Shown: in pieces, positions 1 to 64,000 of the stretch | Layout: each line of letters begins with the position of its first letter | Position numbering within the stretch: the first letter of the stretch is position 1 | Assembly: GCA_038150265.1 (NCBI GenBank) | Contig: JAYOTF010000014.1 | Location: 1-64,000, forward strand | DNA from: Deltaproteobacteria bacterium | GTDB taxonomy: Bacteria > SAR324 > NAC60-12 | Reading direction: 5' to 3' | Length of the DNA stretch: 64,000 bases | Position numbers and translations under genes: made by a program | The notes under the pieces: generated by a model | Databases searched by the model: none | Told to the model about the DNA's origin: nothing | What the model saw: the letters and a program-made list of their open reading frames with translations, nothing else

Positions 1-168
1 CACATCCGCGAGCTGCAGCGTGAGCTCAAACGCAAGGAGAAGGCGCTGGCGGAGAAGGTGGCAGAGGGTTCACGCAAGCGGGTGCTGGGAAAAAAAGCAC
101 AGGCGATCTGGGAAAAAGACAGGAGGCCCTACACCTCCGACCAGTTCACCCACTGGCTTCCGGACTGA
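1..168 (+). mobile_element. 3' end of an IS3-family transposase orfA-like sequence (partial, probably a remnant)
   Basis: Frame 1 reads HIRELQRELKRKEKALAEK...VLGKKAQAIWEKD, resembling the ELxRKEKALAE...KKAQAIW end of IS3-family OrfA. An A7G run lies at 90-97. There is no room for orfB before the convergent gene ending at 129. Confidence 0.55.
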
Positions 169-1307
169 TGCGAACGGAGCGCGGCTTCAATGAAGCGCAT
201 GCCCTCAATGCCGGCATCCAGTCCGGGAATGCTCACCGACTCCGGAACCGGCTGTCCATGCCGGTAGGCGAGCAGGGCTTCGGCAAGATCAGTGTAGAGG
301 TTGGCAAATCCCTCCAGGTAGCCTTCCGGAAGTCCGGCGGGCACGCGTGTGCCGCGGGTGGCTTTGGAAGACAACCCGGGGCCTCCCCGCGTCAGGCGCT
401 GCGGCGGCTCTCCCAACCGAGTCAGCACCAACGTGTTGGGCTCGGACTGCAGCCACTGGAGGCTCGCCTGCTCGCCATAGATCCGGAGGCGCAGGTCATT
501 TTCATGGCCGGGAGCCACCTGGCTGGCCCAGAGCATGCCCCTGGCGCCTTCCGCAAACCGCAGGAGGACGTGGACGTTGTCATCCAGCCGCCTTCCGGGA
601 ACAAACGAGCTCAGGTCTGCCAGCAGGGCCTCCGGAGTCAGGCGACTGACAAAGCAGGCCAGGTGAAAGGCGTGGGTTCCAATGTCGCCAAGGCTGCCAC
701 CGCTTCCCGCCCGCTCCGGATCCGTCCGCCACTCAGCCTGCTTGTGCCCGCTCCGTTCCAGATCGGTACTGAGCCAATCCTGCGGGTATTCCACCTGCAC
801 CACCCGGATCTTCCCCAGTGCTCCCTGCGACACCAGGTGCCGTGCCTCCTGAATGAGCGGGTACCCACTGTAATTGTAGGTCACGGCAAACAAGCGCTGC
901 TGCTGCTCCGTCAGTTCCTGCAAGCCCGTGACTTCCTTCAGGTTGGCGGCCAGTGGCTTGTCACAGATGACATGGATTCCGGCCTCCAGAAAGGTCCGGG
1001 CAACCGGGACATGCAGGTGGTTCGGAGTCACAATGACCACGGCCTCAATCCCGTCAGCCCGCTCACTTTCTGCCCGGGCCATCTCTTCGTAATGGCTGTA
1101 ACAGCGGCTCGGATCCAACCCCAGGGCCAGCCCCGAGTGCAGCGCGCGTGCAGGATCGGAACACAGGGCGCCCGCCAGGAACTCGAAACGGTCATCCATC
1201 CGTGCAGCCAGACGATGCACGGCTCCGATAAAGGCACCATCGCCTCCCCCCACCATGCCAAAGCGGACGCGAGGCTCAAAGTAGGATTTTTCAAATTCCA
1301 TCTTCAT
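129..1307 (-). CDS. Gfo/Idh/MocA family NAD(P)-dependent oxidoreductase
   Basis: [12 protein letters not shown]ossmann start, VTPNHLH, HVICDKP and GDIGTH motifs. Confidence 0.9.
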
Positions 1308-1331
1308 CTCCTTCAGGCAAGAACACAGAAA

Positions 1332-2357
1332 TCAAGCTCCGGAGGCCCGCTGCCGCAGGCGTTCCATCATGGACTGAACCCGCTCCTCCATTGACCCCAC
1401 GGAAGAGGGCGAAGCAGCTCGGGCAGGCCCGGAAGCACGACGGGGCGTGGCGCTGGACTGACGCCCAGCCAGAGACCGGGTGTGCCCACGGACCTGCTCC
1501 GGATTCAAGTGGGACTGAACCATCAGGCTGACGCGCTGGAAGGCCTGCTGCCAGGCCGGATGCTGCCCATGCAGGTGCTCCTGCAGTCCACGTGGCCCCC
1601 ACCTCCGGAACAGCGCCTCCCGCCGCTCGGCGGAAGAGACATAAACCACCAGCGTCGCCCGGTTCGGAGAAAGGCGATGGATGAACGCTGGCATGGTGCA
1701 ATGAGCCAGGTCCGGCGGCACCAGCTGCTCCCAGCGGTCTGCGAGGTCGGCTGACACTTCCTGATCATTTTGAGACTGCACGAGGTCTCCCACATGGCAG
1801 CGGATCGTGTCGATCTGCAACCCCGGCAGGTGTTCCTGCAGCAGCCTCCGGTAGGTGGCTTCCTCAAACCGAACCGCCTGGGCGATGGAGCCATCGTAGA
1901 CGGTCAGGTGCAGCACCACCTCCTTGAGGCGAAACTCGGCCTGCTGACGCAGCACCTGCTGCTCGTCATCGGTCAGGTGCCGCCCCAGTTGCTTCCTCAC
2001 GGCCCCAAAGAAGACGTCCGGACGCGGGTACGCCCGCCCGCTCAGGCTCCGGAGGCTGGCCTCCCAGGGGTCGGCTCCCAGGGCCTGCCCCACCCGCTCC
2101 AGGTACTCGGGAGTCACCGTAAACTGACGGGTCACCGAAAAGTTGCGCGGATAGGTATTTTGAGCAAGAAACGGGTCCACCCCCTGTAACCAGAGCTTGC
2201 GAAGTTGCGCCAACTGCATTAAATGCTTCTGTCCGGCTGCCTCAAAGATGCGTTGCAGCACAGACAGGGCAGACCGGGGCGCCGAAGTTTCGGGAGCCTC
2301 GTACCCAATGGCTTTCAAAAAGGCGGAGGGCGTGGTCGCCCGAGAACTCAGGGGCAT
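1332..2357 (-). CDS. Protein with two DciA/DUF721-like domains, the first interrupted by a helical insertion
   Basis: Two copies of the pattern W..xV...LA..T.P ... L.(L/V).V....: LRKLWLQGVDPFLAQNTYP..VLHLTVYDGSIAQAVRF and LADRWEQLVPPDLAHCTMP..TLVVYVSSAERREAL. Start ATG 2357 chosen; the ORF is open to 2384. Confidence 0.55.
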   Translation of the reverse strand: MPLSSRATTPSAFLKAIGYEAPETSAPRSALSVLQRIFEAAGQKHLMQLAQLRKLWLQGVDPFLAQNTYPRNFSVTRQFTVTPEYLERVGQALGADPWEASLRSLSGRAYPRPDVFFGAVRKQLGRHLTDDEQQVLRQQAEFRLKEVVLHLTVYDGSIAQAVRFEEATYRRLLQEHLPGLQIDTIRCHVGDLVQSQNDQEVSADLADRWEQLVPPDLAHCTMPAFIHRLSPNRATLVVYVSSAERREALFRRWGPRGLQEHLHGQHPAWQQAFQRVSLMVQSHLNPEQVRGHTRSLAGRQSSATPRRASGPARAASPSSVGSMEERVQSMMERLRQRASGA

Positions 2358-2393
2358 CGTTCCTCTGGATTGAGAATCAACCAAACACGTACC

Positions 2394-2939
2394 ATGAGCA
2401 CCATACCCGGGATTTTAGCAGCCATGCCCAACTTGCAGGATCCGTATTTTTCCAAAACGGTCATTCTGCTCTGCAACTACGACCAAGACGGTGCCTTCGG
2501 TTTGGTGATGAATCAACCCTCCACCCTGCAGGTGAAGGAGGTCCTGACAGATGCCTTCAAGGATCACCCGGCGTTTGAGGTGCCGCTGCTGGTGGGTGGG
2601 CCTGTGCAGCCCGAATCCTTTTGGGCGGTCCACACCAACGACTTTGAAGGCGAAAGCACCAGCCGACTGTCTCCGGGCCTCAACCTGAGTGCGGCACCGG
2701 ATGTCCTCAAGGCCCTGATCGAGGACCACGGACCGTCTCAGTACCACCTTGGCTGCGGCTACGCCGGGTGGGGGGCGAAGCAACTGGACCACGAAATCGA
2801 GGACGAGTCGTGGTGGCTCGGGCCGCTGGAGCAAGACCTCCTGTTAAGCCTCGACTACCCGGCCCGCTGGGAGACCCTGCTGCAGCGCTGGGGCATTGAC
2901 CCCCTGCAGGAAGCCATCCAGCAAAACGGCTACGTTTAG
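2394..2939 (+). CDS. yqgE: YqgE/AlgH family protein
   Basis: LAAMPNLQDPYFSKTVILLC, GAFGLVMN, GGPV and GYAGWGAKQL..EI motifs. ATG at 2394. Confidence 0.9.
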   Translation: MSTIPGILAAMPNLQDPYFSKTVILLCNYDQDGAFGLVMNQPSTLQVKEVLTDAFKDHPAFEVPLLVGGPVQPESFWAVHTNDFEGESTSRLSPGLNLSAAPDVLKALIEDHGPSQYHLGCGYAGWGAKQLDHEIEDESWWLGPLEQDLLLSLDYPARWETLLQRWGIDPLQEAIQQNGYV

Positions 2940-4255
2940 GCCTCAGGGGTCAGCAGGCGTTTGCCATACACCACCGAGTCCTGGAAGTCATAGGCCTGTC
3001 GCTTCTGCTCGGGAAGCTGATCGGCTGAGAGGGGACGCATGCCCGCCTGCACAAAGACATGGGCGCTCCCCGTTGTGAGAGAAAAGAGCAGGGTGCAGCC
3101 CCACTCCCGGGCTTGCTCGGCAGCAGCCTGCAGCAACTCCCGCCCCACGCCTCGGTTCCGGAGGGTGCTATCCACCACCAGGCTTCCCACCTCCACCGCC
3201 AGCTCTGCTTCGTAGCGAATCAGCTCACAGCACCCCATGATCTCCTCATCGAGGCAGAAGAGCAGGAAGCGGTCGATGTGCCGGTTCAGGTCTTCCGGAG
3301 TCCGGAGGACCAGGGCCGCCTGCTGCACCGGACGCTGCAGGATGCGCTGAATGGCCGGGATGTCGCTCAGGCGAGCTGGCCGCACCTGACGGTAACGGCG
3401 ATCGGTCACCATCACCCCCAGCCCGGAGGGGCGCAGCAAGTCGGCCAGCAGGCTGCCGTCCAGCGTTCCATCAATCAACTGGCAGCGGGCCACCCCACGG
3501 CGGCACCCCTGAATCAGCGCCTCATACTCGGCCTGCCGTCCGGGCTCCAGCGTCTGGAGGCTCAGCCACTGCTCCATCGCTTCTGTGGTCAGGTGCAGGC
3601 CCTCGCCCTGCATCTCAAGAGGCCGTGCCCCAATGAGGATCAGTTTGCGGCTCCGGAGCCCAGACGCCAGCGCCACCGCGGTTTCAGCTGCCGACAGCAC
3701 CCACTCGCGTCCCTTCTCCCCAAGCGCCAGCGGCGGCACAATCACCAAACGGCTCTGGTCCAGCGCCGCCCGCAACGCATTCAGGTCAATCTGCTGAACC
3801 CGTCCACAGCGGTGCGCCTCGGGAGCGTCCATGAAGTCCACCGGCTCGGCACGGATCCAGTAGCTGGTGAGCGGACGCAGCTGGGAGTGCGTCGCGGTGA
3901 AGCGGTGCAGCAGTTCCCACACCAGAGAGGCCACCAACGGACGAACCCAGGGCAGGTGCGTCTCCGCCAGCACCAACCGCTGCTCCTGCCACCTGACCGG
4001 CGCCCCGGTTCGTTCCAGCTCCGCCTGCAGCTGTGGCGTCACATCAGGAACCAGCACCAGCCGCAGCCCTGCCTGGTGGAGCAACACCACGTCCTCCAGC
4101 AGGCGTCCGGAGTCGCGGCTCAGCAGCGTTCCATCCAGGTAAAGCACCATGACCGTCTCCCGGAACCCCTCCAGGTACGGCAGGGCCGAGCGCAGGTGTC
4201 GCAGAAAGGCGGCATCATCTGATTCAGAGGAAGCGTGGGCAGCCACCGAGTCCAT
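2936..4255 (-). CDS. argA: Amino-acid N-acetyltransferase (N-acetylglutamate synthase; AAK-like plus GNAT domains)
   Basis: FLRHLRSALPYL N-terminus, CRRGVARCQLIDG..DGSLL and a C-terminal GNAT (EVGSLVV...RNRGVG). ATG at 4255. Confidence 0.8.
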   Translation of the reverse strand: MDSVAAHASSESDDAAFLRHLRSALPYLEGFRETVMVLYLDGTLLSRDSGRLLEDVVLLHQAGLRLVLVPDVTPQLQAELERTGAPVRWQEQRLVLAETHLPWVRPLVASLVWELLHRFTATHSQLRPLTSYWIRAEPVDFMDAPEAHRCGRVQQIDLNALRAALDQSRLVIVPPLALGEKGREWVLSAAETAVALASGLRSRKLILIGARPLEMQGEGLHLTTEAMEQWLSLQTLEPGRQAEYEALIQGCRRGVARCQLIDGTLDGSLLADLLRPSGLGVMVTDRRYRQVRPARLSDIPAIQRILQRPVQQAALVLRTPEDLNRHIDRFLLFCLDEEIMGCCELIRYEAELAVEVGSLVVDSTLRNRGVGRELLQAAAEQAREWGCTLLFSLTTGSAHVFVQAGMRPLSADQLPEQKRQAYDFQDSVVYGKRLLTPEA

Positions 4256-4530
4256 AGGCGTGAGGTCCCGGAGGCGCTGGGCCGGCTCCGGAGAAACGGT
4301 TGGAGGAAATGAAAAATGCTGCTGCCTCCCGGGAGCCTCCGACCTTCCGAGCAGGCGGGGCGGCTGCTTGTGGAACCAGCGCGCTCCACTATGCCCGGAA
4401 TCCGCTGCAACCGCAAGAAAAGCGGGGTGGGCTTCCGGCGGAGGGTGCAGGAAACATTGACTATTTCCCGTCTGCAATTCAGGATATTTGATATTTACCC
4501 CGTGATTTTGCTCTGCAGTCTGAACCGACC

Positions 4531-5370
4531 ATGATCATCTCGTACAAACTCTCCCAGAAGGCCCTGAAATCGCTCCGCAAGAAGGGACTGAGTACCACAG
4601 CGATGGAAAGCCTGGAGCCTCTGAAGGAGCAGTGGTTCGAGACCCAGGAGGCCTTTGTGGGAAAGCTCCGGGCCACGCCAGCAGCCGGCGAGTTGGAGCC
4701 TTATGAGTCGGTGATTGTGCGTCAGGCCAAGGGCTACTTCCGGCTCGATAAGTGGATCCACAACCAAACGATCCGGGAGTGGGTCGAGGCCCTGATCTTT
4801 GCGCTGGTGGTGGCCACGGTGGTCCGGACGTACCTTGTGGCGCCGTTCAAGATTCCGTCCGGCTCCATGATCCCGACCATTCAGATTGGCGACCACATCT
4901 TTGCCTCCATGTGGACCTACGGGTCACCGGTTCCCTTCACCGACACCAAGCTCTTTCCACAAACGGTGGAGCGCGGCGACATCGTCATCTTCCCTTACCC
5001 GCGGGACCCTTCCGTGGACTACATCAAGCGCGCCATTGGCCTCCCGGGCGAAACGCTGGAGGTGCGCAACGACCAGGTCTTCATCAACGGGGAACCGCTG
5101 GAGGAGCCCTATGCGTTCTTTGATCCGCTGCAGCGCCTGCAGGCGCGAGGCACCGCCCCCGTGAGCTTCTTTGGACCCGTGACGATTCCGGAGGGCAAGC
5201 TCTTCGTAATGGGAGACAACCGCTACAACAGCGCCGACAGCCGCTTCTGGGGATTTGTGGACATCAACACCATCATGGGCAAGGGGCAATTCATCTACTG
5301 GTCTCACGACCCCCGGGAGACGCTGTTCACCGGGTATCACCTGGACCGCCTGTTCACCTTTTTGAAATAA
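4531..5370 (+). CDS. lepB: Signal peptidase I with an extra N-terminal helical module
   Basis: IPSGSMIPT (catalytic Ser), DYIKR (catalytic Lys), MGDNRYNSADSRFWG and one TM segment. Confidence 0.95.
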   Translation: MIISYKLSQKALKSLRKKGLSTTAMESLEPLKEQWFETQEAFVGKLRATPAAGELEPYESVIVRQAKGYFRLDKWIHNQTIREWVEALIFALVVATVVRTYLVAPFKIPSGSMIPTIQIGDHIFASMWTYGSPVPFTDTKLFPQTVERGDIVIFPYPRDPSVDYIKRAIGLPGETLEVRNDQVFINGEPLEEPYAFFDPLQRLQARGTAPVSFFGPVTIPEGKLFVMGDNRYNSADSRFWGFVDINTIMGKGQFIYWSHDPRETLFTGYHLDRLFTFLK

Positions 5371-5386
5371 ACCACGTCGGAATCCG

Positions 5387-6286
5387 ATGAGAACTGCAGA
5401 AGCCACGCTGTCCCGAAATGATCCCTGCTGGTGCGGGAGCGGCAAGAAGTACAAGAAGTGTCACTGGGGAAAGGACCGGGCTCAGGCGCTCCTCAAGGCG
5501 GCCCCCACGCCTCCGCGGCCGAGTCGGACCCGTGATGCCCGCAAGATCATCCTCAAAACGGAGGAGCAGATTGAAGGCATCCGCCGCAGCTGCCAGCTGA
5601 CCCGGAAGATCCTGGACGCCCTGACCGATTTTGTCCATGAGGGCCAGACCACCGAGGAGATCAATACCTTTGTGCATGAGATGACCCTCGATCATGGTGC
5701 CATTCCGGCGCCACTCAACTACCGGGGCTTCCCCAAGAGCGTCTGCACCTCCCTCAACCATGTGGTCTGCCACGGCATTCCGGACCAGACCCGCCTCCAG
5801 GACGGAGACATCATCAACATTGATGTCACCTGCATCCTCGACGGCTACTTTGGAGACGCCAGCCGCATGTACCAGATCGGCAACGTCGCCGAGCCGGCTC
5901 AGCGGCTGATTGAGGTGACCCGCGAGTGCCTGGAGTTGGGCATTCAGGAGGTCCAACCCTTCAAAACCGTTGGAGACATTGGGCACGTCATTCAGCGACA
6001 CGCCGAAGGGCACGGCTACTCCGTGGTGCGTGAATTTGCCGGACACGGGGTCGGCATCGAGTTCCACGAGGCCCCGCAGATCCTGCATTACGGCGATCCG
6101 GGCACAGGCCCCTTGCTCCAGCCCAATATGGTGTTTACCATAGAACCCATGATCAACATGGGACGACCTGAAAGCAAAGTCCTCAAGGACCGGTGGACCG
6201 CCGTCACAGTGGACGGCTCCCTGTCCGCTCAATGGGAACACACAGTCCGTGTGACCGAAACCGGTGTCGAAATCCTTTCGGCCTGA
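5387..6286 (+). CDS. map: Type I methionine aminopeptidase with N-terminal SEC-C motif
   Basis: RNDPCWCGSGKKYKKCH SEC-C motif, plus VCHGIP, DIINIDVT, GDASR, GHGVG..FHE, FTIEPM and SAQWEHT. Confidence 0.95.
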   Translation: MRTAEATLSRNDPCWCGSGKKYKKCHWGKDRAQALLKAAPTPPRPSRTRDARKIILKTEEQIEGIRRSCQLTRKILDALTDFVHEGQTTEEINTFVHEMTLDHGAIPAPLNYRGFPKSVCTSLNHVVCHGIPDQTRLQDGDIINIDVTCILDGYFGDASRMYQIGNVAEPAQRLIEVTRECLELGIQEVQPFKTVGDIGHVIQRHAEGHGYSVVREFAGHGVGIEFHEAPQILHYGDPGTGPLLQPNMVFTIEPMINMGRPESKVLKDRWTAVTVDGSLSAQWEHTVRVTETGVEILSA

Positions 6287-6317
6287 ACCTGAATCCTGCC
6301 ATCTAACGAGACTTGAC

Positions 6318-7370
6318 ATGGATCCTTGGAACCGCAATCAGAAGAAATCCCCGTGGGACAAGAACCAGAATCCCCCGGACATTGATGAGCTTCTGAACAA
6401 CCTGCAATCAAAGTTCAAGGGAGGACTGCCCCAGAAGAATTTTGCGGCGCTGGCGATTGTTGCCGTCATCGTCATCTGGCTGGCCACCGGATTCTTCATT
6501 GTCGATCCTCAGGAGCAAGGCATCATCAAGCGGTTCGGCGTGGTGCAGCAGATCGTGCCTCCAGGCCCGCACTACCACTTCCCCAGTCCGATTGAAACCG
6601 TTCAGATTGAGAAGGTGACGGCCATCCGCCGCATTGAGATCGGCTTCCGGACCATCGACCCTGGCCCGCCTGCGAAGTACCGGCAGGTCCGCAAGGAGTC
6701 ACTCATGCTGACCGGAGACGAAAACATCGTGGACGTCCAGTTCACCGTTCAGTACCGGATTGCCAACCTGGAGGACTACTTCTACCAGATGACCGAGCCC
6801 GAAGAGACCGTCAAGGCTGCAGCCGAGTCTGCCATGCGTGAGGTCGTCGGCGACAACAAGGTCATGGATGCCCTGACCGTGGGGAAAAGCATCATTGAAA
6901 CCGCGACGGCTCAGCTGCTCCAGGAAACCCTGGATAGCTACCAGTCCGGAATCCGCGTGGAGAACGTCAAGCTCCAGGACGTCCACCCGCCAGACCAGGT
7001 CAAGGAATCCTTCAAGGATGTCGTCAGCGCTCGGGAAGACCGAGAGAAGATGATCAATGAAGCCGAGGGATACAAGAACAACCTGATCCCGAAAGCACGG
7101 GGGGAGGCTGCCGAGATCCTCAACCAGGCTCAGGCGTACTACGACCAGACGGTGAACCAGGCCATCGGACAGGCCGATCGCTTCAACTCGATCTATGCCG
7201 AGTACCGCCAGGCAGAGGACATCACACGGGAGCGCATCCAGCTGGAGACGATGCAGATGGTCCTGCCTTCCAGCAACAAAGTGATTGCCGACAAGGAACT
7301 GGGCCAGAACTTCATGCCCTTCCTGCCCATCACCGAAATGCAGAAGCAAGCCAGCGCCGCCAACCGCTGA
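6318..7370 (+). CDS. hflK: FtsH protease modulator HflK (SPFH family)
   Basis: PW...PPDIDELL N-terminus, TM segment, MLTGDENIVDV, AAESAMREVVG and EAEGYKN..IPKARGEA. Confidence 0.92.
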   Translation: MDPWNRNQKKSPWDKNQNPPDIDELLNNLQSKFKGGLPQKNFAALAIVAVIVIWLATGFFIVDPQEQGIIKRFGVVQQIVPPGPHYHFPSPIETVQIEKVTAIRRIEIGFRTIDPGPPAKYRQVRKESLMLTGDENIVDVQFTVQYRIANLEDYFYQMTEPEETVKAAAESAMREVVGDNKVMDALTVGKSIIETATAQLLQETLDSYQSGIRVENVKLQDVHPPDQVKESFKDVVSAREDREKMINEAEGYKNNLIPKARGEAAEILNQAQAYYDQTVNQAIGQADRFNSIYAEYRQAEDITRERIQLETMQMVLPSSNKVIADKELGQNFMPFLPITEMQKQASAANR

Positions 7371-7383
7371 CCGCTTTTCCCCT

Positions 7384-7406
7384 GACACCTCCCTCCCGGA
7401 GGTGTC
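7384..7406 (+). terminator. GC-rich hairpin after hflK (possible terminator or mRNA stabiliser)
   Basis: GACACCTCC-ctccc-GGAGGTGTC perfect 9-bp stem, but only a weak U tail. Confidence 0.4.
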
Positions 7407-7570
7407 TTCCCCCCGACGTAACGCCTGAACGCCCCACGCCCGCTTGACGCCTCCAGCCCTGTCATCACGAAAGTGATTGTAGTTGCTGGGGAATTTCAAT
7501 AGGGTAGCGTAAACTCTGTTTTTGTGCCTCCAACCGGCCGCGCACCTTCCGGAACCTTTGTGACCGCCTT

Positions 7571-9364
7571 ATGCCGCAGCTTCCTCCTCCCCCTGGCCCC
7601 ACTCTGGATGGCGAGTTCTGGAGTCAGCTTCCGGAGGGCACCACGGCAGAAGAGCTCCAGGCTGGCCTCACCAGGAAGCTCGATCAGCTTGGCATCACCC
7701 TGCCCTACCGCCTGGCCGTCCTGAGCCTGATTCCCGGAGCCCCGCCTCCCGAGTCTCCGGAAGCCGTGCTGCACCAGGCGTCGCTCCGGACGTTGCTCAA
7801 TCGGCCCCTGCAGGCTCCAACACGAGAGAGCGGCATGGCGGCCATGAAGCTGCTCATGAATCAGGCCCGGAACACTCAGCTGCTCGCAGCCCTGCTCGCC
7901 GTCCGGCTGCAGGTCATTGAGTCGCTTCAGGACCAACCAGCCGAGGCGGTCACGCCCGCGGCTCAGAAGGCCCTGCACATCGATGCGCCCCTGGCGGCCC
8001 GGCTCGGAATCTTCTGGATCAAGGCTGAGCTGGAGGACCTCTCCTTCCGCATGCTCGACAGCGAGACCTACCGCCAGCTCAAGCGACTCGTGGGCAAGCG
8101 CCGGGACGACCGCGCCCAGCAGGTGGAGGAGCTGACCCGCGCCATCCGGGAGCTGCTGGAGCAGCATCACATGAAGCCGGAGGTGCAGGGACGCTACAAG
8201 CGGTTTTACTCCATCTTTGAAAAGCTCCCCAAGGTCGGAGGAGACTTCGACCGCATTCAGGACCTCATCGCCTTCCGCATCATCCTCCCAAGGGTTCGGG
8301 ACTGCTATGCCGCCCTGGGGTACATTCATGAACGGTGGAAGCCCAGGGAAAAGCGCTTCAAGGACTACATCAACCAACCCAAACCCAACGGGTATCAGTC
8401 GCTGCACACCACTCTGGAGGTGGCGCCAGACAGCCTGATTGAAGTCCAGATCCGGACGCACACCATGCACTCCATTGCCGAATACGGCGTGGCGGCCCAC
8501 TGGCGGTACAAGGATCAGCGACGTGGCTTGACGGAAGAGGTCAATCCGGAAGAAGGCGGAGGGTCAGAAGCCCAGCGGCAGGAGCTGGCGCTGGACTGGT
8601 ATGACGACCGGATCTTTGTTCAGACTCCGGCCCATGAGGTCATTGAGCTGCCCAGGGGAGCCACGGCTCTCGACTTTGCCTACGCCCTCCACAGCAAGAT
8701 TGGAGACACCACCGTTGGCGTCAAGCAGGATGGCGCCATTGTGAAGCTGGACACCAAGCTCCCCTCCGGATGCCAGGCGGAGGTGCTGACTTCTCCCAAG
8801 CAGGTCCCCAGCAAGGAATGGCTCGAGTTCGTGGTCACCCCTCGGGCTCGGCAGAAGATCCGGTACGCCATCCGACGTCAACAGCGGGCCCAGCTGCGAC
8901 TTCAGGGCATTGAGCAGGCGGAGAAGGCCTTTCGGCAGGCAGGCTTGAACTGGAACCGGCTCCTGAAGGAAGGGCGGCTGGAGCAGGCCTGTCAGCTCAA
9001 CCGGAACCAGAGCCTGGAGCACACCCTCTTCTGCATTGGGGAAGGCAGCGTCCGGGTCCATGAGCTGGTGGGGTGGTTTGCGGTGCAGGAAGAGGCAACG
9101 AAACCCCTGGAGCCTCCGAAGGAAGTTCGGCATGCGCCCAACACACCCGCCCGTTTCGTGGTCTCCGGTTTTGGGGACGTCGTGACGCGTGTGGCCAAGT
9201 GCTGCAACCCGCAGCCGTTTGTGCCGGTGATCGGGTACCTGGCTCAGGGCCGGGAGGTCCGGGTGCATCGCAGCGACTGCGAAGCCCTCCGGGAACTGGA
9301 GCCACAGCGGCTCGTGGAGGTCAGTTGGTCCGTTGCTGAAGACTCTCGCCCCGAGAAGAAGTAG
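7571..9364 (+). CDS. RelA/SpoT family (p)ppGpp synthetase (degenerate hydrolase region, SYNTH, TGS, zinc-finger-like domain, no ACT)
   Basis: APLAARLGI..IKAELEDL, GRYKRFYSI, DLIAFRI, RFKDYI..PKPNGYQSLHT, EVQIRT, AAHWRYK, LPRGATALDFAY and AKCCNP...HRSDC. Confidence 0.9.
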   Translation: MPQLPPPPGPTLDGEFWSQLPEGTTAEELQAGLTRKLDQLGITLPYRLAVLSLIPGAPPPESPEAVLHQASLRTLLNRPLQAPTRESGMAAMKLLMNQARNTQLLAALLAVRLQVIESLQDQPAEAVTPAAQKALHIDAPLAARLGIFWIKAELEDLSFRMLDSETYRQLKRLVGKRRDDRAQQVEELTRAIRELLEQHHMKPEVQGRYKRFYSIFEKLPKVGGDFDRIQDLIAFRIILPRVRDCYAALGYIHERWKPREKRFKDYINQPKPNGYQSLHTTLEVAPDSLIEVQIRTHTMHSIAEYGVAAHWRYKDQRRGLTEEVNPEEGGGSEAQRQELALDWYDDRIFVQTPAHEVIELPRGATALDFAYALHSKIGDTTVGVKQDGAIVKLDTKLPSGCQAEVLTSPKQVPSKEWLEFVVTPRARQKIRYAIRRQQRAQLRLQGIEQAEKAFRQAGLNWNRLLKEGRLEQACQLNRNQSLEHTLFCIGEGSVRVHELVGWFAVQEEATKPLEPPKEVRHAPNTPARFVVSGFGDVVTRVAKCCNPQPFVPVIGYLAQGREVRVHRSDCEALRELEPQRLVEVSWSVAEDSRPEKK

Positions 9365-9454
9365 GGGCGCTGGTGCCCTCCGGAGGGTTCTGTCCTGTGC
9401 CGGGAAACCGAAAGCGAACCGGAAAGCCCCGGACGCCTTCACGCCGTCTCCGCC

Positions 9455-11269
9455 TCAGGCCGCTTCATGCTGAAGGGTCTCCAGGATCGCCTGCCCCATT
9501 GCCGAGTCCGCCAACGGACGGGTGAGGTCGCCGAGTGCATTCATCTGGTCCTTGAGCGCCATCGCATCCGGTCCGGCCATTGCGTCTCGGACCACCTGCA
9601 TCTGATCCCGGATGGCCTGCTGGGCTTCCGGAGACAGCGTCTCTTCCGCAACACTCCAGCACTGTTCAATGCCCCGGAACATCCGCTCCGCGGTCAGCCG
9701 GAACTCAATGAGTTGGCGAGCGTTGAAGTCTTCCCGGGCATGCTCAAAGGAGTCTTCCATGATCTGGTCGATCTCCGGCTGCGTGAGGCCATGAAAGGGG
9801 ATGACCTCAATCTCGGCTTCCGTCCCACTGCGTTTTTCCTGCGCGGAAACCGTCAGCAGCCCGTTGGCATCCACCCGGAAGGTCACATCCACCAGGGGGA
9901 ACCCCGCCTTCATGGGCGGAATGCCCCGCAGCTTGAAGCGTCCGAGGTTCCGGCAGTCCTGCACCAACTCCCGCTCGCCTTGAAAGATGTTGATGTCAAT
10001 GGCGGTCTGGTTGTCCACATTGGTCGTGAAGGTCTCGGTCGCCTCAGCCGGAATGGTCGTGTTGGCGTTGACGAGCTTGCTGAAGGTGCCCCCAAGCGTT
10101 TCAATGCCCAGGGCCAGCGGAATCACATCAAGCAGCAAGAAGTCTCGGCGCCCACCTGCCAGCAGGTGCCCCTGAATTCCGGCCCCAATGGCCACGACCT
10201 TATAGGGGTCAATTGCCACATGCGGCGCGCGACCAAAGAACTCGGCCACGGTCTTGCGGACGGCAGGCACCACGGTGGAGCCTCCCACCAGCACCACCTC
10301 ATCCATGTCCGCCGGCTTCAATCCAGCGTCCTGCAGGGCCTTCTGGCAGCTCGCCAGGGTGCGCTGCAGCAGCGGTGCAATGGCGGCATCGAACGCCTCT
10401 CGCGTCACCTGTCCCTGATGCGTCAGGCCCAGTTCCGGGAGGTCGAGGACGTAGTCCGCTTCCGGAGCCCCGCTGAGTTGGATCTTGATCTCCTCCGCCA
10501 CCTTCTTCAGGCGCTGCTGGGTTCCGGAGTCATCAAAACGCGCCTCGGGGTGAGCGGTGCGGACCTGTTCCCGGAGGAGCTGCGTGATTTCTCGGTCAAA
10601 GTCGTCTCCCCCCAACCGCGTGTCGCCGTGCGTGGCAATGACCTTGAACAGCTTTCCGGAAAGCTGCAGGACGGAGATGTCAAAGGTTCCGCCCCCCAGG
10701 TCGTAAACCGCCACGTGCCCATCCTTGCGTTCATCCAGCCCATAAGCAATGGCGGCAGCCGTCGGCTCGTTGATGATGCGAACGGCCTCCAGCCCCGCCA
10801 ACTGAGCCGCGTCTCGGGTCGCCTGACGCTGGGCGTCGTCAAAGTACGCAGGCACGGTGATCACGGCCTTGTGAACCGGTTCGCCCAAAATGGCCTCCGT
10901 CCGGCGCTTCACCTCCTTGAGGATCTCGGCAGAGACCTCCTGAGGCGTAAAGCGTTCCTCGCCCATCCGGACCTTCACCAGCTTACGCTGAGCGGCTTCC
11001 ACCGCATAGGGGAGTTCGGTCAGCTCCTCCTGCAGTTCCTCGAGGTCTCGTCCCATCAGGCGCTTCACCGAGTACACCGTCTGCTCCGGAGCCGTCAGGC
11101 GGAAGGGCTGAGCGGCTTCTCCCACCACCCACTGCCCGGCGTGACGGGCCAGCACTGAGGGCGTGATGGGGCTTTCACCGGCCTTTGTGATCACCTCGGG
11201 GCCTTCGTCAAAGACGGTGGCGGCGAGGCTGTTGGTGGTGCCAAGGTCAATTCCGATGATGCGTTCCAT
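9455..11269 (-). CDS. hscA: Fe-S cluster assembly Hsp70 chaperone HscA
   Basis: [23 protein letters not shown] and DLGGGTFD Hsp70 motifs. Lies directly after hscB in an isc operon. Confidence 0.88.
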
Positions 11270-11285
11270 GAAGGGTCACGTGGGG

Positions 11286-11888
11286 TCAGGAGTGAGGAAA
11301 GCGTTCCAGGAGGCGGCGCAGGTAGCGCTCTGCGTTGAGCGTCGTTTGAATGTGCTGCAGCGCCTCCGGATCGGGCTGGGCCTCGACAGCGGCAAACTGC
11401 TGAGGCAATTCTGCCAGAAGCGCGGCATGACGCGCCTGAAGGTCCTGCTGGGTCTGCGTTTGCTCCGCCTCGGAGCCCGACTCCAGCAAATCGTCCAGGG
11501 ATTCCTGAAGCAGGAACATCTCTTCCAGAAATCCGGGAGGCAGGCTCCGTTCATCCAGGGGGCGGGTGGCCAGTTGCGGGAGGAGGTACGCCGCTCGCGA
11601 AACCGGATTCCGCAGGGCCTCCACCGCGCGGTTGAGCAACGAGGACGACAGCTCGCTCTGATGCTGCTCACGTCGCCCAGCCGCCGCATAAAAATCCGGA
11701 TGCAGCTCCACCACCAGCCGCTGAAACTGCGCCTCCAGCTCCTTCAGGTCCAGCGCAAAGGAGGCCGGGAGCCCAACGGCTTCAAAGTAGCTCAGCGTGT
11801 GAGGGGGGTGCTGCAGGGTGTTGCAGGTGAAGCAGAACAGCCGAGACTGCAAGGCTGCTTCACACTGCTCACAAGAGAAGGAACTCAA
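11286..11888 (-). CDS. hscB: Fe-S co-chaperone HscB with N-terminal CxxC-CxxC
   Basis: CEQC...FCFTC, J-domain HPD motif (LHPDFY) and LRNPVSRAAYLL. Start uncertain (TTG at 11888). Confidence 0.88.
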   Translation of the reverse strand: MSSFSCEQCEAALQSRLFCFTCNTLQHPPHTLSYFEAVGLPASFALDLKELEAQFQRLVVELHPDFYAAAGRREQHQSELSSSLLNRAVEALRNPVSRAAYLLPQLATRPLDERSLPPGFLEEMFLLQESLDDLLESGSEAEQTQTQQDLQARHAALLAELPQQFAAVEAQPDPEALQHIQTTLNAERYLRRLLERFPHS

Positions 11889-11893
11889 GGGAC

Positions 11894-12271
11894 TCAGGCG
11901 GTTCGGGACTGGTAATCCTTGATGGCGGCCTTGATGGCGTCTTCTGCCAGCACCGAACAGTGGATCTTGACGGGCGGCAGAGAGAGTTCCTCCACGATCT
12001 CGGTGTTCTTGATCGCCATTGCTTCGTCCAGCGTCCGGCCCTTGACCCATTCGGTCGCCAGGGAAGAGGACGCGATGGCCGAGCCGCACCCGAAGGTCTT
12101 GAACTTGGCATCCACAATGCGGTCGTTCTCCACCTTGATCTGCAGCTTCATCACGTCTCCGCACTCCGGTGCGCCGACGAGTCCGGTGCCCACGCCTTCT
12201 TCTTCCTTGCCGAAGCTTCCGACGTTTCGGGGGTCTTGGTAATGATCGACTACTTTTTCACTGTAAGCCAT
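11894..12271 (-). CDS. iscU: Fe-S scaffold IscU
   Basis: MAYSEKVVDHY, APECGDVM, FKTFGCGSAIASSS and LPPVKIHCS. Confidence 0.97.
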   Translation of the reverse strand: MAYSEKVVDHYQDPRNVGSFGKEEEGVGTGLVGAPECGDVMKLQIKVENDRIVDAKFKTFGCGSAIASSSLATEWVKGRTLDEAMAIKNTEIVEELSLPPVKIHCSVLAEDAIKAAIKDYQSRTA

Positions 12272-12292
12272 TGAGTCTCCTGTACAAAGGGA

Positions 12293-13507
12293 TTAGTGAG
12301 AGGTCCACTGGACCGTTGTGAGGTCAATGCCGTCCTGCACCATTTCATAAAGGGGGGACATCTCTCGCAAGCGTTTGACGGCCTTCGCCACCTCAGCCGC
12401 GGCATAGTCCACCTCTTCCAGAGTCGTGAAGCGCCCCACGCCAAAGCGGATGGAGGAGTGGGCAAGATCGTCTCCGACTCCAAGGGCATGCAGGACATAA
12501 GAGGGCTCCAGGCTGGCGGAGGTGCAGGCTGATCCGGAGGACACCGCAATGTCGCCAATGCCCATCATCAGGCTCTCTCCCTCGACATACCCAAAGCTCA
12601 GATTCAGGTTGTTGGGCAGCCGCTCCGTGGGATGCCCGTTGAGGAACACGTAGTCCAGCTCCGCCGTCAGCTTGCTGTAGAGCCGTTGACGGAGGCTGAT
12701 CTGCCGTTCGGTCTCCGAGGCCATTTCCTCGGCACAGAGTTCCGCGGCCTTCGCCATGCCGACCACACCGGTCACATTGAGCGTTCCAGACCGCAGCCCG
12801 CGCTCGTGACCTCCGCCAAACATCACGGGGGCCAGGCGTGCCCGGGGTCGCTTGCGACGGACGTAGAGGGCGCCGACGCCTTTCGGGCCGTACATCTTGT
12901 GCCCACTCAGAGAGAGCAGGTCGATGTTCATTTCATCCACATTGATGGGAATCTTCGCATACGCCTGAGTGGCGTCGGTGTGGAAGAGCACCCCGTGCTT
13001 GCGGGTGATGCGCCCAATCTCCGCAAGCGGGTGGAGGGTCCCGATTTCATTGTTGCCCGCCATCAGCGAAACCAGCACGGTGTCGGGCCGGATGGAGCGC
13101 TCCAGCTGCTCAAGGTCGATGCACCCGTCCTGATCCACATCCAGGAAGGTGACCTCCCAGCCCTGCTGCTCCAGCGCATGGAAGGGGTCGATCACGGCCT
13201 TGTGCTCAATCGGGCTGGTGATCAGGTGCTTGCCCTTGCTCTTGTGGAACTCGGCAGCGCCCAAAATGGCAATGTTGTTCGATTCCGTTGCCCCGCTGGT
13301 GAAGATGATCTCCTTGCCGGTGGCGTGAATGACGCTGCCCAGCAGCTCGCGTGCATCTTCAACGGCCTTTTCTGCCGTCCACCCAAAGGAGTGGTTCCGG
13401 CTCGCAGCATTGCCGTAGATTTCAGTAAAGTACGGAAGCATCGCCTCCACCACCCGTGGATCGGTGGGAGTGGTGGCGTTGTAATCAAGATAGATGGGCA
13501 GTTTCAT
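12293..13507 (-). CDS. iscS: Cysteine desulfurase IscS
   Basis: [20 protein letters not shown] (PLP Lys) and SSGSACTS (catalytic Cys). ATG at 13507. Confidence 0.97.
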
Positions 13508-13934
13508 ACGGCTCTTTGACGCTTTGGGGAAGCACCGCTTCCTCGATGATCGACGCAAGGGTTGTGGCTTCCATGAACGCCTGAATGCGCTGATGGAGCA
13601 CCGTCAGGGGACCTCGGGTGGGACAATTCTGGGCCACCTGGCAACGGTCCTCCTCATGGATGCATTCTACAAGTTGAAACTCCCCGTCCATGGCCCGCAC
13701 CACCTCAGCCAGCGTGATGGCCTCTGCCGGACGAGCCAGCACGTACCCGCCTCGCTGCCCCCGAATCGATTCGGCGACTCCGGCTCCCACCAACTGCTTG
13801 AGGATGTTGGCAGCCATCGGCTGAGGCAGGTGGTAGTGTGCCGAAACCTCCTGAGCGCTCACGGGGTCCTCGGACTCTCCAAGATGACTGAGCAAAATGA
13901 TGGCGTAGTCGGTCTTTTTCGAGAGCTTCAACAT
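13485..13934 (-). CDS. Rrf2 family transcriptional regulator of the Fe-S operon (IscR/SufR-like)
   Basis: [19 protein letters not shown] and three Cys ([16 protein letters not shown]). Overlaps the iscS start. Confidence 0.9.
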
Positions 13935-13968
13935 TGTCGGATTCCCTGATGAATTTTAACCTGAAATC

Positions 13969-13997
13969 AAATTAGCACTGGTTCGGTGCTATTTCAA
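13969..13997 (-). promoter_or_regulatory. Sigma70-like promoter with an inverted repeat filling the spacer (candidate Rrf2 operator)
   Basis: Minus strand TTGAAA-17 nt-TAATTT. Inverted repeat TAGCACTG-gtt-CGGTGCTA at 13973-13991 (7/8 match, extendable with AA/TT flanks). Confidence 0.6.
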
Positions 13998-14130
13998 ACA
14001 GAAATCCATGGGCAGGGGCGAATTTCCTGAGGCACTGGGGCAGACGAGCCCCGGCAAGAGGGGGGCACCCCGGAGCAAGGTGGCTCCTCAGGGGCAAGCA
14101 GGGCGGGGAAAAACCGGAGTCATGCCGGTC

Positions 14131-14376
14131 TCAGGGGCGATCGGCCGTTTCCAGAGCCGTGTTCACCATCAGCGCCGACTGGCCATCTCGGTTCAGCACC
14201 TCAATCTCCAGCGAGTCCGGAGCAATCTTGAAGTACCGGGAAATGACGGCGTAAAGGTCTTGTTTCATGGCACTCTGGTCCGCGTCTGAAAGCTGAATGC
14301 GGTCCTTGCTGAGCACGAGCTGCAGGCGGTTTTTTGCCGAGTTGGCACTCTGCCGTTTGCGCAATAGGCTGAACAT
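14131..14376 (-). CDS. minE: Cell division topological specificity factor MinE
   Basis: SANSAKNRLQLVLSKDR, downstream of minD. Confidence 0.92.
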   Translation of the reverse strand: MFSLLRKRQSANSAKNRLQLVLSKDRIQLSDADQSAMKQDLYAVISRYFKIAPDSLEIEVLNRDGQSALMVNTALETADRP

Positions 14377-14385
14377 AGGGGTCCT

Positions 14386-15165
14386 TTACCTTCCGAAGAG
14401 TTTGGCCAACAGTCCGCGTTTTTCCTCAAAACTGGGAATCGGCAGGTCCTCCCCCATCAGGCGACGGGAGATGCGGTGGTAGGCTTGTCCGGCTGGGGAC
14501 TGCTCATTGAGAACCGCCGGAACCCCCTGGTTGCCCGAAACCACAATTTCGGAATCCTCCGGAACCACGCCCAGCAGGTGCACCGACAGGATGTCCACAA
14601 CGTCCTCCTGGCTCATCATTTCTCCGGCTTCCACCATCCGGATGGAGAGGCGGTTGACAATCAGGTCGGTGTTGACGCCATGGTGCTGCAGGAGGCCAAT
14701 GATGCGGTCGGCATCCCGGACGGCAGAGACCTCCGGAGTGGTCACCACCAGAGAGCGGTCGGCTCCGGAAATGGCATTCTTGAAGCCCTGCTCAATCCCG
14801 GCCGGACAGTCGATCATGACAAAGTCGAACTCCTGCTTCAGCTCGGCATTGAGCTTTTCCATCTCTTCCGGAGAGACGGCATTCTTGTCATCGACCTGTG
14901 AGGTGGCCAGGAGGTACAGGTTCGGGTTCCGCTTGTCTCGGATCAGCGCCTGACGCGCCGAGCACCGCCCCTTGACCACATCAACGAGGTTGTAGACGAT
15001 GCGGTTCTCCAGCCCCATGATCAGGTCCAGGTTCCGCAAGCCGATGTCGGCATCAACGGCAACCACCTTCTTCCCCGCATTGGCCAACGCGGTGCTCAGG
15101 TTGGCGGTGGTGGTGGTTTTCCCGACTCCTCCCTTTCCGGAGGTGACGACAATGGCTTCGCTCAT
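14386..15165 (-). CDS. minD: Septum site-determining ATPase MinD
   Basis: TSGKGGVGKTTT, DIGLRNLD, DCPAGIEQG and a C-terminal amphipathic GLLAKLFG. Confidence 0.97.
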   Translation of the reverse strand: MSEAIVVTSGKGGVGKTTTTANLSTALANAGKKVVAVDADIGLRNLDLIMGLENRIVYNLVDVVKGRCSARQALIRDKRNPNLYLLATSQVDDKNAVSPEEMEKLNAELKQEFDFVMIDCPAGIEQGFKNAISGADRSLVVTTPEVSAVRDADRIIGLLQHHGVNTDLIVNRLSIRMVEAGEMMSQEDVVDILSVHLLGVVPEDSEIVVSGNQGVPAVLNEQSPAGQAYHRISRRLMGEDLPIPSFEEKRGLLAKLFGR

Positions 15166-15210
15166 GAATCCTCAATGACGCTAAAGTTGGCAGCGCTGGG
15201 CGCTACGGAA

Positions 15211-16098
15211 TCACAGTTTCAGGGTTCCCAGGGTGATCAGGGGCAAGCCACTTCGGCCCATGCCCCGTTTCTTGTTCTCGTGCCGACGGGCGCCCTGGAT
15301 CAGGGCCTGCAGTTCCGACATTTCATAGGGCGGGCTTTCAATGACAATCTGCCCATTTTCCACAAAGGCTTTTTCTGGCCCCAGGAGGTAGGGAGAGGCT
15401 TCTTCGGCGGGGGGACGGGCGTACAGGCCTCCGATGCGCAGCTGCGTGGGAGCGAGGCGCAGCGCCACGACCACGGCGCTCAGGTCTCCTGAAGCACCGG
15501 CATGCACCACCCCCCGGACGGCTCCCAGGACCATGACGTTGCCTTCCGAGACAATCTCCGCCCCAGCGTTCAGGTCTCCAAACAGCACCACCGACTCAGA
15601 GGCATGAACCTTCTGTCCAGAGCGCAGGGTCTGGGCGACAATCAATCCGGGATCGGTTCGCAGGCCTGCCAGGGGATCGGTCGCTTCGAGGGGGGGCACC
15701 TCGACTTCCACAACGTCTGTTGGCGCCTCCAGGGTTGGAAGCGAAAGCTGGGTCTGCGCCGGCACGGGGGAAGGGGCGTCTTCCGGAGGCGGAGCGGGAG
15801 GAAGCTCAGGAGGAAGGAGTTGCAGATCCCCTTCTTTCAGAATCGACCGAAGGCTGTCAAACTCTTCAGAGGTGACGGTGCGTCCGGGACGCAAGCGAAT
15901 GGGCGAGCCCTTGAAGAACCGGTGGGTGGCATGCTCATGCACCATGCGGCGCAGATCCTGCTGAACCCGGGCGAAGGGGGCCGAGTCATCCAGCACCAGG
16001 CCCAGGGAGCCGCCGTATCCCTTTATTTCCACCGAGCGTTCGGCCTCAGCCCAACTCATTTTCCATCCATTGAGTGCAGTGGTCGTATCCAAGACCAC
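15211..16098 (-). CDS. minC: Septum site-determining protein MinC
   Basis: TLRSGQKV, GDLNAGAEIV..GNVMVLG..RGVVHAG and L.PTQLRIG, with a Pro-rich linker. Confidence 0.9.
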   Translation of the reverse strand: MVLDTTTALNGWKMSWAEAERSVEIKGYGGSLGLVLDDSAPFARVQQDLRRMVHEHATHRFFKGSPIRLRPGRTVTSEEFDSLRSILKEGDLQLLPPELPPAPPPEDAPSPVPAQTQLSLPTLEAPTDVVEVEVPPLEATDPLAGLRTDPGLIVAQTLRSGQKVHASESVVLFGDLNAGAEIVSEGNVMVLGAVRGVVHAGASGDLSAVVVALRLAPTQLRIGGLYARPPAEEASPYLLGPEKAFVENGQIVIESPPYEMSELQALIQGARRHENKKRGMGRSGLPLITLGTLKL

Positions 16099-16188
16099 CT
16101 ATTACTACCACATGCTTGAAAAGACACAACTCCTTCGCCTAGACTTTCTCCGGCAACACCGCCCGTTGCCGCGCGCCAGAGCCGGCTC

Positions 16189-16626
16189 ATGACCTCGCTC
16201 GAGTTGGGAGCCTGGGGCCTGCTGATCCTCTCCGGAGTCGCTGTGCTGGGGCTCTTGGGAGCACTGAGCCTGGCCGTTCGGCACCGGGCGGTCCGGACCC
16301 GGAAGCGGTTCTCCCGCTGCGACCGCGTGGTGCGGGCCCCTCAGGCCGTGCTCTGGGGGCGTCCGGTGGCCGATTGGGCCCTGGCCTTCTATGCGGGCGT
16401 TCTGCTGAGCGCCTTGCTGGGCCTGTACCAGGACGCCCGCTGGCTCTGGATTCTGGACGGGGCGGTTATTGTGGGGGTGGGAGCAACATGTTACTATGCG
16501 TTCATTCTCTTGTTCCGACTCCGAACGGTGTGCATCGGCTGCTTGAAACTCTACTTTCTCAATCTGGTCATGGCAGCCCTGCTGATCGATTATCACTGGA
16601 ATGTGCTAACGCTTTTCTTCTCCTAG
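16189..16626 (+). CDS. Vitamin K epoxide reductase (VKOR) family membrane protein, atypical
   Basis: Four hydrophobic segments, CDRV...LWGRPVA loop and a VCIGC CxxC in the last helix. Confidence 0.7.
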   Translation: MTSLELGAWGLLILSGVAVLGLLGALSLAVRHRAVRTRKRFSRCDRVVRAPQAVLWGRPVADWALAFYAGVLLSALLGLYQDARWLWILDGAVIVGVGATCYYAFILLFRLRTVCIGCLKLYFLNLVMAALLIDYHWNVLTLFFS

Positions 16627-16646
16627 ATACCCTTCTGAATGAGGCC

Positions 16647-18869
16647 ATGATGGACGCATCCTTAAAGAGCTTGCTGACGCAGTCTGTCCAGCGGGACGTT
16701 TCTGATGAGATCTTTTCCTTCAGCACCTACCTGGAGCTGCTCCACAAGGAGCCCTGGACGGCTCGGAACACCTTCCAGATGCTGCATGACATGATCCTGG
16801 GCAGTGGTGTGGAGCATGCGATGCACTCGGGAAAACCGATCAAGCATCACTACCGCTTCTTTGAGAACGCCGAGATGATCGGCCCCTTTGTGGTGTTTGG
16901 TCAGCAAAAGGCAAAGGAGAACCTGATTGAAAAGATCAACAACGCCAGCCGGGGGCTGGAAGCCTCGAAACGCCTGTGGGTGCTGCTGGGACCTCCGGGC
17001 GCTGCCAAGTCCCGCTCCATGGATGGACTCAAGAACGCCCTCAAGGAGTACTCCCTGAGCCCGCAGGGCAAGACCTACACCCTGCTGCTTCCCACTGTCG
17101 ATGAGCGCCTCAAGGACCGCGCCCTCTTTGAGGAAAACGGCGTCTGGTACCTCCAGTCCCCCATCTTTGAGCGACCGCTGCAGGTGATTCCGGAGTCGGC
17201 ACGCAAGGCCTTTGCCGCCCAACTGACGCAGGACCTCGACCGGACCGCCGTAGAGGAGTGGCTCCACCAGCATCCTCATTACGATGACGAGTTCGAGGTC
17301 CAGATCTCCGGACGCCTCTCGCCGTTCTCCGACTACGTCCTCCAGGACTTCATGCGGGCCAAGCGCATCGGTTTTGTAGAAATGCTGGAGTACCTGAAGG
17401 TCAAGCGCATGGTCTATGATGCCCAGACCAAAACCGGCATTGGCTCCTACACGCCACGCGATGAAAAGAGTCAGGAAGCCGGGTCGCTGGTGGGCAACAT
17501 CGACTACAGCCTGCTTCCGCGCTTCGGGTCTGAAAGCCACCCGCTTGTTCACGACTACAAGGGCGAGCTGTGTGCCGGCGCCAACGGCTTTGTGGAGATC
17601 CACGAGATCCTCAAGCTCTCGGACAAGTTCCTGTACGAGATGCTGTTTGCCACCCAGGACCGCTTCTTCAAGCCGGAGGGCCAACCTCCGATTCCCTTCA
17701 GTGGCGTCATCATCGGGCACACGAACTTCCACGAGTTCAACATGTTCATGGAGAACTCGTCCTTTGAAGCCCTGCGGTCTCGGACGACCTTCATTGAGAT
17801 GCCCCTCTCCGTGGACTACCGGCAGGAGCAGAAGATCTACGAGTTCACCTACGCGAACGCCAGCCGGAACTGGAACAAGTCCAAGAAGCACCTGGCTCAT
17901 ACGGCGCCTCACAGCCTCACCCTGCTGAGCCTCGTCTCGGCCATGTCACGGCTGTATGAAAGCAAGCAGAACCCGAACCTGACGCTGCTCCAGAAGGCCC
18001 TCATCTATGCTGGACGCGCCGACAGCGGTGTGGACAACAACCTGGCCAAGATGATCATTGACGAGTTCGAGTTCACCAAACCCTCCGAAGGCACCTTCGG
18101 GCTCGACCCGCGCTTCATCCAGAACGTCTTTGAAAATACCGAACACTTCCAGGTCAACGAGTATGCCGCCAACATCAAGCGGCTTCAGGAAGAGTCCGGT
18201 GACCACGCCATGCTGACGTCCATTGCGCTCGAAAACCCGTGCGTGACGCCGCTCGACCTCTACGTCCGCATGCAGAGCAGCATCAAGGACAGCTTTGCCT
18301 CCCAGAAGACCCGGCTCAACCACTACGTGGAGAAGATCCTTCCACAGGCCAAGAGCTGGATCTTTGGGCAGATCGCCAGTGACGTCTACAGCGCCATCCT
18401 CCGGGACGACTCCGTGATTGAGACCACCTGGAAGAAGTACACCGACCACGTCCGGGCCTTTGTCCTCAATGCCAAGGTCAAGCATGAGGTCACCCAGACC
18501 GACGTCCAGCCGGACGAAAAGTTCATGCAGTCCATTGAGCAGTACCTGGGGGTTCCGGACAAGGATGTCTTCCGGAAGGAGCTGAGTGACGCCATTGCCA
18601 GCGTCAGCTACAGCGTCATCCTCGCCGATGAGCCGAGCTACCAGAACGCCATCAAGAAGTACGTCTTTGAGAATGAATTCAAGTCCGGAGAGAACATGAA
18701 GCTCCTGGGCTGGATCAAGAGTGGAACCAGCACCGCCGTCGTCAACGACAAGGAGCAGGAGCGCCTCAACGAGACGATCCGCTATCTGGTGGAGGTACAG
18801 GGGTACTGTGGGAAGTGCGCGTTCCAGGCCCTCACCATCACGGCAAACGCCTCGAGCATCATCCTCTAG
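16647..18869 (+). CDS. prkA: PrkA/YeaG family AAA+ serine protein kinase
   Basis: LLGPPGAAKS Walker A, GELCAGANGFVEIHEILK, IIGHTN..EF, EGTFGLDPRF and C-terminal GYCxxCA. ATG at 16647. Confidence 0.85.
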   Translation: MMDASLKSLLTQSVQRDVSDEIFSFSTYLELLHKEPWTARNTFQMLHDMILGSGVEHAMHSGKPIKHHYRFFENAEMIGPFVVFGQQKAKENLIEKINNASRGLEASKRLWVLLGPPGAAKSRSMDGLKNALKEYSLSPQGKTYTLLLPTVDERLKDRALFEENGVWYLQSPIFERPLQVIPESARKAFAAQLTQDLDRTAVEEWLHQHPHYDDEFEVQISGRLSPFSDYVLQDFMRAKRIGFVEMLEYLKVKRMVYDAQTKTGIGSYTPRDEKSQEAGSLVGNIDYSLLPRFGSESHPLVHDYKGELCAGANGFVEIHEILKLSDKFLYEMLFATQDRFFKPEGQPPIPFSGVIIGHTNFHEFNMFMENSSFEALRSRTTFIEMPLSVDYRQEQKIYEFTYANASRNWNKSKKHLAHTAPHSLTLLSLVSAMSRLYESKQNPNLTLLQKALIYAGRADSGVDNNLAKMIIDEFEFTKPSEGTFGLDPRFIQNVFENTEHFQVNEYAANIKRLQEESGDHAMLTSIALENPCVTPLDLYVRMQSSIKDSFASQKTRLNHYVEKILPQAKSWIFGQIASDVYSAILRDDSVIETTWKKYTDHVRAFVLNAKVKHEVTQTDVQPDEKFMQSIEQYLGVPDKDVFRKELSDAIASVSYSVILADEPSYQNAIKKYVFENEFKSGENMKLLGWIKSGTSTAVVNDKEQERLNETIRYLVEVQGYCGKCAFQALTITANASSIIL

Positions 18870-19408
18870 CTCGCCAAGCGCGGAGGGACCGGAGCGCGCT
18901 GCAGAATCCGGTCCTTCAGCTCGTCCACCAGCTTCTGGACAGCAGCCGCGACGGGCGCGGACAACTCGCGTCCGTAGTCCACGGATTCGGCTTCGACCAG
19001 AAACACGGTCACATGCTGTGGAAAGCGCTCCGGATACAGACGCCGCCCGGTCATCAGGGCGTGATCCCAGCGGAAGTCATGAGAGTTGAAGGCCACATCC
19101 GAGTGCGTGGGCAGCTCCTCTTCCGTCAGCTCCAGGAGCGTCCCGGCCGGGGCTCCACTGGTGCAGGCGTCAATCACCCACAGCTCCTCACACCCCTGAG
19201 CAAGGAACATCAGGTCGATTCCGGAGGTCCCGGCTTCAACCAGATGCACCTCGGAAAGCGGCAGGGGCAGTTGGGCCTGAAGGGCCTCGATCACCTGCAC
19301 CCCCACCCCGTCATCACGACGGTTGAGGTTGCCACACCCAATGACGCCCAGAGGAGACGCGTCCAAACTTCTGATTCGTTTTTTCTTCTTGCTGGAACCT
19401 CTTTGCAT
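18866..19408 (-). CDS. Hydrogenase maturation protease (HyaD/HybD family)
   Basis: VIGCGNLNRRDDGVG, VIDA and SHDF motifs. True start may be ~19366. Confidence 0.85.
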   Translation of the reverse strand: MQRGSSKKKKRIRSLDASPLGVIGCGNLNRRDDGVGVQVIEALQAQLPLPLSEVHLVEAGTSGIDLMFLAQGCEELWVIDACTSGAPAGTLLELTEEELPTHSDVAFNSHDFRWDHALMTGRRLYPERFPQHVTVFLVEAESVDYGRELSAPVAAAVQKLVDELKDRILQRAPVPPRLAS

Positions 19409-19473
19409 TCTGCGCTAAGCTCGTCAAATTGATTCAAAAAGTTAACTCCCCGTCACCAGCCCCACTTTCCAGT

Positions 19474-20673
19474 ATGCCCACAAATCTCCGGAAGTATACC
19501 CCACAATTTTCTCTGAAGTACGGATGCAACCCGCATCAGACACAAGCGGCGCTGCATACCCTGGGAGGGCTGTCGCTCCCGTTTCGGGTGCTCAATGGTC
19601 AACCGGGGTACATCAACCTGCTCGACGCCCTCAATGCGTGGCAGCTGGTGCAGGAGTTGGACACGGCGCTGGAGTTGCCGGCAGCAGCGTCCTTCAAGCA
19701 CGTCAGTCCAGCAGGAGCCGCGGTGGGAGTGGAGCTGAGCCCAGAGCTGGAGCTGGCCTACGGCACCTCCAATCAGCGCCTCAGCCCACTGGCCCTGGCG
19801 TACGTCCGCGCGCGTGGGGCCGACCCCATGTCTTCGTTTGGGGACTTCATTGCCCTCAGCCGCACCGTTGATGCCGAAACAGCCGAGGTGCTCCGGACCA
19901 CCGTTTCTGACGGCGTGATTGCCCCCGGATACGATGCGGAGGCGCTTCATGTGCTGCAAAAGAAGAAGCAGGGCAACTACCTGGTCCTGCAGGTCGATGA
20001 ACACTACTCGGCCCCTGAGCAGGAATTCCGGGAGGTCTTTGGGGTGGGCTTTGAGCAAACCCGCAACACGCAGCCCCTCAACGCCGACACCCTCCTGCAC
20101 ACCTGCGTCACGGACCGCAAGGAGCTTCCGGAGGCCGCTCAGCGAGACCTCGTGCTCGCGTCCATCACCCTCAAGTACACGCAGTCCAACTCGGTCGGCT
20201 ACGCCCTGGGGGGACAGATGATCGGCATCGGAGCCGGGCAGCAGAGCCGCATCGACTGCACCAAGCTTGCCGGACGCAAGGCCGACCTCTGGTTCCTCCG
20301 GCAGCACCCGAAGGTGCTGGAGTTGCCCTTTGCGGACAGCGTCAAGGGGGTCGCCCGGACCAATGCCCGCATCGCCTACATCGAAGGGGACCTGACGCCC
20401 CCTGAGCAGGCACGCTGGGAACAGCTGTTCCTGCAACCACCGACGCCTCTGCGAGCCCCTGCCAAACGCAAGTGGCTCAGCGAGCAGACGGGAGTCAGCC
20501 TGGCATCAGATGCCTTTTTTCCCTTCCGAGATAACCTGGATCAGGCGTCACGACATGGGGTGTCTTACGTCGTGCAGCCGGGAGGAAGCAATCGAGATGA
20601 GGAAGTCATTGAAGCGGCCAATGAGCATGAGATGGTCATGGCCTTCTCCGGAATCCGCCTCTTCCATCACTGA
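19474..20673 (+). CDS. AICAR transformylase (short PurH-like, no IMP cyclohydrolase domain)
   Basis: Begins at LKYGCNPHQ, with GYINLLDALN, SFKHVSPAG, KYTQSNSV, GAGQQSRI, SDAFFPF and RLFHH. ATG at 19474. Confidence 0.9.
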   Translation: MPTNLRKYTPQFSLKYGCNPHQTQAALHTLGGLSLPFRVLNGQPGYINLLDALNAWQLVQELDTALELPAAASFKHVSPAGAAVGVELSPELELAYGTSNQRLSPLALAYVRARGADPMSSFGDFIALSRTVDAETAEVLRTTVSDGVIAPGYDAEALHVLQKKKQGNYLVLQVDEHYSAPEQEFREVFGVGFEQTRNTQPLNADTLLHTCVTDRKELPEAAQRDLVLASITLKYTQSNSVGYALGGQMIGIGAGQQSRIDCTKLAGRKADLWFLRQHPKVLELPFADSVKGVARTNARIAYIEGDLTPPEQARWEQLFLQPPTPLRAPAKRKWLSEQTGVSLASDAFFPFRDNLDQASRHGVSYVVQPGGSNRDEEVIEAANEHEMVMAFSGIRLFHH

Positions 20674-20708
20674 ACGCAGGCAGTTGCCCACCTGCGTTCC
20701 AGACGAAC

Positions 20709-21761
20709 TCAGAACACGGACTGTCCGGTTGAGTCCGGGCGGGCAATGGCGTCGACCGCCATCTGCATGGTGATGCTGCCCACAACGGCGCCCTTCTTGT
20801 CAAGGACAGGCAGCGGGGTGTGGCCATGCTTGGCCAGCTTCGGCAACGCATCCTCCAGTGAGGTCGACATGGAGATTCCGGACGAGGCTTCCGGCTTGTT
20901 CTCCGTGTCCATGACCGCCTTCACCAGCAGCACCCGCGCCCGGTTGATGTCCCGGACAAAGTCGGTGATGTAGTCATCAGCCGGCTTGAGCACAATCTGC
21001 TGCACCGTCCCCTGCTGAATCACCTCGCCATCTCGCAAGATCGCAATCTGATCGCCCAACCGCAGCGCCTCATCCAGGTCGTGGGTAATGAAGACAATCG
21101 TCTTGTGCAGCTCTTCCTGCAGACTCAGCAAGATGGTCTGCATCTCGGAGCGGATCAGCGGGTCCAGCGCGCTGAAGGCTTCGTCCATCAGCAGGATGTC
21201 GGCGTCGGTGGTCAGCGCCCGTGCCAGGCCGACACGCTGCTGCATGCCTCCGGACAGCTTGGGCGGAAACTGATCCTCGAAGCCGGAAAGTCCCACACGG
21301 TCAATCCAGCGCTCGGCCCGGCGCTTTCCCTCTTCCTTGGAAATGCCCTGAATGTCGAGACCATACATGACATTTTCCAGAATGGTCCGGTGTGGCAGCA
21401 GGGCAAACTTCTGAAAGACCATGGAGGCCCGGTGACGCCGGAAGTCACGGAGCTGCTGCTTGCTCATGGACAGCACCTCTTCGCCTCCCACCGTGATGCT
21501 TCCGGAGGTGGGCTCAATGAGGCGGTTGATGTGTCGGATCAGAGTCGACTTGCCCGACCCCGAAAGGCCCATCACCACCTGGAGGCTGTTGGCCGGCATG
21601 TCCAGGTTGATGTTGTTCAACCCAAGGACGTGGTTGTGCTGATCCAGCAGTTCCTGCTTCCCCATCCCCTCCTTCACCAGAGGCATCACCGACTGAGGGT
21701 CTGCGCCAAAGATCTTGTAGAGGTTCTCAATCTTGATGAGGATTTCCGGAGCATCAGACAT
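20709..21761 (-). CDS. proV: Quaternary-amine (glycine betaine/proline-type) ABC transporter ATPase
   Basis: MGLSGSGKST, LSGGMQQRVGLARAL, LLMDEAFSALDPLIR and a C-terminal CBS-like region. Confidence 0.9.
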   Translation of the reverse strand: MSDAPEILIKIENLYKIFGADPQSVMPLVKEGMGKQELLDQHNHVLGLNNINLDMPANSLQVVMGLSGSGKSTLIRHINRLIEPTSGSITVGGEEVLSMSKQQLRDFRRHRASMVFQKFALLPHRTILENVMYGLDIQGISKEEGKRRAERWIDRVGLSGFEDQFPPKLSGGMQQRVGLARALTTDADILLMDEAFSALDPLIRSEMQTILLSLQEELHKTIVFITHDLDEALRLGDQIAILRDGEVIQQGTVQQIVLKPADDYITDFVRDINRARVLLVKAVMDTENKPEASSGISMSTSLEDALPKLAKHGHTPLPVLDKKGAVVGSITMQMAVDAIARPDSTGQSVF

Positions 21762-22662
21762 TCGGACCTCCTGAGCGGTGACGTTGCAGGCGTCGACCGT
21801 ATTCCTGGGAAACCCGGTCAAAGATGATGGCCAGTGCCACAATGGCGACCCCGTTGAACAGGCCCAGCGCCAGGTACTGATTCGAAATGGCCTTCAGCAC
21901 CGGCTGTCCGAGTCCCCGCACCCCAATCATGGAGGCGATCACAACCATGGCCAGCGACATCATGATCGTCTGGTTGATGCCGGCAAAGATGTTGGGCAAC
22001 GCCAGCGGAATCTGGACGCCCGTCAGGCGCTGCCAGGCACTTGCCCCAAAGGCGTCAGCCGCCTCCAGCACCTGCTTGTCCACCAACCGGATGCCCAGGT
22101 TTGTCAGGCGGACGATGGGGGGAATGGCATAAATCACCACGGCCAGCATGCCCGGAACCTTGCCAATGCCCAACAGCATCACCACCGGAATGAGGTAGAC
22201 GAAGCTGGGAATCGTCTGCATCACGTCCAGAATCGGTGTGATGATCATCTGGGTCCGGTTCGAGCGCGCCATCAGCACGCCCAGGGGCATGCCCACGACA
22301 ATGCAGATGAGGGTGCACACCGTAATCATGCTCACGGTGCTCATGGTGTCTTCCCACATGTCCAGGTACCCGATCATCAGCAGAGCCAGAACGGTTCCGA
22401 TCGTGATGCGGACACTCCGGCTTCCCAACCAGGCCAACCCGGCCGCCACCAACAGGATCAGGGGCCACGGTGCATGAGTGAGGAGGTTTTCCAGCCAGAT
22501 GAGGAACTGAAGGAGGGGGTCAAAGAAGTTCTCGAGGGCTTCCCCGTATTGCCGGGAAAAACTCCGAAAGCCCTCGTCAACCACTTTTTTTAGAGCCAGG
22601 AGGTCTCGGCGTCCCATGGTGGGAAAGCTGAGTAAGAAGTCAGAGTCCAAAGCATTCTCCAT
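21754..22662 (-). CDS. proW: Quaternary-amine ABC transporter permease
   Basis: PILDVMQTIPSFVYLIP, EAADAFGA (EAA loop) and GINQTIMMSLAMVVIASMIG. Confidence 0.9.
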   Translation of the reverse strand: MENALDSDFLLSFPTMGRRDLLALKKVVDEGFRSFSRQYGEALENFFDPLLQFLIWLENLLTHAPWPLILLVAAGLAWLGSRSVRITIGTVLALLMIGYLDMWEDTMSTVSMITVCTLICIVVGMPLGVLMARSNRTQMIITPILDVMQTIPSFVYLIPVVMLLGIGKVPGMLAVVIYAIPPIVRLTNLGIRLVDKQVLEAADAFGASAWQRLTGVQIPLALPNIFAGINQTIMMSLAMVVIASMIGVRGLGQPVLKAISNQYLALGLFNGVAIVALAIIFDRVSQEYGRRLQRHRSGGPNV

Positions 22663-22691
22663 GAAGGTTCACCTCCGAAACGGAGGCAAAG

Positions 22692-22711
22692 GGAGAGCCC
22701 GGAGGCTCTCC
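22692..22711 (-). other. Intergenic hairpin between the binding-protein and permease genes
   Basis: GGAGAGCC-cgga-GGCTCTCC 8-bp stem. Such hairpins commonly stabilise the upstream binding-protein message. Confidence 0.45.
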
Positions 22712-22738
22712 GGTTTACCAACTCTTACGAAGAATGGA

Positions 22739-23779
22739 TCAGAGCGCTCGCTTCACCTTTGCGGCTGCGTCCGCCGACATCCAGGAAGTCCACATGGACT
22801 CCTGAGTGGCCAGGAATTCATAGGCCGCATCTTCACCAGTCGCCTGGTTGGCATCCATCCACTTCAGCATGTTGCCCAGGGCTTCCAGCGGAATCTTGCG
22901 TGCTTCCACGTAGCTCATGGCATCCGAGCCACTTTCCTTGAAGTTCTTGGTGACCACGGTGTTCACCTCAGACTTCGTCCAGGAAGAAGGCTTCGGATCA
23001 AGGCACTCTTCTTCGCTCAGCGCAATGCAGTTGTTCCAGTTGTCAGCGTCATACGGAGCATTGAAGTCCACCGGCACCATCGGGTACTTTCCCAGCACCA
23101 CCGTCGGGGCCCAGTAGTAGCCGAGCCACGGCTCCTTGCGCTCATAAGCCTTGGCAATGGAACCATCCAGACCTGCGCCGGAACCCGTGTCCACCAGGCG
23201 CCAGCCCTTCTCTTCCATGTCAAAGGCCCGGAAGAGGTTGTTGGTGGCCAACTGGCAGCCCCAGCCAGACGGGCAGGTGTAGAGAGCGCCCTTGCTCGGG
23301 TCTTCCGGATGCGGGAACAGGTCCGGACGCTTCAGGATGTCCTGCAGGGTCTTCAGCTCCGGATGCGCCTCGGCAAAGTACTTCGGAATCCACCAGCCTT
23401 CACCAGCGCCCACGATCGGAGTCGGGTTCACCACAAACAGGCGCCCCTCACCCTCTGCCTTCTTCAGCGGGTTGCGGACCGCGTTGGCCCACAGCTCCGG
23501 AGCAATGTCCGGCTCCCCCTTCTCGTCCATCGACGCAAAAGACGTCATGGTTGCACCGGCAATCAGCTCCACGTCGCAGCCATAGCCTTCCTCCAGAATG
23601 ATCTTGTCGAGGTTCGCCATGAACTCAGCCGACGCCCAGTTCATCTCGGCAATCGTGACCTTGCCACAGGCGGCAAAAGCCGATGGCGCCAACAGCAGCA
23701 CCAACGCCAGGACTGTTGGAAAAATCAGCCTTTGTTTAAGTCGATTCACAAGACTCGGGGTGTTCGGAAAATCCGTCAT
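22739..23779 (-). CDS. proX: Quaternary-amine ABC transporter substrate-binding protein (ProX/OpuAC family)
   Basis: Signal peptide (AFA-A), MNWASA, PELW, EGWWIP, CPSGWGC and YYWAPT aromatic-cage-like residues. Confidence 0.85.
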   Translation of the reverse strand: MTDFPNTPSLVNRLKQRLIFPTVLALVLLLAPSAFAACGKVTIAEMNWASAEFMANLDKIILEEGYGCDVELIAGATMTSFASMDEKGEPDIAPELWANAVRNPLKKAEGEGRLFVVNPTPIVGAGEGWWIPKYFAEAHPELKTLQDILKRPDLFPHPEDPSKGALYTCPSGWGCQLATNNLFRAFDMEEKGWRLVDTGSGAGLDGSIAKAYERKEPWLGYYWAPTVVLGKYPMVPVDFNAPYDADNWNNCIALSEEECLDPKPSSWTKSEVNTVVTKNFKESGSDAMSYVEARKIPLEALGNMLKWMDANQATGEDAAYEFLATQESMWTSWMSADAAAKVKRAL

Positions 23780-24297
23780 TTCAATCCTTTAATGAAGTTA
23801 TTGATTTGACCCCACTCGGCGGTGGCGTCGGGGGACCAGATGCGAAGAACGAGGCATAGCGGGAGGGTCCCCTCTTTTCAAGGCCTTGGGCCTAAAGACC
23901 GTCCTTTGTACTCGGGCAAAAATCAGGAGGTTTCGGGTGTGATTGCGAGCATGGTCAACTCACCGTACATCCGCCTCCTTTTCGACACAAGCACGTGCCC
24001 CTGAGGGGCGTGCGGACGTGGGTTCTATGCCCTAAAGGCTTACTAAGTTACAGAGCCCCTTGCCTTTTGTCAAATTCGTCACCGATAACACTGGTCTGCA
24101 AATTCCTGATTTTGGTCATTTATCCTCAAAAACCCCTATTACTTCGGTAAGATAGACCCCTTCGGCGCTGCTTGTTCTTCGTGAGAAATTTCTTTAGACT
24201 GCAAACCTTTTGAACCACCTGCGGCTCAGGGGGAGGTCGTTTTTGAGCGGACTTCCTCCCGGGGTCGCCTCTGTGAACGTCCCTCCCAAGGAGCCCC

Positions 24298-24954
24298 GTG
24301 CGTGTGACCCTGAAAGCGGCCGCCACCCTCGATGGCAAGATTGCGACTGCGTCCGGAGAGTCGCAGTGGATCACGGGTCCGGAAGCCCGCCAATGGGGGC
24401 ACCGTTTGCGAGCCGAACATGAGGCCATTCTGGTGGGCATCGGGACGGTGCTGGCCGATGACCCGGCGCTGACCACTCGCGGCGTTCCGGAGGGGCCCTC
24501 CCCCGCCCGCGTGGTCCTCGACTCCCAGGGGCGGCTCCCGGCTCACGCCCGGGTCCTGGCTCCGGATTCGGTGCCCGTGTGGGTCTTCACCGGAGCCCAT
24601 GCTCCCCCGACGCCTCCGGTTTCCCGCTCCCCCCTCCACTGGCGCCCGGCTTCCACCTTCCGTCCGGAAATCCCCTGGGTCCTCGAGCAGCTCGAACAGG
24701 GCGGAATTCAGAGCCTGCTGGTGGAGGGAGGCGCTCAGGTTCATGCTGCTTTTCTGAAAGCTGAGATTTCCCATGAATTAAAACTTTTCCTTGCACCGAA
24801 GGTGATTGGGGGACAAAATGCTCTCACTTGGTGTGCGGACTGGGGGGCTCAGGGCCTCGCAGACACCGAACGCTGGAAAATCCAGCGGGTTCAGATGCTT
24901 GGAAAGGACCTCCTGATCGAGGCTGAATATTTAAACTCTCAAATAAGTCAGTAG
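24298..24954 (+). CDS. RibD C-terminal reductase domain only (5-amino-6-(5-phosphoribosylamino)uracil reductase)
   Basis: VTLKAAATLDGKIAT.SGESQWITG, AILVGIGTVLADDP.LT.R and LLVEGG. No deaminase HAE/PCxxC domain. Confidence 0.85.
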   Translation: MRVTLKAAATLDGKIATASGESQWITGPEARQWGHRLRAEHEAILVGIGTVLADDPALTTRGVPEGPSPARVVLDSQGRLPAHARVLAPDSVPVWVFTGAHAPPTPPVSRSPLHWRPASTFRPEIPWVLEQLEQGGIQSLLVEGGAQVHAAFLKAEISHELKLFLAPKVIGGQNALTWCADWGAQGLADTERWKIQRVQMLGKDLLIEAEYLNSQISQ

Positions 24955-25117
24955 GATTGCGGACTGTACGGTAGCGGATCATTTTGATTAACTGTTGAGG
25001 TTTGGCGCAGCGAAAGGCTCACCAGGCGGATTTCTTCCCATGGGTCCTCAAGCAGTCCTCCACCTTTCTCGGCAAGACGTTTTTCTGAAAAATAAAATCC
25101 GCTCCCGATCAACCTCT

Positions 25118-27766
25118 GTGTCTCGTTTTTTGGTGCCGTTCCGTCTCTCCATTCAACAGCAACTCTTCCTCCTGGTCGTTGTCGTCAGTGGCGTGTTGTG
25201 CCTGGCCATTGGTGGGTTGGTGCACCTGCGAACGGTCCAGTACCTGGAAGCCGCTCAGCTGGAAGACATGGTTCGGCTCCGGGCACTGGTCGCCCAGGAC
25301 ATCAACCGCTTCTTTGAGCAGCATCACCACCCCAACTACCAGGTGAGGCTCCCGGAAGCCCTGGGAGCCCCCGCCCAGCGCTCCTCTTCGGCCAACCGGC
25401 TCCTGCTTCCAGAACAAGGCTCGTTTGATTCCCCCTTGAAGCGCTGGGAAGCCTTCAACGAGTTGGAGACCACCTGGCTCCTCAGTCAGCCCGAAGTCAA
25501 CCACGCCCTGCAGCTCGCCCGTCAAGGGGAAAGCCTGCTCATCCAGACCCGAGTTCCCTCGCACCCCATCAGCTTCTACCTGCATGTGTTCCGAGACGTC
25601 GGACGCCAGGATAACCAACTGGGGCTGTACGCGTTCTACCCCTCCGACCTCACCCGGCTTCTGCAGGAGCACCTCAACTTTGAGCGGCACGACAGCGGGT
25701 TGGTCTTCTGGCTCCGAGATGCCGCCGGGGTCCCGCTCGCCTATGCCGCAGACCCCGGCGAGTTTGATGAGTCCCCTCCGACTCCCCGGACCCTGCGCTC
25801 GTCCAACCAGTTGATGGGAGAAACCTCGATTCCGGTGCCCGGAGGCACCTGGACGCTGACCACCATCCGGGGGCGCTCCGAAATTCAGGAGCAGGCGTGG
25901 GAAATGGTGACGCCCCTCTGGGGACTGCTGGCGTTTGTCTTCGTGATCTTTGCCTCCGGAGGCTTTCTGGTCTCCCGGAAGATCGGGGTCAGCGTCAAGC
26001 AGGTGGTGGAGCAGGCAGAGCGCCTGTCTGCCGGCCGCTACCTCACTCCGGAAGAGACCCCGCTGACCCGCCAAAACGAGCTGGACGCCATCTGCCAGGC
26101 CCTGCTGCAGATCTCTGATGGCTTGCGCGGCATGGAGCAGGAAGCCACCCGGTTCATTGAAGGAGAGGCCACCCGGATTGTGCAGCCGCGCTCCAACGAA
26201 GACAGCATGGCCTCCACCTTCAACCGCATGATTGAAGCGGTGCACCAGCGGGAAGGACGCCTCAAGGAACAAGGTGAGCTGAATGAGACCATCCTCAACT
26301 CCCTCACCGAGGCGATCTTCATTGTCCAGCCAGACGGACAGATCATCCGGACCAATCCCGTTGCCGCTTCCTGGCTAGAGGGAAACCCGGCGGAGACGGC
26401 CAACCTGATGCACCTCTTTGCCGATGAGCAGCAGCTGCATGAGCAGGTTCTCAAGCAACTGCAGCATCATCTGGAGCTGCAACAGGAGACTCCGGACTTG
26501 TTGCAGCAGACGCTTGAGGCCATCCCGCTCCCGGTCATTGGCATCCGCCCAGACAGCTCGATTGCCCTGGTCAACGATCGGTTTCTTGCAGCAACCGGTT
26601 ACGAGACCTCCCTGCTCAACCAAGCCTTCGGCACCCTCCTGCCTTCCGAGTTTCAGGACAAGCATGAGGAGTACGTCGATCACTTCTTTGACGCCTCCTC
26701 CCTTCGGTCGATGGGGCAGGGCGTCCGTTTCCCGCTGATGACGGCAAAGGGGGGCAAGCGCTACTTTGAGGTGGCTTTGATTCCACTCCATGGAGAAAAT
26801 CCGCTGGCGCTGGCGTTCCTGGCCGACCCGGCGACTCAGGAGCGTTGGGAGATCTTCCGACTCGTGTACTTCTCCAGCCTCTTTGACAGCACCGAAAACC
26901 AACGCGTCCAGCAGCTCAAGAAGATGAGTGGCGAGGAGATTCCGGTGCTCGTCTCCACTGCGGTGCTCCACGACCGTGCCGGCATGCTCAACGGCGCCGT
27001 TGTTGCCATGCGTGACCTCACCAGCTTCCAGCGTGTGCAGCGTCAGCTGCAGCAGTCTGCCAAGCTCGCCTCGCTTGGAGAGATGGCCACCGGGGTGGCA
27101 CACGAGATCAACCAGCCCCTGACCTTCATCAACGGGGTGCTCTTTGACCTCGTTGAGGACCTGAACGACGGAGTGCCCCTTGAGCCCCAACAGACCCTGC
27201 AGGACCTCAAGGAGAGCCAGCGTCAGGTCCAGCGCATCACCAAGATCATCCAGCACATGCGCCTGTTCGGACGCCAGCACTCGGATGCTCGTCAGCCGGT
27301 GAGGCTTCGAGAAATCATCAATAACGTCATGCTGTTGCTCGGCAAGAGCCTGCGAAATGCCAACCTTGAAGTGGACCTGACCTATCCGGAGGATGAGGAG
27401 CTGCTGTTCCAGGCCAACCCCATCCAGCTCGAACAGGTCTTCATCAACCTGCTCCAGAACATCATTGATGCCATGGAAGAGCTGGTCCTCCCCCGGGAGC
27501 GACGGTGGGTCCACATCCAGCTCAAGCGCCAACGGGGCAACGGCCTCGTGCTGCTTGAAGACAACGGCCCCGGCATTCCAGAGGAAGTCGTGGAACGCAT
27601 CTTCGACCCCTTCTTCACCACCAAAGGTCCCAACAAGGGCACCGGCCTGGGCCTGTCCATCTCCCTCGGCATCATTGAAGCACACGGAGGACGCCTCCAG
27701 TGCCGGACTCAGGTTGGCAAGGGAACCACGTTTGAGATCACCCTGCCGCTCTCCCAGGAAGCATGA
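25118..27766 (+). CDS. Membrane sensor histidine kinase (periplasmic domain, HAMP-like, PAS domains, NtrB-type kinase)
   Basis: Two TM segments, PAS signatures, [10 protein letters not shown]-box, [15 protein letters not shown] and PFFTTK..GTGLGL. Start uncertain (GTG 25118; ORF open from 24995). Confidence 0.9.
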
Positions 27767-29484
27767 GCCCACTCCGAAAAATCCTGGTTGTGGATGATGA
27801 ACCCCTGGTCCGCCGGACCATTGAGCGGTCGCTCCGGACCCTGGAGGTGGACCTGCACACGGCCGAAAATGGCGCAGAGGGGCTGCAGCAGATTGAGGCC
27901 CTGCACCCCGACGTGGTGGTGCTGGACCTGCGCATGCCGGTTCTGGATGGCCTGGGGGTGCTGCAGCAGCTGGACCTGCGTCCCGATGCCCCTCCAGACG
28001 TCATTGTCCTCACCGGGCATGGAGACGACGACGAGCTACGCGCCTGTTACGCTCAAGGCGCCCGAGCGTTTCTGAAGAAGCCCTTCAATCCCATTGAAAT
28101 GCGAGCCCTGGTGCAGCAAAGCCTCACCATCCGAGAAGCCCAGCAGGCCCTTCAGGAAGTCAACCAGCAACTGGAGCAGCGCGTCCGGGAACGCACCCAG
28201 GACCTGAATCAGCTCAATGAAGCCTTCCGGCGCTTTGTTCCCCGGCAGTACCTCGAGCGGGCGGAGTCGGCGCAGATGGAGGCCTTCCGTCCGGGGCACT
28301 TTCATGTGGAACCGATGACGGTGCTGTTTCTGGACCTCCGGGACTTCACCAACCTCACAGAGCCCCTGACGCCTCTGGAGACCCTGGAATTCCTCAACCG
28401 CTTCTTTGGCCTGATTGTTCCTGTCATTGAAGCGCACGATGGCTTTGTTGACAAATTCATGGGCGATGGCCTGATGGCCCTCTTCGACCGCAGTGAAGGC
28501 GCCCGGCACGCCGTACAGGCGGCGCTGGAGATGCAGGAGGTCCTTCAGGTCCACAATGCCGAACGCGAGCGGCTGCAGCAGCGCCCGTTGCGCTTTGGGG
28601 TCGGCATCCACACTGGCCTGGTCGTGGTGGGGACCATCGGCTCCGACTCCCGCCTCGATTCCACGGCCATTGGCGACACCATCAACTCCGCCTCCCGTCT
28701 GGAGCAACTGACCAAGCAGTACGGCAGCTGGTTGCTGATCACGGAGACCACGCTCAAGGACCTGGCCACCAGCGAGTTTCAGACCCGGATGATCGACCGC
28801 ATCCGCTTTCGGGGCAAGCGCAACCCGCTGCGCATCTATGAGGTCTTTGACCACCTGCCCCTCTCGGCCCAGACCCTCCGGCAGGAACAGGCGCCCCTGT
28901 TTGCCAAGGGGATGGCGCTTTACCAGCAGGGCGCCTTTGAAGAGGCGCTGGACGCCTTTGAGCAGTGCCTCAAGGTGGACCCCGGAGACAGCATCGTCGT
29001 CGAGTACCTCCGGCGCTGCCACACCTTCCTCAAGTACCCCCCCGAGCACTGGGAAGGCATCATGGATGCCAGTGACGAGCTGCTGCAGCGGGCGCGTCGT
29101 CGCACCGCGCCTCGGCTTCCCTTCAGCAGCCCCGCGTGGGTGCAGCGGAATCCGGAACACATCATTCCCGCCCAAACCCTCGACCTCTCTCGCTACGGAT
29201 TGCGACTTGCGCTGGAAGAGGCCGCGGGCATTGGAGAAATCCTCATGGTCCGGATCGACCCCCAGCACCTGCAGCTGGAAATCGGCCTCGACCGTCCCTT
29301 TGAAATGCTCTCCCAGGTGGCGTGGAGTCGGGAAGCCCCGCAGGAAGAGCCCCTCCTGCCCTGGCAAGTGGGAGTCGAGTTTGTGACCCTGGATCCGGAA
29401 GAGGAAATCTGGCTCAACCGCATCCTCATCAACCTGTCGGAACAGGTCCCCAGTTCCTCTCCTCCCGAGGTGTCCCATGCCTAA
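27763..29484 (+). CDS. Response regulator: REC - class III adenylate cyclase - TPR - PilZ
   Basis: REC (LDLRMP), cyclase (FLDLRDFT, VDKFMGDG, STAIGDTINSASR), TPR (GMALYQQGAFEEA) and PilZ (RTAPR, DLSRYG). ATGA overlap with the upstream kinase. Confidence 0.88.
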   Translation: MSPLRKILVVDDEPLVRRTIERSLRTLEVDLHTAENGAEGLQQIEALHPDVVVLDLRMPVLDGLGVLQQLDLRPDAPPDVIVLTGHGDDDELRACYAQGARAFLKKPFNPIEMRALVQQSLTIREAQQALQEVNQQLEQRVRERTQDLNQLNEAFRRFVPRQYLERAESAQMEAFRPGHFHVEPMTVLFLDLRDFTNLTEPLTPLETLEFLNRFFGLIVPVIEAHDGFVDKFMGDGLMALFDRSEGARHAVQAALEMQEVLQVHNAERERLQQRPLRFGVGIHTGLVVVGTIGSDSRLDSTAIGDTINSASRLEQLTKQYGSWLLITETTLKDLATSEFQTRMIDRIRFRGKRNPLRIYEVFDHLPLSAQTLRQEQAPLFAKGMALYQQGAFEEALDAFEQCLKVDPGDSIVVEYLRRCHTFLKYPPEHWEGIMDASDELLQRARRRTAPRLPFSSPAWVQRNPEHIIPAQTLDLSRYGLRLALEEAAGIGEILMVRIDPQHLQLEIGLDRPFEMLSQVAWSREAPQEEPLLPWQVGVEFVTLDPEEEIWLNRILINLSEQVPSSSPPEVSHA

Positions 29485-30613
29485 GAACCGCATCCTCCTT
29501 GTCGATGATGAAGAAATTGTTCGCAGTACCGTCCGACGCGCCCTCCGTCATGAAGCCGTTGAAATCGCAGAGGCTGAAAATGGACAGGTCGCGCTGGAAA
29601 GCATCCGGAGCTGGGAGCCCGATGTGGTCTTCCTGGACCTCCGGATGCCGGTGCTGGATGGAATCGGGCTGCTGCAGGAGCTTCAGCTGACGCCTGAGGT
29701 TCCGCTGCAGGTCATCATTCTGACCGGACACGGCGATGATGAGGAGCTGCGGGAGTGCTACCAGCTGGGCGCCCGTGCCTTTTTGCGCAAGCCCTTCAAC
29801 CGCATTGAAATCCGGGCCCTGATGCGCCAGAGCCTCGACTTCCTCAAGTCTCAGCGGCAGCTGCGCCTCGCTCTTTCCCTGAGGTCGGAGCAGCTGGAGC
29901 AAACGGAGGCCGAGCTGTTTCAGGCCTCCAAGCTCTCCCTCCTCGGCGAGTTCACTGCCGGCATGGTGGTGGACCTCAGTCAGCCCATCGGCTTGCTGAG
30001 CCTGGCGGTGGAAAGTGGCCGGAAGGCCCTGGAGCAACGGGATTGGGAACGGATGGAGCGCGTTGTCAACCGCCTCGGGCAGGCCACTCAGGAGACCATG
30101 GACCTCCTGGACCGCATGCGTTCCTTTGGTCAGCAAAACCTGGAGTCGCCCTACCCGCTGCGCCTGAATGAGACCCTGCAGAAGACCCTCAGGCTGCTGG
30201 AGCAGCCTCTGGAAAACGCCGGCATTTCCGTCAGCCTGGACCTCCAAACGGGGCTCCCGGAGGTCCAGGCCGTCTCCGGACAACTGGAGCAGGTCTTCAC
30301 ACACCTGATCCTGAACGCCAAGGAGGCGCTGCTGCTCAATCGCGCTGAAGGAGAGCGCACCCTGCACCTGCAGACCCGGAGCACGCCCACAGCGGTGCAG
30401 GCCCTTGTGCGCGACAACGGCGGAGGGGTGCCCGAAGACATGGAGCCGCACCTCTTTGACACCCTTTACACGACCCGGGACGGGACGGCCGCTGCAGGGA
30501 TGGGGCTCTCCATCAGCAAACGCTTGCTCGGACTCTACGAGGCTGATATTCTGTTAAACAATTACCCTCATGAGGGAGCGGAGTTTGTCATCACGTTCCC
30601 CCTGAAAATCTGA
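29477..30613 (+). CDS. REC - histidine-kinase-like protein lacking the phospho-acceptor His
   Basis: REC intact. The H-box reads GMVVDLSQP. N, G1 and G2 boxes are recognisable (LILNAKEA, DNGGGV, GMGLSIS). Confidence 0.8.
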   Translation: MPKNRILLVDDEEIVRSTVRRALRHEAVEIAEAENGQVALESIRSWEPDVVFLDLRMPVLDGIGLLQELQLTPEVPLQVIILTGHGDDEELRECYQLGARAFLRKPFNRIEIRALMRQSLDFLKSQRQLRLALSLRSEQLEQTEAELFQASKLSLLGEFTAGMVVDLSQPIGLLSLAVESGRKALEQRDWERMERVVNRLGQATQETMDLLDRMRSFGQQNLESPYPLRLNETLQKTLRLLEQPLENAGISVSLDLQTGLPEVQAVSGQLEQVFTHLILNAKEALLLNRAEGERTLHLQTRSTPTAVQALVRDNGGGVPEDMEPHLFDTLYTTRDGTAAAGMGLSISKRLLGLYEADILLNNYPHEGAEFVITFPLKI

Positions 30614-30642
30614 CCTGCCCTCACGTCTACGTCACTGATTCC

Positions 30643-31413
30643 ATGCCAGATTCTGTCATGAAAAAACCTAATTTATTGTTAGTCGATGATGACGCCAGCA
30701 TGTTGGCCTCGCTGCTGGACTTGCTGGAGGAGGATTACACGGTTTATACCGCAGAAAACGGAGAGCGGGCCCTTGACCTGCTCCGGACGTCCGGAGTGGA
30801 CTTCCCGGTGGTGGTCTCTGACCAGAGCATGCCGCGTCTGCCAGGACATGAACTGTTTCGCATCATTCACACGGAATTTCCTGACACGGTGGGGATCCTG
30901 TTTACCGGCTTTCCGGAGGTGGAAAGCCTCATTCAGGCGGTCAATGAGGGGCACATCTACGGCTGCCTCCGCAAGGACTTCAAGGCTCAGGACCTCGTGC
31001 AGCTGGTCAACCGGGCCTACTCCTGGCAGGAGAGCCTGCGGAGCCTCAAGGCTCAAGCGGGCGTGGGTGCCACCGAACTGCTGGAGCAGGAGCTGCAGCG
31101 GGCGTGGCGGTATGGGTTGGAGTACGTGGGCGTCCTGATTGACTGGTCGGGGCCGGCCTCCACCGAGCAGCTGAAGCCCAGGCTCCGCAAGACCGACGTG
31201 GTGGGCAACCTGAATGAGTCACGGAGCCTGGTGCTCCTGACGCACACGCCTCTGGAAAAGGCCCGCCCCGCCCTGGAACGCCTCTTGGCGACCTGCCCGG
31301 AATGCCAACTCGGCATCCTGAAGCCCAGCAACGAGCCTCCGAACTCTGCAGAAGCCTACCTGCTCAGCCTCAGTCAGGAAACCTTCCAGGAAGTCACCCA
31401 GCCCCTTCCTTAA
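30643..31413 (+). CDS. Response regulator with a degenerate GGDEF-like C-terminal domain
   Basis: REC (LVDDD, SDQSMP). C-terminus LEQELQRAWRY...LRKTDVVGNLNESRSLVLL..T....A....ERL follows the GGDEF pattern with NESRS in place of GGDEF. Confidence 0.72.
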   Translation: MPDSVMKKPNLLLVDDDASMLASLLDLLEEDYTVYTAENGERALDLLRTSGVDFPVVVSDQSMPRLPGHELFRIIHTEFPDTVGILFTGFPEVESLIQAVNEGHIYGCLRKDFKAQDLVQLVNRAYSWQESLRSLKAQAGVGATELLEQELQRAWRYGLEYVGVLIDWSGPASTEQLKPRLRKTDVVGNLNESRSLVLLTHTPLEKARPALERLLATCPECQLGILKPSNEPPNSAEAYLLSLSQETFQEVTQPLP

Positions 31414-31769
31414 AGATCCTCCAGCATGGCCATCAGCTCCGGAACCTTGAACGGCTTGTCCAGGAATTTCCAAACGGCCAGGTCGTCAAAGAGGTGCTTG
31501 AAGCTGACGCCTTTCACATCAGCTCCACCGGACATCACGATCACCCGAAAGTCCCACCCACGTCCTCGAACGGTCCGGAGCAGCTCTTCCCCGTCCATCT
31601 CTGGCATGATGTAGTCCGTGATCATCAGATCCGGATGTGCCTCCTCCAGCACCGTCAGGGCCTCCTTCCCGTTCATGACCCCCTGAACCTCGTGGTCCAG
31701 GGTTTCCAGAATGTCAATGAGGACGTCTCGGAAGACAGCGCTGTCTTCCACCACAAGTATCTTAGCCAT
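31410..31769 (-). CDS. Single-domain response regulator
   Basis: ILVVEDS, ITDYIMPEMDG, MSG and KPF. ATG at 31769. Confidence 0.9.
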   Translation of the reverse strand: MAKILVVEDSAVFRDVLIDILETLDHEVQGVMNGKEALTVLEEAHPDLMITDYIMPEMDGEELLRTVRGRGWDFRVIVMSGGADVKGVSFKHLFDDLAVWKFLDKPFKVPELMAMLEDL

Positions 31770-33399
31770 GCCGGGTCTCAGAGTGGGAATCAACAGAGAA
31801 TTTCGGGAGTTGGATGTGAAAGCAGGCGCCCGCGTCTTGGTTTTCCACCGTCAACCGGCCTCCCAGATGCTGCTCCACAATCATGCGGGACATGTGCAGT
31901 CCCAGTCCGGTTCCTTGACGGTCCCGCTTTGTACTGAAGTAAGGCTCAAAGATCCGTTCCTTGAGTTCGTTGGGAATGCCACCTCCGGAGTCTGCCACAC
32001 TGAGCAGGAGCGAGGTGTCCTGGTTCACCAGCGTAAACGACAGGCGCCGGTTGGCTTCCGGCACACTCTGCAGGGCGTCCACCGCGTTGCTGATGAGGTT
32101 CAGCAGCACCTGCAGCAATTCGTTGGGCAAGGAGTCGATCGGGTCCACCTCTTCAAATGAGAGGGCGACCTGGACCTGAAAGCGCTCCAGGCGTTGTTCC
32201 ATGAGGCTCAGGGCCTGCTGGCAGACGGTCTTGACACACGTCGGCTGCTGCTGCTGCTCAGCCTGGAGCATCTTCCGGAAGTCTTCAATGGTTTGGGAAA
32301 GGTACTCCGTCTGTGTCTGAATCTGCGTCAGGCCTTCCCCCAGCGCCTGCTCGCTCAGCTTGTGGAGCTGCCGTTTGAGGATCATGCCCTGTGCCAGGGT
32401 GCTGATGACCGCAAGCGGTTGGCGCCACTGATGCGCCACCATGCCCAGCACCTCGCCCATGGTCGCCAAGCGCGTTGCCTGCCGGAGCTGCTTTTGGGAC
32501 TCCAGCAACGCCTCGTTCGCCTGCGACAGCTCAGCATTGGACCCCTCCAGGTTCTCCTCGGCGAGGGTCCGCTCCTCCATCAGCTGCACCATGGTCTGCT
32601 GATACACCTTCACGGCCTCCATCAGCTGGACCACCTCATAAGTCGTCATCTGTTTCGGATCAAAGCGCATGGGCCGCACCAGGTGGGTGCGGTCAGCATT
32701 TTGCCACCGCAGGCTGTGCTCCGAAATCTTGTCCGCCAGGCCCATGAGGGGCAGGCTGAGGCGCCGGGAGAGGTAGTTGACGAGGACCAGGGAGACCGCC
32801 AGGCTGATGAGCACCATGACCGTCAGGTTCTGAATCTCCTCACGCAGGAGTCCGGTCTGGAAGTCGTCGTTGAAGAGGACCATCAGGCGCCCGAGTGGCG
32901 CCCCACGGTTGTTGAGCAACACCGAAATCTCCATGAACTGCTCCCCGGGCTCCAGCACCCGGTGGCTCAGTTGCAGGCGCTCAGAGAGTTCCACTTTCTT
33001 GCTGAAGAATCCCTGGGCCTTGTAGCCCTGGAGGGGAACGGTGCCACTGTCGAGCAATCCCACCACCCGGCGCTTGGGGAGCCCATTGGCTTGAAAGACA
33101 ACCTCGTCCGATGCATCCAGCACCACTCCTTCGGGGTCCAGGACGTACACCAACTCCACCTGAGGCAGGGCACTCATTTCCTCTAGTGTGATATTCAGCA
33201 GCGCCCAGTTCCGAGACAGCACCGAATCCGTACAGTCTCGCACAAAGGTCATCACCAGCCACTGGTTGAGCTCCAGCTGCTGTTGCTGCTGAGACTGGGT
33301 GGCATACCAGATCTGGTAGGCAAACATCAGGGATGCCGTCAGGAGGAGCAACCCTCCAAACCAAAGAAACAGCTGAGATTGAATCCGCAGGCGCTTCAT
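31762..33399 (-). CDS. Membrane sensor histidine kinase
   Basis: Two TM segments, MVAHQWRQPL H-box, QVLLNLISNA, DSGGGI and PYFSTK..GTGLGL. Confidence 0.9.
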   Translation of the reverse strand: MKRLRIQSQLFLWFGGLLLLTASLMFAYQIWYATQSQQQQQLELNQWLVMTFVRDCTDSVLSRNWALLNITLEEMSALPQVELVYVLDPEGVVLDASDEVVFQANGLPKRRVVGLLDSGTVPLQGYKAQGFFSKKVELSERLQLSHRVLEPGEQFMEISVLLNNRGAPLGRLMVLFNDDFQTGLLREEIQNLTVMVLISLAVSLVLVNYLSRRLSLPLMGLADKISEHSLRWQNADRTHLVRPMRFDPKQMTTYEVVQLMEAVKVYQQTMVQLMEERTLAEENLEGSNAELSQANEALLESQKQLRQATRLATMGEVLGMVAHQWRQPLAVISTLAQGMILKRQLHKLSEQALGEGLTQIQTQTEYLSQTIEDFRKMLQAEQQQQPTCVKTVCQQALSLMEQRLERFQVQVALSFEEVDPIDSLPNELLQVLLNLISNAVDALQSVPEANRRLSFTLVNQDTSLLLSVADSGGGIPNELKERIFEPYFSTKRDRQGTGLGLHMSRMIVEQHLGGRLTVENQDAGACFHIQLPKFSVDSHSETRHG

Positions 33400-33406
33400 G
33401 TTTCCT

Positions 33407-34336
33407 TCACTGCACCTGGATGCTCTCTAGGTGAAAGAAGGCCTCCAGTTTATTGGGAAACAGCAAGGACTCGTTGCTTCCGGTTTGTGCCGGTAGCACA
33501 ATGAATCCGCCCCCAAAGGTCTCGGGAATGGAGTTCCCTTCCAGGGAGTAGGCCACCAGCAGCTGGTCCCGGTCGCTTTCCGCAGGAATGACCATTTCAA
33601 GCCCCAGGGAGGAGCGGAGCCTCAGCGGACGCCCCTGTGCGGTCTCGGGCAGCAGCTGACTCAGAGGCACCACGCCAATCTCCGTGTTCTCATTCGGCAC
33701 CATCACCCCCTTGCGGACTCCACGCGGAATCGGAAGCACCCGGTTCAGGGTTGACCGAGAGGCCCGGAGCATCTGCTCACGCGACCACGCCTGGGTGGCG
33801 TCTCCCTGCTGCACCTCCACCGACGACACCAGGTCGATGTGCCCAAAGAGGAGCATCTTGACGTACCAGGTGTAAAGCCCCACGTCTCGTTCGCTCGTGC
33901 TCATGACCTTCACCGGTCCACCGCGACGTGGAGAGATGGGTTCTCCGTTTTGCTCAAAGGCCAGGAGGGCACCCGCCCGGACCAGGTCGGTAAAGGGTTC
34001 ATGCGTGCTGTAGCCATCATTGGCCAGCATCGTCAGGTCTCCCTCAAACGGCTGCTCCAGCTGGAGCACCTGGGGCAGGTCCTCAAACGGCATCCCGCTG
34101 AACTGCTGGGGGCCATCCTTGGAAAAGATGGGGTCTGTGACTTCAATGGTCTTGAGGTAGGGGCGCAGGTCTTCTTCGGTGACCACCTTCTCACGAATCT
34201 GCAAGTTGGCGTCACGGATGAACAGGTGCAGCTCAAAAGGTACGGCCTGGACCGCAGAGCTGGTGATCAGCAGGAGCAGCAGCGCTCCAGGGAGCCTCTT
34301 CAAGGGGATTAGCCACTGCTGAAAAAAATGAGTCAT
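33407..34336 (-). CDS. Exported protein with two SUOX/molybdopterin-oxidoreductase-like domains (PruR-like)
   Basis: Signal peptide (AVQA). Domain 1: FSGMPF..L, ANDGY, LLAFEQNGEPI...RGGP and WYVK. Weaker second copy: LLVAYSLEGNSIPETFGG. No obvious Mo-ligating Cys. Confidence 0.6.
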   Translation of the reverse strand: MTHFFQQWLIPLKRLPGALLLLLITSSAVQAVPFELHLFIRDANLQIREKVVTEEDLRPYLKTIEVTDPIFSKDGPQQFSGMPFEDLPQVLQLEQPFEGDLTMLANDGYSTHEPFTDLVRAGALLAFEQNGEPISPRRGGPVKVMSTSERDVGLYTWYVKMLLFGHIDLVSSVEVQQGDATQAWSREQMLRASRSTLNRVLPIPRGVRKGVMVPNENTEIGVVPLSQLLPETAQGRPLRLRSSLGLEMVIPAESDRDQLLVAYSLEGNSIPETFGGGFIVLPAQTGSNESLLFPNKLEAFFHLESIQVQ

Positions 34337-34350
34337 TCTTGGGTTACGTT

Positions 34351-35847
34351 TCAAGGGTTAACGACGGGAAAGGTAATCTGAACCAGGGCTCCGTGCCCTT
34401 CCCGGCTCCGGAGGTGAAAGCGGCCATTCTGGTCCGCAATGATGCTTCGGCAAATCGAAAGCCCCAGGCCGGTCCCCTTGCCGGCCTCCTTGGTGGTAAA
34501 GAAGGGGTCTTCAATCCGCTGAAGGAGCTTTTTCGGAATTCCGGGGCCGGTGTCTTCCACCTCCATGCGGACCTCGTCGTCTTGACGAACCACCCGAAGG
34601 ACCAGTTGCTTGGCGCCACCGAAGTGCTGGAAGGCGTCTCGCGCGTTGCTGACCACCTCCACCAGAACGTGCTGCACCTGTCCGGGAATGCACCTGATGG
34701 AGCAGGGCTCCTCGGTGTACTCCTCCAGCAGCTCAATGCCCCGTCCCACAAACTGCTGCCGGTGCAGATCCGCAGTGGCCCGAACCAGGTTCCGGGGGTC
34801 TTCTTCCACAAAATCGGTCTGATTCGACACCTGAGCAAAGTGCCGGAGTTGCTGAATGACCACGGCAATCCGGTCCACATGCTCATCAATGCGCATCAGG
34901 GAGCCCTTGACCTTCTCCGGACGCTTTTCCAGCTGGCTGATGGCGCCACTGACCGAGAGTTTGATGATGCCCAGGGGGTTGTTGATCTCATGAGCCAACC
35001 CGGTGGCAATGCTTCCCAGAGAAGACAGCTTGGTGTTCTGAACCAGCTGACGCTGCAGGGCCACCGAATCGCGCTGGTGGCGCACCAGGCGGGCGTGGTT
35101 TTCCAACCGTGCCAGCATCTCCTCCCGTGAGAAGGGCTTGACGAGGTAGTCGTTGGCTCCGGCCTTGAGGGACTCAATGACCACCGAATACTCGCCAGCC
35201 GCCGTGAGGATGATCACCGGCAGCTCCGGACGGTTCAGAGGCCCCCGGATGGTCCGGCACAGCTCAATGCCATCCATTTTCGGCATCACAAAGTCCGTCA
35301 CCACCAGGTCCACGGGGTACTTTTCCAGCAGCTCCACCGCCTCTTCGCCATTGGACGCATCCAGCACATGAGCGCCTCGTTTGCGGAGGATCCGGGCCAG
35401 GATCGTCCGGATGGAGCGGGAGTCGTCGACCACCAGGATGTTGATGTCTTCCAGGGAGTGCTCATCGGCCAGCAGCTCCTCCAGGTACTCCCGGAGGCTT
35501 CCGGGCTCAAAGGGCTTCTTGATGAACTCCACCGCCCCGGCATGAAAGGCTCGGGCATTCAGGTTGGGCTCCTCCTTGCTGGAAATCACAATGATCGGAA
35601 TGTGCGAACACTGCGGGTAGTAGCGGATGCGCTGAATGGTGGTAATGCCATCAATTTCCGGCATTTCCACATCCATCGTGATCGCGTCCGGCTCCAGCTC
35701 AATGGCCATGCTCATGGCCTCTCTGCCACTCTCCGCCTCATAAATCTGAGCGTTGTGCAGGCTGGAGAGTTCCTCCCGGATGAGCTTTCGGGAGCTGGCG
35801 CTGTCATCGACCACCAGGATTTTCAGAGGGACCGGGTTGGTGTTCAT
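34351..35847 (-). CDS. Cytoplasmic hybrid kinase REC-REC-HisKA-HATPase
   Basis: Two REC domains (MDVEMP, TDFVMP), [16 protein letters not shown] and PFFTTK..GTGLGL. Confidence 0.9.
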
Positions 35848-35895
35848 TCTCCTCACACAAGAAAAGGCATTACGTCGTCACGCCTCGCATTCGCT

Positions 35896-37137
35896 TCAAT
35901 CCCAAAGCGTCTGCTTGGCAAAAAAATCAAGAATCTGGTTGAGCAGCACCTGCTCCTCAGGCGCCACATAAAGGAACTCGATGCCAAACTCTCCGCGCCC
36001 CTCCTGAGACCGGTTCCAGATGGTGGTCCCGGTGACTTCCAGGGGGGCCAGGTTCGGAATCACGGGACGGCCCTGCTCCCAAAAGATGGTCATGCGGACC
36101 GTCACGCCCACCGGAAGCGCGTGGTCGGACTTGACCCGGGCGCCGGAGCGCGACAGGTCCAGCAGCTGCCCCTCCCAGGCTTCCGCCTGCTTGAGGGTGC
36201 TCCGACGCTCTTCATACTGCACCGGCACCTGCACGTTGTAGCGCTCGGCGCGGCTCGACCGGGCGTTGAAGAAGCGCTCCTCCGCCTCGCAGAGGACCTC
36301 CTCCGAGTGCGCGCCTTCCGGAGGGTGTTCCCGAAAGTAGTTGCACCGCTTGATGTAATTGATGGTGACCGGGTCCTCCGGAAACTGCTCCAGGCACTCC
36401 CGGAAGGGCAACAGCGCCTCCTCAAAGAGCCAGGCCTTGTACAGGGCCATCCCCTGAAAGAGCAGCATCTGCGTGGACCGCTTCACCTCCTGCAAGGCAG
36501 GGGAGTCGGTCGCAAACACCTCATACACGTTCACCAGCCGTTGCCGTCCCCGGACCCGGAGGGTGTCCACCTCGCGGACGGCCTTCAGCTGCGACCGGAG
36601 GGCCGCATGCGTGTGGTGCGAAATGAGGATCCGCGAGCCAAACGACTTGGTCAGGGTCTCCAGGCGGGCGGCCAGGTTGACGGCATCGCCAACCACGGAC
36701 AGGTGCTTGCCCCGCAGGCCTCCCACCCAGCGGTGTCCCACAATGACGGGTCCGGTGTTGATGCCAATCCCGGCCCGGAACTGCCGAGCCCGAGGACGGG
36801 CATTGAAGGCGTCAAGCCGCTGCTGCATCGCCACTGCGGCCTCCACGGCCCGGTCAGCACTGGAACGCCCCTCAAAGAGCGCCATCAGGGCATCGCCCAT
36901 GAACTTGTCCACCACGCCCCCATGCTGCTCCACCTCCAGCACCAGCGCATCAAAGATGGCACTGAGCATCCGAAACCCCGTCTTCGGCGTTGTGGACTCC
37001 ACATGGGTCGTGTACCCCCGGATGTCCAGAAACAGGATGGAGAGGGTCATTTCCCTCAGAGGAGAGACCTCGTCACTTAACGCCTCATGGCTCGCAATCC
37101 AATGAAGTCCTCGTTTTCTAGAAGAATTCGACATCAT
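35896..37137 (-). CDS. Class III nucleotide cyclase - TPR - PilZ-like (no receiver domain)
   Basis: FLDIRGYT, VDKFMGDA, SVVGDAVNLAARLE, TPR (GMALYKAWLFEEA) and DLSRSG. The start may be as late as ATG 37050. Confidence 0.85.
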   Translation of the reverse strand: MMSNSSRKRGLHWIASHEALSDEVSPLREMTLSILFLDIRGYTTHVESTTPKTGFRMLSAIFDALVLEVEQHGGVVDKFMGDALMALFEGRSSADRAVEAAVAMQQRLDAFNARPRARQFRAGIGINTGPVIVGHRWVGGLRGKHLSVVGDAVNLAARLETLTKSFGSRILISHHTHAALRSQLKAVREVDTLRVRGRQRLVNVYEVFATDSPALQEVKRSTQMLLFQGMALYKAWLFEEALLPFRECLEQFPEDPVTINYIKRCNYFREHPPEGAHSEEVLCEAEERFFNARSSRAERYNVQVPVQYEERRSTLKQAEAWEGQLLDLSRSGARVKSDHALPVGVTVRMTIFWEQGRPVIPNLAPLEVTGTTIWNRSQEGRGEFGIEFLYVAPEEQVLLNQILDFFAKQTLWD

Positions 37138-38911
37138 CGAGTAAATCGTCCTCGGTCGCCTCCACCGGCGCGGCGTCTGCTTGCTTCTCTGCAGGGTCCC
37201 ACCCCTCGAAGAGGCGGTTCAGGACCTCCCGGAAGGGCTCTTGCAGACAGGAGTGGTGAATCGTCCGCTCCACGTCCCGCGAGTAGAGGCGTTCCAGTTC
37301 AGAAAGGTCGAGGGGCTCGGAAGCCTCGGGCTCGCCCGCAAGCGTCTGGTCCAGTTCGGTGTGGAGAAGTTCAATGAGCTGATACGTCAGGCGGACGCGA
37401 AGCTCCACCTGCTCCCCAAAAGAAAGATTTTCCAACAAGGTGAGGATTCCACCAGCTAATTTCCATGTTTCCCGCGAAACCGCTCCGGTCCGGGCCAGCA
37501 TCGCCACACTGGCTTCCCGGAAGCCCTGCAGGCGTTCATTGAGGGACACGCGGGTCCGGCCCACCGACTCCAGCTGCTGGTCGAGGGACTGCTGCAGCGC
37601 CTCCTGGAACCCCGAGATCAGCTCCAGCCCCTCCTGAAGGGTGGAGACTTCCCGTGAGAGCAGGTCCTGTGCTTCTTCCGAGCGGTGAATGACTTCGTGG
37701 CTGAGCTTCTCCAGACGGGCCGAGTGCTCTCCGGCGTCATTCGGAAGCAGCATCGCGTTCACCGACATGCGGCGCAAATCGTTGCCAATGTCTTCAATGG
37801 ATTCCAGGTGCTCTCGGGTCAGCCGCAGCCGGGCATTGACCTCTTCCATGGCACCCAGCACCCGGCGGGTGACGCCCTCGCTGCGCCGGAGGGTCTGCAG
37901 AAGCGCCTGCAGCGCCAGGTCCAGCTGCCGCACTCCCGCACTGAGGGGGCCCTCGAGTCCCAGGATCTCTCCCACGCGGGACACCTGATTCTGAGCCCGG
38001 GCAGAGATGTCCCGGAACCGGGCGTCCACCTGCTGCTCAATTTCATCCGTCTTGTGGAGGACATAGGCCAGCTGCCCGAGCTGGATCTCCAGGCACTGCC
38101 GGGCCCAGCGTCGGGAGGCCACCGAGCCCTCCTCCAGCCGGGTTCCGGCAAGCACCAGCGCCTCCGAGACGTGCTCCATCTGCTGCCGGGTGATGTCATG
38201 GAACTGCACCGCCATGACGACCTGATTGAGGTACGGGACAATTTCTTCCGAGTCCTTGCGGATCCAGCTGCAGGAGCTGACGACCTTGCGCATCAGGCCC
38301 CGCATCTCCCGGACCCCGTCTTCCACCTGTCGCTGCAGCGCCTCTGCCTCGAGCGGCATCAGCTCGCTCAGGCGGACCTGTCGCATGACGGTAAAGAACT
38401 CCTCCTGGGCCTGCTCCGCGCTCCAGGTCATGGAAAGCCGGGTGTCGGCCATGTGTCCGGCCAGGGTGGTGATGCCCTCGGAGAGCTGCACAAACGCCCG
38501 GGGGTGCGAGTGCTGCTGCCCCTGAAGGTTCATGAGCACCCCAATGATGCGGACCGCATGGGCCAGGCGCATGAGGAAGCCGCCCACCTGCTCCAGGGAC
38601 TGGGTCCGGCTGGTGAGGTCGTGCAGGCTGGGAAGCGTCCCGGTGAGGAGCGTGGTGCTGTCTCCGACCTCACCGCCTCCCTCCCGGAAGAGCGTTTCCA
38701 CGTCGTCCAGCCGCCAGCCTTCGCCCGACTGAATCCGGGCCTCCACCTCACCGACTTCGGCAGAGTTGTTCTTGAACTGCGTGGAGACGCCATAGATCTG
38801 GTCACCGAGCAAGAGGAAGTCCTGCTCGGTTTCGCTGGAGATGCTCATCAGCCCCTCAGCCGCCTGGCGGAGGAGGGCTGTGCCTGCAGTTAAATCGAAG
38901 GAGGCGGTCAT
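37118..38911 (-). CDS. Soluble degenerate MCP-like coiled-coil protein with a CheZ-like QFxDxxxQ motif
   Basis: No TM segment, two decayed MCP tip-like segments, AVQFHDITRQQMEHV and an acidic C-terminal DDVEFF. Confidence 0.65.
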   Translation of the reverse strand: MTASFDLTAGTALLRQAAEGLMSISSETEQDFLLLGDQIYGVSTQFKNNSAEVGEVEARIQSGEGWRLDDVETLFREGGGEVGDSTTLLTGTLPSLHDLTSRTQSLEQVGGFLMRLAHAVRIIGVLMNLQGQQHSHPRAFVQLSEGITTLAGHMADTRLSMTWSAEQAQEEFFTVMRQVRLSELMPLEAEALQRQVEDGVREMRGLMRKVVSSCSWIRKDSEEIVPYLNQVVMAVQFHDITRQQMEHVSEALVLAGTRLEEGSVASRRWARQCLEIQLGQLAYVLHKTDEIEQQVDARFRDISARAQNQVSRVGEILGLEGPLSAGVRQLDLALQALLQTLRRSEGVTRRVLGAMEEVNARLRLTREHLESIEDIGNDLRRMSVNAMLLPNDAGEHSARLEKLSHEVIHRSEEAQDLLSREVSTLQEGLELISGFQEALQQSLDQQLESVGRTRVSLNERLQGFREASVAMLARTGAVSRETWKLAGGILTLLENLSFGEQVELRVRLTYQLIELLHTELDQTLAGEPEASEPLDLSELERLYSRDVERTIHHSCLQEPFREVLNRLFEGWDPAEKQADAAPVEATEDDLLDDVEFF

Positions 38912-38918
38912 GGTCGGC

Positions 38919-39539
38919 TCAATCCCACAAATCGACGTCCACCGGTCGTTGCGGACGATGCTGTTGTTCCCGTTCACGCTGAACCGCCCGGATGAAGCTC
39001 CGGTCGCGTTCAACCACTTCAGACACTTCGGTCCGCTGGACCTTCCGGACATAAACCGAGTAGTCCCGCGAGTCAAAATAGATCACGCGCCCAAACACCC
39101 CTTCCAGGTCGGCGGCCACCACCGGGATGCGGTCTTCCTGGAGAAAGTTCACCACAAAGCGGGCGTTGCGGCCCCCCACATCGAGCATGGGAGCCGCCTG
39201 CTGATTGATCTGCAGCACGGCTGCTCCGCCAAACACCTTGGCCTTGAGGTGCTTGCGCTGGGCCCCCAGCTTCATCATGCGGTTGATGAGCAACTCCATG
39301 GCATTGATGCCATACCGTCCGGCATCACTCTTGAGCATGAGGTCCTGGCTGCTGTAGGACTGGGTGCTCAGCAGGAAGTGGTTCATGCCGACAACGTGGT
39401 TGACCGGGTCGTACAGGCACGCCGAAACGCATGAGCCCAGCAGGGTGATGAGCACCACGTCTTTCTCAGAAGCATGATACTCACCCGGCTGCACGCGAAT
39501 CTTCATGCGACTGTCAAACAGTTTGGGAGCTCTGGACAT
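38919..39539 (-). CDS. cheD: Chemoreceptor glutamine deamidase CheD
   Basis: TLLGSCVSACL, GMNHFLL, RYG..AMELLIN, AKVFGG and VGGRN. ATG at 39539. Confidence 0.93.
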   Translation of the reverse strand: MSRAPKLFDSRMKIRVQPGEYHASEKDVVLITLLGSCVSACLYDPVNHVVGMNHFLLSTQSYSSQDLMLKSDAGRYGINAMELLINRMMKLGAQRKHLKAKVFGGAAVLQINQQAAPMLDVGGRNARFVVNFLQEDRIPVVAADLEGVFGRVIYFDSRDYSVYVRKVQRTEVSEVVERDRSFIRAVQREREQQHRPQRPVDVDLWD

Positions 39540-39558
39540 GTAAAAAACCTTTCTGTAT

Positions 39559-40638
39559 TCAAGATCCGGAGTGTGCCTTCCGGAGAACTGCGGCGGGGAT
39601 GGATTCGAGCGAAAGCACCTGGTGGGCGCCCCCCAGCTCAATGGCCTCTCGGGGCATCCCAAAGACCACGCAGCTGGCTTCATCCTGAGCAAAGTTGAAG
39701 GACCCGGCCTCTGCCATCTCCTTCATGCCCTTGGCGCCGTCATCTCCCATCCCTGTCAAAATGACGCCAATCGCATTCTTTCCGGCATAGCGGGCTGCTG
39801 AGCGAAAGAGGACGTCGACCGAAGGCCGGTGTCGGGACACCAGGGGTCCTTCCCGGACCTCGACGAAGTAGCGGGCGCCGCTGCGTTTGATGAGGGTGTG
39901 GTGGTTCCCGGGAGCAATCAGGGCATGCCCGGGCAAGACGCTATCGTTGTTCTGAGCCTCCTTGACGGTGATGCGGCAGAGCGAGTTGAGGCGTTCCGCA
40001 AAGGAGCGGGTGAAGTGTTCTGGCATGTGCTGGACCACCACAATGCCCGGGCACTGCACCGGCATTTGCTCCAGAAAGACCCGCAGCGCCTCGGTGCCTC
40101 CGGTTGAGGCTCCCACGACCACCACCTTCTCGGTGGTCTGCACCATGGCCCGACTGGAGGCCGCAGGCAGCACCGCGTCTGCCGTCAACTTCGGAGACAC
40201 CTCCATGGTGCCCACTCCGGGAGGGCGCTTCATGCGGCTCAGCTTGGCTGCCGCTGCCGCCCGGACGGCATCTCCGATGAGGATGCGGGACTCTTCAAAG
40301 AAGTCCCGGACCCCAATGCGGGGCTTGAAGATGACCTCCACGGCTCCATACTCCAGCGCCTTCAGCGCCGTCTCCGACCCCCGCTCCGCCAGGCTGGAGC
40401 AGATGATGACTGGCAGAGGGTGCTGCGTCATGATCTTCCTCAAGAACGTCAGCCCATCCATCCGGGGCATCTCCACATCCAAAATGATCACATCCGGAAC
40501 CTTGATCCTCAGGCGCTCTGCCGCCACAATCGGATCAGGCGCCAGCACCGAGACCTTCATGTCCGGGAGGGTGTCGAGCACCTCCTTCAGCCCCTGCCGG
40601 ACCAAAGCGGAATCATCCACCACCATCACATCAATCAT
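39559..40638 (-). CDS. cheB: Chemotaxis methylesterase CheB (REC + methylesterase)
   Basis: [25 protein letters not shown] and [12 protein letters not shown] at 40638. Confidence 0.96.
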
Positions 40639-40654
40639 GATCTTCCTATCCTGC

Positions 40655-42121
40655 TCATAACAGCCACACTCCCTTGGGGAGCTCCAAGCGCAACCGGGTG
40701 CCTCGGCCCAGACGCGAGGTGATCTCCAGTTGCCCACCATGTTCCTCCACCACCCCATAGGCCACCGCCAGTCCCATTCCGGCACTGCGTTCCAGTTTGG
40801 TGGTAAAGAAGGGATCAAACACCCGGGGCAGGTGTTCGGACTCAATGCCTCGACCCGTGTCTTCGACCTCCAGCCCCACCTGCTCACTTGTTTCAAAGCT
40901 CCGGATCGTCAGCAGCCGCGTCTCCTGCCCCTCCATGGCCTCAAGGGCATTGAGGAGCAGCTGAAAGACCGCCAGCTCCAATGCAGCCGCGTCGCAGATG
41001 ACCTCGGGCTCCGGCTCCTCGTGGACCTGCTCAATCGTCACAGCGTCCTCCTTGAACCGAGCCCGGAGCAGATCCAGGGCGTGCTTGGTGATGGTCTGAA
41101 GCCCCACCTTCTGACGCTCCACCCGGGGGGTCCGACGCGAAAAGGCCTCCAGGCTTTCGAGCAAGTCTCGAATGTTCTCCAGAGCCTGCTGGGTGCCCTC
41201 GGCCTCCTCTTCCGGCACACAGGGGGCGTTGGCCACCACCGTCTCCAGCACCTGCAGCGACTGCCCCAGCACTTCGGAGAGCGACGATGAAAGCGTCCGG
41301 AGCGCGCTCATCAGCGACGACAGCTGCTCCTGCTTGCGCTGCTGCAGCTGCTGGCGCCGGAGGTGAATGAGCCGGACCTCGTTCTTCAGCCGCGCCTTCA
41401 GCTCCTCCCGCGAAAACGGTTTGGTCAGGAAGTCGGACGCGCCATTCCGCAAGGCCTCAATTCGGGTCTCCTGCTCATGGAGCGAGGTCAGGACCAAAAT
41501 GGACGTTTCCTGATACGCCTCCTCTTCCCGGATGCGCTTGCACAGCTCCAGGCCATCCAGGTGGGGCATCAGGAGGTCGGTAAAGATCAGGTCCACCGGG
41601 TGATGCCGGAGCTGCTGCAGGGCCTGTCGTCCGTCTTCAGCCGTCAGGACACGGGCCCCGTTGTGTTCCAGCAAGCGCTGGAGGAGGTTCCGGACCGAGG
41701 GCGCATCATCAGCGACCAGGCACTGGATGCCCTCAAGGAAGCGCTCCTGCTCGAGGAGCTCTCCCGCATAGTTCGCCAGGTCGCCCTCTGGAAAGGGCTT
41801 GAGGAACAGCTCCACCACCCCGGCCTCAAAGGCCTGCTCCCGGATGGAGTCGGACTCTGCCGAGGTGATGAGGATCACGGGGATGTGCGCCGTCTCCGGC
41901 TGTTCCCGGAGCTTGCGGACAAAGGCCAGGCCGTCCATGCCCTCGATTTCCAGATCCGAAGTGATCAGGTCCGGAACCCACTCCAGCGCCAGCTCGAGGG
42001 CCTCTGGAGCCGAGGCGGCCTCGCGGACTTCCACGGCCTCCAGGGTTTCCAGTTCCATGCGGATGAACACACGAGCGGAGGCGCTGTCATCCAGGACCAA
42101 AATGCGGCGGGAAGCGGTCAT
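40655..42121 (-). CDS. REC-REC-HATPase protein with no recognisable H-box
   Basis: Two REC domains. The dimerisation region [23 protein letters not shown] has no His. [20 protein letters not shown] and GMGL are present. Confidence 0.8.
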
Positions 42122-42957
42122 AGCCGTTTGTACGTCGCCGGCGCCACAATCCGCAGGGGCAGATCAAACTCATGGAGCGTCTCCGAGTGCCCCACAAAGA
42201 GGTACCCGCCCCGCTTGAGGTTCTGGCAGAGGCGCTTGAGGACCTGGAACTGGGTCGGCTTGTCAAAGTAGATCATCACGTTCCGGTAAAAGGTCACATC
42301 CGTGGGATACGGCATGCGGTACTGCTCATCCATGAAGTTGAGGGTAAAGAACTCCATCCGGGAGCGGAGCTGCGGGATGACGCGGACCTTGGGCGTCTCC
42401 CGGTTCTTGCTCCTCAGAAAGTAACGCTTGAGCAACGGCAACGGAATTCCGGTGGTGCGGTTTTCCGAATAGATCCCCTGCAGCGCCGTCTGCACCGATC
42501 CACTGGAGACATCGGTCCCGAGGATCGAGTACGGGTGCTTGGTGCGGATGGGGTGCTTGCGGAAGTACTCCTCCAGCACCATCCCCAGGGTGTACACCTC
42601 CTCGCCCGTCGAGCATCCGGCACTCCACAACCGCAGGGGGTACTGCCGTCCCGGCACCCGAATCAGCTCCGGAAGCACCACCTCTGCGAGGTACGTAAAG
42701 TGATCGGGCTCCCGGAAGAAGTCCGTCTTGTGGGTGGTCACGAGGTCCACCATGAAGGCCAGCTCCTCCACCGCTTCGTCCTCAAAGAGGTGGTCGAGGT
42801 ACTGCCCAAACGAGTTCATGTGGAGCGCCCGGAGGCGCTTCTGGAGGCGGGTCTCCAGCATCACCCGCTTGGTCGCCGGCATCTTGACGCCCAGGTTTTC
42901 TTCAATCCAGGCCCCCAGGACCTTGAAATCTGCTGTCTGTAAGTGAATGAAACTCAT
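42118..42957 (-). CDS. cheR: Chemotaxis methyltransferase CheR
   Basis: TTHKTDFFREPDHF, WSAGCSTGEEVY, RNVMIYF and GHSET. Confidence 0.95.
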   Translation of the reverse strand: MSFIHLQTADFKVLGAWIEENLGVKMPATKRVMLETRLQKRLRALHMNSFGQYLDHLFEDEAVEELAFMVDLVTTHKTDFFREPDHFTYLAEVVLPELIRVPGRQYPLRLWSAGCSTGEEVYTLGMVLEEYFRKHPIRTKHPYSILGTDVSSGSVQTALQGIYSENRTTGIPLPLLKRYFLRSKNRETPKVRVIPQLRSRMEFFTLNFMDEQYRMPYPTDVTFYRNVMIYFDKPTQFQVLKRLCQNLKRGGYLFVGHSETLHEFDLPLRIVAPATYKRL

Positions 42958-42969
42958 GATCGTATCAAC

Positions 42970-43016
42970 AAAAAACCCGCCTCCTCAGAGGGAATCCTGT
43001 GGCGGTTGAGGAGGCG
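42970..43016 (-). terminator. Terminator-like hairpin plus U-tract overlapping the stop of the spermidine-synthase-like gene
   Basis: Minus strand CGCCTCCTCA-19 nt-TGAGGAGGCG followed by GG and six T. Confidence 0.4.
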
Positions 43017-45522
43017 TAAACGTACTTGGTAAATCATCCACCCATTCCTTCAGGGCCTCCTTGCTGGCCTGAGGCAGTTCCAGGAAGCGGTTGACGTTCC
43101 GGTCCTTCAGCATGTCCAGCGGCGCGGTGAATTCGGTGATCAGGCGGTCATCGGTGTTCTGTTCCAGTGGATTCAGGGTTTTCAGGTACCGGACCACTTC
43201 ATGGTCACCCATCAGAAACAGCTGCGGCAAAAAAGTCGTGGGCTCCAGTCCAAAGCGCTGGAGCGTGGCGGCGGCCTGCGGACGGGCGGCCCGACGCACC
43301 ACATCCTGATAACTGATCCGGAAGTTCGGTTGCTTCGAGGCAATCATCAGCAGGTCTCCCGGAACCGTCGACCGCCAGAGGGACACCTGGGGAAACACCG
43401 ACCGGAGGGTGTAAATGAGAATCTTCAGGTTCCGCGGCGACATGTGATACGCCGGAAGCCACTGCGCCAGCATCCCTGTGGAAGACAGGCTCTGTTCCAC
43501 CTGCTCATACCACTCCAGAGACAGCAGGCTCGACTCGCCCTTGATCCAGGGATTCGATGGCTGCGAAATGATCAGGTCAAACGGCTCCTTCTCGCTGATC
43601 AAAAAGCTTCGGGCGTCACGAGCCACCACCGTGGAGCGGGCGTCATGCAAAATGCCGTGGTTGTACTTTTCAAAGAACGAGGCGGCCCGGATCACGGCAG
43701 GAGAGATCTCTGCGGTGATGATCGTTTCGGGCTCATGGAGCAACGCGGTGCCGCTGGTGATGCCGCTCCCGAGTCCCACCACAAACACCCGCTCCGGATT
43801 GGGGTGCAGGATCATCGGCAGAGAGGCCAGCAGCGTCTGAGTGGGCATGTCGCCACTTCCTCCTGCACTTGCATCCACCTTGCCGTTGATCATCAGGCTC
43901 CGCTTGCCCTCGGCGCTGTCCATGACGGCCACCGTCGCGACGGGTCCCATTTCGTAGTAAACGGTTTCAAACTTGCGCATCGCCGCCTCCCAGATCAGGG
44001 AGCGCTGGGCCTGTGCCACATCGTTGCGCTCCAGGGCCATCAGGTTGTAGCTCCGGGAGGAATCGTAGTACTGGTTGGCATACAGGTACACGCCACTGCT
44101 CATCAGGCGGGGCGACCAGGGCTGATTGAAGAGCAGGCTCAGGGAGGCCACCAGGGCCGTCACCATGGCCCACCGGAGGCGCTTGGCCGGAAGCCACTCC
44201 GGATGGCTCATCTGTGCCGCCAGGCCAATGGAAAAGCTGATCACGGCGCCCAGGGTCACCGTCCCCTGCATGCCAATGCCCGGGACCAGCACCACGCCTG
44301 CGAGGGCCGCGCCCAGCATGGCGCCGAAGGTGTTGATCCCAAAGACGCGCCCCACCTCCTTGCTCGGAGCCCGGGTGTTGGCGCCCAGCACGGAACAGAC
44401 CGTCGGGAACATCATCCCCATGGCAATGGTCGGAATCAGCATCACCAGCGCTGCCAGCAAGAAGCGCAGCACCTGCACCCCGCCCCAGGTGTCCAGCAGC
44501 TCGCGGTGCAACGACAGGTACAGGAACGGCAGGCGCTCCATGAGGATGTTGGCCAGCAGCACCGACACCGCCAGGATGAGCTGCAGCAGGCCGTAGAGGG
44601 TCCGGGCCGAGAGGCGCTGATCCAGGTGCCGGTACATGTAGCTGCCAATCGCAATCCCCAGCAGAAACGTCGCCAAAATGGTGGTAAAGGCATACGACGT
44701 GGTCCCCAGCAGCATGCTCAGGGTCCGGTTCCAGGCCACCTGATACCCCAGCGCCACCGCCCCTGAGAGCCCATAACTCCAGAAGATGAGCTTGCCGTTG
44801 AAGGAAAGCGGCTCACGGCGCTCCTCCGGAGGCAGCACCCGGGCTTCACTCCCCTGGAGGCGCTTCTGCAGTTGCCAGAAGCCCAGACCAATGAGGAGGT
44901 TCAGCGAGGCGGCAATCCAGGTGGTCCCTGCTTGTCCCCAAAACCGCAGCAGCAGGTACCCGGTCACCAGCGTCCCCGTCAGGGCGCCAAAGGTGTTGGC
45001 CGAGTACAGCCGAGCGGTGTTGACCGCCAGCACCTGCTCGGTTCGGGTCAGGTAACGGCTCATCAGCGGCAGCGTCCCCCCCATCAGAAACGTCGGTGGC
45101 GCCAGCAGCAGGACGCCAAAGAAAAACGGCACCAGCGTCCGGGACTCTGCCAGCAGGGGAAACTGCTGGTACAGCTCGGCATGAACCGCCTGAGCGCCCT
45201 CCACCAGCAAGGGAAAGAGCAGGGCGTACCCCCCGATTCCGGCCTCCAGCAACGCGTACACCTGGGCCAACCGGGCCTCCCCCCAACGGTCTCCCTGCTT
45301 CCCAAACCACCAACCGCCCCACGCCAGTCCGCCCATGAATCCGGTCAGGATCACGGTAACCGCAGTGGTGGAGGAGCCCAGGAAGTTGGTCAGGGTCCGG
45401 ATCCAGATCACCTCATAGGCCAGACTGGCGGCGCCCGAGCCAAAGAAAAACAGCGTCAGCCACTGTTCCAGGCTCAGCCCCAGCTTGCGGGGAGAGGGGT
45501 CATGTAAGCGGGAGGGGGACAT
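42985..45522 (-). CDS. Fused multi-TM (MFS-like)/spermidine-synthase-like protein
   Basis: Two internally repeated membrane halves (SGAASLAYEVIWIR and SGAVALGYQVAWNR), INGKVDAS, VVGLGSGITS, AEIS, DARSFL and DLIISQPSNPW. Confidence 0.85.
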   Translation of the reverse strand: MSPSRLHDPSPRKLGLSLEQWLTLFFFGSGAASLAYEVIWIRTLTNFLGSSTTAVTVILTGFMGGLAWGGWWFGKQGDRWGEARLAQVYALLEAGIGGYALLFPLLVEGAQAVHAELYQQFPLLAESRTLVPFFFGVLLLAPPTFLMGGTLPLMSRYLTRTEQVLAVNTARLYSANTFGALTGTLVTGYLLLRFWGQAGTTWIAASLNLLIGLGFWQLQKRLQGSEARVLPPEERREPLSFNGKLIFWSYGLSGAVALGYQVAWNRTLSMLLGTTSYAFTTILATFLLGIAIGSYMYRHLDQRLSARTLYGLLQLILAVSVLLANILMERLPFLYLSLHRELLDTWGGVQVLRFLLAALVMLIPTIAMGMMFPTVCSVLGANTRAPSKEVGRVFGINTFGAMLGAALAGVVLVPGIGMQGTVTLGAVISFSIGLAAQMSHPEWLPAKRLRWAMVTALVASLSLLFNQPWSPRLMSSGVYLYANQYYDSSRSYNLMALERNDVAQAQRSLIWEAAMRKFETVYYEMGPVATVAVMDSAEGKRSLMINGKVDASAGGSGDMPTQTLLASLPMILHPNPERVFVVGLGSGITSGTALLHEPETIITAEISPAVIRAASFFEKYNHGILHDARSTVVARDARSFLISEKEPFDLIISQPSNPWIKGESSLLSLEWYEQVEQSLSSTGMLAQWLPAYHMSPRNLKILIYTLRSVFPQVSLWRSTVPGDLLMIASKQPNFRISYQDVVRRAARPQAAATLQRFGLEPTTFLPQLFLMGDHEVVRYLKTLNPLEQNTDDRLITEFTAPLDMLKDRNVNRFLELPQASKEALKEWVDDLPSTFTPPQPPQDSL

Positions 45523-45560
45523 CAGTGGGTTGCCTCGTCAGTTAGAGGTGGAGGGGATGG

Positions 45561-45589
45561 CATCCGGGAAGCGAGAGGCTTCCCGGATG
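45561..45589. other. Perfect 12-bp hairpin between cheW and the spermidine-synthase-like gene
   Basis: CATCCGGGAAGC-gagag-GCTTCCCGGATG. Confidence 0.5.
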
Positions 45590-45615
45590 GGGATGCAGGA
45601 GTCAGATCCTGCGCG

Positions 45616-46128
45616 TCAGGCCTGTTCTTCCGGAAGGGCCACTTCACTCAGATTCTGAGCCAGGCTCAGTTCATCAAGGGTGAAGATCTTCTCCAGGTCC
45701 AGGATGGTGATGAAGCGTTCCTCGCGTTTCCCCATGCCTCGGATGAAGTCGATGTGGAGTCGGGTTCCCAGCCGAGGAGGAGGGTTGATGTCTTCGGTGT
45801 CCAGGTCAATGACCTCCTGAACGGAATCCGCCAGGGCGCCCAGCATGGTGCTTTCGCCGTCAATGCTGACCTCAATGACAATCACGCTGGTGTTGACGGT
45901 CTTTTCCACCCGTCCAATGCCAAACTTGAGGCGCATGTCCACCACCGGCACCACGCTGCCCCGGAGGTTGATGATGCCCCGCATGAAGTCTGGGGTCTTC
46001 GGAACCTTGGTCACTCCGTCAAACTGCAACACTTCCCGGACATTGCTGATCGGAAAGGCATAGATCTCCTGATCCAGGACAAACGTGAGGTACTGATTGG
46101 AGATCGTCGACTGATCTTCTTCGCTCAT
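45616..46128 (-). CDS. cheW: Chemotaxis coupling protein CheW
   Basis: QYLTFVL, VREVL, GIINLRGSVVPVVDMR and GALADSVQEV. Confidence 0.95.
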   Translation of the reverse strand: MSEEDQSTISNQYLTFVLDQEIYAFPISNVREVLQFDGVTKVPKTPDFMRGIINLRGSVVPVVDMRLKFGIGRVEKTVNTSVIVIEVSIDGESTMLGALADSVQEVIDLDTEDINPPPRLGTRLHIDFIRGMGKREERFITILDLEKIFTLDELSLAQNLSEVALPEEQA

Positions 46129-46199
46129 AAAAACTCCTTAATGTTCGTCAAACCGTAGAAACCGGACCCTTCCCCCCTGGAGGAGGGAAGGGAAATGAC

Positions 46200-48323
46200 T
46201 CAGAACCGCTCGAAGTCCTCATCAGCGGAATCGGCACCCCCCATGTCCAGGTCGATGCCTCCCTTCTGCGCGCCGCTTTTCTTCGGAGCGGCAATCTGCT
46301 TCGGGGTCTCGCCAGACGCCTTCATGCCGCCCCCCTTTGCAGGCGGGTTGTGGGGAAGGTGCGCAATCTTGGTATGTGCGCCCTGCCGGTGCATGGCATG
46401 CCGGGAGTTTTCCAGTTTGAAGAACATCATGGCCTGCTGCAGCTGCTCAGCCTGAGAGCTCATCTCCTCAGTGGTGGAGGCCAGCTCTTCGGAAGCCGCC
46501 GCATTTTGCTGCACCACCTGGTCGAGCTGCTGAATGGCCGCATTGATCTGCTGCGATCCGGAATTCTGCTCCCGGGACGCCGCACTGATTTCCTGAACCA
46601 GCTCAGCCGTCCGCTGGATGTCCGGAACCAGCTGCTCCAGCATCTTCCCAGCGGTTTGGGCCACTTCGACACTGCTGCTTGCCAGGGTATTGATTTCCGC
46701 CGCTGCCGTCTGGCTCCGCTCTGCAAGCTTGCGGACCTCAGAGGCCACCACGGCAAAGCCCTTGCCATGCTCACCTGCACGCGCGGCTTCAATGGCCGCA
46801 TTGAGGGCCAGCAGGTTCGTCTGCCGGGCGATCTCTTCAATGATCGAGATCTTGTCGGCAATCTGGTTCATGGCCGCCACGGTATTGGCCACGGCATCTC
46901 CCCCTTCACGGGCGTCATCCGCCGCCTTGCGGGCGATCTTTTCTGTCTGCACCGCGTTGTCGGTGTTCTGCTGAATGTTCGAGCCCATCTCTTCCATGGA
47001 CGACGACACCTCCTCCACGGAGGAGGCCTGCTCCGAGGCCCCCTGAGACAGCTCCTGAGCAGTGGAGCTCACCTCCTGGGCTCCGGAAGCCACGTTGTCC
47101 GACGAGTTCCGGACCGTCTCCACAATCTCCCGAAGTCGCTCGGTCATTTGCTCAATGGAGGCCAGGATGCCAGAGTTGCGCTTTCCGGATCGGCCCTGAT
47201 TGAAGTCCACATCCAGGTCTCCACCAGCAACCTTGTCCACCATCACACCAATCTCAGCGGGCTCCCCCCCAACCTGGCGGATGATGGACAGGACGACCCA
47301 CAGCGCAATCCCCAGCCCCAGCACCAGGCTGATGATGATGAGGATGATCAGGTTGTTCCGGGTGTCTTCATACATGACATCACTGGCCTGCTTGATCGCA
47401 TCCAGGTCGTCATCGTTGCGCTGAACAATTCCGGCCATGATGCTCACCGCCTTGTCATTCAACTCACGTCCTTGCCCCACCGACAGGTCAAAGGCCTTGG
47501 TGTTCCCATTTTCCCGGGTGATGGACTGGACCTCCTGATTGTGGCTCAGGTAGTCTTCATAAAGGGGACGGAACTCTCGGAGCAGCGCCCGGCCCTGTCC
47601 GGAAGAGAGCGTTTCCAGGTCACTGAGCCGTGACTCCAGTTCCTTCTGGATCTGCGAGGTCACCTGGGCGTATTGGTCCATCTCCTTGTCTGTTGTGGAG
47701 AGGATGATGTTCTTCTCCGCCCGCTGCAGTTCCACCAGGTTCTGATTGATCCGCGCTCCCAGCTTGATGCGGTTCACAATCACCCGCAGGGTCTCCAGAT
47801 CCAGTGCCTCATCCGCCTGGCGGTCATTGAGGTCCACCACCTGTCTCATCACGGCTGCCGCCTTGTCGAAGGCGGCTCGGGAGTCGCCCTTGGAAAGCGC
47901 CTCTGCCCGCACATTCGAGTTCAAGCGCGAGTAGCTCCGGACCTGCTGATGGACCTTCATGTAGTCATTGAAGGCGACCCCAAAGGAGTCCAGCTCCCGT
48001 TTCCCGGCTTCATCGGACAGTCCGCGCAGCTCTCCGCGTCGGGCGTCCATGTCTCCCTGGATGCCATCAATTTCCTTGGCAAAGACATCCATGTCTTCCT
48101 GGGTCTTGGCCAGGATCATGTTCTTCTCCGCCCGGGAGATGGCGACAATGCCCTGATTGATGCGGGCCGCCAGCTTGATCTTGACCGCCGTGTTGTCTGC
48201 AACAAAGTTCAGCTGGTCATTGACCCCACTGAGCCCGTTGATTCCCATCCAGGAGCTGATCGCCATCAGGACCAGGATGATGATGAATCCACCGAAGAGC
48301 TGGGTCTTCATGTTGATTCGCAT
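46200..48323 (-). CDS. Transmembrane methyl-accepting chemotaxis protein with a duplicated four-helix sensor and C-terminal pentapeptide
   Basis: Two TM segments, repeated KL.ARINQ..V...RAEKN.IL units, [30 protein letters not shown] and terminal DFERF. ATG at 48323. Confidence 0.95.
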
Positions 48324-48367
48324 AAGTACCTCATCAGATGAAGTGTTGGGAAAAGCATGGATGGGAA

Positions 48368-48658
48368 CTAACCTCTCACCCAATTCAAGTAACTGAAGCC
48401 GCCCTCTTCCACGGCCTCCCCGAGGGGACCCGGCAGGGGACGCTCCAGTTGCAGGTCAATGCCCTTGCTGCGGGCCAGCAAGTAGGCTGCGTGGATCAGC
48501 TGCACGCCCGCAACATCGGCCCGCTCCATGTCCCCCCAGTTGATCCGGATCTCATCCGGGCTCTGCTGGAAGGCTCCCAGGAGCGTTTGCTGATGACGTG
48601 CGACTGTGTGGATGGTCAGGTCCCCTTGCAGCGTGACCGTCTGCGGGCTGGAACTCAT
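48368..48658 (-). CDS. STAS domain protein (che-cluster type)
   Basis: LQGDLTI and [16 protein letters not shown] overlap with cheA. Confidence 0.8.
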
Positions 48659-50823
48659 GACGCCTCCTGAGCTTTGGAGCCACCGGCCTTCTGGGTCAGG
48701 GTCAGGACATCCAGGATGAGGGCAATGCCGCCGTCTCCCAGAATGGTCGCGCCTGAGATGCCGACGACATTTTTGTAAAGCGAACCGAGGTTCTTGATCA
48801 CCGTCTGGTGCTCGCCCACGACATAATCGACCACAAAGCCGATGGGCGAACCTTCGTCAATGATCACCACTTGTTGAATGGCGGGAGGAGTCCCCGGGAC
48901 ATCAAACATCTCCCGGATGTAGAGGTAGGGGACCAGCTCATCGCGGACCTGCATGACCTGTCCACGGGTGCTGTTTTCGATTTCGGACGTCCGCAGCTCC
49001 ACCACTTCGTCCACAGATGAGAGGGGAATGATGAAGCTCTCTTCTCCCACCCGGACGAGCATGCCCTCAATGATGGCCAGCGTCAGCGGCAGGCGGAAGG
49101 TCAGCCGCGTCCCGGCCCCCATGGTGCTGGCCAGGTTCACGTGGCCTCCCAGCGACTCGATGTTGCGCTTCACCACGTCCATGCCCACGCCTCGTCCGGA
49201 GAGGCTGCTGACGGCCTTGGCGGTGGAGAAGCCCGGCATGAAGATCAGCTCCTGCAGTTCCTGCTCGGTCAGCTCCGCATCCGGACGGATCAGGCCCCGC
49301 TCAATGGCCTTCTTCTTGATGACCTCGGCATCCAGGCCTCCGCCATCGTCATCGACCTCAATCACGACCTTGGCGCCCACGTGCCGGGCGCTCAGGTGAA
49401 TGTGTCCCTGCCGGGGCTTGCCCTTGGACTGCCGGACGTCTGGGTCTTCAATGCCATGGCCCATGCTGTTGCGGATGATGTGCACCAGGGGGTCGTTGAG
49501 TTGCTCAATCACCGACTTGTCCAGCTCCGTGTCCTCGCCTTCTGTGGTCAGCCGGACCTCCTTCCCCAGCTCAGACGAAAGGTCCCGGATCAGGCGCTTG
49601 AAGCGTCCGAAGAGGGTGCCAATCGGCAGCATGCGGATGCCCATCGTGGTGTCCCGCAGGTCAGCCGTGAGGCGCTCCACTTCCTCGGAAAGCAGCACCA
49701 GCTCGGAGTCGTTGCGGTGCTTGACGGTCTGGCTGAGCCGGGCCTGGACGGTGACCAGCTCTCCCACCAGGTCCACCAGCGTGTTGAGCTTCCAGAACGG
49801 CACCCGGATCGTGGAGGTGTTCGCCTGCTCCCGGCTCCGTTCCTGCTCGCGGCGGTGTTCCTGCTCGCGGTTCCGGAACAGCTGCTGCTCGTTCAGAGCC
49901 GACACGATGTGGCCCTCATCGACCCCCTGCTCCAGCAAAATCTCTCCGATCCGGCGCTCATCGTCTTCCTCGATCTCCCGGATCTTCAGCTCACAGTCGT
50001 CTTCGACAAACATGAACACGTCCCGGACGGCATTGATGCCCCGGTCGGTCCGCAACAGCACCTCCCAGTACACCCGGCACTCCTCCGGATTGAACTGATC
50101 CAGCGGCAGAATCTTTTCCGTCTGGGCCACCACGTTGCCCTCTCCGAGCTCCAGCAACTCTCGGAGCAGCAGCAACGGGTTGGTGCCTCCCCGGAACAGC
50201 TGAGGCTCGGGCTTGAAGCTGATGCGGTAGGTCTGTGACTTCTCGGTTTCCGGAGCCGGTGCCTCCAGATGAGGCTGGGGGGGCACCTCTGGCAGGTCTT
50301 CAAAGAACCCGAAGCCCGGGTCCTCTTCCTCGGTTTCCGGTTCGGCTTGAACAGCGGCAGGGGGCTCGGGGGGCTCAACCGGAGGCGGCTCAGGGGCAGC
50401 AGCAGGCGCCGGCGGCACCGTCTCTTCCTCCTGGTCCTGAGCCAGGAAGTCCCGGAGGCGCTGAATCAGGGCCTCCAGGGCGGTGGTGTCGCTTTCCTGT
50501 GCCCCTTCGATGTCTTCGAGCATGCGGTTGAGGCGATCATGCACCGCCAGGGTGAGCCCAATCAGGTTGTGCGTCACCCGTCGGGTGCCCACCCGGACCT
50601 GATCAAAGATGGTCTCCATCTCATGAGTCAGGGAGGCGATCTGGTCGAATCCGAACATGGAGCCCGACCCCTTGAGGGTGTGCATCACCCGGAACGTTCG
50701 GTTGACGAGCTCCGGATTTTCCGGGTCCTCCTCCAGTTCCAGCAGCAGCTGCTCCAGTTCGTCATTCAGCTCGCGAGCTTCTTCCAGGAAGACGAGCCGT
50801 CCGCGTTCAAATGCCGAAGCCAT
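48655..50823 (-). CDS. cheA: Chemotaxis histidine kinase CheA (copy 1)
   Basis: FRVMHTLKG HPt, IRV...L.DLVGELV, DPLVHIIRNSMGHGIE, PGFSTA..SGRGVGMDVV and a CheW-like domain. Confidence 0.97.
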   Translation of the reverse strand: MASAFERGRLVFLEEARELNDELEQLLLELEEDPENPELVNRTFRVMHTLKGSGSMFGFDQIASLTHEMETIFDQVRVGTRRVTHNLIGLTLAVHDRLNRMLEDIEGAQESDTTALEALIQRLRDFLAQDQEEETVPPAPAAAPEPPPVEPPEPPAAVQAEPETEEEDPGFGFFEDLPEVPPQPHLEAPAPETEKSQTYRISFKPEPQLFRGGTNPLLLLRELLELGEGNVVAQTEKILPLDQFNPEECRVYWEVLLRTDRGINAVRDVFMFVEDDCELKIREIEEDDERRIGEILLEQGVDEGHIVSALNEQQLFRNREQEHRREQERSREQANTSTIRVPFWKLNTLVDLVGELVTVQARLSQTVKHRNDSELVLLSEEVERLTADLRDTTMGIRMLPIGTLFGRFKRLIRDLSSELGKEVRLTTEGEDTELDKSVIEQLNDPLVHIIRNSMGHGIEDPDVRQSKGKPRQGHIHLSARHVGAKVVIEVDDDGGGLDAEVIKKKAIERGLIRPDAELTEQELQELIFMPGFSTAKAVSSLSGRGVGMDVVKRNIESLGGHVNLASTMGAGTRLTFRLPLTLAIIEGMLVRVGEESFIIPLSSVDEVVELRTSEIENSTRGQVMQVRDELVPYLYIREMFDVPGTPPAIQQVVIIDEGSPIGFVVDYVVGEHQTVIKNLGSLYKNVVGISGATILGDGGIALILDVLTLTQKAGGSKAQEAS

Positions 50824-51185
50824 TACCCGAGTACTTTCTTGGTCACCGCGATCAGCCGCTGGGGATCAAAGGGTTTGATAATCCAACCGGTGGCGCCCAC
50901 CTCCTTGGCCTCTTGCTTCTTGCTGGCCTCCGACTCCGTGGTCAGGACAATCACCGGGACAAACTTGTAGTCCGGATGCTGCCGCACAGCCTGGATGACC
51001 CCAATGCCGTTGAGATTGGGCATGTGCAGGTCCGTGATCACCATGTCGATCTGACCACTGAGGCGATTGACGGCATCTTGCCCGTCTTCTGCGGCCTCCA
51101 CAGAATAGCCGGCCTCTTCGAGAGTCAGGCGAACCATCTGCCGGACACTGTTGGAGTCGTCAGCGATGAGGATGCGTTTGCTCAT
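50823..51185 (-). CDS. cheY: Chemotaxis response regulator CheY
   Basis: IADDS, TDLHMP, LTTES and GWIIKPF. TAATG overlap with cheA. Confidence 0.92.
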   Translation of the reverse strand: MSKRILIADDSNSVRQMVRLTLEEAGYSVEAAEDGQDAVNRLSGQIDMVITDLHMPNLNGIGVIQAVRQHPDYKFVPVIVLTTESEASKKQEAKEVGATGWIIKPFDPQRLIAVTKKVLG

Positions 51186-51237
51186 ATGCTGGTCTCAGTT
51201 ACTTGATGAAATGCCACTGATGGCCCGTCACACGGGA

Positions 51238-52116
51238 TCAGTGTTGCCCCAACGGCGGGGTGAGGGCATGAATGAAAGAGTGGGAATCCAGCAGCACCAC
51301 CTCCGGCCTACTGTCCTTCCGGTTGAAAAAAAGCCCCTGGGCTGGCGTCCGGAATTGGGCCATCAGCGGATCGGGAAGGGGTTCTCCATCTTCAAGGGCG
51401 AGCCACTCCAGTCCGACGGGGTGTCCGCAGACCGTGACCTCCTGTTCGTCGTGCTGCAGGTGCAGCAGGCTCCGAGGCGCATCCGGACGGGTCGCCTCCA
51501 CGCCCAACAGCGTGCTCACGTCAGGCACCTCGGACTCTGCCGGAGCCGCCGAGACGCGCAACACGCACGAGGCTTCCAGGGCCACAGGCGGCTCGGTGGC
51601 CAGGCGCAGCACCAGGACCTCCTGTTGTGGAGACCGGGCATCAGCGTGGTGAGGAACGGTTCGCTGGATCTCCCGAGCGGCCGCCTTGAGGTCCAGGAGG
51701 CGCTCCAGGTTGAGCAGCGGCACCGCTTGGTCCCGGTAGCTCAGCATGCGCTGCACCAGGGGGCCAAACTGAGCGGGAGGCGCCCCCAGGTGCGGGCCAT
51801 CAGGCTCACTGACCCCAATCACCTGGTCCACCAGCACGCCCCACATCAGGCGTTCCTGCTCGACCACAATCACGTTCCCGTCCAGCCGCTCCTCCTTCAA
51901 CCCCAGCTTGCGGGAGGCCATCACCACGGGAAGGGCTTCTCCCCTCAGGTTCATCACCCCCAGCAACGCTTCCGGCGCATTCGGCACCGGCGTCCAGGGG
52001 TTGAGGCGCTGCACCTCCAGCACCGACCGGCGGGGGAGGGCCATGAGCATCCCCGAGACCCGGATGAAGAGCATCTTGCGTGACTGCGGGGCGTCTTCGA
52101 GCAGTGTGTTGGCCAT
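51238..52116 (-). CDS. CheW-domain protein with a second, degenerate CheW-like domain
   Basis: TPVPNAPEALLGVMNLRGEALPV and GVLVDQV. The C-terminal half has a decayed CheW-like pattern ending VVLLD. Confidence 0.75.
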   Translation of the reverse strand: MANTLLEDAPQSRKMLFIRVSGMLMALPRRSVLEVQRLNPWTPVPNAPEALLGVMNLRGEALPVVMASRKLGLKEERLDGNVIVVEQERLMWGVLVDQVIGVSEPDGPHLGAPPAQFGPLVQRMLSYRDQAVPLLNLERLLDLKAAAREIQRTVPHHADARSPQQEVLVLRLATEPPVALEASCVLRVSAAPAESEVPDVSTLLGVEATRPDAPRSLLHLQHDEQEVTVCGHPVGLEWLALEDGEPLPDPLMAQFRTPAQGLFFNRKDSRPEVVLLDSHSFIHALTPPLGQH

Positions 52117-53588
52117 CAGAGCACCTGATCCCGGAGCTGCACCAGGGCCTGCTCTGTGCTGGCCAGGCGTTCCGACTCGTTCCGCAAGGACTGCTTGACG
52201 GCATTCAGCCGGTCCCGGTCTTCTCGGACGGATTCCAGCACCGAGTGCGAGTCGGCCAGCACGAGCTCCAGCGTCTCCCGGCAGTAGTTGAGGTTTTCCA
52301 GCTGGTGCTGCTCGCGGTCCAGCAGGTGCTCCAGCTCCAGGCTCTGCCCCCGCAGCTCCAGCCGGAAGTGCCGCAGCTGTTCCTGAACCTGTCCCGCCAC
52401 CGTGGAGGCATTCCCTGCGAGCTGGCGAGACTCCTGAATGAGGTTCAGCACCGCCTGGCGCTCATCGTCATCCAGGGCATCGGCACTTCCGCTGTGGGCC
52501 GACAGCAGCTCCGTCTGCACACAGGCCTGCAGCCACTCCTCCAGCTCGCCTTCCATGCGCCACGCGTGCTGAATGAGCCCATCCAGGTCGTGCAGGAGGG
52601 TCCGGAGGTGCTCATGGGACGCCTGAGCAGACGTTGCCATGCTGCTCAGCACCACCAGGCTTTGGGTCAGGCGCTTGATCTCATCATCAAGGTGCTTGCG
52701 GGTCTGCTCCGTCACCTCCGACATCGCCTGAAACTCCTTCTCCAGCTCCAGTCCCAGCCCCCGGGCACGCAGGATCAGGTCCCGCTGCCGCCCCAGCTCC
52801 TGCTGCAGGAGGAGGCTGGTTTCCGCGCTCAGCTCTGTTGCATTCCGACTCTCCGGAGCCACTTGCGTGAGGCGTTGGGACTCCCGGAAGCGGTCCAGGG
52901 GACGCAGGGCACAGGCTTCGGCAGCGAGTTCAGTGAAGTGGACCACTTCCTGTTCCTGCCCCCGGAGGACCCGAGACGCCCAGGAAACGCCATCGCGGAG
53001 CAGCAGCACATCGGTCTTGATGCGGATCAGGCCTTCCGGATGATAAAGCGACGACTTGTCCTCTTCGTGACGGAGGGTGGTGAAGCGGTCCCGCCACCCC
53101 TGAAGCTGAGACGCCCCCTGCGTCACCCACTCGGAGAGGGAGAGCAGCATCTGCTCACTGACGGCCGACAGGGTGGCCGTGACTTCAGAGATGTGCCCCA
53201 GGTTCCGGACCCGCTGCTTGCGAGAGGTTTCCAGCGCCGCATTCATGGCCAGAAACCGGACCTCGCCATCGAGGCGGGTGACCGAGGTCTTCAGGTGCTG
53301 CTGGACCTCCTGGCGGATCTCGTCCAGGACCGTTGCACTCTCGGCGACCTTGGTGTGCAGGGATCCCGAGACCTCCATGGCGGCATGCAGGGACGAAAGG
53401 TTCTGGGCCAACTCCTGGGCCAGCCCCCGGAGGCTGTGAAAGCGGGCGCCGGTTTCCAGCAGCTCCTGGCTGCTCTGGCGGACCTGCTCCCGGATGGCCT
53501 GAGAGGAGGCTTTGAACTCGCGCAGTTCCGTGGACAGGGTCGCTAAGGACGCCCCCAGCTCTTCGGACTGCTGGAGGTGCTGAGGCAT
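52116..53588 (-). CDS. Soluble, highly degenerate MCP-like coiled-coil protein
   Basis: Heptad-rich with no TM segment. EVRFLAMNAALETSR resembles the [15 protein letters not shown] hairpin tip. Confidence 0.6.
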   Translation of the reverse strand: MPQHLQQSEELGASLATLSTELREFKASSQAIREQVRQSSQELLETGARFHSLRGLAQELAQNLSSLHAAMEVSGSLHTKVAESATVLDEIRQEVQQHLKTSVTRLDGEVRFLAMNAALETSRKQRVRNLGHISEVTATLSAVSEQMLLSLSEWVTQGASQLQGWRDRFTTLRHEEDKSSLYHPEGLIRIKTDVLLLRDGVSWASRVLRGQEQEVVHFTELAAEACALRPLDRFRESQRLTQVAPESRNATELSAETSLLLQQELGRQRDLILRARGLGLELEKEFQAMSEVTEQTRKHLDDEIKRLTQSLVVLSSMATSAQASHEHLRTLLHDLDGLIQHAWRMEGELEEWLQACVQTELLSAHSGSADALDDDERQAVLNLIQESRQLAGNASTVAGQVQEQLRHFRLELRGQSLELEHLLDREQHQLENLNYCRETLELVLADSHSVLESVREDRDRLNAVKQSLRNESERLASTEQALVQLRDQVL

Positions 53589-53941
53589 TACGCGGCTCCA
53601 CTCGATTTGAAGTCCCAGAGGGCCTGGTCTTCGGTTTCATGAATCTTGATGAACCGGGAGAAGCCACAGATGTCCAGGATCTCATGCACCTGATCTCCCA
53701 CCTGCACCAGGGCAAATTCCCGGTTCTGGGCCTTGAGCTGCTTGTAGCAGTCTGCCACGAGGCCAATGCCACTGGAGGTGATGTAGTTCAGCTCGCTGCA
53801 GTCGAGGATGAGCCCACTGCTTTCCGTGTCCTCGAGGTACGTGTTGAGGTTCTCCCGCGTCTCTCGTGAGGCTTCAAGCCCCAGTTGCTCTCCCAGTGTC
53901 ACAACGTGCACGGAATCCACTTTCTTGTGCTTCAACGGCAT
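53588..53941 (-). CDS. STAS anti-sigma-factor antagonist (SpoIIAA/RsbV-like)
   Basis: ILDCSELNYITSSGIG with the phosphorylatable Ser, and V.EILDICGF. Confidence 0.88.
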   Translation of the reverse strand: MPLKHKKVDSVHVVTLGEQLGLEASRETRENLNTYLEDTESSGLILDCSELNYITSSGIGLVADCYKQLKAQNREFALVQVGDQVHEILDICGFSRFIKIHETEDQALWDFKSSGAA

Positions 53942-53954
53942 CAGGCGGTCTCGG

Positions 53955-56111
53955 TTAAAGTAACAAACTCAGATCTTCCCCTGTCAGGACCAGCAAGGGG
54001 GCACCTGTTCCCATCACAATGCACCCCTCAAAGCCTCCTTCTGCGAGGAAGGGATGCAGGAAGGGGCGGATGACCCCCTGAGTGAACTTGAGGATGCGGT
54101 CGGCATGAAAGGCCATCTGCTGGCGTCGGGAATCCTCCAGCACCAGAATCACACCCGCCTGGGGCGCCCCAGGCGCCTGCCCCAGCCCCAGCCGGGCCTG
54201 GAGGTCGAGGTAGTGACACGCAATGCCTCGGTGCCGGAACACCCCATTTTCCGGAACCTCCGGATGCAGCGACAGGTCCACAATCTCTCGGATGACGTCG
54301 TACCGGACCGCAATGGTCCGTCCCGCCAGTTCCACCACCAGCACCTTGCGGGACTGCAACCCCAGGCGCAGTGGACAGAAGAGGGTGATCTCGGAACCCT
54401 TCCCGAGCTCCGAGGCAATGCGGACGTCGCCCCCGTGGTGCCGGATCGTGCTGGCCACCACATCCATGCCCACCCCGCGGCCGGACACATTGGTGACCTT
54501 CTCCGCCATGGAGAAACCGGGCGCCATGAGCAGCTCAAACACCTCCTCATCGGTGTACTCGGCATCAGGCTGCGCCAGCCCCCGCTCCAAGGCTTTGTTG
54601 AGGACCCGCTGGACGTCAATGCCGTTGCCGTCATCGGAGACGGTCAGGCAGAGCATTTCCGGCTCCAGACGCGCTGCGACCCGCAGGTTTCCGACGTCGG
54701 GCTTCCCCCTTTGCTTGCGGACATCCGGCGTCTCAATGCCATGGTCGAGCGAGTTCCGGATCAGGTGCACAAACGGATCGCCCAGGAGGTCAATCACCGA
54801 GCGATCCACTTCCAGGTGCTCGCCTCGCAGCTCCAGCGACACCCGCTTGCCCAGGTCCCGCTCCAGCTGCCGGAGCATCCGGGGCAGTCGATCGAACAGC
54901 TCACTCAGGCGAGACGCCCGGAGCTGCTGCAGCGACTCCTGAAGGCCGCCGAAGCGCTGCTGCACGCGTTGAACCGCCCCCCGCATTTCGAGAGACATCC
55001 GGGGGTCGAGGCTCTGGCGGGTCTCCTGCTCCAGGGCATCCAGGTGGTTCAGCTCCGTCACCACCTCTTCAGCATGACGCGTGAACTCGTTGAGGTCGTC
55101 CATGCCGATGCGGATCATCTCGCGCCGGGGCGCCTGAGCCGCATTGGCCGGAGCAGGCGCACTGGCCGGAGCAGGCGTCCGGGCGGAGCCGAGCCCGAGC
55201 ATTTCGAGCGCAAACTCACTGGCATCATGGGAGCGGACGTTGCACTTGCGCTCCAGGCCTTCCACCCAGAACTGCTTCCAGAACTGCTCCACCATGTCAG
55301 GAACCAGGCGGGCCAGGGCGCTGAGCGAGTCCCAGTCCAGCACCGGCTCAGGCGCATCCGGATAGAGGAGCCGGTCCATCTGCTGCACCAGCGGTTCATA
55401 GCGCTCAATGCCCTCCGGCGGCAACCCTGCGCCCGCGGCAATCAGCTCCTCCAGCCCAATCAGCACCTCCCGGACCCCTGGGGTGATGTCGTCTCCCTCC
55501 GGAGTCAGCACCGACTCCAGCAGAACGCTCCGGACCACCACGTCCACCTCAAGGGATTGCTTCTTGGCAAAGTAGGTTTCCAGCGTGTCCAGGGCATCCA
55601 GCACCTCCTGAGGCGGAGGCGCCGCGGCACTGCGGGCCCGTCCAGACTCTGCCTGCTCCACCAGGTTCCGGAGGCGGTTGGCCAGGGGCTCCACTTTTTC
55701 CTCGGAAGGCTCCTCCTTGTTGAGGCCCTGCAGGAAGCGGTCGAAGCGGTCATCGAGCTTCATCTCCTGCTGCCGCATCCGCTCCAGCGCATCCTGAAGC
55801 AGGTCAATGCCTTCCAGCACCCGGGTCTGCTCGCTTTCGCGCAGCGCCCGGTTCTGTCCCTTGAGCTGCTGGAGGTAGCTTTCAAAGACGTGGGCAAAGG
55901 ACTGGAGCGCCATGAGGTCAAAGAACCCGGCGGTGCCCTTGACGGTGTGGACCCAGCGGAAGATTGCGGCCAGGGTCTCAATGGGCTGCTCCTCCAGATG
56001 CTCCAGGTCTTCCTGAATCAGCTCCAGGCCGTTGAGGGATTCCTCCACAAAGGCCTGAATGATCTCGGGGTCAAAGAAGGAGTTGACTTCCGGAGTCGTC
56101 GTGTCGCTCAT
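53955..56111 (-). CDS. cheA: Chemotaxis-type histidine kinase CheA (copy 2, divergent)
   Basis: IFRWVHTVKG HPt, DPFVHLIRNSLDHGIE, DDGNGID and APGFS..VSGRGVGMDVV. Divergent dimerisation and CheW-like domains. ATG at 56111. Confidence 0.9.
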   Translation of the reverse strand: MSDTTTPEVNSFFDPEIIQAFVEESLNGLELIQEDLEHLEEQPIETLAAIFRWVHTVKGTAGFFDLMALQSFAHVFESYLQQLKGQNRALRESEQTRVLEGIDLLQDALERMRQQEMKLDDRFDRFLQGLNKEEPSEEKVEPLANRLRNLVEQAESGRARSAAAPPPQEVLDALDTLETYFAKKQSLEVDVVVRSVLLESVLTPEGDDITPGVREVLIGLEELIAAGAGLPPEGIERYEPLVQQMDRLLYPDAPEPVLDWDSLSALARLVPDMVEQFWKQFWVEGLERKCNVRSHDASEFALEMLGLGSARTPAPASAPAPANAAQAPRREMIRIGMDDLNEFTRHAEEVVTELNHLDALEQETRQSLDPRMSLEMRGAVQRVQQRFGGLQESLQQLRASRLSELFDRLPRMLRQLERDLGKRVSLELRGEHLEVDRSVIDLLGDPFVHLIRNSLDHGIETPDVRKQRGKPDVGNLRVAARLEPEMLCLTVSDDGNGIDVQRVLNKALERGLAQPDAEYTDEEVFELLMAPGFSMAEKVTNVSGRGVGMDVVASTIRHHGGDVRIASELGKGSEITLFCPLRLGLQSRKVLVVELAGRTIAVRYDVIREIVDLSLHPEVPENGVFRHRGIACHYLDLQARLGLGQAPGAPQAGVILVLEDSRRQQMAFHADRILKFTQGVIRPFLHPFLAEGGFEGCIVMGTGAPLLVLTGEDLSLLL

Positions 56112-56530
56112 GAGCCTCCTTTGCGGGCCTCTCGGGCGAGCTGCAACCAGTAATTGCGCCGCCGGAGCATCGTCTTGACGGCGTGGCCAAAGGAGTCCCA
56201 GTCGAGGGGAAAGAAGAACAGGTAGTCGGCGCCTTGCCGGTTGCTCCGGGCCACGGCTTCCAGGTCCTTCTCCCGGGCCAGGAAGATCAGGCTGGTGGAG
56301 GGCGCCAGTTGCCGAGCCCGCTTCTTCCACTCAAAGCCATCAAAGCTGTCGCAGTTGATTTCAATGAGCAGCAGGTGGCACGGGTTGCGGCTGAGGAAGC
56401 TCATGAAGCCCTTGGGACTGTGGTGGTAGACCACCTCATAGTCGTCCTTGAAGAAGGTCTTCAGCTCCTCATTGGTCTCGGGCTCCGCCAGGGTCGCCGT
56501 GATGAAAGAGGCCTGAGGGGGCTCCGTCAT
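56108..56530 (-). CDS. Pseudo-receiver domain protein
   Basis: Receiver-like pattern CHLLLIEINCDSFDG (Glu at the phospho-Asp site), LIFLA and GADYLFFFPL (Lys absent). ATGA overlaps on both sides. Confidence 0.65.
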   Translation of the reverse strand: MTEPPQASFITATLAEPETNEELKTFFKDDYEVVYHHSPKGFMSFLSRNPCHLLLIEINCDSFDGFEWKKRARQLAPSTSLIFLAREKDLEAVARSNRQGADYLFFFPLDWDSFGHAVKTMLRRRNYWLQLAREARKGGS

Positions 56531-57408
56531 GCGTCCTCCCAGCGCTTGATCATCGTGATGCGGTTGCCGCTGTCACTCCACTCCACCGCATCCATGATGC
56601 CCTTGATGAGCAACAGCCCCCGCCCATGCGTTTGCGTGGGGCTCGCATTGACGGCGCCTCGGTAGGCCGACGGGTCAAAGCCCGGGCCTTCGTCTTCCAG
56701 GGAGACCCGGAGCATCTCGGCGTCCAGGTCCACCTGAATCCGGACCTGACGGTCCTTGAAGGCCGGGTCCTCCATCCGAGAGGCGACCATCTCCTCAAAC
56801 TGCTCCCACGACTCATCCTTCAGGGATGACGGCAGCTCCAGGTTGCCGTGGATGACGGAGTTGGTCAGCGACTCCTGGAGGCAGAGGTCAATGAGGTGCA
56901 CCGGAACCTGATTGCTTTCACAGAGGGGACGGTAGAGGGACCGCAGCGTCTGCACCGTGGCGGCCACCAGATCCGGACGGCTGGGAACCAGCAGGCGCAG
57001 CTTGAGGTTGCTGACCCCAAGGAGCTCCGTCTGGCGGTTGGTTTCTTGCTGCCGGACCTTGAGGCGATCGAGGGCCGACTGGAGGACATGAAAGGCAAAG
57101 GGCTTGAGGATGAGGTCCACGGCGCCCAGCTTGAGGGCCTCCACCGAGGTCTGCACATCGCCATGCCCGGTGATCAGGATCGTCGGCGTCATGATGCGTC
57201 CCCGGACCATGCGCCGCAGGAGCTCCATGCCATCCATCACAGGCATGCGAATGTCCGAGAGGACCGCATCAAAGCCGGGGCCGTCCTTCAGGAGCTTGAG
57301 GGCCTCCTCTCCGTTTCCGGCGGCTTCCACCTCATAATCCGCATCCTCAAGCAGCTCAACCAGCGAGTCGCGCCACCCGGGTTCATCATCGACCACCAGC
57401 AGCCTCAT
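56527..57408 (-). CDS. REC - RsbW-type serine kinase/anti-sigma factor (HATPase_c_2)
   Basis: REC (VVDDE, SDIRMP, KPF), LQESLTNSVIHGN, EDEGPGFD and HGRGLLLI. Confidence 0.88.
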   Translation of the reverse strand: MRLLVVDDEPGWRDSLVELLEDADYEVEAAGNGEEALKLLKDGPGFDAVLSDIRMPVMDGMELLRRMVRGRIMTPTILITGHGDVQTSVEALKLGAVDLILKPFAFHVLQSALDRLKVRQQETNRQTELLGVSNLKLRLLVPSRPDLVAATVQTLRSLYRPLCESNQVPVHLIDLCLQESLTNSVIHGNLELPSSLKDESWEQFEEMVASRMEDPAFKDRQVRIQVDLDAEMLRVSLEDEGPGFDPSAYRGAVNASPTQTHGRGLLLIKGIMDAVEWSDSGNRITMIKRWEDA

Positions 57409-58607
57409 GAGGCCTCCTTTTGCTCCAGAGCATGCACCTCCACCCCCATCAGGGTGGCATCGTCATCAAAGCGGTCCTTGCCAGCAAAGTTCAGCACCGA
57501 CTGCATGATCTTCTGGGTCATGCTGGAGAGGCTTTCATTGCGGAGGCTGAAGAGCGTCTTGCGCAAGCGGGGCTCGCCAAACAGCTCGGAGCTGCGGTTC
57601 TTGCCCCACGCCGGGTTGGTTTCCAGCAACGCGTCCGTGTAGATGAGGATCCGGTCACCCGGATTGAGCAGCACCTTGCCCTCGCCATACTGAACCACGT
57701 CGCTGGGCAACACCCCCAGCACCACGCCCTCGGTGGAGAGGCTGATGATCTCATCGTCCCCCTTGCGGATCAGGTAGGCCGGAGGGTGTCCGGCACAGGT
57801 GTAGGTCAGCTCATGGGTCTGCTCATCAAAGACCATGTAGAACAGGCTCGCGAAGCGTCCCGGAGGCATGTAGTCGTTGAGGGTGTCGTTGATGCGAGAG
57901 ATGGCCTCCTGCGTTGAGCTGTGGCTCCCTCCCACCTGCCGGAAGGTGAGGCGGAGCATCATGGCAATCATTGAGGCAGACAGTCCATGACCCGTGACAT
58001 CCGCGACCACCATCCCAATGAGGTGATCATTGAGGCGGAGGACGTCATAGAAGTCGCCGCCCACCTCATCCATCGGGATGAACTCCGCCTGAATCTGCAG
58101 GTGTTCGGAAATGTTGAGGCTGTGGGGCAGCAGCAGCTCCTGCGCCACCCGGGCCTGCTCCAGGTCGTAACGGCTTTGCTTCTGCAGGGAGATCAGGTGC
58201 TCATTCAGCATCTCCACCATCTCCAGGTGCCCATTCATGCGCCGGTTCTCCTGCAGCAGCTCGTGGTGCTTCAGAAAGACCGGAAAGAGGTGCTCCAGGA
58301 TCTGGTCCGGATGCTCCTGCAGGAAGGAAAACTGAATCAGGTTCAGGTCCTCTTGCGCCTCCTCGTCTCCAATGCAGATCGCCAGCGTCTCCGGATACTT
58401 GTCCTGAAACCGCCTCAGCTCCTCGCCACTCCGGCCAATGATGATCTCCGGAGAGGCGCCTCCGGGCTGGAGGGTGCTGAGGACCTCCTCCACTTCCTGA
58501 TACAGCTCCACCGTGAACAGGTGCCCGAGCTGCTGCTCCAGGATCAGGAACTCCGGTGTGGAGCCCACCAGCAGGATGAGGTTCGGTTTGGGAAACTGAG
58601 GACTCAT
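57405..58607 (-). CDS. SpoIIE/RsbU-type PP2C serine phosphatase with a degenerate N-terminal receiver-like region
   Basis: ARVAQELLLP, VGGDFYD, VADVTGHG, AGHPP, YTDAL and DDATL. Confidence 0.9.
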   Translation of the reverse strand: MSPQFPKPNLILLVGSTPEFLILEQQLGHLFTVELYQEVEEVLSTLQPGGASPEIIIGRSGEELRRFQDKYPETLAICIGDEEAQEDLNLIQFSFLQEHPDQILEHLFPVFLKHHELLQENRRMNGHLEMVEMLNEHLISLQKQSRYDLEQARVAQELLLPHSLNISEHLQIQAEFIPMDEVGGDFYDVLRLNDHLIGMVVADVTGHGLSASMIAMMLRLTFRQVGGSHSSTQEAISRINDTLNDYMPPGRFASLFYMVFDEQTHELTYTCAGHPPAYLIRKGDDEIISLSTEGVVLGVLPSDVVQYGEGKVLLNPGDRILIYTDALLETNPAWGKNRSSELFGEPRLRKTLFSLRNESLSSMTQKIMQSVLNFAGKDRFDDDATLMGVEVHALEQKEAS

Positions 58608-58610
58608 GGC

Positions 58611-58955
58611 TCAGGAGGCAAGGCGTTCGAGGGCCACTTCCAGAGAAGGCGTGACCTGAAGGAAGCGGTCAATCTGCGTCAAGGCGATCGTCTGACGGAC
58701 CACCTCGTTGGGACCACTGAGGAGGAAGGGAATGCGGTGACTGAGGGAAAGCTTGGAGCCGAACAGGATGATGCCAATTCCGGACGAGTCGAGAAAGTCC
58801 AGGTCTTCGAGGCTCAGCACAATTCCAGACGGCGTTTCCTTGACCAACTCCTCCAGCTGCTGCTTGAGCTTGGACACGTTGGAGCTTTCCAGCGTCCCGG
58901 CAAGGGTGACCACCTGAACGGCGCCACTGGTGCTGAGTTCGATTTGTAGGGACAC
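58611..58955 (-). CDS. STAS anti-sigma-factor antagonist (SpoIIAA/RsbV-like)
   Basis: LAGTLE, LDFLDSSGIG with the phosphorylatable Ser, and LTQIDRFL. Confidence 0.9.
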   Translation of the reverse strand: MSLQIELSTSGAVQVVTLAGTLESSNVSKLKQQLEELVKETPSGIVLSLEDLDFLDSSGIGIILFGSKLSLSHRIPFLLSGPNEVVRQTIALTQIDRFLQVTPSLEVALERLAS

Positions 58956-59061
58956 GTGAGGCGACCTTTCGAAGGGGAAACGGCAGGTTCGAGAGTTGGG
59001 AACGTGCGGGGTTCATCCAAGAATGGGTGATTCCTTCCATCACTTTGGAAGGAAAGTGGCC

Positions 59062-59089
59062 ATCATATCCGTCCAGTATTTTATTTCAA
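59062..59089 (-). promoter_or_regulatory. Sigma70-like promoter ahead of the STAS/phosphatase/che operon
   Basis: Minus strand TTGAAA-16 nt-TATGAT in an AT-rich intergenic stretch, followed by a 9-bp hairpin at 59031-59054. Confidence 0.45.
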
Positions 59090-59200
59090 GCTGATGTTTA
59101 GGAAAAATAGTGGATTATTGTTCCGGTCTCAGACCCCTTTTAAAGGTCGCCTTTTTCGCCATCAGGCTTGACATTTCAAGCGGCGCCCAACGGCTGATTT

Positions 59201-60988
59201 TCACGTTGCCTCAGAGGCTGGAAGCCAGATCCGGAAGGTGGCGCCTCGTTCGCCATCTTCATAGGCCACACCGCCCCCTTGCTCCCGCATCAGGTTGTAG
59301 GCAATGGAGAGCCCCAGCCCCGTTCCCTTTCCCAATTCCTTGGTGGTAAAAAAGGGATCAAACAGCTGTCCCTGCTGCTGTTTGGGGACCCCCGGGCCGT
59401 TGTCGGTCAGCCGCATCTCCACCTGCGCGGCTCCGGTCGTGAGGGGCTGGACGGTGACCGCGACCAGCAGGAATCGATTGGACTCCCCCTCCATGGCATC
59501 CAGCGCGTTATTCAGCAGGTTCAGCAGCACCTGTTCCGTCTGTCCCGGGTTTCCTTCCACACGCGGCAGGCCGTCAGGCCAGCTCTCCTGCACGGAAACC
59601 CCCTCATTCAGGAGCCGGTGCCGGATCAGGCTCAGTGCGTTGTTGAATGTCACCGGGAGTTCAAAAGCGGTCCGGACCTGCTCATCCATTCGCCCAAAGG
59701 TCCGGACGTGATCGATGATGGCAGCCACCCGGCTGCAGGATTCCTGCGCCTTGGCCGTGGTCTGCAGGAGCTTCTCCCGAGGGAGCACCCGCTGGCGGAT
59801 CAGTTCGAGGGAGAGGGAGATGTGAGCCAGTGGGGTGTTGATCTCATGGGCCATTCCAGTTGCCATCCGCCCCAATGAGTGCAGCTTCTCCTTGTGATAC
59901 ATTTCCTCCTGCAGGAAGGCCTCATTCCTCAGCTTCAGGGCCTTCAGGCGCGCAAACTTCCAGGAGGCGTACAGCAGCGCCAGGCCAAACAGGCAGTAGA
60001 TCCCGAACAGGGGCACAAACTCCTGCAGCACCTGCTGGGCGAACTCATCGGCATCCAGAAACGAAATGAAGTACAACTGCTGGTTGCTGAACACCACGTC
60101 ACCTCCCCGGTTAAGGGGCAGGTGGGTGGGAGAAAAACGGGTAAAACAGGCAATGCCCTCTTCATTCCTCAGGCACTGGCTCCGGAGAGTCGTCTCCTGC
60201 ATCGCCTTCCAGGTGAGCGGTTTTTGCAGACGAAGGTTCTCGGCCTTCCGGTCCGGCAAACTTCCTCCCCATTCCTGGCTCGGGGCTTCCCCCATCACGT
60301 AGTAGCCGTCCTGATCCACCACCACCGACCGGGTCTGTTCTTCAGAACGTTCCACCTCTTTCAGCGCATCCAGCAGGTCGGCCCCCAGGTAGTTGAGCAC
60401 CACAATGCTCACCGGAGCGTAAGACGAGGCCCCAGCCTTCAGCACGACCCGAAGGACTGGCTTGAGTGGGCGTTCCACCACGCCCCCCTCCACATTCAGG
60501 TCCAGCGCAGAAATGTAATACTGGTTGTGCTCCAGCCGGAGGCCTTCCTGAAAGTAGTAGCGGTCCCGTTTGCTCTGGAGTTGGCTCGGGGGCACCTTTT
60601 CCACGTCCCCCTCCCTGAAGTTGTAGCGCACCTGTTCCTGCCCAGAGGCGTCTAGCAAGCGGAACTGGTCATAGACCCCTCGGCTCTTCATGAACTCAGT
60701 CATGGTCTCATCCAGGTGGTCATGCGTTCCAAAGTCTCGGAACCCCACCTTGATGAAGCGCGCATCCGAGACCAGCAGGTCCACCTTTTCGCGCAACACC
60801 GCGGCTCCGAACACGGGGAACAGCAACTCCTCCGAATGGAGGGCGAGCGTTTTTTCGGCAACGAGCGAACGCCACGTGAGCCAGCTCAGGGTGACGATGA
60901 ACACCACCACAGCCATGAGCAGACTCACAAACAGCCTCCGGTAGCTCTCCCAACCAATGGAGTCAGAGATCAGCTTGGACGTGGGCAC
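59201..60988 (-). CDS. Membrane sensor histidine kinase with a dCache-like periplasmic domain
   Basis: YDQFRLLD..GQE.VR, K.DRYYF, YISALDLNVE..P.KPVLR, GMAHEINTPL, DNGPGV and PFFTTK..GTGLGL. Confidence 0.9.
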   Translation of the reverse strand: MPTSKLISDSIGWESYRRLFVSLLMAVVVFIVTLSWLTWRSLVAEKTLALHSEELLFPVFGAAVLREKVDLLVSDARFIKVGFRDFGTHDHLDETMTEFMKSRGVYDQFRLLDASGQEQVRYNFREGDVEKVPPSQLQSKRDRYYFQEGLRLEHNQYYISALDLNVEGGVVERPLKPVLRVVLKAGASSYAPVSIVVLNYLGADLLDALKEVERSEEQTRSVVVDQDGYYVMGEAPSQEWGGSLPDRKAENLRLQKPLTWKAMQETTLRSQCLRNEEGIACFTRFSPTHLPLNRGGDVVFSNQQLYFISFLDADEFAQQVLQEFVPLFGIYCLFGLALLYASWKFARLKALKLRNEAFLQEEMYHKEKLHSLGRMATGMAHEINTPLAHISLSLELIRQRVLPREKLLQTTAKAQESCSRVAAIIDHVRTFGRMDEQVRTAFELPVTFNNALSLIRHRLLNEGVSVQESWPDGLPRVEGNPGQTEQVLLNLLNNALDAMEGESNRFLLVAVTVQPLTTGAAQVEMRLTDNGPGVPKQQQGQLFDPFFTTKELGKGTGLGLSIAYNLMREQGGGVAYEDGERGATFRIWLPASEAT

Positions 60989-61018
60989 ACGCCTCCTGAC
61001 ACGGCGAAACTCAACGTG

Positions 61019-61408
61019 TTACGCATCCTGTTCCAGAGCCGACCGCATGGCTCCCAGCAATTTTTCCCAAGAGGCGGGCTTCCCCAGGCACCGGTACGCG
61101 CCCAATTCGCTGCACTTTTGTTCAGTGGAGGCATCCAGGTGTCCGGAGTGGACAATGATGCGACAGCGGTGCTCCTCGTGCTGCAGGGTCTTCAAAACAT
61201 CGATCCCACTCAGGTGAGGCATGTTCAGATCCAGCAAAATGAGCGCAGGCTGGTGGATTTGGAACTGCTCCAGTGCCAGCTTGCCATCTGCGGCCTCCAC
61301 GACCTGGTAGTCCTCTTCACAGAGATCGGCAAGTGACTGCCGCAGCATGTCGTTGTCTTCTGCAATCAGCAGGATGGGTTTACACACAGGCCTTTGTCTG
61401 GAATTCAT
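61019..61408 (-). CDS. Single-domain response regulator
   Basis: IAEDN, LLDLNMP, HSG and GKP. Confidence 0.88.
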   Translation of the reverse strand: MNSRQRPVCKPILLIAEDNDMLRQSLADLCEEDYQVVEAADGKLALEQFQIHQPALILLDLNMPHLSGIDVLKTLQHEEHRCRIIVHSGHLDASTEQKCSELGAYRCLGKPASWEKLLGAMRSALEQDA

Positions 61409-61950
61409 CGTTTTTTATGGGAGGGGAAGGGCGCTCACGAGCAGACACTCAGGCCGTCTTCCTCACGTCACAGGCACAATGGATAGCTGTGAACGAGGCC
61501 TTACTTGTACTGAAGTTTTATGATTTTGCCAAACCAAATTGTCATTTGCTCGGGTCCCCAATCCTTCAGAAAAGGAATAAATCAATAAATTTCAGTTTTC
61601 TTTCGCAGAAAAAGAGTTTTTGATTTTTGTCCCATCCCGCCCCAATCAAGCGCCAGTCTTCTTGGCAAATGGAGCCTCACCGCTCGGGCTTCCCCCTTGA
61701 GTAGAAGGTCGGGGCCTGGCGAAAAATTTCCAGAGTACGGCGCTTCCGGAGGGTCGTGCCACCGCCAGAAAGCGTCTCCAGACACCGTCCGGGAGCAGTG
61801 GGGAAGTGGGAAAAATTGTGGGGGGTCCTTTTCCCCAATTCAGTTGTTTGTCCCAGCATCTCCTGCTAAGATGGGCGTTCTTTCCTGCTTAGGCCCCGCG
61901 ATGCAGGAACCTCTCTCTAGATCCCTTGACTTAGACTTGCAGGAGTTTTG

Positions 61951-62580
61951 ATGAAGAAAATTGGCATTCTGTTTGTGACCTTTGCCGCCAGCGTGTTGCT
62001 GGCCAGTGCTGTTCATGCCGCTGGAGATCCGGCCAAGGGCAAGGCCCTTTATGGGGTGTGTGCCTCCTGCCACGGCGCCAACGGCGAAGGCAACCAGGCC
62101 CTCAATGCTCCGATGATTGCGGGGCAACACGAGTGGTACCTCGCCCGCCAGCTGAACAACTACAAGGCCGGCATCCGTGGAACGCATCCGGAAGACACCT
62201 ACGGCATGCAGATGCGCCCGATGTCCATGACCCTGCCCAACGAGCAGGCAGTCAATGATGTCGCCGCCTATGTGGCCTCGCTCAAGCCTGCTGCAGCCCA
62301 AACCACGATGGGTGGAAACGCTGCTGCCGGCAAGGCGCTCTATGGCGTCTGTGCCTCCTGCCACGGCCCCAACGGCGCCGGCAACCAGGCCCTCAATGCT
62401 CCGAAGATTGCCGGGCAGCACGACTGGTACACCGCTCGCCAGCTGAACCACTTCAAGAAGGGCATCCGGGGCGGCGACGCCAAGGACACCTACGGCATGC
62501 AGATGCGCCCGATGTCCATGACCCTTGCCGATGATGCCGCCGTGAACAACATGGCCGCCTACCTCGCATCCCTGAAGTAA
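61951..62580 (+). CDS. Di-heme cytochrome c (c4/c553 type)
   Basis: AGGAG RBS, signal peptide, two CASCH motifs each followed by P.IAGQ..WY..RQL and a distal Met region (MQMRPM). Confidence 0.93.
   Translation: MKKIGILFVTFAASVLLASAVHAAGDPAKGKALYGVCASCHGANGEGNQALNAPMIAGQHEWYLARQLNNYKAGIRGTHPEDTYGMQMRPMSMTLPNEQAVNDVAAYVASLKPAAAQTTMGGNAAAGKALYGVCASCHGPNGAGNQALNAPKIAGQHDWYTARQLNHFKKGIRGGDAKDTYGMQMRPMSMTLADDAAVNNMAAYLASLK
62194..62525 (+). repeat. Internal direct repeat within the cytochrome gene (period 291 nt)
   Basis: 41 nt GACACCTACGGCATGCAGATGCGCCCGATGTCCATGACCCT is identical at 62194-62234 and 62485-62525. Confidence 0.9.
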
Positions 62581-62587
62581 GCACTCC

Positions 62588-62605
62588 GGCTCCCCTCGGG
62601 GAGCC
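62588..62605 (+). terminator. Hairpin after the cytochrome c gene
   Basis: GGCTCCCC-tc-GGGGAGCC with no clear U-tract. Confidence 0.35.
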
Positions 62606-62737
62606 CTCCCCCCGGCTTCCCGCCACGACAAAATCTTGTCATTCTTGCCGGGATTCTTTAGGTTTCCTGCAGTTGCGTGCGCCTCCGACCTCCTTCGGGC
62701 GGCTCCATCGCCCTCCACCCTCAGCATCAACCTCTGC

Positions 62738-63814
62738 TTGAACCTGCAATTTTCCCTTGAAAAACGGTCCAATCCGACCCTCACCGGACGCGTCGTGGTC
62801 CTCAGCCTGGCGCTGTTGCTCTCGCTGATCATGGGAGGCCTCTTCCTCTGGGCGGTGGGCATTCCCCCGCTGGAGGCGTACGGGTTGGTGTGGGAGGAGG
62901 TGTTTGTCTCGCCGTATGGTCAGCAGGACCTGATGGTGAAGCTGACCCCGCTTCTGCTCACCGGGGTGGCCGTGGCCGTGGCCGCGCAGATGAAGCAGTG
63001 GAACATTGGGGCCGAAGGGCAGTTTCACATGGGAACCTTCGCCGTCACCTGGGTGGCCCTGAACGTGTCCGGACTGCCTCAGGGCGTGATGCTGCTGCTG
63101 ATGGGAGGGGCTGCCGTGCTGGGAGGGGGCCTGTGGGGCGCCATTCCGGGGTGGCTCAAGGCGCGCCTGGGGGTCAATGAGATCATCACCTCCCTCTTGC
63201 TCAACTACGTGGCGGCGGCCTGGATCGATTACCTGCTCTTTGGAGAGTGGAAGGATCCGGGAAGCAACAACTTCCCCATCACGCCCCCCTTTGCCGAAAG
63301 CGCGCGCCTGCCCCTGCTCGGCCCAACCAACGTGCACGCCGGACTGCTGGTGGCGCTGGTGGTGATGCTGGTGGTGGCATGGGTGATCCAGAAGACGCGG
63401 CTGGGCTTTCAGATCCGCCTGGCCGGCGACAACCTGGAGGCGGCCCGGTACTCCGGACTCTCCACCCAGCGGTTGGTGCTGTTCGTGTTTGTCGTCAGTG
63501 GCGCCATTGCCGGGCTGGCAGGCTTCAGTGAGGTGGCCGGCATCCATTACCGGCTTCAGCAGGACATCTCCATCGGGTACGGCTACACGGGCATCATTGT
63601 CGCGTGGCTGGCCCGGAACCACCCCATCGGCGCCCTCCTCAGCGCCCTCTTCCTGGCCAGTATCTTTGTGAGCGCCGAGGTGCTCCAGATCGACTACGGC
63701 CTCCCGGTTTCCATGGTCTACCTCTACCAGGGCGTGATCCTCTTCACGGTGCTGGGGTCTGAAATCTTCACCGAGTACCGCCTGCGACTCAGGCGCCTCG
63801 CTTCCACCGTCTAG
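62738..63814 (+). CDS. ABC transporter permease (nucleoside/simple-sugar type)
   Basis: TPLLLTG, WNIGAEGQF, VNEIITSLLLNY, KTRLGFQIR..G.N.EAARYSG and GYGYTGI. Start uncertain. Confidence 0.88.
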   Translation: MNLQFSLEKRSNPTLTGRVVVLSLALLLSLIMGGLFLWAVGIPPLEAYGLVWEEVFVSPYGQQDLMVKLTPLLLTGVAVAVAAQMKQWNIGAEGQFHMGTFAVTWVALNVSGLPQGVMLLLMGGAAVLGGGLWGAIPGWLKARLGVNEIITSLLLNYVAAAWIDYLLFGEWKDPGSNNFPITPPFAESARLPLLGPTNVHAGLLVALVVMLVVAWVIQKTRLGFQIRLAGDNLEAARYSGLSTQRLVLFVFVVSGAIAGLAGFSEVAGIHYRLQQDISIGYGYTGIIVAWLARNHPIGALLSALFLASIFVSAEVLQIDYGLPVSMVYLYQGVILFTVLGSEIFTEYRLRLRRLASTV

Positions 63815-63821
63815 CTGCCCC

Positions 63822-64000
63822 ATGGAGTTCTTCATCCAACTGCTGGTTGCCACCATTGAAATGGGCACCCCGTTGCTGTTTGCCGCACTCGGTGGCGTGC
63901 TCAGCGAACGGGCTGGGGTCATCAACCTCGGCATGGAAGGGCTGATGCTCGTTGGAGCCCTGCTGGCATTTGTCGTGAAGCTCCACACGGGCTCCTTTGC
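63822..64000 (+). CDS. Second ABC permease subunit (partial, runs off the window)
   Basis: MEFFIQLLVATIEMGTPLLFAALGGVLSERAGVINLGMEGLML. Confidence 0.85.
   Translation, partial: MEFFIQLLVATIEMGTPLLFAALGGVLSERAGVINLGMEGLMLVGALLAFVVKLHTGSF

Follow-up and report, generated by a model that had tools for sequence, protein, structure and literature searches.

In Escherichia coli, the SeqA protein binds same-face pairs of hemimethylated GATC sites and builds filaments, and the GATC word itself is not over-represented in that genome. Genomic periodicities of 10–11 bp arise from A-tract and AA/TT phasing and from nucleosome or archaeal-histone positioning. The uptake sequences of Neisseria (DUS) and the Pasteurellaceae (USS) are non-palindromic 9–12-mers whose abundance is attributed to drive rather than per-site function, and no helical register is known among them. 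For the highly iterated palindromes (HIPs) of cyanobacteria, the consulted parts of the literature give a co-occurring cognate methylase as the main correlate of abundance (Elhai 2015, PMC4390886), conservation of the instances beyond codon conservation and, for HIP1, a periodicity of 18–94 kb (Xu, Lawrence and Durand 2018, PMC5861425). In the genome described here, from an uncultured bacterial lineage, TCCGGA qualifies as a genuine highly iterated palindrome, and the helical-repeat register (10.48 bp) between its sites is novel; the consulted part of Elhai (2015, PMC4390886) does not mention TCCGGA, and the words 'helical' and 'same face' are absent from that of Xu et al. (2018, PMC5861425).

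The window, i.e., the whole analysed stretch of 64,000 bp (1..64000), contains 158 copies of TCCGGA (2.47 per kb); of its 48 called genes, three carry none, and the other 45 share the copies with the spacers. A set of 100 dinucleotide-preserving shuffles of the window gave 23.96 ± 5.15 copies with a maximum of 40, and at least 158 copies were reached in 0/100. All 17 site coordinates given in the original prediction are right, and its expectation of about 0.3 sites per kb holds (order-0 value of 21.1 sites per window, 0.33 per kb), although the measured GC content is 61.2% and not the assumed ~63%. The cluster of 11 sites within 1.9 kb (159..2053), whose starts from 159 to 2048 are the complete set for the first 2.1 kb, lies in two minus-strand genes, at 129–1307 (six TCCGGA, 5.1 per kb) and 1332–2384 (five, 4.7 per kb). 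The minus-strand minD gene (14386..15165), a 259-aa ORF matching TIGR01968 (381 bits; the cut-off is 212.9), carries exactly the six sites listed for it (7.7 per kb), and their coordinates give codon phases 2, 1, 2, 0, 2 and 0, i.e., all three phases, as had been claimed.

The source genome of the window (G000) consists of 87 contigs of a total length of 3,393,712 bp, the largest of 214 kb, with a GC content of 61.3% and a completeness of 97.8%. A total of 9,711 TCCGGA sites (2.86 per kb) were found, and the word ranks first among hexamers both by count and by observed/expected ratio (O/E), which is 8.67 at order 0, 7.57 at order 1, 3.95 at order 2, 2.39 at order 3 and 1.22 at order 4 (pentamer-corrected). 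The mirror word AGGCCT, identical in composition, is not enriched (1,639 copies vs 9,711), and each one-off variant is less frequent than TCCGGA itself by a factor of between 2.4 and 27. The both-strand counts of NCCGGA are 19,422 for T, 8,006 for C, 4,977 for G and 3,630 for A, and such counts show that the two flanks of the word are still coupled (odds ratio 2.04). The large-scale distribution of sites is near-Poisson (gap CV of 0.98; 5-kb windows with mean 14.5 and variance 16.6), and these gap and 5-kb statistics showed no sign of regular long-range spacing in the 87-contig assembly, which counts against the explanation preferred below.

The modest pentamer-corrected O/E of 1.22, which also counts against the explanation preferred below, and the somewhat enriched related words GGAA/TTCC and CGGA/TCCG could speak for an ordinary compositional or codon-usage artefact. 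This O/E is nominally near 1, the outcome that the original prediction named as fatal to itself, yet the pentamer null is circular because 54% of CCGGA pentamers belong to a TCCGGA. Against an artefact, shuffles of synonymous codons within genes, which retain the protein and codon usage of each gene, gave 2,017 ± 43 sites vs 8,479 observed (O/E 4.2, z = 149). The genic sites number 1,983, 2,315 and 4,181 by codon phase and exceed the null 3.3- to 5.2-fold in all three; the excess is thus not confined to a single frame, with O/E of 3.94 for TCC-GGA, 3.28 for xTC-CGG-Axx and 5.18 for xxT-CCG-GAx. The 808 spacers of 40–300 bp contain 224 TCCGGA vs 26.9 ± 4.9 in shuffles (O/E 7.8) and only 42 copies of the mirror word. 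Together with the helical phasing, which survives permutation, and a ratio of TCCGGA to mirror word of about 1 in nine genomes of the sister genus g2, the synonymous shuffle and the spacers refute this reading, which is almost certainly wrong. Among the 20,457 protein-compatible positions of the source genome, 8,479 (~41%) are realised as TCCGGA.

The retention of sites was analysed in 311 orthologue pairs of G000 and its relative G002 (342,408 aligned nt), by comparing third positions within the motif with those of the same codon outside it. Conservation inside vs outside was 0.90 v 0.56 for GTC, 0.89 v 0.38 for CGT, 0.56 v 0.30 for CTT, 0.70 v 0.59 for CGG, 0.63 v 0.52 for CCG and 0.57 v 0.47 for GGA, and, when G000 served as the reference, the in-motif synonymous positions were better kept in 18 of 19 codon classes (ATT tied); when G002 did, they were better kept in all 16. 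A one-off variant is present in G002 at 314 of the 568 sites found only in G000, and the pairs of sites at 41, 42 and 63 bp sit in unrelated unique loci of G000; TCCGGA arises by single-base substitution in genes and spacers, not via a mobile repeat. Of 1,001 G000 sites, 433 (43%) are present in G002 too, vs a mean of 33% across hexamers; ranked by conservation, TCCGGA stands in the middle of the table in every phase (371 of 907, 192 of 945 and 271 of 917). Sites turn over fast between species. Single sites are not strongly conserved, which counts against the preferred explanation, as does the fact that pairwise data lacking a usable outgroup fit selection and biased-conversion drive alike.

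The enrichment is lineage-specific: many relatives are enriched too, and there are exceptions among them. TCCGGA is depleted in genomes G029, G027 and G032 and in six genomes of family f7, which avoid it strongly (0.01–0.14 of the mirror word). The word does not belong to the class of restriction-avoided sites, being enriched 8.7-fold in the source genome and depleted only in other lineages. The original prediction of a HIP-like genome signature is borne out by a hyper-abundant palindrome that occurs in all phases and in spacers, is written by substitution, is lineage-specific and is kept above codon-matched controls.

The spectrum of pair distances in the source genome showed a peak at 10.5 bp with a power of 52.7 times the Poisson variance, next to a power of 56.2 at the codon period of 3; seven control words reached only 0.7–4.6 at 10–11.5 bp. 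The best-fit period is 10.48 bp, and the phasing is detectable to about 190 bp, or ~18 turns, with a relative amplitude of 0.27 up to 102 bp and 0.14–0.17 up to 186 bp. The probability that a possible site is realised is 0.07–0.18 at 11–15 bp from another site and 0.16 at 46 bp, and 0.55–0.63 at 41–42, 51–52 and 63 bp; over the whole genome, pairs at 41–42 bp outnumber those at 46–47 bp by 99 to 32. The phasing persists given the protein sequence: when realised status was swapped among possible sites inside gene and codon phase, the observed power of 46.3 was reached in 0 of 300 permutations, the maximum of which was 15.0. Moreover, the 129 pairs formed by a site present only in G000 and one that G002 shares are in phase (Rayleigh power of 8.07, at 13 degrees). 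The realisation of a possible site depends on its helical register relative to the neighbouring sites.

The window holds examples of such spacings. Two pairs are 31 bp apart from centre to centre, three helical turns and a genome-wide peak (2017..2053 and 55498..55534), three pairs are 84 bp apart, or eight turns, where the genome-wide peak comprises 50 pairs vs 27.8 expected (241..330, 631–720 and 58306–58395), and one pair is 94 bp apart, or nine turns (8451..8550). The window alone shows no statistically detectable phasing (Rayleigh power of 0.85 over 72 pairs), a point against the preferred explanation; the register is a property at the scale of the genome.

The helical spacing recurs in three genera besides g1, with a register rule that depends on the genus. 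Same-face pairs are favoured in g1 (G000 and G002), g11 and g4 and avoided in g12. A sequence sample of G002 gave a power of 11.3 with a phase of about 0 (whole genome, 47 pairs at 41–42 bp v 25 at 46–47 bp) and one of G018 (g11, GC 43%) a power of 11.4 with a phase of -4 degrees; the 18 genomes of g11 contain 400 v 96 such pairs with 141 expected each, and g4 contains 40 v 13. In g12, a sample of G013 gave a power of 14.5 with a phase of -175 degrees, and its whole genomes contain 14 same-face (41–42 bp) v 78 half-turn (46–47 bp) pairs, with 71 expected. In G001, of the same genus as G000, the spectral peak was absent in 400 kb (0.3–3.1) and same-face pairs are depleted (17 v 33 for an expectation of 38), both of which count against the preferred explanation.

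The spacing could also be shaped by a TCCGGA endonuclease that acts on two sites (type IIE/IIF-like), or by another defence enzyme, the abundance having some other cause. It would suit the depletion of same-face pairs in g12 (14 vs 71), where half-turn pairs stand at expectation (78 vs 71), as well as the strong avoidance of TCCGGA in other lineages of the phylum. However, such an enzyme explains neither the 8-fold excess nor the same-face attraction in g1, g11 and g4, and we consider it highly improbable. Searches of the source genome for the Bse634I and NgoMIV families returned no match either, though with silent controls, which makes this result uninformative.

The half-site words CCGGAG and CCGGAA have powers of only 3.4 and 2.2 at the helical period, so that the phasing is limited to the perfect dyad. 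This bears on an explanation by intrinsic DNA mechanics, with no dedicated reader, in which bendable or kinked TCCGGA elements would be placed by selection on curvature, supercoil geometry or compaction, in-phase elements giving curved and out-of-phase elements straight DNA, according to lineage. The period of 10.48 bp matches B-DNA in solution, phasing of either sign is seen, and no reader protein was found in the source genome. Nevertheless, all six positions are needed and the perfect dyad alone is phased, a pattern more in keeping with a protein dimer that recognises the word than with a property of dinucleotide steps; the mirror word of the same composition is not enriched, and the surrounding A/T is barely phased, and intrinsic mechanics is therefore quite unlikely. 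A/T around the sites has a weak 10–11 bp signal (power 8–12 vs 931 at period 3). This is unlike DNA wrapped on a histone-like core and also weighs against the preferred explanation.

Since all six positions matter, the dyad is perfect and the copies are coupled through helix geometry, a symmetric DNA-binding protein appears the most likely cause, and the helical phasing points to a reader acting on several sites at once and not to repair bias. We give an even chance to the explanation that a putative two-fold symmetric TCCGGA-binding protein acts in helically registered arrays. Such a reader would be sequence-specific and present in many copies, and its bound copies would interact with their neighbours along the DNA as a filament, an array or a wrapped surface. 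Weak selection acting on the sites as an ensemble, and not on single sites, would then have filled the genome with TCCGGA and set its phase, and the word would be a signal of chromosome architecture and not a by-product of methylation or repair. The opposite rule of g12 would require the extra assumption of an altered oligomer geometry. No reader protein was found, the source genome giving no match to the histone fold, SeqA or MutH, which counts against this explanation.

The original prediction proposed that a methylation- or repair-driven process may create or keep the word and advised looking for a methyltransferase elsewhere in the genome. The 97.8%-complete source genome yielded no match to a C5 methyltransferase (PF00145), to Vsr, to a type I/IIG N6 methylase (PF02384), to MutH or to SeqA, and no full-length C5 methylase was found in the most strongly enriched genera (g1 0/3, g12 0/3; g11 fragments in 3/18). 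Five of the six TCCGGA-avoiding f7 genomes carry a C5 methylase, which makes it probable that enzymes specific for TCCGGA circulate in the phylum. The source genome has two amino-methylase genes. One is linked to a retron and is full-length only in G000 and G001; the other, MTase2, is an order-wide orphan (motif I DPFMGGGT, motif IV TSPPY) and the sole locus matched by a PF01555-type query in g11, g12 and g2. MTase2 does not track enrichment: it occurs in non-enriched genera too and was not found in the enriched family f7 (0/19). Its catalytic tetrapeptide is degenerate in 8 of the 14 enriched genomes examined (genera g12, g4, g3 and g6) and intact in every one of the 10 non-enriched genomes examined, and MTase2 is statistically linked to TCCGGA because the catalytic motif decays only in TCCGGA-rich lineages. 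Within g11, the genomes that lack an MTase2 match show the strongest phasing (101 v 5, compared with 299 v 91; Fisher p = 3e-6). MTase2 itself is probably not the reader.

A drive linked to methylation, of the kind in Elhai's model of HIPs or in the Dcm/Vsr system of E. coli, would have a resident methylase mark TCCGGA or the inner CCGG, with methyl-directed or very-short-patch repair converting near-sites or with selection for a dense strand-discrimination signal. TCCGGA is a classic type II recognition site, the orphan MTase2 is at hand and is the only locus of its type in three genera, its presence and catalytic motif co-vary with enrichment, in an unusual way, and f7 avoids the word in the company of a C5 methylase. 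Against this drive stand the lack of matches to a C5 methylase, Vsr and MutH in the source genome, the decay, absence from f7 and g11 pattern of MTase2, and the one-off deamination products TCTGGA/TCCAGA, which are not depleted (order-0 O/E of 2.57 in the source genome). As repair bias alone also predicts no 10.5-bp register, we regard this part of the original prediction as unlikely.

Biased uptake or recombination could also spread TCCGGA as a self-recognition signal in natural transformation, the current reading of HIP1, which raises transformation efficiency in a methylation-dependent manner according to the consulted part of a preprint (10.1101/2024.09.10.611283). The source genome has a ComEC-type gene, and high turnover with weak per-site conservation suits molecular drive. 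However, ComEC is present in 12/12 genera of the family and 19/19 high-quality genomes, enriched or not, and thus does not correlate with enrichment. Known uptake sequences are longer and non-palindromic, and uptake bias predicts neither the helical register nor the reversal in g12, which makes this explanation very unlikely. As a 6-bp dyad whose enrichment is uncorrelated with ComEC, TCCGGA does not fall into the class of DNA uptake sequences.

The symmetric reader may be extended, tentatively and with some doubt, to a genome-wide, helically registered 'chromatin code' of a little-studied bacterial phylum, anchored by TCCGGA. The reader would polymerise or dock along the DNA, touching it once in each helical turn, and ensemble selection would have filled about 40% of the protein-compatible positions in register. 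Between genera the rule would have flipped, so that g12 forbids the same-face pairs that g1, g11 and g4 favour. Methylation by the orphan methylase would clash with the reader, and the enzyme may thus have been repeatedly inactivated at its catalytic tetrapeptide, or lost, the remaining protein staying under purifying selection.

Like GATC/Dam/SeqA, the TCCGGA system combines a short palindrome at many sites, a same-face register (in g1, g11 and g4) and an orphan methyltransferase. Unlike in E. coli, no homologue of SeqA or MutH was found in the source genome, and methylation seems dispensable, since many enriched lineages have lost the catalytic motif. With the 10–11 bp genome periodicities, TCCGGA shares a period equal to the helical repeat and a reading as DNA bending or wrapping; its phased element is, however, a single 6-bp dyad with an amplitude of about 0.27 and not a weak dinucleotide bias, and, unlike in histone positioning, the flanking A/T is barely phased and no histone-fold gene was found in the source genome. 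DUS and USS are likewise short words at one to a few per kb, intragenic and of high turnover, whereas TCCGGA is palindromic and helically registered, and the presence of ComEC does not track its enrichment.

The closest likeness is to HIP1 (GCGATCGC) and the cyanobacterial 'alternate HIPs', which, in the consulted parts of both articles (PMC4390886, PMC5861425), are also GC-rich palindromes hyper-abundant against composition- and codon-aware nulls. HIP1 shares with TCCGGA its occurrence in genes and spacers, its lineage specificity with exceptional relatives and its conservation above codon-matched expectation (PMC4390886, PMC5861425, same parts). TCCGGA differs in being a hexamer and not an octamer, in belonging to another phylum than the cyanobacterial hosts of HIP1 and in its higher density, 2.9 per kb against about 1 per kb for HIPs in the consulted part of Elhai (2015, PMC4390886). 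The co-occurrence of a cognate methylase seen for HIPs does not extend to TCCGGA, none having been found in the enriched genera, and the reported periodicity of HIP1 is 18–94 kb, in contrast to the 10.5-bp helical register. If such a register were general for highly iterated palindromes, it would offer a testable structural answer to the 30-year-old puzzle of HIP1.

The hexamer TCCGGA occurs 158 times in the window, against 23.96 ± 5.15 in 100 dinucleotide-preserving shuffles (largest value 40) and 21.1 sites expected at order 0 with a GC content of 61.2%. All of the site positions in the original prediction were correct: 11 lie in the first 2.1 kb and six within the minD ORF (14386-15165, 259 aa; TIGR01968, 381 bits), which adjoins the MinC gene. 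As calculated from their coordinates, the six minD sites are spread over every codon phase (2, 1, 2, 0, 2, 0). The source genome, G000 (3.39 Mb in 87 contigs, 97.8% complete), in which the window corresponds to C14:1-64000, contains 9,711 copies (2.86 per kb), and TCCGGA is its top hexamer both by frequency and by over-representation. The genomic observed/expected ratio (O/E) was 8.67, 7.57, 3.95, 2.39 and 1.22 under null models of order 0, 1, 2, 3 and 4 (pentamer), respectively. The pentamer-corrected value is the only result that, on the terms of the original prediction, speaks against a genome signature, and we do not accept it as a refutation. The counts of NCCGGA on both strands were 19,422 for T, 8,006 for C, 4,977 for G and 3,630 for A; as 54% of the CCGGA pentamers sit in TCCGGA, the pentamer excess is the hexamer's own shadow. 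The flanks of the word are still coupled (odds ratio 2.04 by our calculation), and TCCGGA outnumbers each of its single-base variants by a factor of 2.4 to 27, which shows that all six positions matter.

Across all 9,711 sites, a mild extended flank preference TCCGGA-R-S-C, mirrored upstream, was observed (+1: A 0.32, G 0.30; +2: G 0.39, C 0.32; +3: C 0.41). The octamer preferred by these flanks, TTCCGGAA, is present at 1,129 sites in G000 (order-0 O/E 26.9). As a separate feature of this genome, words containing TA are extremely avoided: the palindromes TATATA (10), ACTAGT (12), CATATG (15), TCTAGA (27) and CCTAGG (38) are nearly absent, and the codons ATA, CTA and TTA make up 0.00-0.01 of their amino acid.

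The enrichment withstood the control for codon usage. Within the 2,565 genes called by a simple iterative codon-usage ORF caller (85% of G000), 8,479 sites were found, compared with 2,017 ± 43 after shuffling synonymous codons within each gene, which preserves both the protein and the codon usage of the gene (O/E 4.2, z = 149). Twelve other words gave O/E values between 0.64 and 1.64 in the same shuffle, except TTCCGGAA with 5.73. The spread over reading frames first reported for minD holds for the genome, where every codon phase is over-represented (O/E 3.28-5.18): TCC|GGA with 1,983 sites (O/E 3.94), xTC|CGG|Axx with 2,315 (3.28) and xxT|CCG|GAx with 4,181 (5.18). Codon choice alone could produce TCCGGA at 20,457 positions, of which 8,479 (41%) are realised, that is, actually carry the word; by phase, the realised fraction is 34%, 38% and 49%. 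The 808 spacers that separate called genes by 40-300 bp (103.8 kb, 55% GC) contain 224 sites, against 26.9 ± 4.9 in within-spacer shuffles (O/E 7.8), and 42 copies of AGGCCT, the control word of the same composition. The excess over synonymous shuffles, together with that in spacers, indicates that the enrichment is a property of the DNA and not of codon usage or protein composition.

The turnover of the word was analysed by comparison with G002, a genome of the same genus (g1), whose contig C13 aligns collinearly with the window (81-85% identity). The 311 orthologue pairs obtained from 396 kb of G002 comprised 342,408 aligned nucleotides with 82.4% identity (61% at third positions). In this alignment, 433 TCCGGA sites are common to both genomes, 568 are found only in G000 and 333 only in G002, which points to fast turnover and a net gain on the side of G000. 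For 314 of the 568 sites confined to G000, the G002 counterpart is a single-base variant, most often CCCGGA/TCCGGG (92), TCCAGA/TCTGGA (52) or TCCGCA/TGCGGA (50), and thus TCCGGA arises by point substitution. An amino-acid difference accompanies 233 (41%) of the G000-only sites, against 34% of all differing hexamers. Whole-site conservation (43% vs. an average of 33%) is only modestly above the mean and takes a mid-table rank. When the amino acid is unchanged, a given codon is retained more frequently within TCCGGA than elsewhere. Taking G000 as the reference, this applies to 18 of 19 codon classes (ATT tied), and taking G002, to 16 of 16; examples are GTC (0.90 v 0.56), CGT (0.89 v 0.38), CTT (0.56 v 0.30), CGG (0.70 v 0.59), CCG (0.63 v 0.52) and GGA (0.57 v 0.47). 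This codon-matched control is clear, and we conclude that some force retains TCCGGA. With an identity of 75-77% and fragmented synteny, the other g1 genome, G001, was discarded as the outgroup for distinguishing gains from losses.

On a large scale the sites are placed as if at random, with a gap coefficient of variation of 0.98 and, in 5-kb windows, a mean of 14.5, a variance of 16.6 and never fewer than three sites. The histogram of all pair distances in G000, for which a uniform distribution predicts 27.8 pairs per bin, shows troughs at 11-17 bp (3-12 pairs) and 46 bp (13) and peaks of 42-65 pairs at 31, 41-42, 51-52, 63, 72, 84, 93 and 114 bp, continuing to 168 bp. Between 20 and 200 bp the spectrum has its maximum at 10.5 bp, with a power 52.7 times the Poisson variance (56.2 for the codon period of 3), whereas seven control words, including the half-sites CCGGAG and CCGGAA, reached only 0.7-4.6 at 10-11.5 bp. 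The best-fitting period is 10.48 bp; its relative amplitude of 0.27 at distances up to 102 bp declines to 0.14-0.17 as far as 186 bp and to at most 0.1 beyond. A repeat family is not the source of the pairs at 41, 42 and 63 bp, which occupy unrelated unique loci. The 72 pairs of the 64-kb window alone do not reveal the phasing (power 0.85). For HIP1, the cyanobacterial counterpart, Xu et al. (2018, PMC5861425) report a kb-scale periodicity.

A periodicity of the encoded proteins could in principle impose such spacing. The realised fraction of protein-compatible positions varies with the distance from another realised site: it is 0.55-0.63 at 41-42, 51-52 and 63 bp but 0.16 at 46 bp and 0.07-0.18 at 11-15 bp, with a spectral power of 26.4 at 10.5 bp. 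When realised status was reshuffled among the possible sites within gene and codon phase (300 runs), the power in the 9.5-11.5 bp band reached at most 15.0 (mean 5.4), against 46.3 observed. The register is therefore not a shadow of protein periodicity. A weak periodicity (power 17.4) is also seen in the protein-compatible positions themselves and suggests that the choice of amino acids is affected as well. The sites not shared by G000 and G002 stand in phase with the shared, older ones (Rayleigh power 8.07 over 129 pairs, phase 13 degrees), indicating that the register rule acts on current turnover.

The register was also found in relatives, with a sign that depends on the lineage. In sequence samples of ~340-400 kb from four genomes, a peak at 10.4-10.5 bp was present in G002 (g1; power 11.3, phase about 0 degrees), G018 (genus g11, GC 43%; 11.4, -4 degrees) and G013 (genus g12; 14.5, -175 degrees) and absent from G001 (g1; 0.3-3.1). 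Whole-genome counts of pairs four turns (41-42 bp) and four and a half turns (46-47 bp) apart agreed with these spectra. The respective counts were 99 and 32 in G000 (expected each 55.6), 47 and 25 in G002 (34.1), 400 and 96 in the 18 genomes of g11 (141), 40 and 13 in the three of genus g4 (17) and 46 and 24 in the 11 enriched genomes of family f7 (about 34), compared with 14 and 78 in the three g12 genomes (71) and 17 and 33 in G001 (38.2). Same-face pairs, whole helical turns apart, are thus favoured in g11, g4 and two of the three g1 genomes; they are avoided in g12 and weakly in G001, where half-turn pairs remain at expectation.

Biased mutation or repair would not readily produce a rule that is tied to the helix, specific to the full dyad and of opposite sign in different genera; such a rule would arise naturally from a symmetric DNA-binding protein with interacting bound copies. 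The helical register together with its lineage-dependent sign implies a physical interaction between bound copies. Wrapping of the DNA in a nucleosome-like manner would also generate a helical period, but A/T content around the sites has only weak power at 10-11 bp, which argues against it; Pfam searches of G000 found no histone-fold gene. The barely phased A/T and the need for the full dyad also argue against a purely mechanical explanation. We therefore favour a putative symmetric reader that would bind the TCCGGA dyad, with its bound copies interacting in helical register. Among candidate proteins, the Bse634I and NgoMIV families had no Pfam matches in G000, in searches whose controls were equally silent and which are therefore uninformative. 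A ComEC-type gene is present in 12 of the 12 genera of the family of G000, so competence does not discriminate between them.

The distribution of the word was measured as the TCCGGA/AGGCCT ratio in a collection of 88 species genomes of the phylum. The ratio was 14-30 in g12, 3.9-5.9 in g1, 3.0-8.4 in g4, 4.5-4.7 in g6, 3.8 in g3, 2.6 in g10 and 1.8-2.5 in g7; it was 0.9-1.4 in g9, g8 and g5, 0.8-1.2 in the nine g2 genomes and 0.13-2.0 in the 19 genomes of family f2. In g11 it ranged from 3.9 to 32 in 15 of 18 genomes and was 1.6 in the other three (G047, G054 and G055), which are 51-57% complete and without an MTase2 match (the orphan methyltransferase discussed below), so that neither point is secure; if real, they offer a natural contrast within the genus. 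Family f7 is split between 11 genomes with ratios of 2.4-8.2 and six with 0.01-0.14 (for example, 31 v 1,584). Depending on the branch, a single phylum thus strongly favours the word, is neutral towards it or strongly avoids it. The strong avoiders (e.g., 15 TCCGGA v 1,435 AGGCCT) are G081 and G083-G087 in f7 and G029, G027 and G032 in f2. A full-length C5 methylase is encoded in five of the six f7 avoiders, and a TCCGGA-specific restriction system is probably circulating in the phylum.

The original prediction suggested that a methylation- or repair-driven process may create or keep the word and saw no cognate methylase in the window. At the scale of the genome, six-frame Pfam searches of G000 gave no matches to a C5 methylase, Vsr, a PF02384-type methylase, MutH or SeqA. 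We consider such a process unlikely, since full-length C5 methylases were also not found in g1, g12 and g11, the transition products TCTGGA/TCCAGA are not depleted, and the presence of the one widespread amino-methylase, MTase2, does not explain the enrichment.

G000 holds two amino-methylase genes. The first, on contig C45 (region L001:35-3159), encodes a 258-aa beta-class SPPY enzyme, preceded by a retron-type reverse transcriptase (NF038233, 200 bits, below the cut-off of 235) and followed by a 311-aa ORF without a family match; the cluster is possibly a defence module. Because only G000 and G001 out of 41 genomes have this methylase at full length, it was rejected as the cognate enzyme. 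The scan of 14 of the 29 G000 genes with a [SDN]PP[YFWH] motif revealed RlmL, RsmD, PrmC and unrelated enzymes.

The second gene, MTase2, belongs to the ordinary PF01555/UPF0020 DNA-methylase family and is an N4/N6-type orphan inherited vertically through the order. In G000 (loci L002/L004) it occupies C51:1-1387 and runs off the start of the contig, which begins inside the N-terminal tail of the protein; repeats probably broke the assembly there. The G002 orthologue (L005:451-2643; further orthologues at L006, L007 and L109-L128) encodes 730 aa with a ~300-aa N-terminal tail of charged EDRPRR-type repeats. The tail before motif I is longest in TCCGGA-rich genera (336-401 aa in g1, 210-258 in g12, about 175 in g11), compared with 92 aa in g2 and 72 in g5, and some f2 genomes also have long open frames. 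MTase2 was found in 51 of the 88 genomes: G000, 32 of 44 in family f1, 18 of 19 in f2, none of 19 in f7 and none of five in f3-f6. It is present in the non-enriched g2, g9, g5 and f2 and was not found in the enriched f7, g7 and g10, so its presence does not explain the enrichment and was discarded as a correlate. A place for MTase2 in a restriction system of the TCCGGA-avoiding G029 was also rejected, its neighbours there being housekeeping genes (ParA-like, UPF0093, CDP-alcohol phosphatidyltransferase and Mrp-like) with no nuclease.

For the catalytic motif, we examined 24 of the 51 genes, picked to cover the genera, and took a TCCGGA/AGGCCT ratio of at least 3 as enriched. The tetrapeptide is SPPY in all 10 non-enriched genomes (three of g2, one each of g9 and g5, five of f2). 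Among the 14 enriched ones it is SPPY in four (three of g1, and G012), SPPF in two (g11) and non-canonical in eight: CPPY, NPPY and RPPY in g12, RPPL and RPPF in g4, APPA in g3, and NPPM and HPPL in g6. In the three g12 species AGT, the codon of the serine, is replaced by TGT, AAT and CGT (Cys, Asn and Arg), while only 47 of 398 alignment columns vary among the three proteins, with three states in eight columns, and dN/dS is 0.06-0.08. Degenerate motifs occupy at least three separate places in the gene tree (g3 with g6 beside the SPPY-bearing g9; g4; and g12 beside g1), so catalysis appears to have been given up repeatedly, only in TCCGGA-rich lineages, with the protein kept. The tie between catalytic decay and TCCGGA richness is a lead, drawn from a hand-picked sample of relatives that are not independent. 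Other residues separating enriched from non-enriched proteins (e.g., the FTPKQW stretch) fail in g4 and G007. Single in-frame TGA codons lie inside the MTase2-matched region of five g11 genomes (G052, G044, G045, G056 and G058), and a TAA in that of G050; these stops could reflect pseudogenes, recoding or assembly errors.

MTase2 could itself be the TCCGGA reader. However, within g11 the phasing is strongest in genomes without an MTase2 match (101 v 5 pairs, compared with 299 v 91; Fisher p = 3e-6), although these genomes are 51-87% complete and may have the gene outside their assemblies, and f7 is enriched and weakly phased although MTase2 was not found there. A better fit would be that MTase2 methylates TCCGGA or an overlapping word and that this methylation became dispensable or harmful once another reader took over the word.

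TCCGGA is a genuine HIP-type palindrome of very high density and extends this class to a new phylum, and its 10.5-bp register with lineage-specific sign is a new, replicated structural property; the symmetric reader acting in helically registered arrays is the putative mechanism that we favour. The phylum offers natural contrasts, with enriched, neutral and strongly avoiding as well as in-phase and anti-phase lineages. The density of the word also distorts codon usage, amino-acid choice and the k-mer based binning of these MAGs. Literature searches, which covered TCCGGA over-representation, SAR324 methylomes, TCCGGA methylases and the helical phasing of abundant palindromes, turned up no report of this word or of such a register. 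As far as this literature goes, both the helix-register placement with lineage-dependent sign and the repeated independent decay of the catalytic motif of an orphan methyltransferase, only in word-rich lineages, are new.

Highly iterated palindromes (HIPs) have been recognised in cyanobacteria for three decades and, to our knowledge, have no agreed function. We now describe a HIP-type signature with a different word in a phylum that is uncultured and unrelated to them. Among known phenomena, HIP1 and the alternate HIPs come closest, and TCCGGA shares four of their defining features, in line with the HIP-like signature originally proposed. Unlike in those palindromes, the methylase correlate set out in the available portion of Elhai (2015, PMC4390886) does not hold for TCCGGA, and the portions of that article and of Xu et al. 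(2018, PMC5861425) at hand describe no helical register. The two new properties make the HIP puzzle testable.

Follow-up and report, generated by a model that had tools for sequence, protein, structure and literature searches.

Chemosensory systems of the F8 class are marked by a 34H receptor and the auxiliary protein CheD (PMC9321776 S1 table), and an example is given by cluster II of P. syringae pv. tomato (PMC11253619). Systems of the F9 class, such as cluster I of V. cholerae, encode DosM, a soluble two-hairpin receptor with two signalling domains, followed by a triple concatenated CheW; they build a double-layer cytoplasmic array, and these arrays assemble even when their CheA is absent (PMC7534058, PMC9321776). 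Published partial F9 sets retain CheB and CheR and drop CheA. The outputs of both classes are still open in the literature (PMC7534058, PMC9321776, PMC11253619). STAS and serine phosphatase/kinase genes occur in the chemosensory operons of stage 1/2 F7 clusters and of S. oneidensis Che1 with CrsR-CrsA (PMC7184735, PMC9855816). LvrC of Leptospira interrogans, composed of a REC and a Bergerat-fold domain, is phosphorylated by the REC-kinase LvrB, not by CheA (PMC13269768). As far as the summary of SiaABCD of P. aeruginosa in PMC9239204 goes, a PP2C phosphatase, a serine kinase and a STAS protein possibly control a nucleotide cyclase there, not a sigma factor. The initial annotation of the locus described here knew of no described system with its combination of modules; for STAS and phosphatase genes in chemosensory clusters, precedent is published (PMC7184735, PMC9855816).

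The window, i.e., the whole analysed stretch of 64,000 nucleotides, contains 30 ORFs (g1 to g30) within positions 24995-61408, of which 28 are of signalling type (26 with Pfam signalling domains and two further chemoreceptor-like ORFs). Exceptions are a partial match to the molybdopterin oxidoreductases (g7, 33407..34336, PF00174) and a fused MFS/spermidine-synthase (g15, 42985..45522, above the cut-off of NF037959). With the exception of g1 to g4, all genes are located on the minus strand. A run of 24 minus-strand genes extends from 58955 down to 31410 in the order STAS, PP2C, REC-RsbW, pseudo-receiver, CheA2 ... CheA1 ... cyclase-PilZ; based on hand-picked start codons, 10 of its 23 junctions overlap and the largest gap is 93 bp. 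The four plus-strand genes converge on this run with a 4-bp overlap, and a gap of 245 bp separates it from a kinase-receiver pair (59201-61408). Consecutive signalling genes, overlapping minus-strand junctions and a convergent plus-strand operon had all been described in the initial annotation and are borne out. Genome-wide, 39 of 128 signalling-domain bins fall into the cluster compared to 11 on the next contig, which makes it the densest stretch of the genome, with a bias toward the cluster because the queries were taken from the cluster itself. A promoter scan returned three sites (2.3 expected), two of them inside the 245-bp gap, which is at most suggestive; the long operon probably starts with g28. 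Tight spacing together with conservation in one congener indicates co-expression, and the 24-gene run is probably a single transcript.

Two congeners were available for comparison. In G002 the cluster is colinear, with 66-98% identity and dN/dS ratios of 0.01-0.28 for g1-g28, and synteny is unbroken over 0.5-1 substitutions per silent site. The outermost pair, a membrane histidine kinase (g29, 59201..60988) and a single receiver (g30, 61019..61408), both identified by Pfam, is swapped there for non-orthologous genes. In G001 the cluster was not found, and no clean empty site can be defined because the two flanking genes are located on different contigs. Conservation of gene order in relatives therefore holds for one of two congeners. 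The full combination is absent from every other genome examined, and its modules occur apart in relatives; the full arrangement is known from a single uncultured genus, in which two species have it. In G020, a genome of another genus, the genes most closely related to those of CheA1 and CheA2 are placed on different contigs.

The term "island" finds no compositional support, since the GC content of the cluster (0.59-0.65) brackets that of the genome (0.61). A mobile island was rejected on this ground, on the lack of a tRNA gene within the window and on a silent divergence matching that of the flanking genes. We regard the cluster, with roughly even confidence, as a lineage-specific mosaic, probably one 24-gene operon of separately evolved modules that would be at most partly wired together. 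The ten overlapping junctions and the unbroken synteny speak against this view, as they fit tighter integration.

By domain content and tree position, the CheA1 unit is an ordinary F8 system. Compared to the 36H receptor Tsr, the transmembrane chemoreceptor g17 (46200..48323; Pfam), which carries a C-terminal pentapeptide, lacks seven residues per arm and is thus a 34H receptor. CheD is encoded by g11 (38919..39539, PF03975). CheA1 (g19, 48655..50823; Pfam) groups inside a clade with 98-99% support, the F8 label of which was assigned from gene context, not from published class HMMs. Further Pfam-supported components are CheY (g20, 50823..51185), CheW (g16, 45616..46128), CheR (g14, 42118..42957) and CheB (g12, 39559..40638, also above the NCBIfam cut-off). 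Shared with F8 clusters are also a CheS-like accessory STAS protein without phospho-Ser (g18, 48368..48658; Pfam) and a soluble two-hairpin chemoreceptor-like protein with a CheZ-like DxxxQ motif (g10, 37118..38911), a common F8 companion; the model of g10 gave no match at E 0.001 in one fold search and generic four-helix bundles in another. In contrast to the described F8 clusters, the unit is broken by g15 between cheW and cheR and by a REC-REC-kinase without phospho-His (g13, 40655..42121; Pfam, H-box; His also absent in the congener), and it shares one run with another CheA unit and with a gene for a cyclase-PilZ protein. Features of the ACF class are missing, as neither CheA carries a receiver and CheR has 279 aa without TPR (Pfam). 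A stage 1/2 F7 system has a 36H Aer2-like receptor, and the sole canonical receptor here, g17, is of the transmembrane 34H type. Judged by class, signalling through the 34H receptor, CheW and CheA1 would end in phosphorylation of CheY and CheB and, probably, of the receiver domains in the embedded kinases.

The statement that flagellar and sigma-factor genes are lacking is true of the window, but both occur elsewhere in the genome, which encodes flagellar genes including two FliM genes, another chemotaxis cluster, and three matches to sigma-70 region 2; PilT gave no match above cut-off. The two FliM genes, the 98% conservation of CheY (g20) in G002 and a fliG gene at the end of the F9-type operon of G020 would suit an accessory chemotaxis system which acts on the flagellar motor via CheY, the other genes being modulators. 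We consider this very unlikely, considering that a separate che cluster with three receptors (contig C6) is common to all three congeners, that G001 keeps FliM in spite of the absent cluster, and that P. syringae remained chemotactic after deletion of its F8 CheA (PMC11253619). In the mosaic reading, the job of the cluster would be cell-state adaptation rather than primary flagellar steering.

CheA2 (g24, 53955..56108; Pfam) is a divergent kinase with intact Hpt His and ATP-binding boxes and is rare in the phylum (3 of 88 genomes). Profile scores were 245 bits for F9, 227 for F8 and 247 for a mixed profile; in the CheA tree it forms a long branch outside the F8 clade, neither joined to F9 nor set apart from it. 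A search with its middle region recovered the window's own protein alone among 8000 scored candidates, and is uninformative on rarity because known orthologs were missed as well. CheA2 is followed by a STAS protein (g23, 53588..53941), a soluble two-hairpin protein (g22, 52116..53588) and a tandem CheW (g21, 51238..52116) with two CheW stretches in 292 aa, the second degenerate by domain comparison; g22 and g21 lack hydrophobic segments.

g22 is probably a degenerate, shortened DosM. Against a profile of seven DosM sequences it scored 18 bits (E 3e-4 among 7467 genome ORFs), which is weak in absolute terms but ranks directly behind the seven true receptors; both hairpin tips align in register, and none of 298 scored heptad shuffles exceeded 9.1. 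The tips are 249 residues apart, compared to 300 in all seven DosMs. No MCPsignal match was obtained in the Pfam search, the congener's copy was the sole match in homologue searches, and the predicted model is of low confidence (pLDDT 60) and was used for helix boundaries alone. Membership of g22 in the g10 family was rejected (hhalign probability 21%, 9 bits vs 18 for DosM).

Since its neighbours resemble a degenerate DosM and a tandem CheW, the CheA2 unit is probably a remnant of the F9 class. In G020, the operon of the CheA2 ortholog encodes a DosM-type receptor with two domains, a CheW with four, a HEAT protein and CheR, together with REC-PP2C, pseudo-receiver, STAS and REC-RsbW. Differences to F9 are the DosM-like protein, which is about 50 residues shorter from tip to tip, the presence of two CheW domains and not three, the lack of CheB, CheR, HEAT and CheY (no CheR, CheB or CheY of its own among the 30 ORFs, Pfam), and the order pseudo-receiver, A, STAS, M, W as compared to MWB...RYA. 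The unit is thereby the reverse of the published partial F9 sets. Homology to F9 is of moderate strength. CheA2, the shortened scaffold and the tandem CheW would form a cytoplasmic array devoid of CheR, CheB, CheY or a sensing receptor of its own. The gene upstream of CheA2 encodes a pseudo-receiver (g25, 56108..56530) with Glu at the phosphorylation site and the conserved Lys lost, according to residue alignment. Complex prediction of this pseudo-receiver with CheA2 residues 1-400 was uninformative (score 0.00), and a metagenome scan with the pseudo-receiver alignment detected four weak loci, none in an ortholog context.

Components of a serine partner switch are encoded in the cluster, namely phosphorylatable STAS proteins, an RsbW-type kinase and a PP2C phosphatase, in which catalytic or target residues are retained. 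The STAS proteins g23 and g28 (58611..58955), both also matched by Pfam, exceed the cut-off of TIGR00377 and align their phospho-Ser with that of SpoIIAA; g27 (57405..58607) is a PP2C (SpoIIE) phosphatase (PF07228) without an intact receiver, and g26 (56527..57408) is a REC-RsbW-type Ser kinase with anti-sigma fold (PF13581). g26 aligns end to end with PDB 9QIH (E 5e-29), labelled SenB, which appears to be the LvrC entry, as it is listed among six deposits of PMC13269768. The switch is LvrC/CrsR-like. Unlike that of LvrC, the g26 gene is coupled to PP2C, STAS and CheA2. In contrast to F7 and Che1-CrsR, kinase and phosphatase are separate proteins, the receptor is 34H, and the host genome has only three sigma-70-family matches. 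The most likely output of CheA2 would be the receiver of g26, as suggested by gene coupling, and g26 together with the PP2C may determine how far the STAS proteins with a phospho-Ser motif, g23 and g28, are phosphorylated.

A small chance is left to independent pathways that share a neighbourhood. In these, a REC-kinase, for instance g8, would drive g26 as in LvrB-LvrC (PMC13269768), and CheA2, g21-g23 and g25 would form a stand-alone scaffold or accessory with a CheS-like STAS. g8 (34351..35847, REC-REC-histidine kinase with intact His and LvrB-like layout; Pfam, H-box) and g3 (29477..30613, plus strand, REC-kinase without phospho-His, also in the congener; Pfam, H-box) match the LvrB model below the NCBIfam cut-off. 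Across the phylum, g26-type proteins are encoded by 52 of 72 genomes, in up to 18 copies, none of the 16 loci of its closest homologues contains a CheA within approximately 8 kb, F9 arrays form without their own CheA (PMC9321776, PMC7534058), and the STAS-only protein CheS binds CheA (review PMC12654446). Against it, g27-g26-g25-g24 overlap in series, no other intact receiver lies beside CheA2, and in another genus the order pseudo-receiver-CheA2-STAS is found again within an operon that also encodes REC-PP2C and REC-RsbW. The association of CheA2 with the partner switch is, however, known from no more than three genomes of two genera, which weakens the preferred reading.

Class III adenylate cyclases require two metal-binding Asp, a substrate-specifying Lys, and Asn and Arg for the transition state, and c-di-GMP-binding PilZ domains carry the motifs RxxxR and DxSxxG. 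All cyclase residues were read in g2 (27763..29484, plus strand, REC-class III cyclase-TPR-PilZ; Pfam) and in g9 (35896..37134, class III cyclase-PilZ without receiver; Pfam); both PilZ motifs are present in g2, whereas in g9 the first is shifted by one residue. The two are predicted adenylate cyclases with PilZ tails as putative c-di-GMP sensors. The neighbouring genes encode a membrane HAMP/PAS histidine kinase with intact His (g1, 25118..27766, plus strand, open frame from 24995; Pfam, H-box), a single receiver (g5, 31410..31769; Pfam), a membrane histidine kinase (g6, 31762..33399; Pfam) and a REC protein with a C-terminal domain without family assignment (g4, 30643..31413, plus strand). 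The GGDEF likeness of g4 was seen by eye only, and it scored below zero against a profile of the genome's own GGDEF domains; an RxxD motif conserved in the congener is the basis for regarding it as a possible degenerate GGDEF c-di-GMP receptor. Concerning the proposed c-di-GMP modules, the two PilZ tails are receptor domains, and no GGDEF, EAL or HD-GYP match and thus no turnover enzyme was found among the 30 ORFs (Pfam). Genome-wide, one GGDEF protein, encoded on contig C6, has a GGEEF site and carries a cNMP-binding domain; there is one HD-GYP match and no EAL match.

Cyclase-PilZ homologues have STAS, PP2C or RsbW genes within approximately 8 kb at 6 of 12 loci, including two direct fusions, and REC-cyclase-PilZ-STAS fusions adjoin REC-RsbW genes in two other genera. 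Five of the six loci belong to a single genus, the genomes of which contain 107 and 123 STAS matches; such proximity is therefore partly expected. These loci bear on the initial proposal of one integrated circuit. In a worked-out form of it, all kinases including the two CheAs would serve a common receiver pool, phosphorylated STAS proteins would control cyclase-PilZ, and cAMP would activate the cNMP-domain diguanylate cyclase, the c-di-GMP of which would act back on the PilZ tails. The compact run of 24 genes under purifying selection in two species, the sole GGEEF-site protein with its cNMP-binding domain, and the F6, F8 and ACF CheAs of P. syringae, which all bind one output regulator (PMC11253619), are in agreement with it. 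Nevertheless, it appears rather unlikely: the kinase domain of g26 is just 26-27% identical to the REC-RsbW proteins of cyclase-PilZ modules, none of the other genomes examined has the combination, and a single conserved circuit is not supported in view of the separate modules in relatives, the swapped outer kinase pair and the lack of a c-di-GMP-making enzyme in the cluster.

In the preferred mosaic reading, the cyclase-PilZ pair would produce cAMP under the control of phosphorylation and of c-di-GMP from enzymes encoded elsewhere in the genome, and candidate targets of the STAS proteins are a cyclase-PilZ protein, CheA2 itself and the small sigma factor. In SiaABCD, as far as it is summarised in PMC9239204, the output is a diguanylate cyclase, whereas the candidate in this cluster would be a PilZ-tailed adenylate cyclase. 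Non-motor outputs, as initially suggested, are plausible, with the kinase, the phosphatase, the two STAS proteins and both cyclases keeping key residues or motifs.

Taken together, the parts are of known kinds, with the CheA2 unit probably to be read as DosM/F9. It is tempting to speculate, as a long shot, that an F9 system devoid of adaptation enzymes, CheY and sensing receptors serves as a short cytoplasmic scaffold-kinase which solely drives the serine switch, that STAS gates the PilZ-tailed cyclases, and that cAMP acts on the cNMP-domain diguanylate cyclase, giving a sigma-independent cAMP/c-di-GMP loop co-expressed with an F8 array. Owing to the few candidate targets in the genome and the compact operon, about ten soluble proteins would suffice to test the outputs in vitro. 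If true, retention of CheA with loss of adaptation would be a route of repurposing different from that of the published partial F9 sets, and the notion that chemosensory classes seldom mix (PMC9239204) would need to be relaxed.

The cluster comprises 30 genes (g1-g30, from left to right) at positions 24995-61408 of the window. Pfam signalling domains occur in 26 of the 30, and g10 and g22 are receptor-like, in line with the initial annotation of about 30 genes devoted nearly entirely to signalling; g7 and g15 belong to non-signalling families according to Pfam/NCBIfam domain search. The long overlapping minus-strand run described there is real as well: it extends over 24 genes from g28 to g5, with overlaps at 10 of 23 junctions (start codons picked by hand) and a maximum gap of 93 bp, and is presumably co-transcribed. 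The genes g29 and g30 are set apart from this run by a 245-bp gap containing two weak promoter-like sites. In both species carrying the cluster, G000 (studied here) and its congener G002, the kinases g3 and g13 lack the phospho-His. A paralogue of g3 at G000:C3:121084-124676 (fetched locus L046:13084-16676) is coupled to a REC-GAF-Hpt kinase, which is CheA-like but without a CheW domain. The fused MFS/spermidine-synthase gene g15 (42985-45522) is situated between cheW and cheR inside the che operon of both species (88% identity); no such gene was seen at the remaining F8 loci inspected. By eye, the flanks (9455-16098 and 20709-24954) contain housekeeping genes, namely an isc/hsc cluster, minCDE, a glycine-betaine ABC transporter and a RibD C-terminal domain gene.

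Gene order is kept in one of the two congeners: the entire block is colinear in G002, but was not found in G001. Between G000 and G002, g1-g28 show 66-98% identity and dN/dS of 0.01-0.28. Since their silent divergence (0.42-1.24) matches that of nine flanking genes (0.52-1.05), the block is older than the split of these genomes. Judged by counterparts just 37% and 50% identical, g29 and g30 were probably replaced between the congeners. In G001 (96% complete), the only CheA found is of the type encoded on G000 contig C6, the STAS search gave no match, and no signalling genes were found next to the two flanking genes. Neither a GC shift nor a tRNA was found in the cluster. The G000 genome (3.39 Mb, 98% complete) contains the further che cluster on C6, two FliM genes and three sigma-70 region 2 matches; PilT gave no match above cut-off. 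The loci C2:39398-41284, C43:5856-7568 and C47:14357-15385 encode two long RpoD-like sigma factors and the second, divergent FliM.

The chemosensory unit of CheA1 (g19) conforms to the ordinary F8 type. Compared with Tsr, each arm of its receptor lacks seven residues, which places it in the 34H class; 34H and CheD together define F8 in the S1 table of PMC9321776. In a quick tree, CheA1 falls into a 98%-supported clade that takes in 30 of the 40 rows and spans several phyla. According to PMC11253619, F8 kinase loss in P. syringae alters biofilm and swimming and leaves chemotaxis unchanged, so that a non-steering role of the cluster would fit. In other lineages, 24 loci, many of them truncated, were inspected: homologues of g10 (37118-38911) adjoin CheA1 relatives in at least 8, no RsbW kinase, CheA2 or cyclase was seen, and PP2C occurs in one. 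Within the phylum, 10 of 72 genomes encode a g10 homologue. The g10 protein combines two receptor-like hairpins with a conserved DxxxQ motif resembling that of CheZ, although the CheZ match is weak, and its acidic tail is conserved too. Its model (pLDDT 85) is a single four-helix bundle with both tips at the same end, an arrangement that monomer prediction could yield artificially. Soluble proteins of this type (L016, L017, L020, L021, L024, L026, L033, L039, L054-L061) are widespread beside F8 clusters in several phyla. They share the two receptor hairpins, a near-invariant DxxxQ motif and the acidic C-terminal tail, and may be single-chain receptor mimics with phosphatase activity.

CheA2 (g24) is rare and probably F9-derived. 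Orthologs were found in three of the 88 genomes of the phylum, all of one class; they score at least 343 bits, and no other match exceeds 201. The third ortholog belongs to G020, from a different genus, and lies in an operon encoding a two-domain receptor, four-domain CheW, CheB, CheV, REC-PP2C, CheZ, a pseudo-receiver, CheA2, STAS, another CheA, HEAT, CheR, a receiver, REC-RsbW and FliG; the CheA2-STAS pairing thus recurs in a second genus. This long F9-type operon (L004-L005; G020:C1:95600-126000), whose two-domain receptor is a DosM, has four CheA-like genes, one split across two frames, and Hsp70-like and ParA genes. The closest CheA1 relative in G020 sits on another contig, hence the two systems joined in G000 are separate there. 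A two-domain receptor and a concatenated CheW are given as the F9 signature (PMC9321776, section 8; PMC7534058). Sequence search found no g22 relatives outside the genus, but g22 aligns end to end with DosM-type proteins, both terminal domains being in register with a profile of seven DosMs (three from the phylum, four from annotated plasmid F9 clusters). Among 7467 genome ORFs it ranks directly behind the seven true receptors at 18.1 bits (E 3e-4), versus at most 9.1 bits for heptad-shuffled g22 (298 of 300 shuffles scored). Its tip spacing is 249 versus 300 in 7/7 DosMs, and g21 with two CheW stretches directly follows. Two readings are moderately supported: g22 would be a DosM in shortened form, and the CheA2 unit an F9 remnant. 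Three of CheA2's top four plasmid matches (coverage times identity) are F9 CheAs. Counting against this reading, F7-type Ralstonia matches score about as high, and for CheA2 alone profile scores and tree favour no single class. The pseudo-receiver family (g25) has 11 members, nine with Glu at the phospho site; two occur in genome G009, one within a DosM cluster and one solitary. In L042 (G009:C354:1-15540), DosM, four-domain CheW, CheB and CheV are immediately followed by genes that resemble, by eye, stressosome rsbR/S/T/X.

In case of the partner switch, the target Ser is kept in the STAS proteins g28 and g23 and missing from g18. The receiver of the REC-RsbW protein g26 is intact, and PDB 9QIH, most likely LvrC, matched over its full length. 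In PMC13269768, the REC-kinase LvrB phosphorylates LvrC, for which an anti-sigma role is proposed. The g26 family occurs in 52 of 72 genomes of the phylum; among the 16 closest homologue loci fetched, none has CheA within about 8 kb and one has a CheR nearby. A second REC-RsbW gene is located in housekeeping surroundings at G000:C30:32064-33116 (L084:6064-7116), and a similar single copy of low identity was found in the majority of the family's genomes, also in G001 with its unmatched STAS search. Coupling of partner switches to chemosensory systems is a known theme, since STAS and phosphatase genes are reported for stage 1/2 F7 clusters (PMC7184735) and the S. oneidensis Che1 cluster with CrsR/CrsA (PMC9855816). 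For CheA2, this coupling is drawn from three genomes; CheA2 would pass phosphate to g26, and the switch would phosphorylate the STAS proteins.

The cyclase-PilZ proteins g2 and g9 retain the catalytic motifs of class III as well as their PilZ tails, and would be active cyclases controlled by c-di-GMP; a third such gene is on contig C33. Of the c-di-GMP modules initially annotated in the cluster, only these PilZ tails stand, no c-di-GMP enzyme being found there. Genome-wide, G000 has two GGDEF proteins, one HD-GYP match and no EAL match. In the GGDEF protein that has a GGEEF site, the GGDEF domain is joined to one for cNMP binding; the genome gives just two cNMP matches, and no CRP-sized protein is among them. 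This fusion (G000:C6:29944-31389; L111:10945-12390) is common to all three congeners and is a candidate cAMP-activated diguanylate cyclase, so that a loop from cAMP to c-di-GMP is possible. Four tandem GGDEF domains, all active-site motifs off consensus, occur in a membrane protein (G000:C4:75365-78736; L064:3366-6737) that is also present in G002 and was not found in G001. Of the cyclase-PilZ homologues in other genomes, the 12 top-scoring loci were inspected: six have STAS, PP2C or RsbW genes nearby and none showed a canonical CheA. Because five of these six belong to genomes in which STAS matches number 107 and 123, only the two REC-adenylate cyclase-PilZ-STAS fusions weigh much; these (L090:7611-9656 in G008, L098:7944-9983 in G004) represent two genera, retain the STAS Ser motif and are followed by REC-RsbW or REC-PP2C. 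It is tempting to speculate that STAS proteins act on the cyclases.

No description of this combination, of a degenerate DosM or of a cyclase-PilZ fusion was found in the literature covered, in which subscription journals are thinly represented and supplements (e.g., the F9 list of PMC9321776 and bioRxiv 10.64898/2026.05.11.724241) may bear on the matter. The cluster is real and unusual, but narrow in distribution and made of known kinds, and for its CheA2 unit an identifiable F9-type ancestry is moderately supported.
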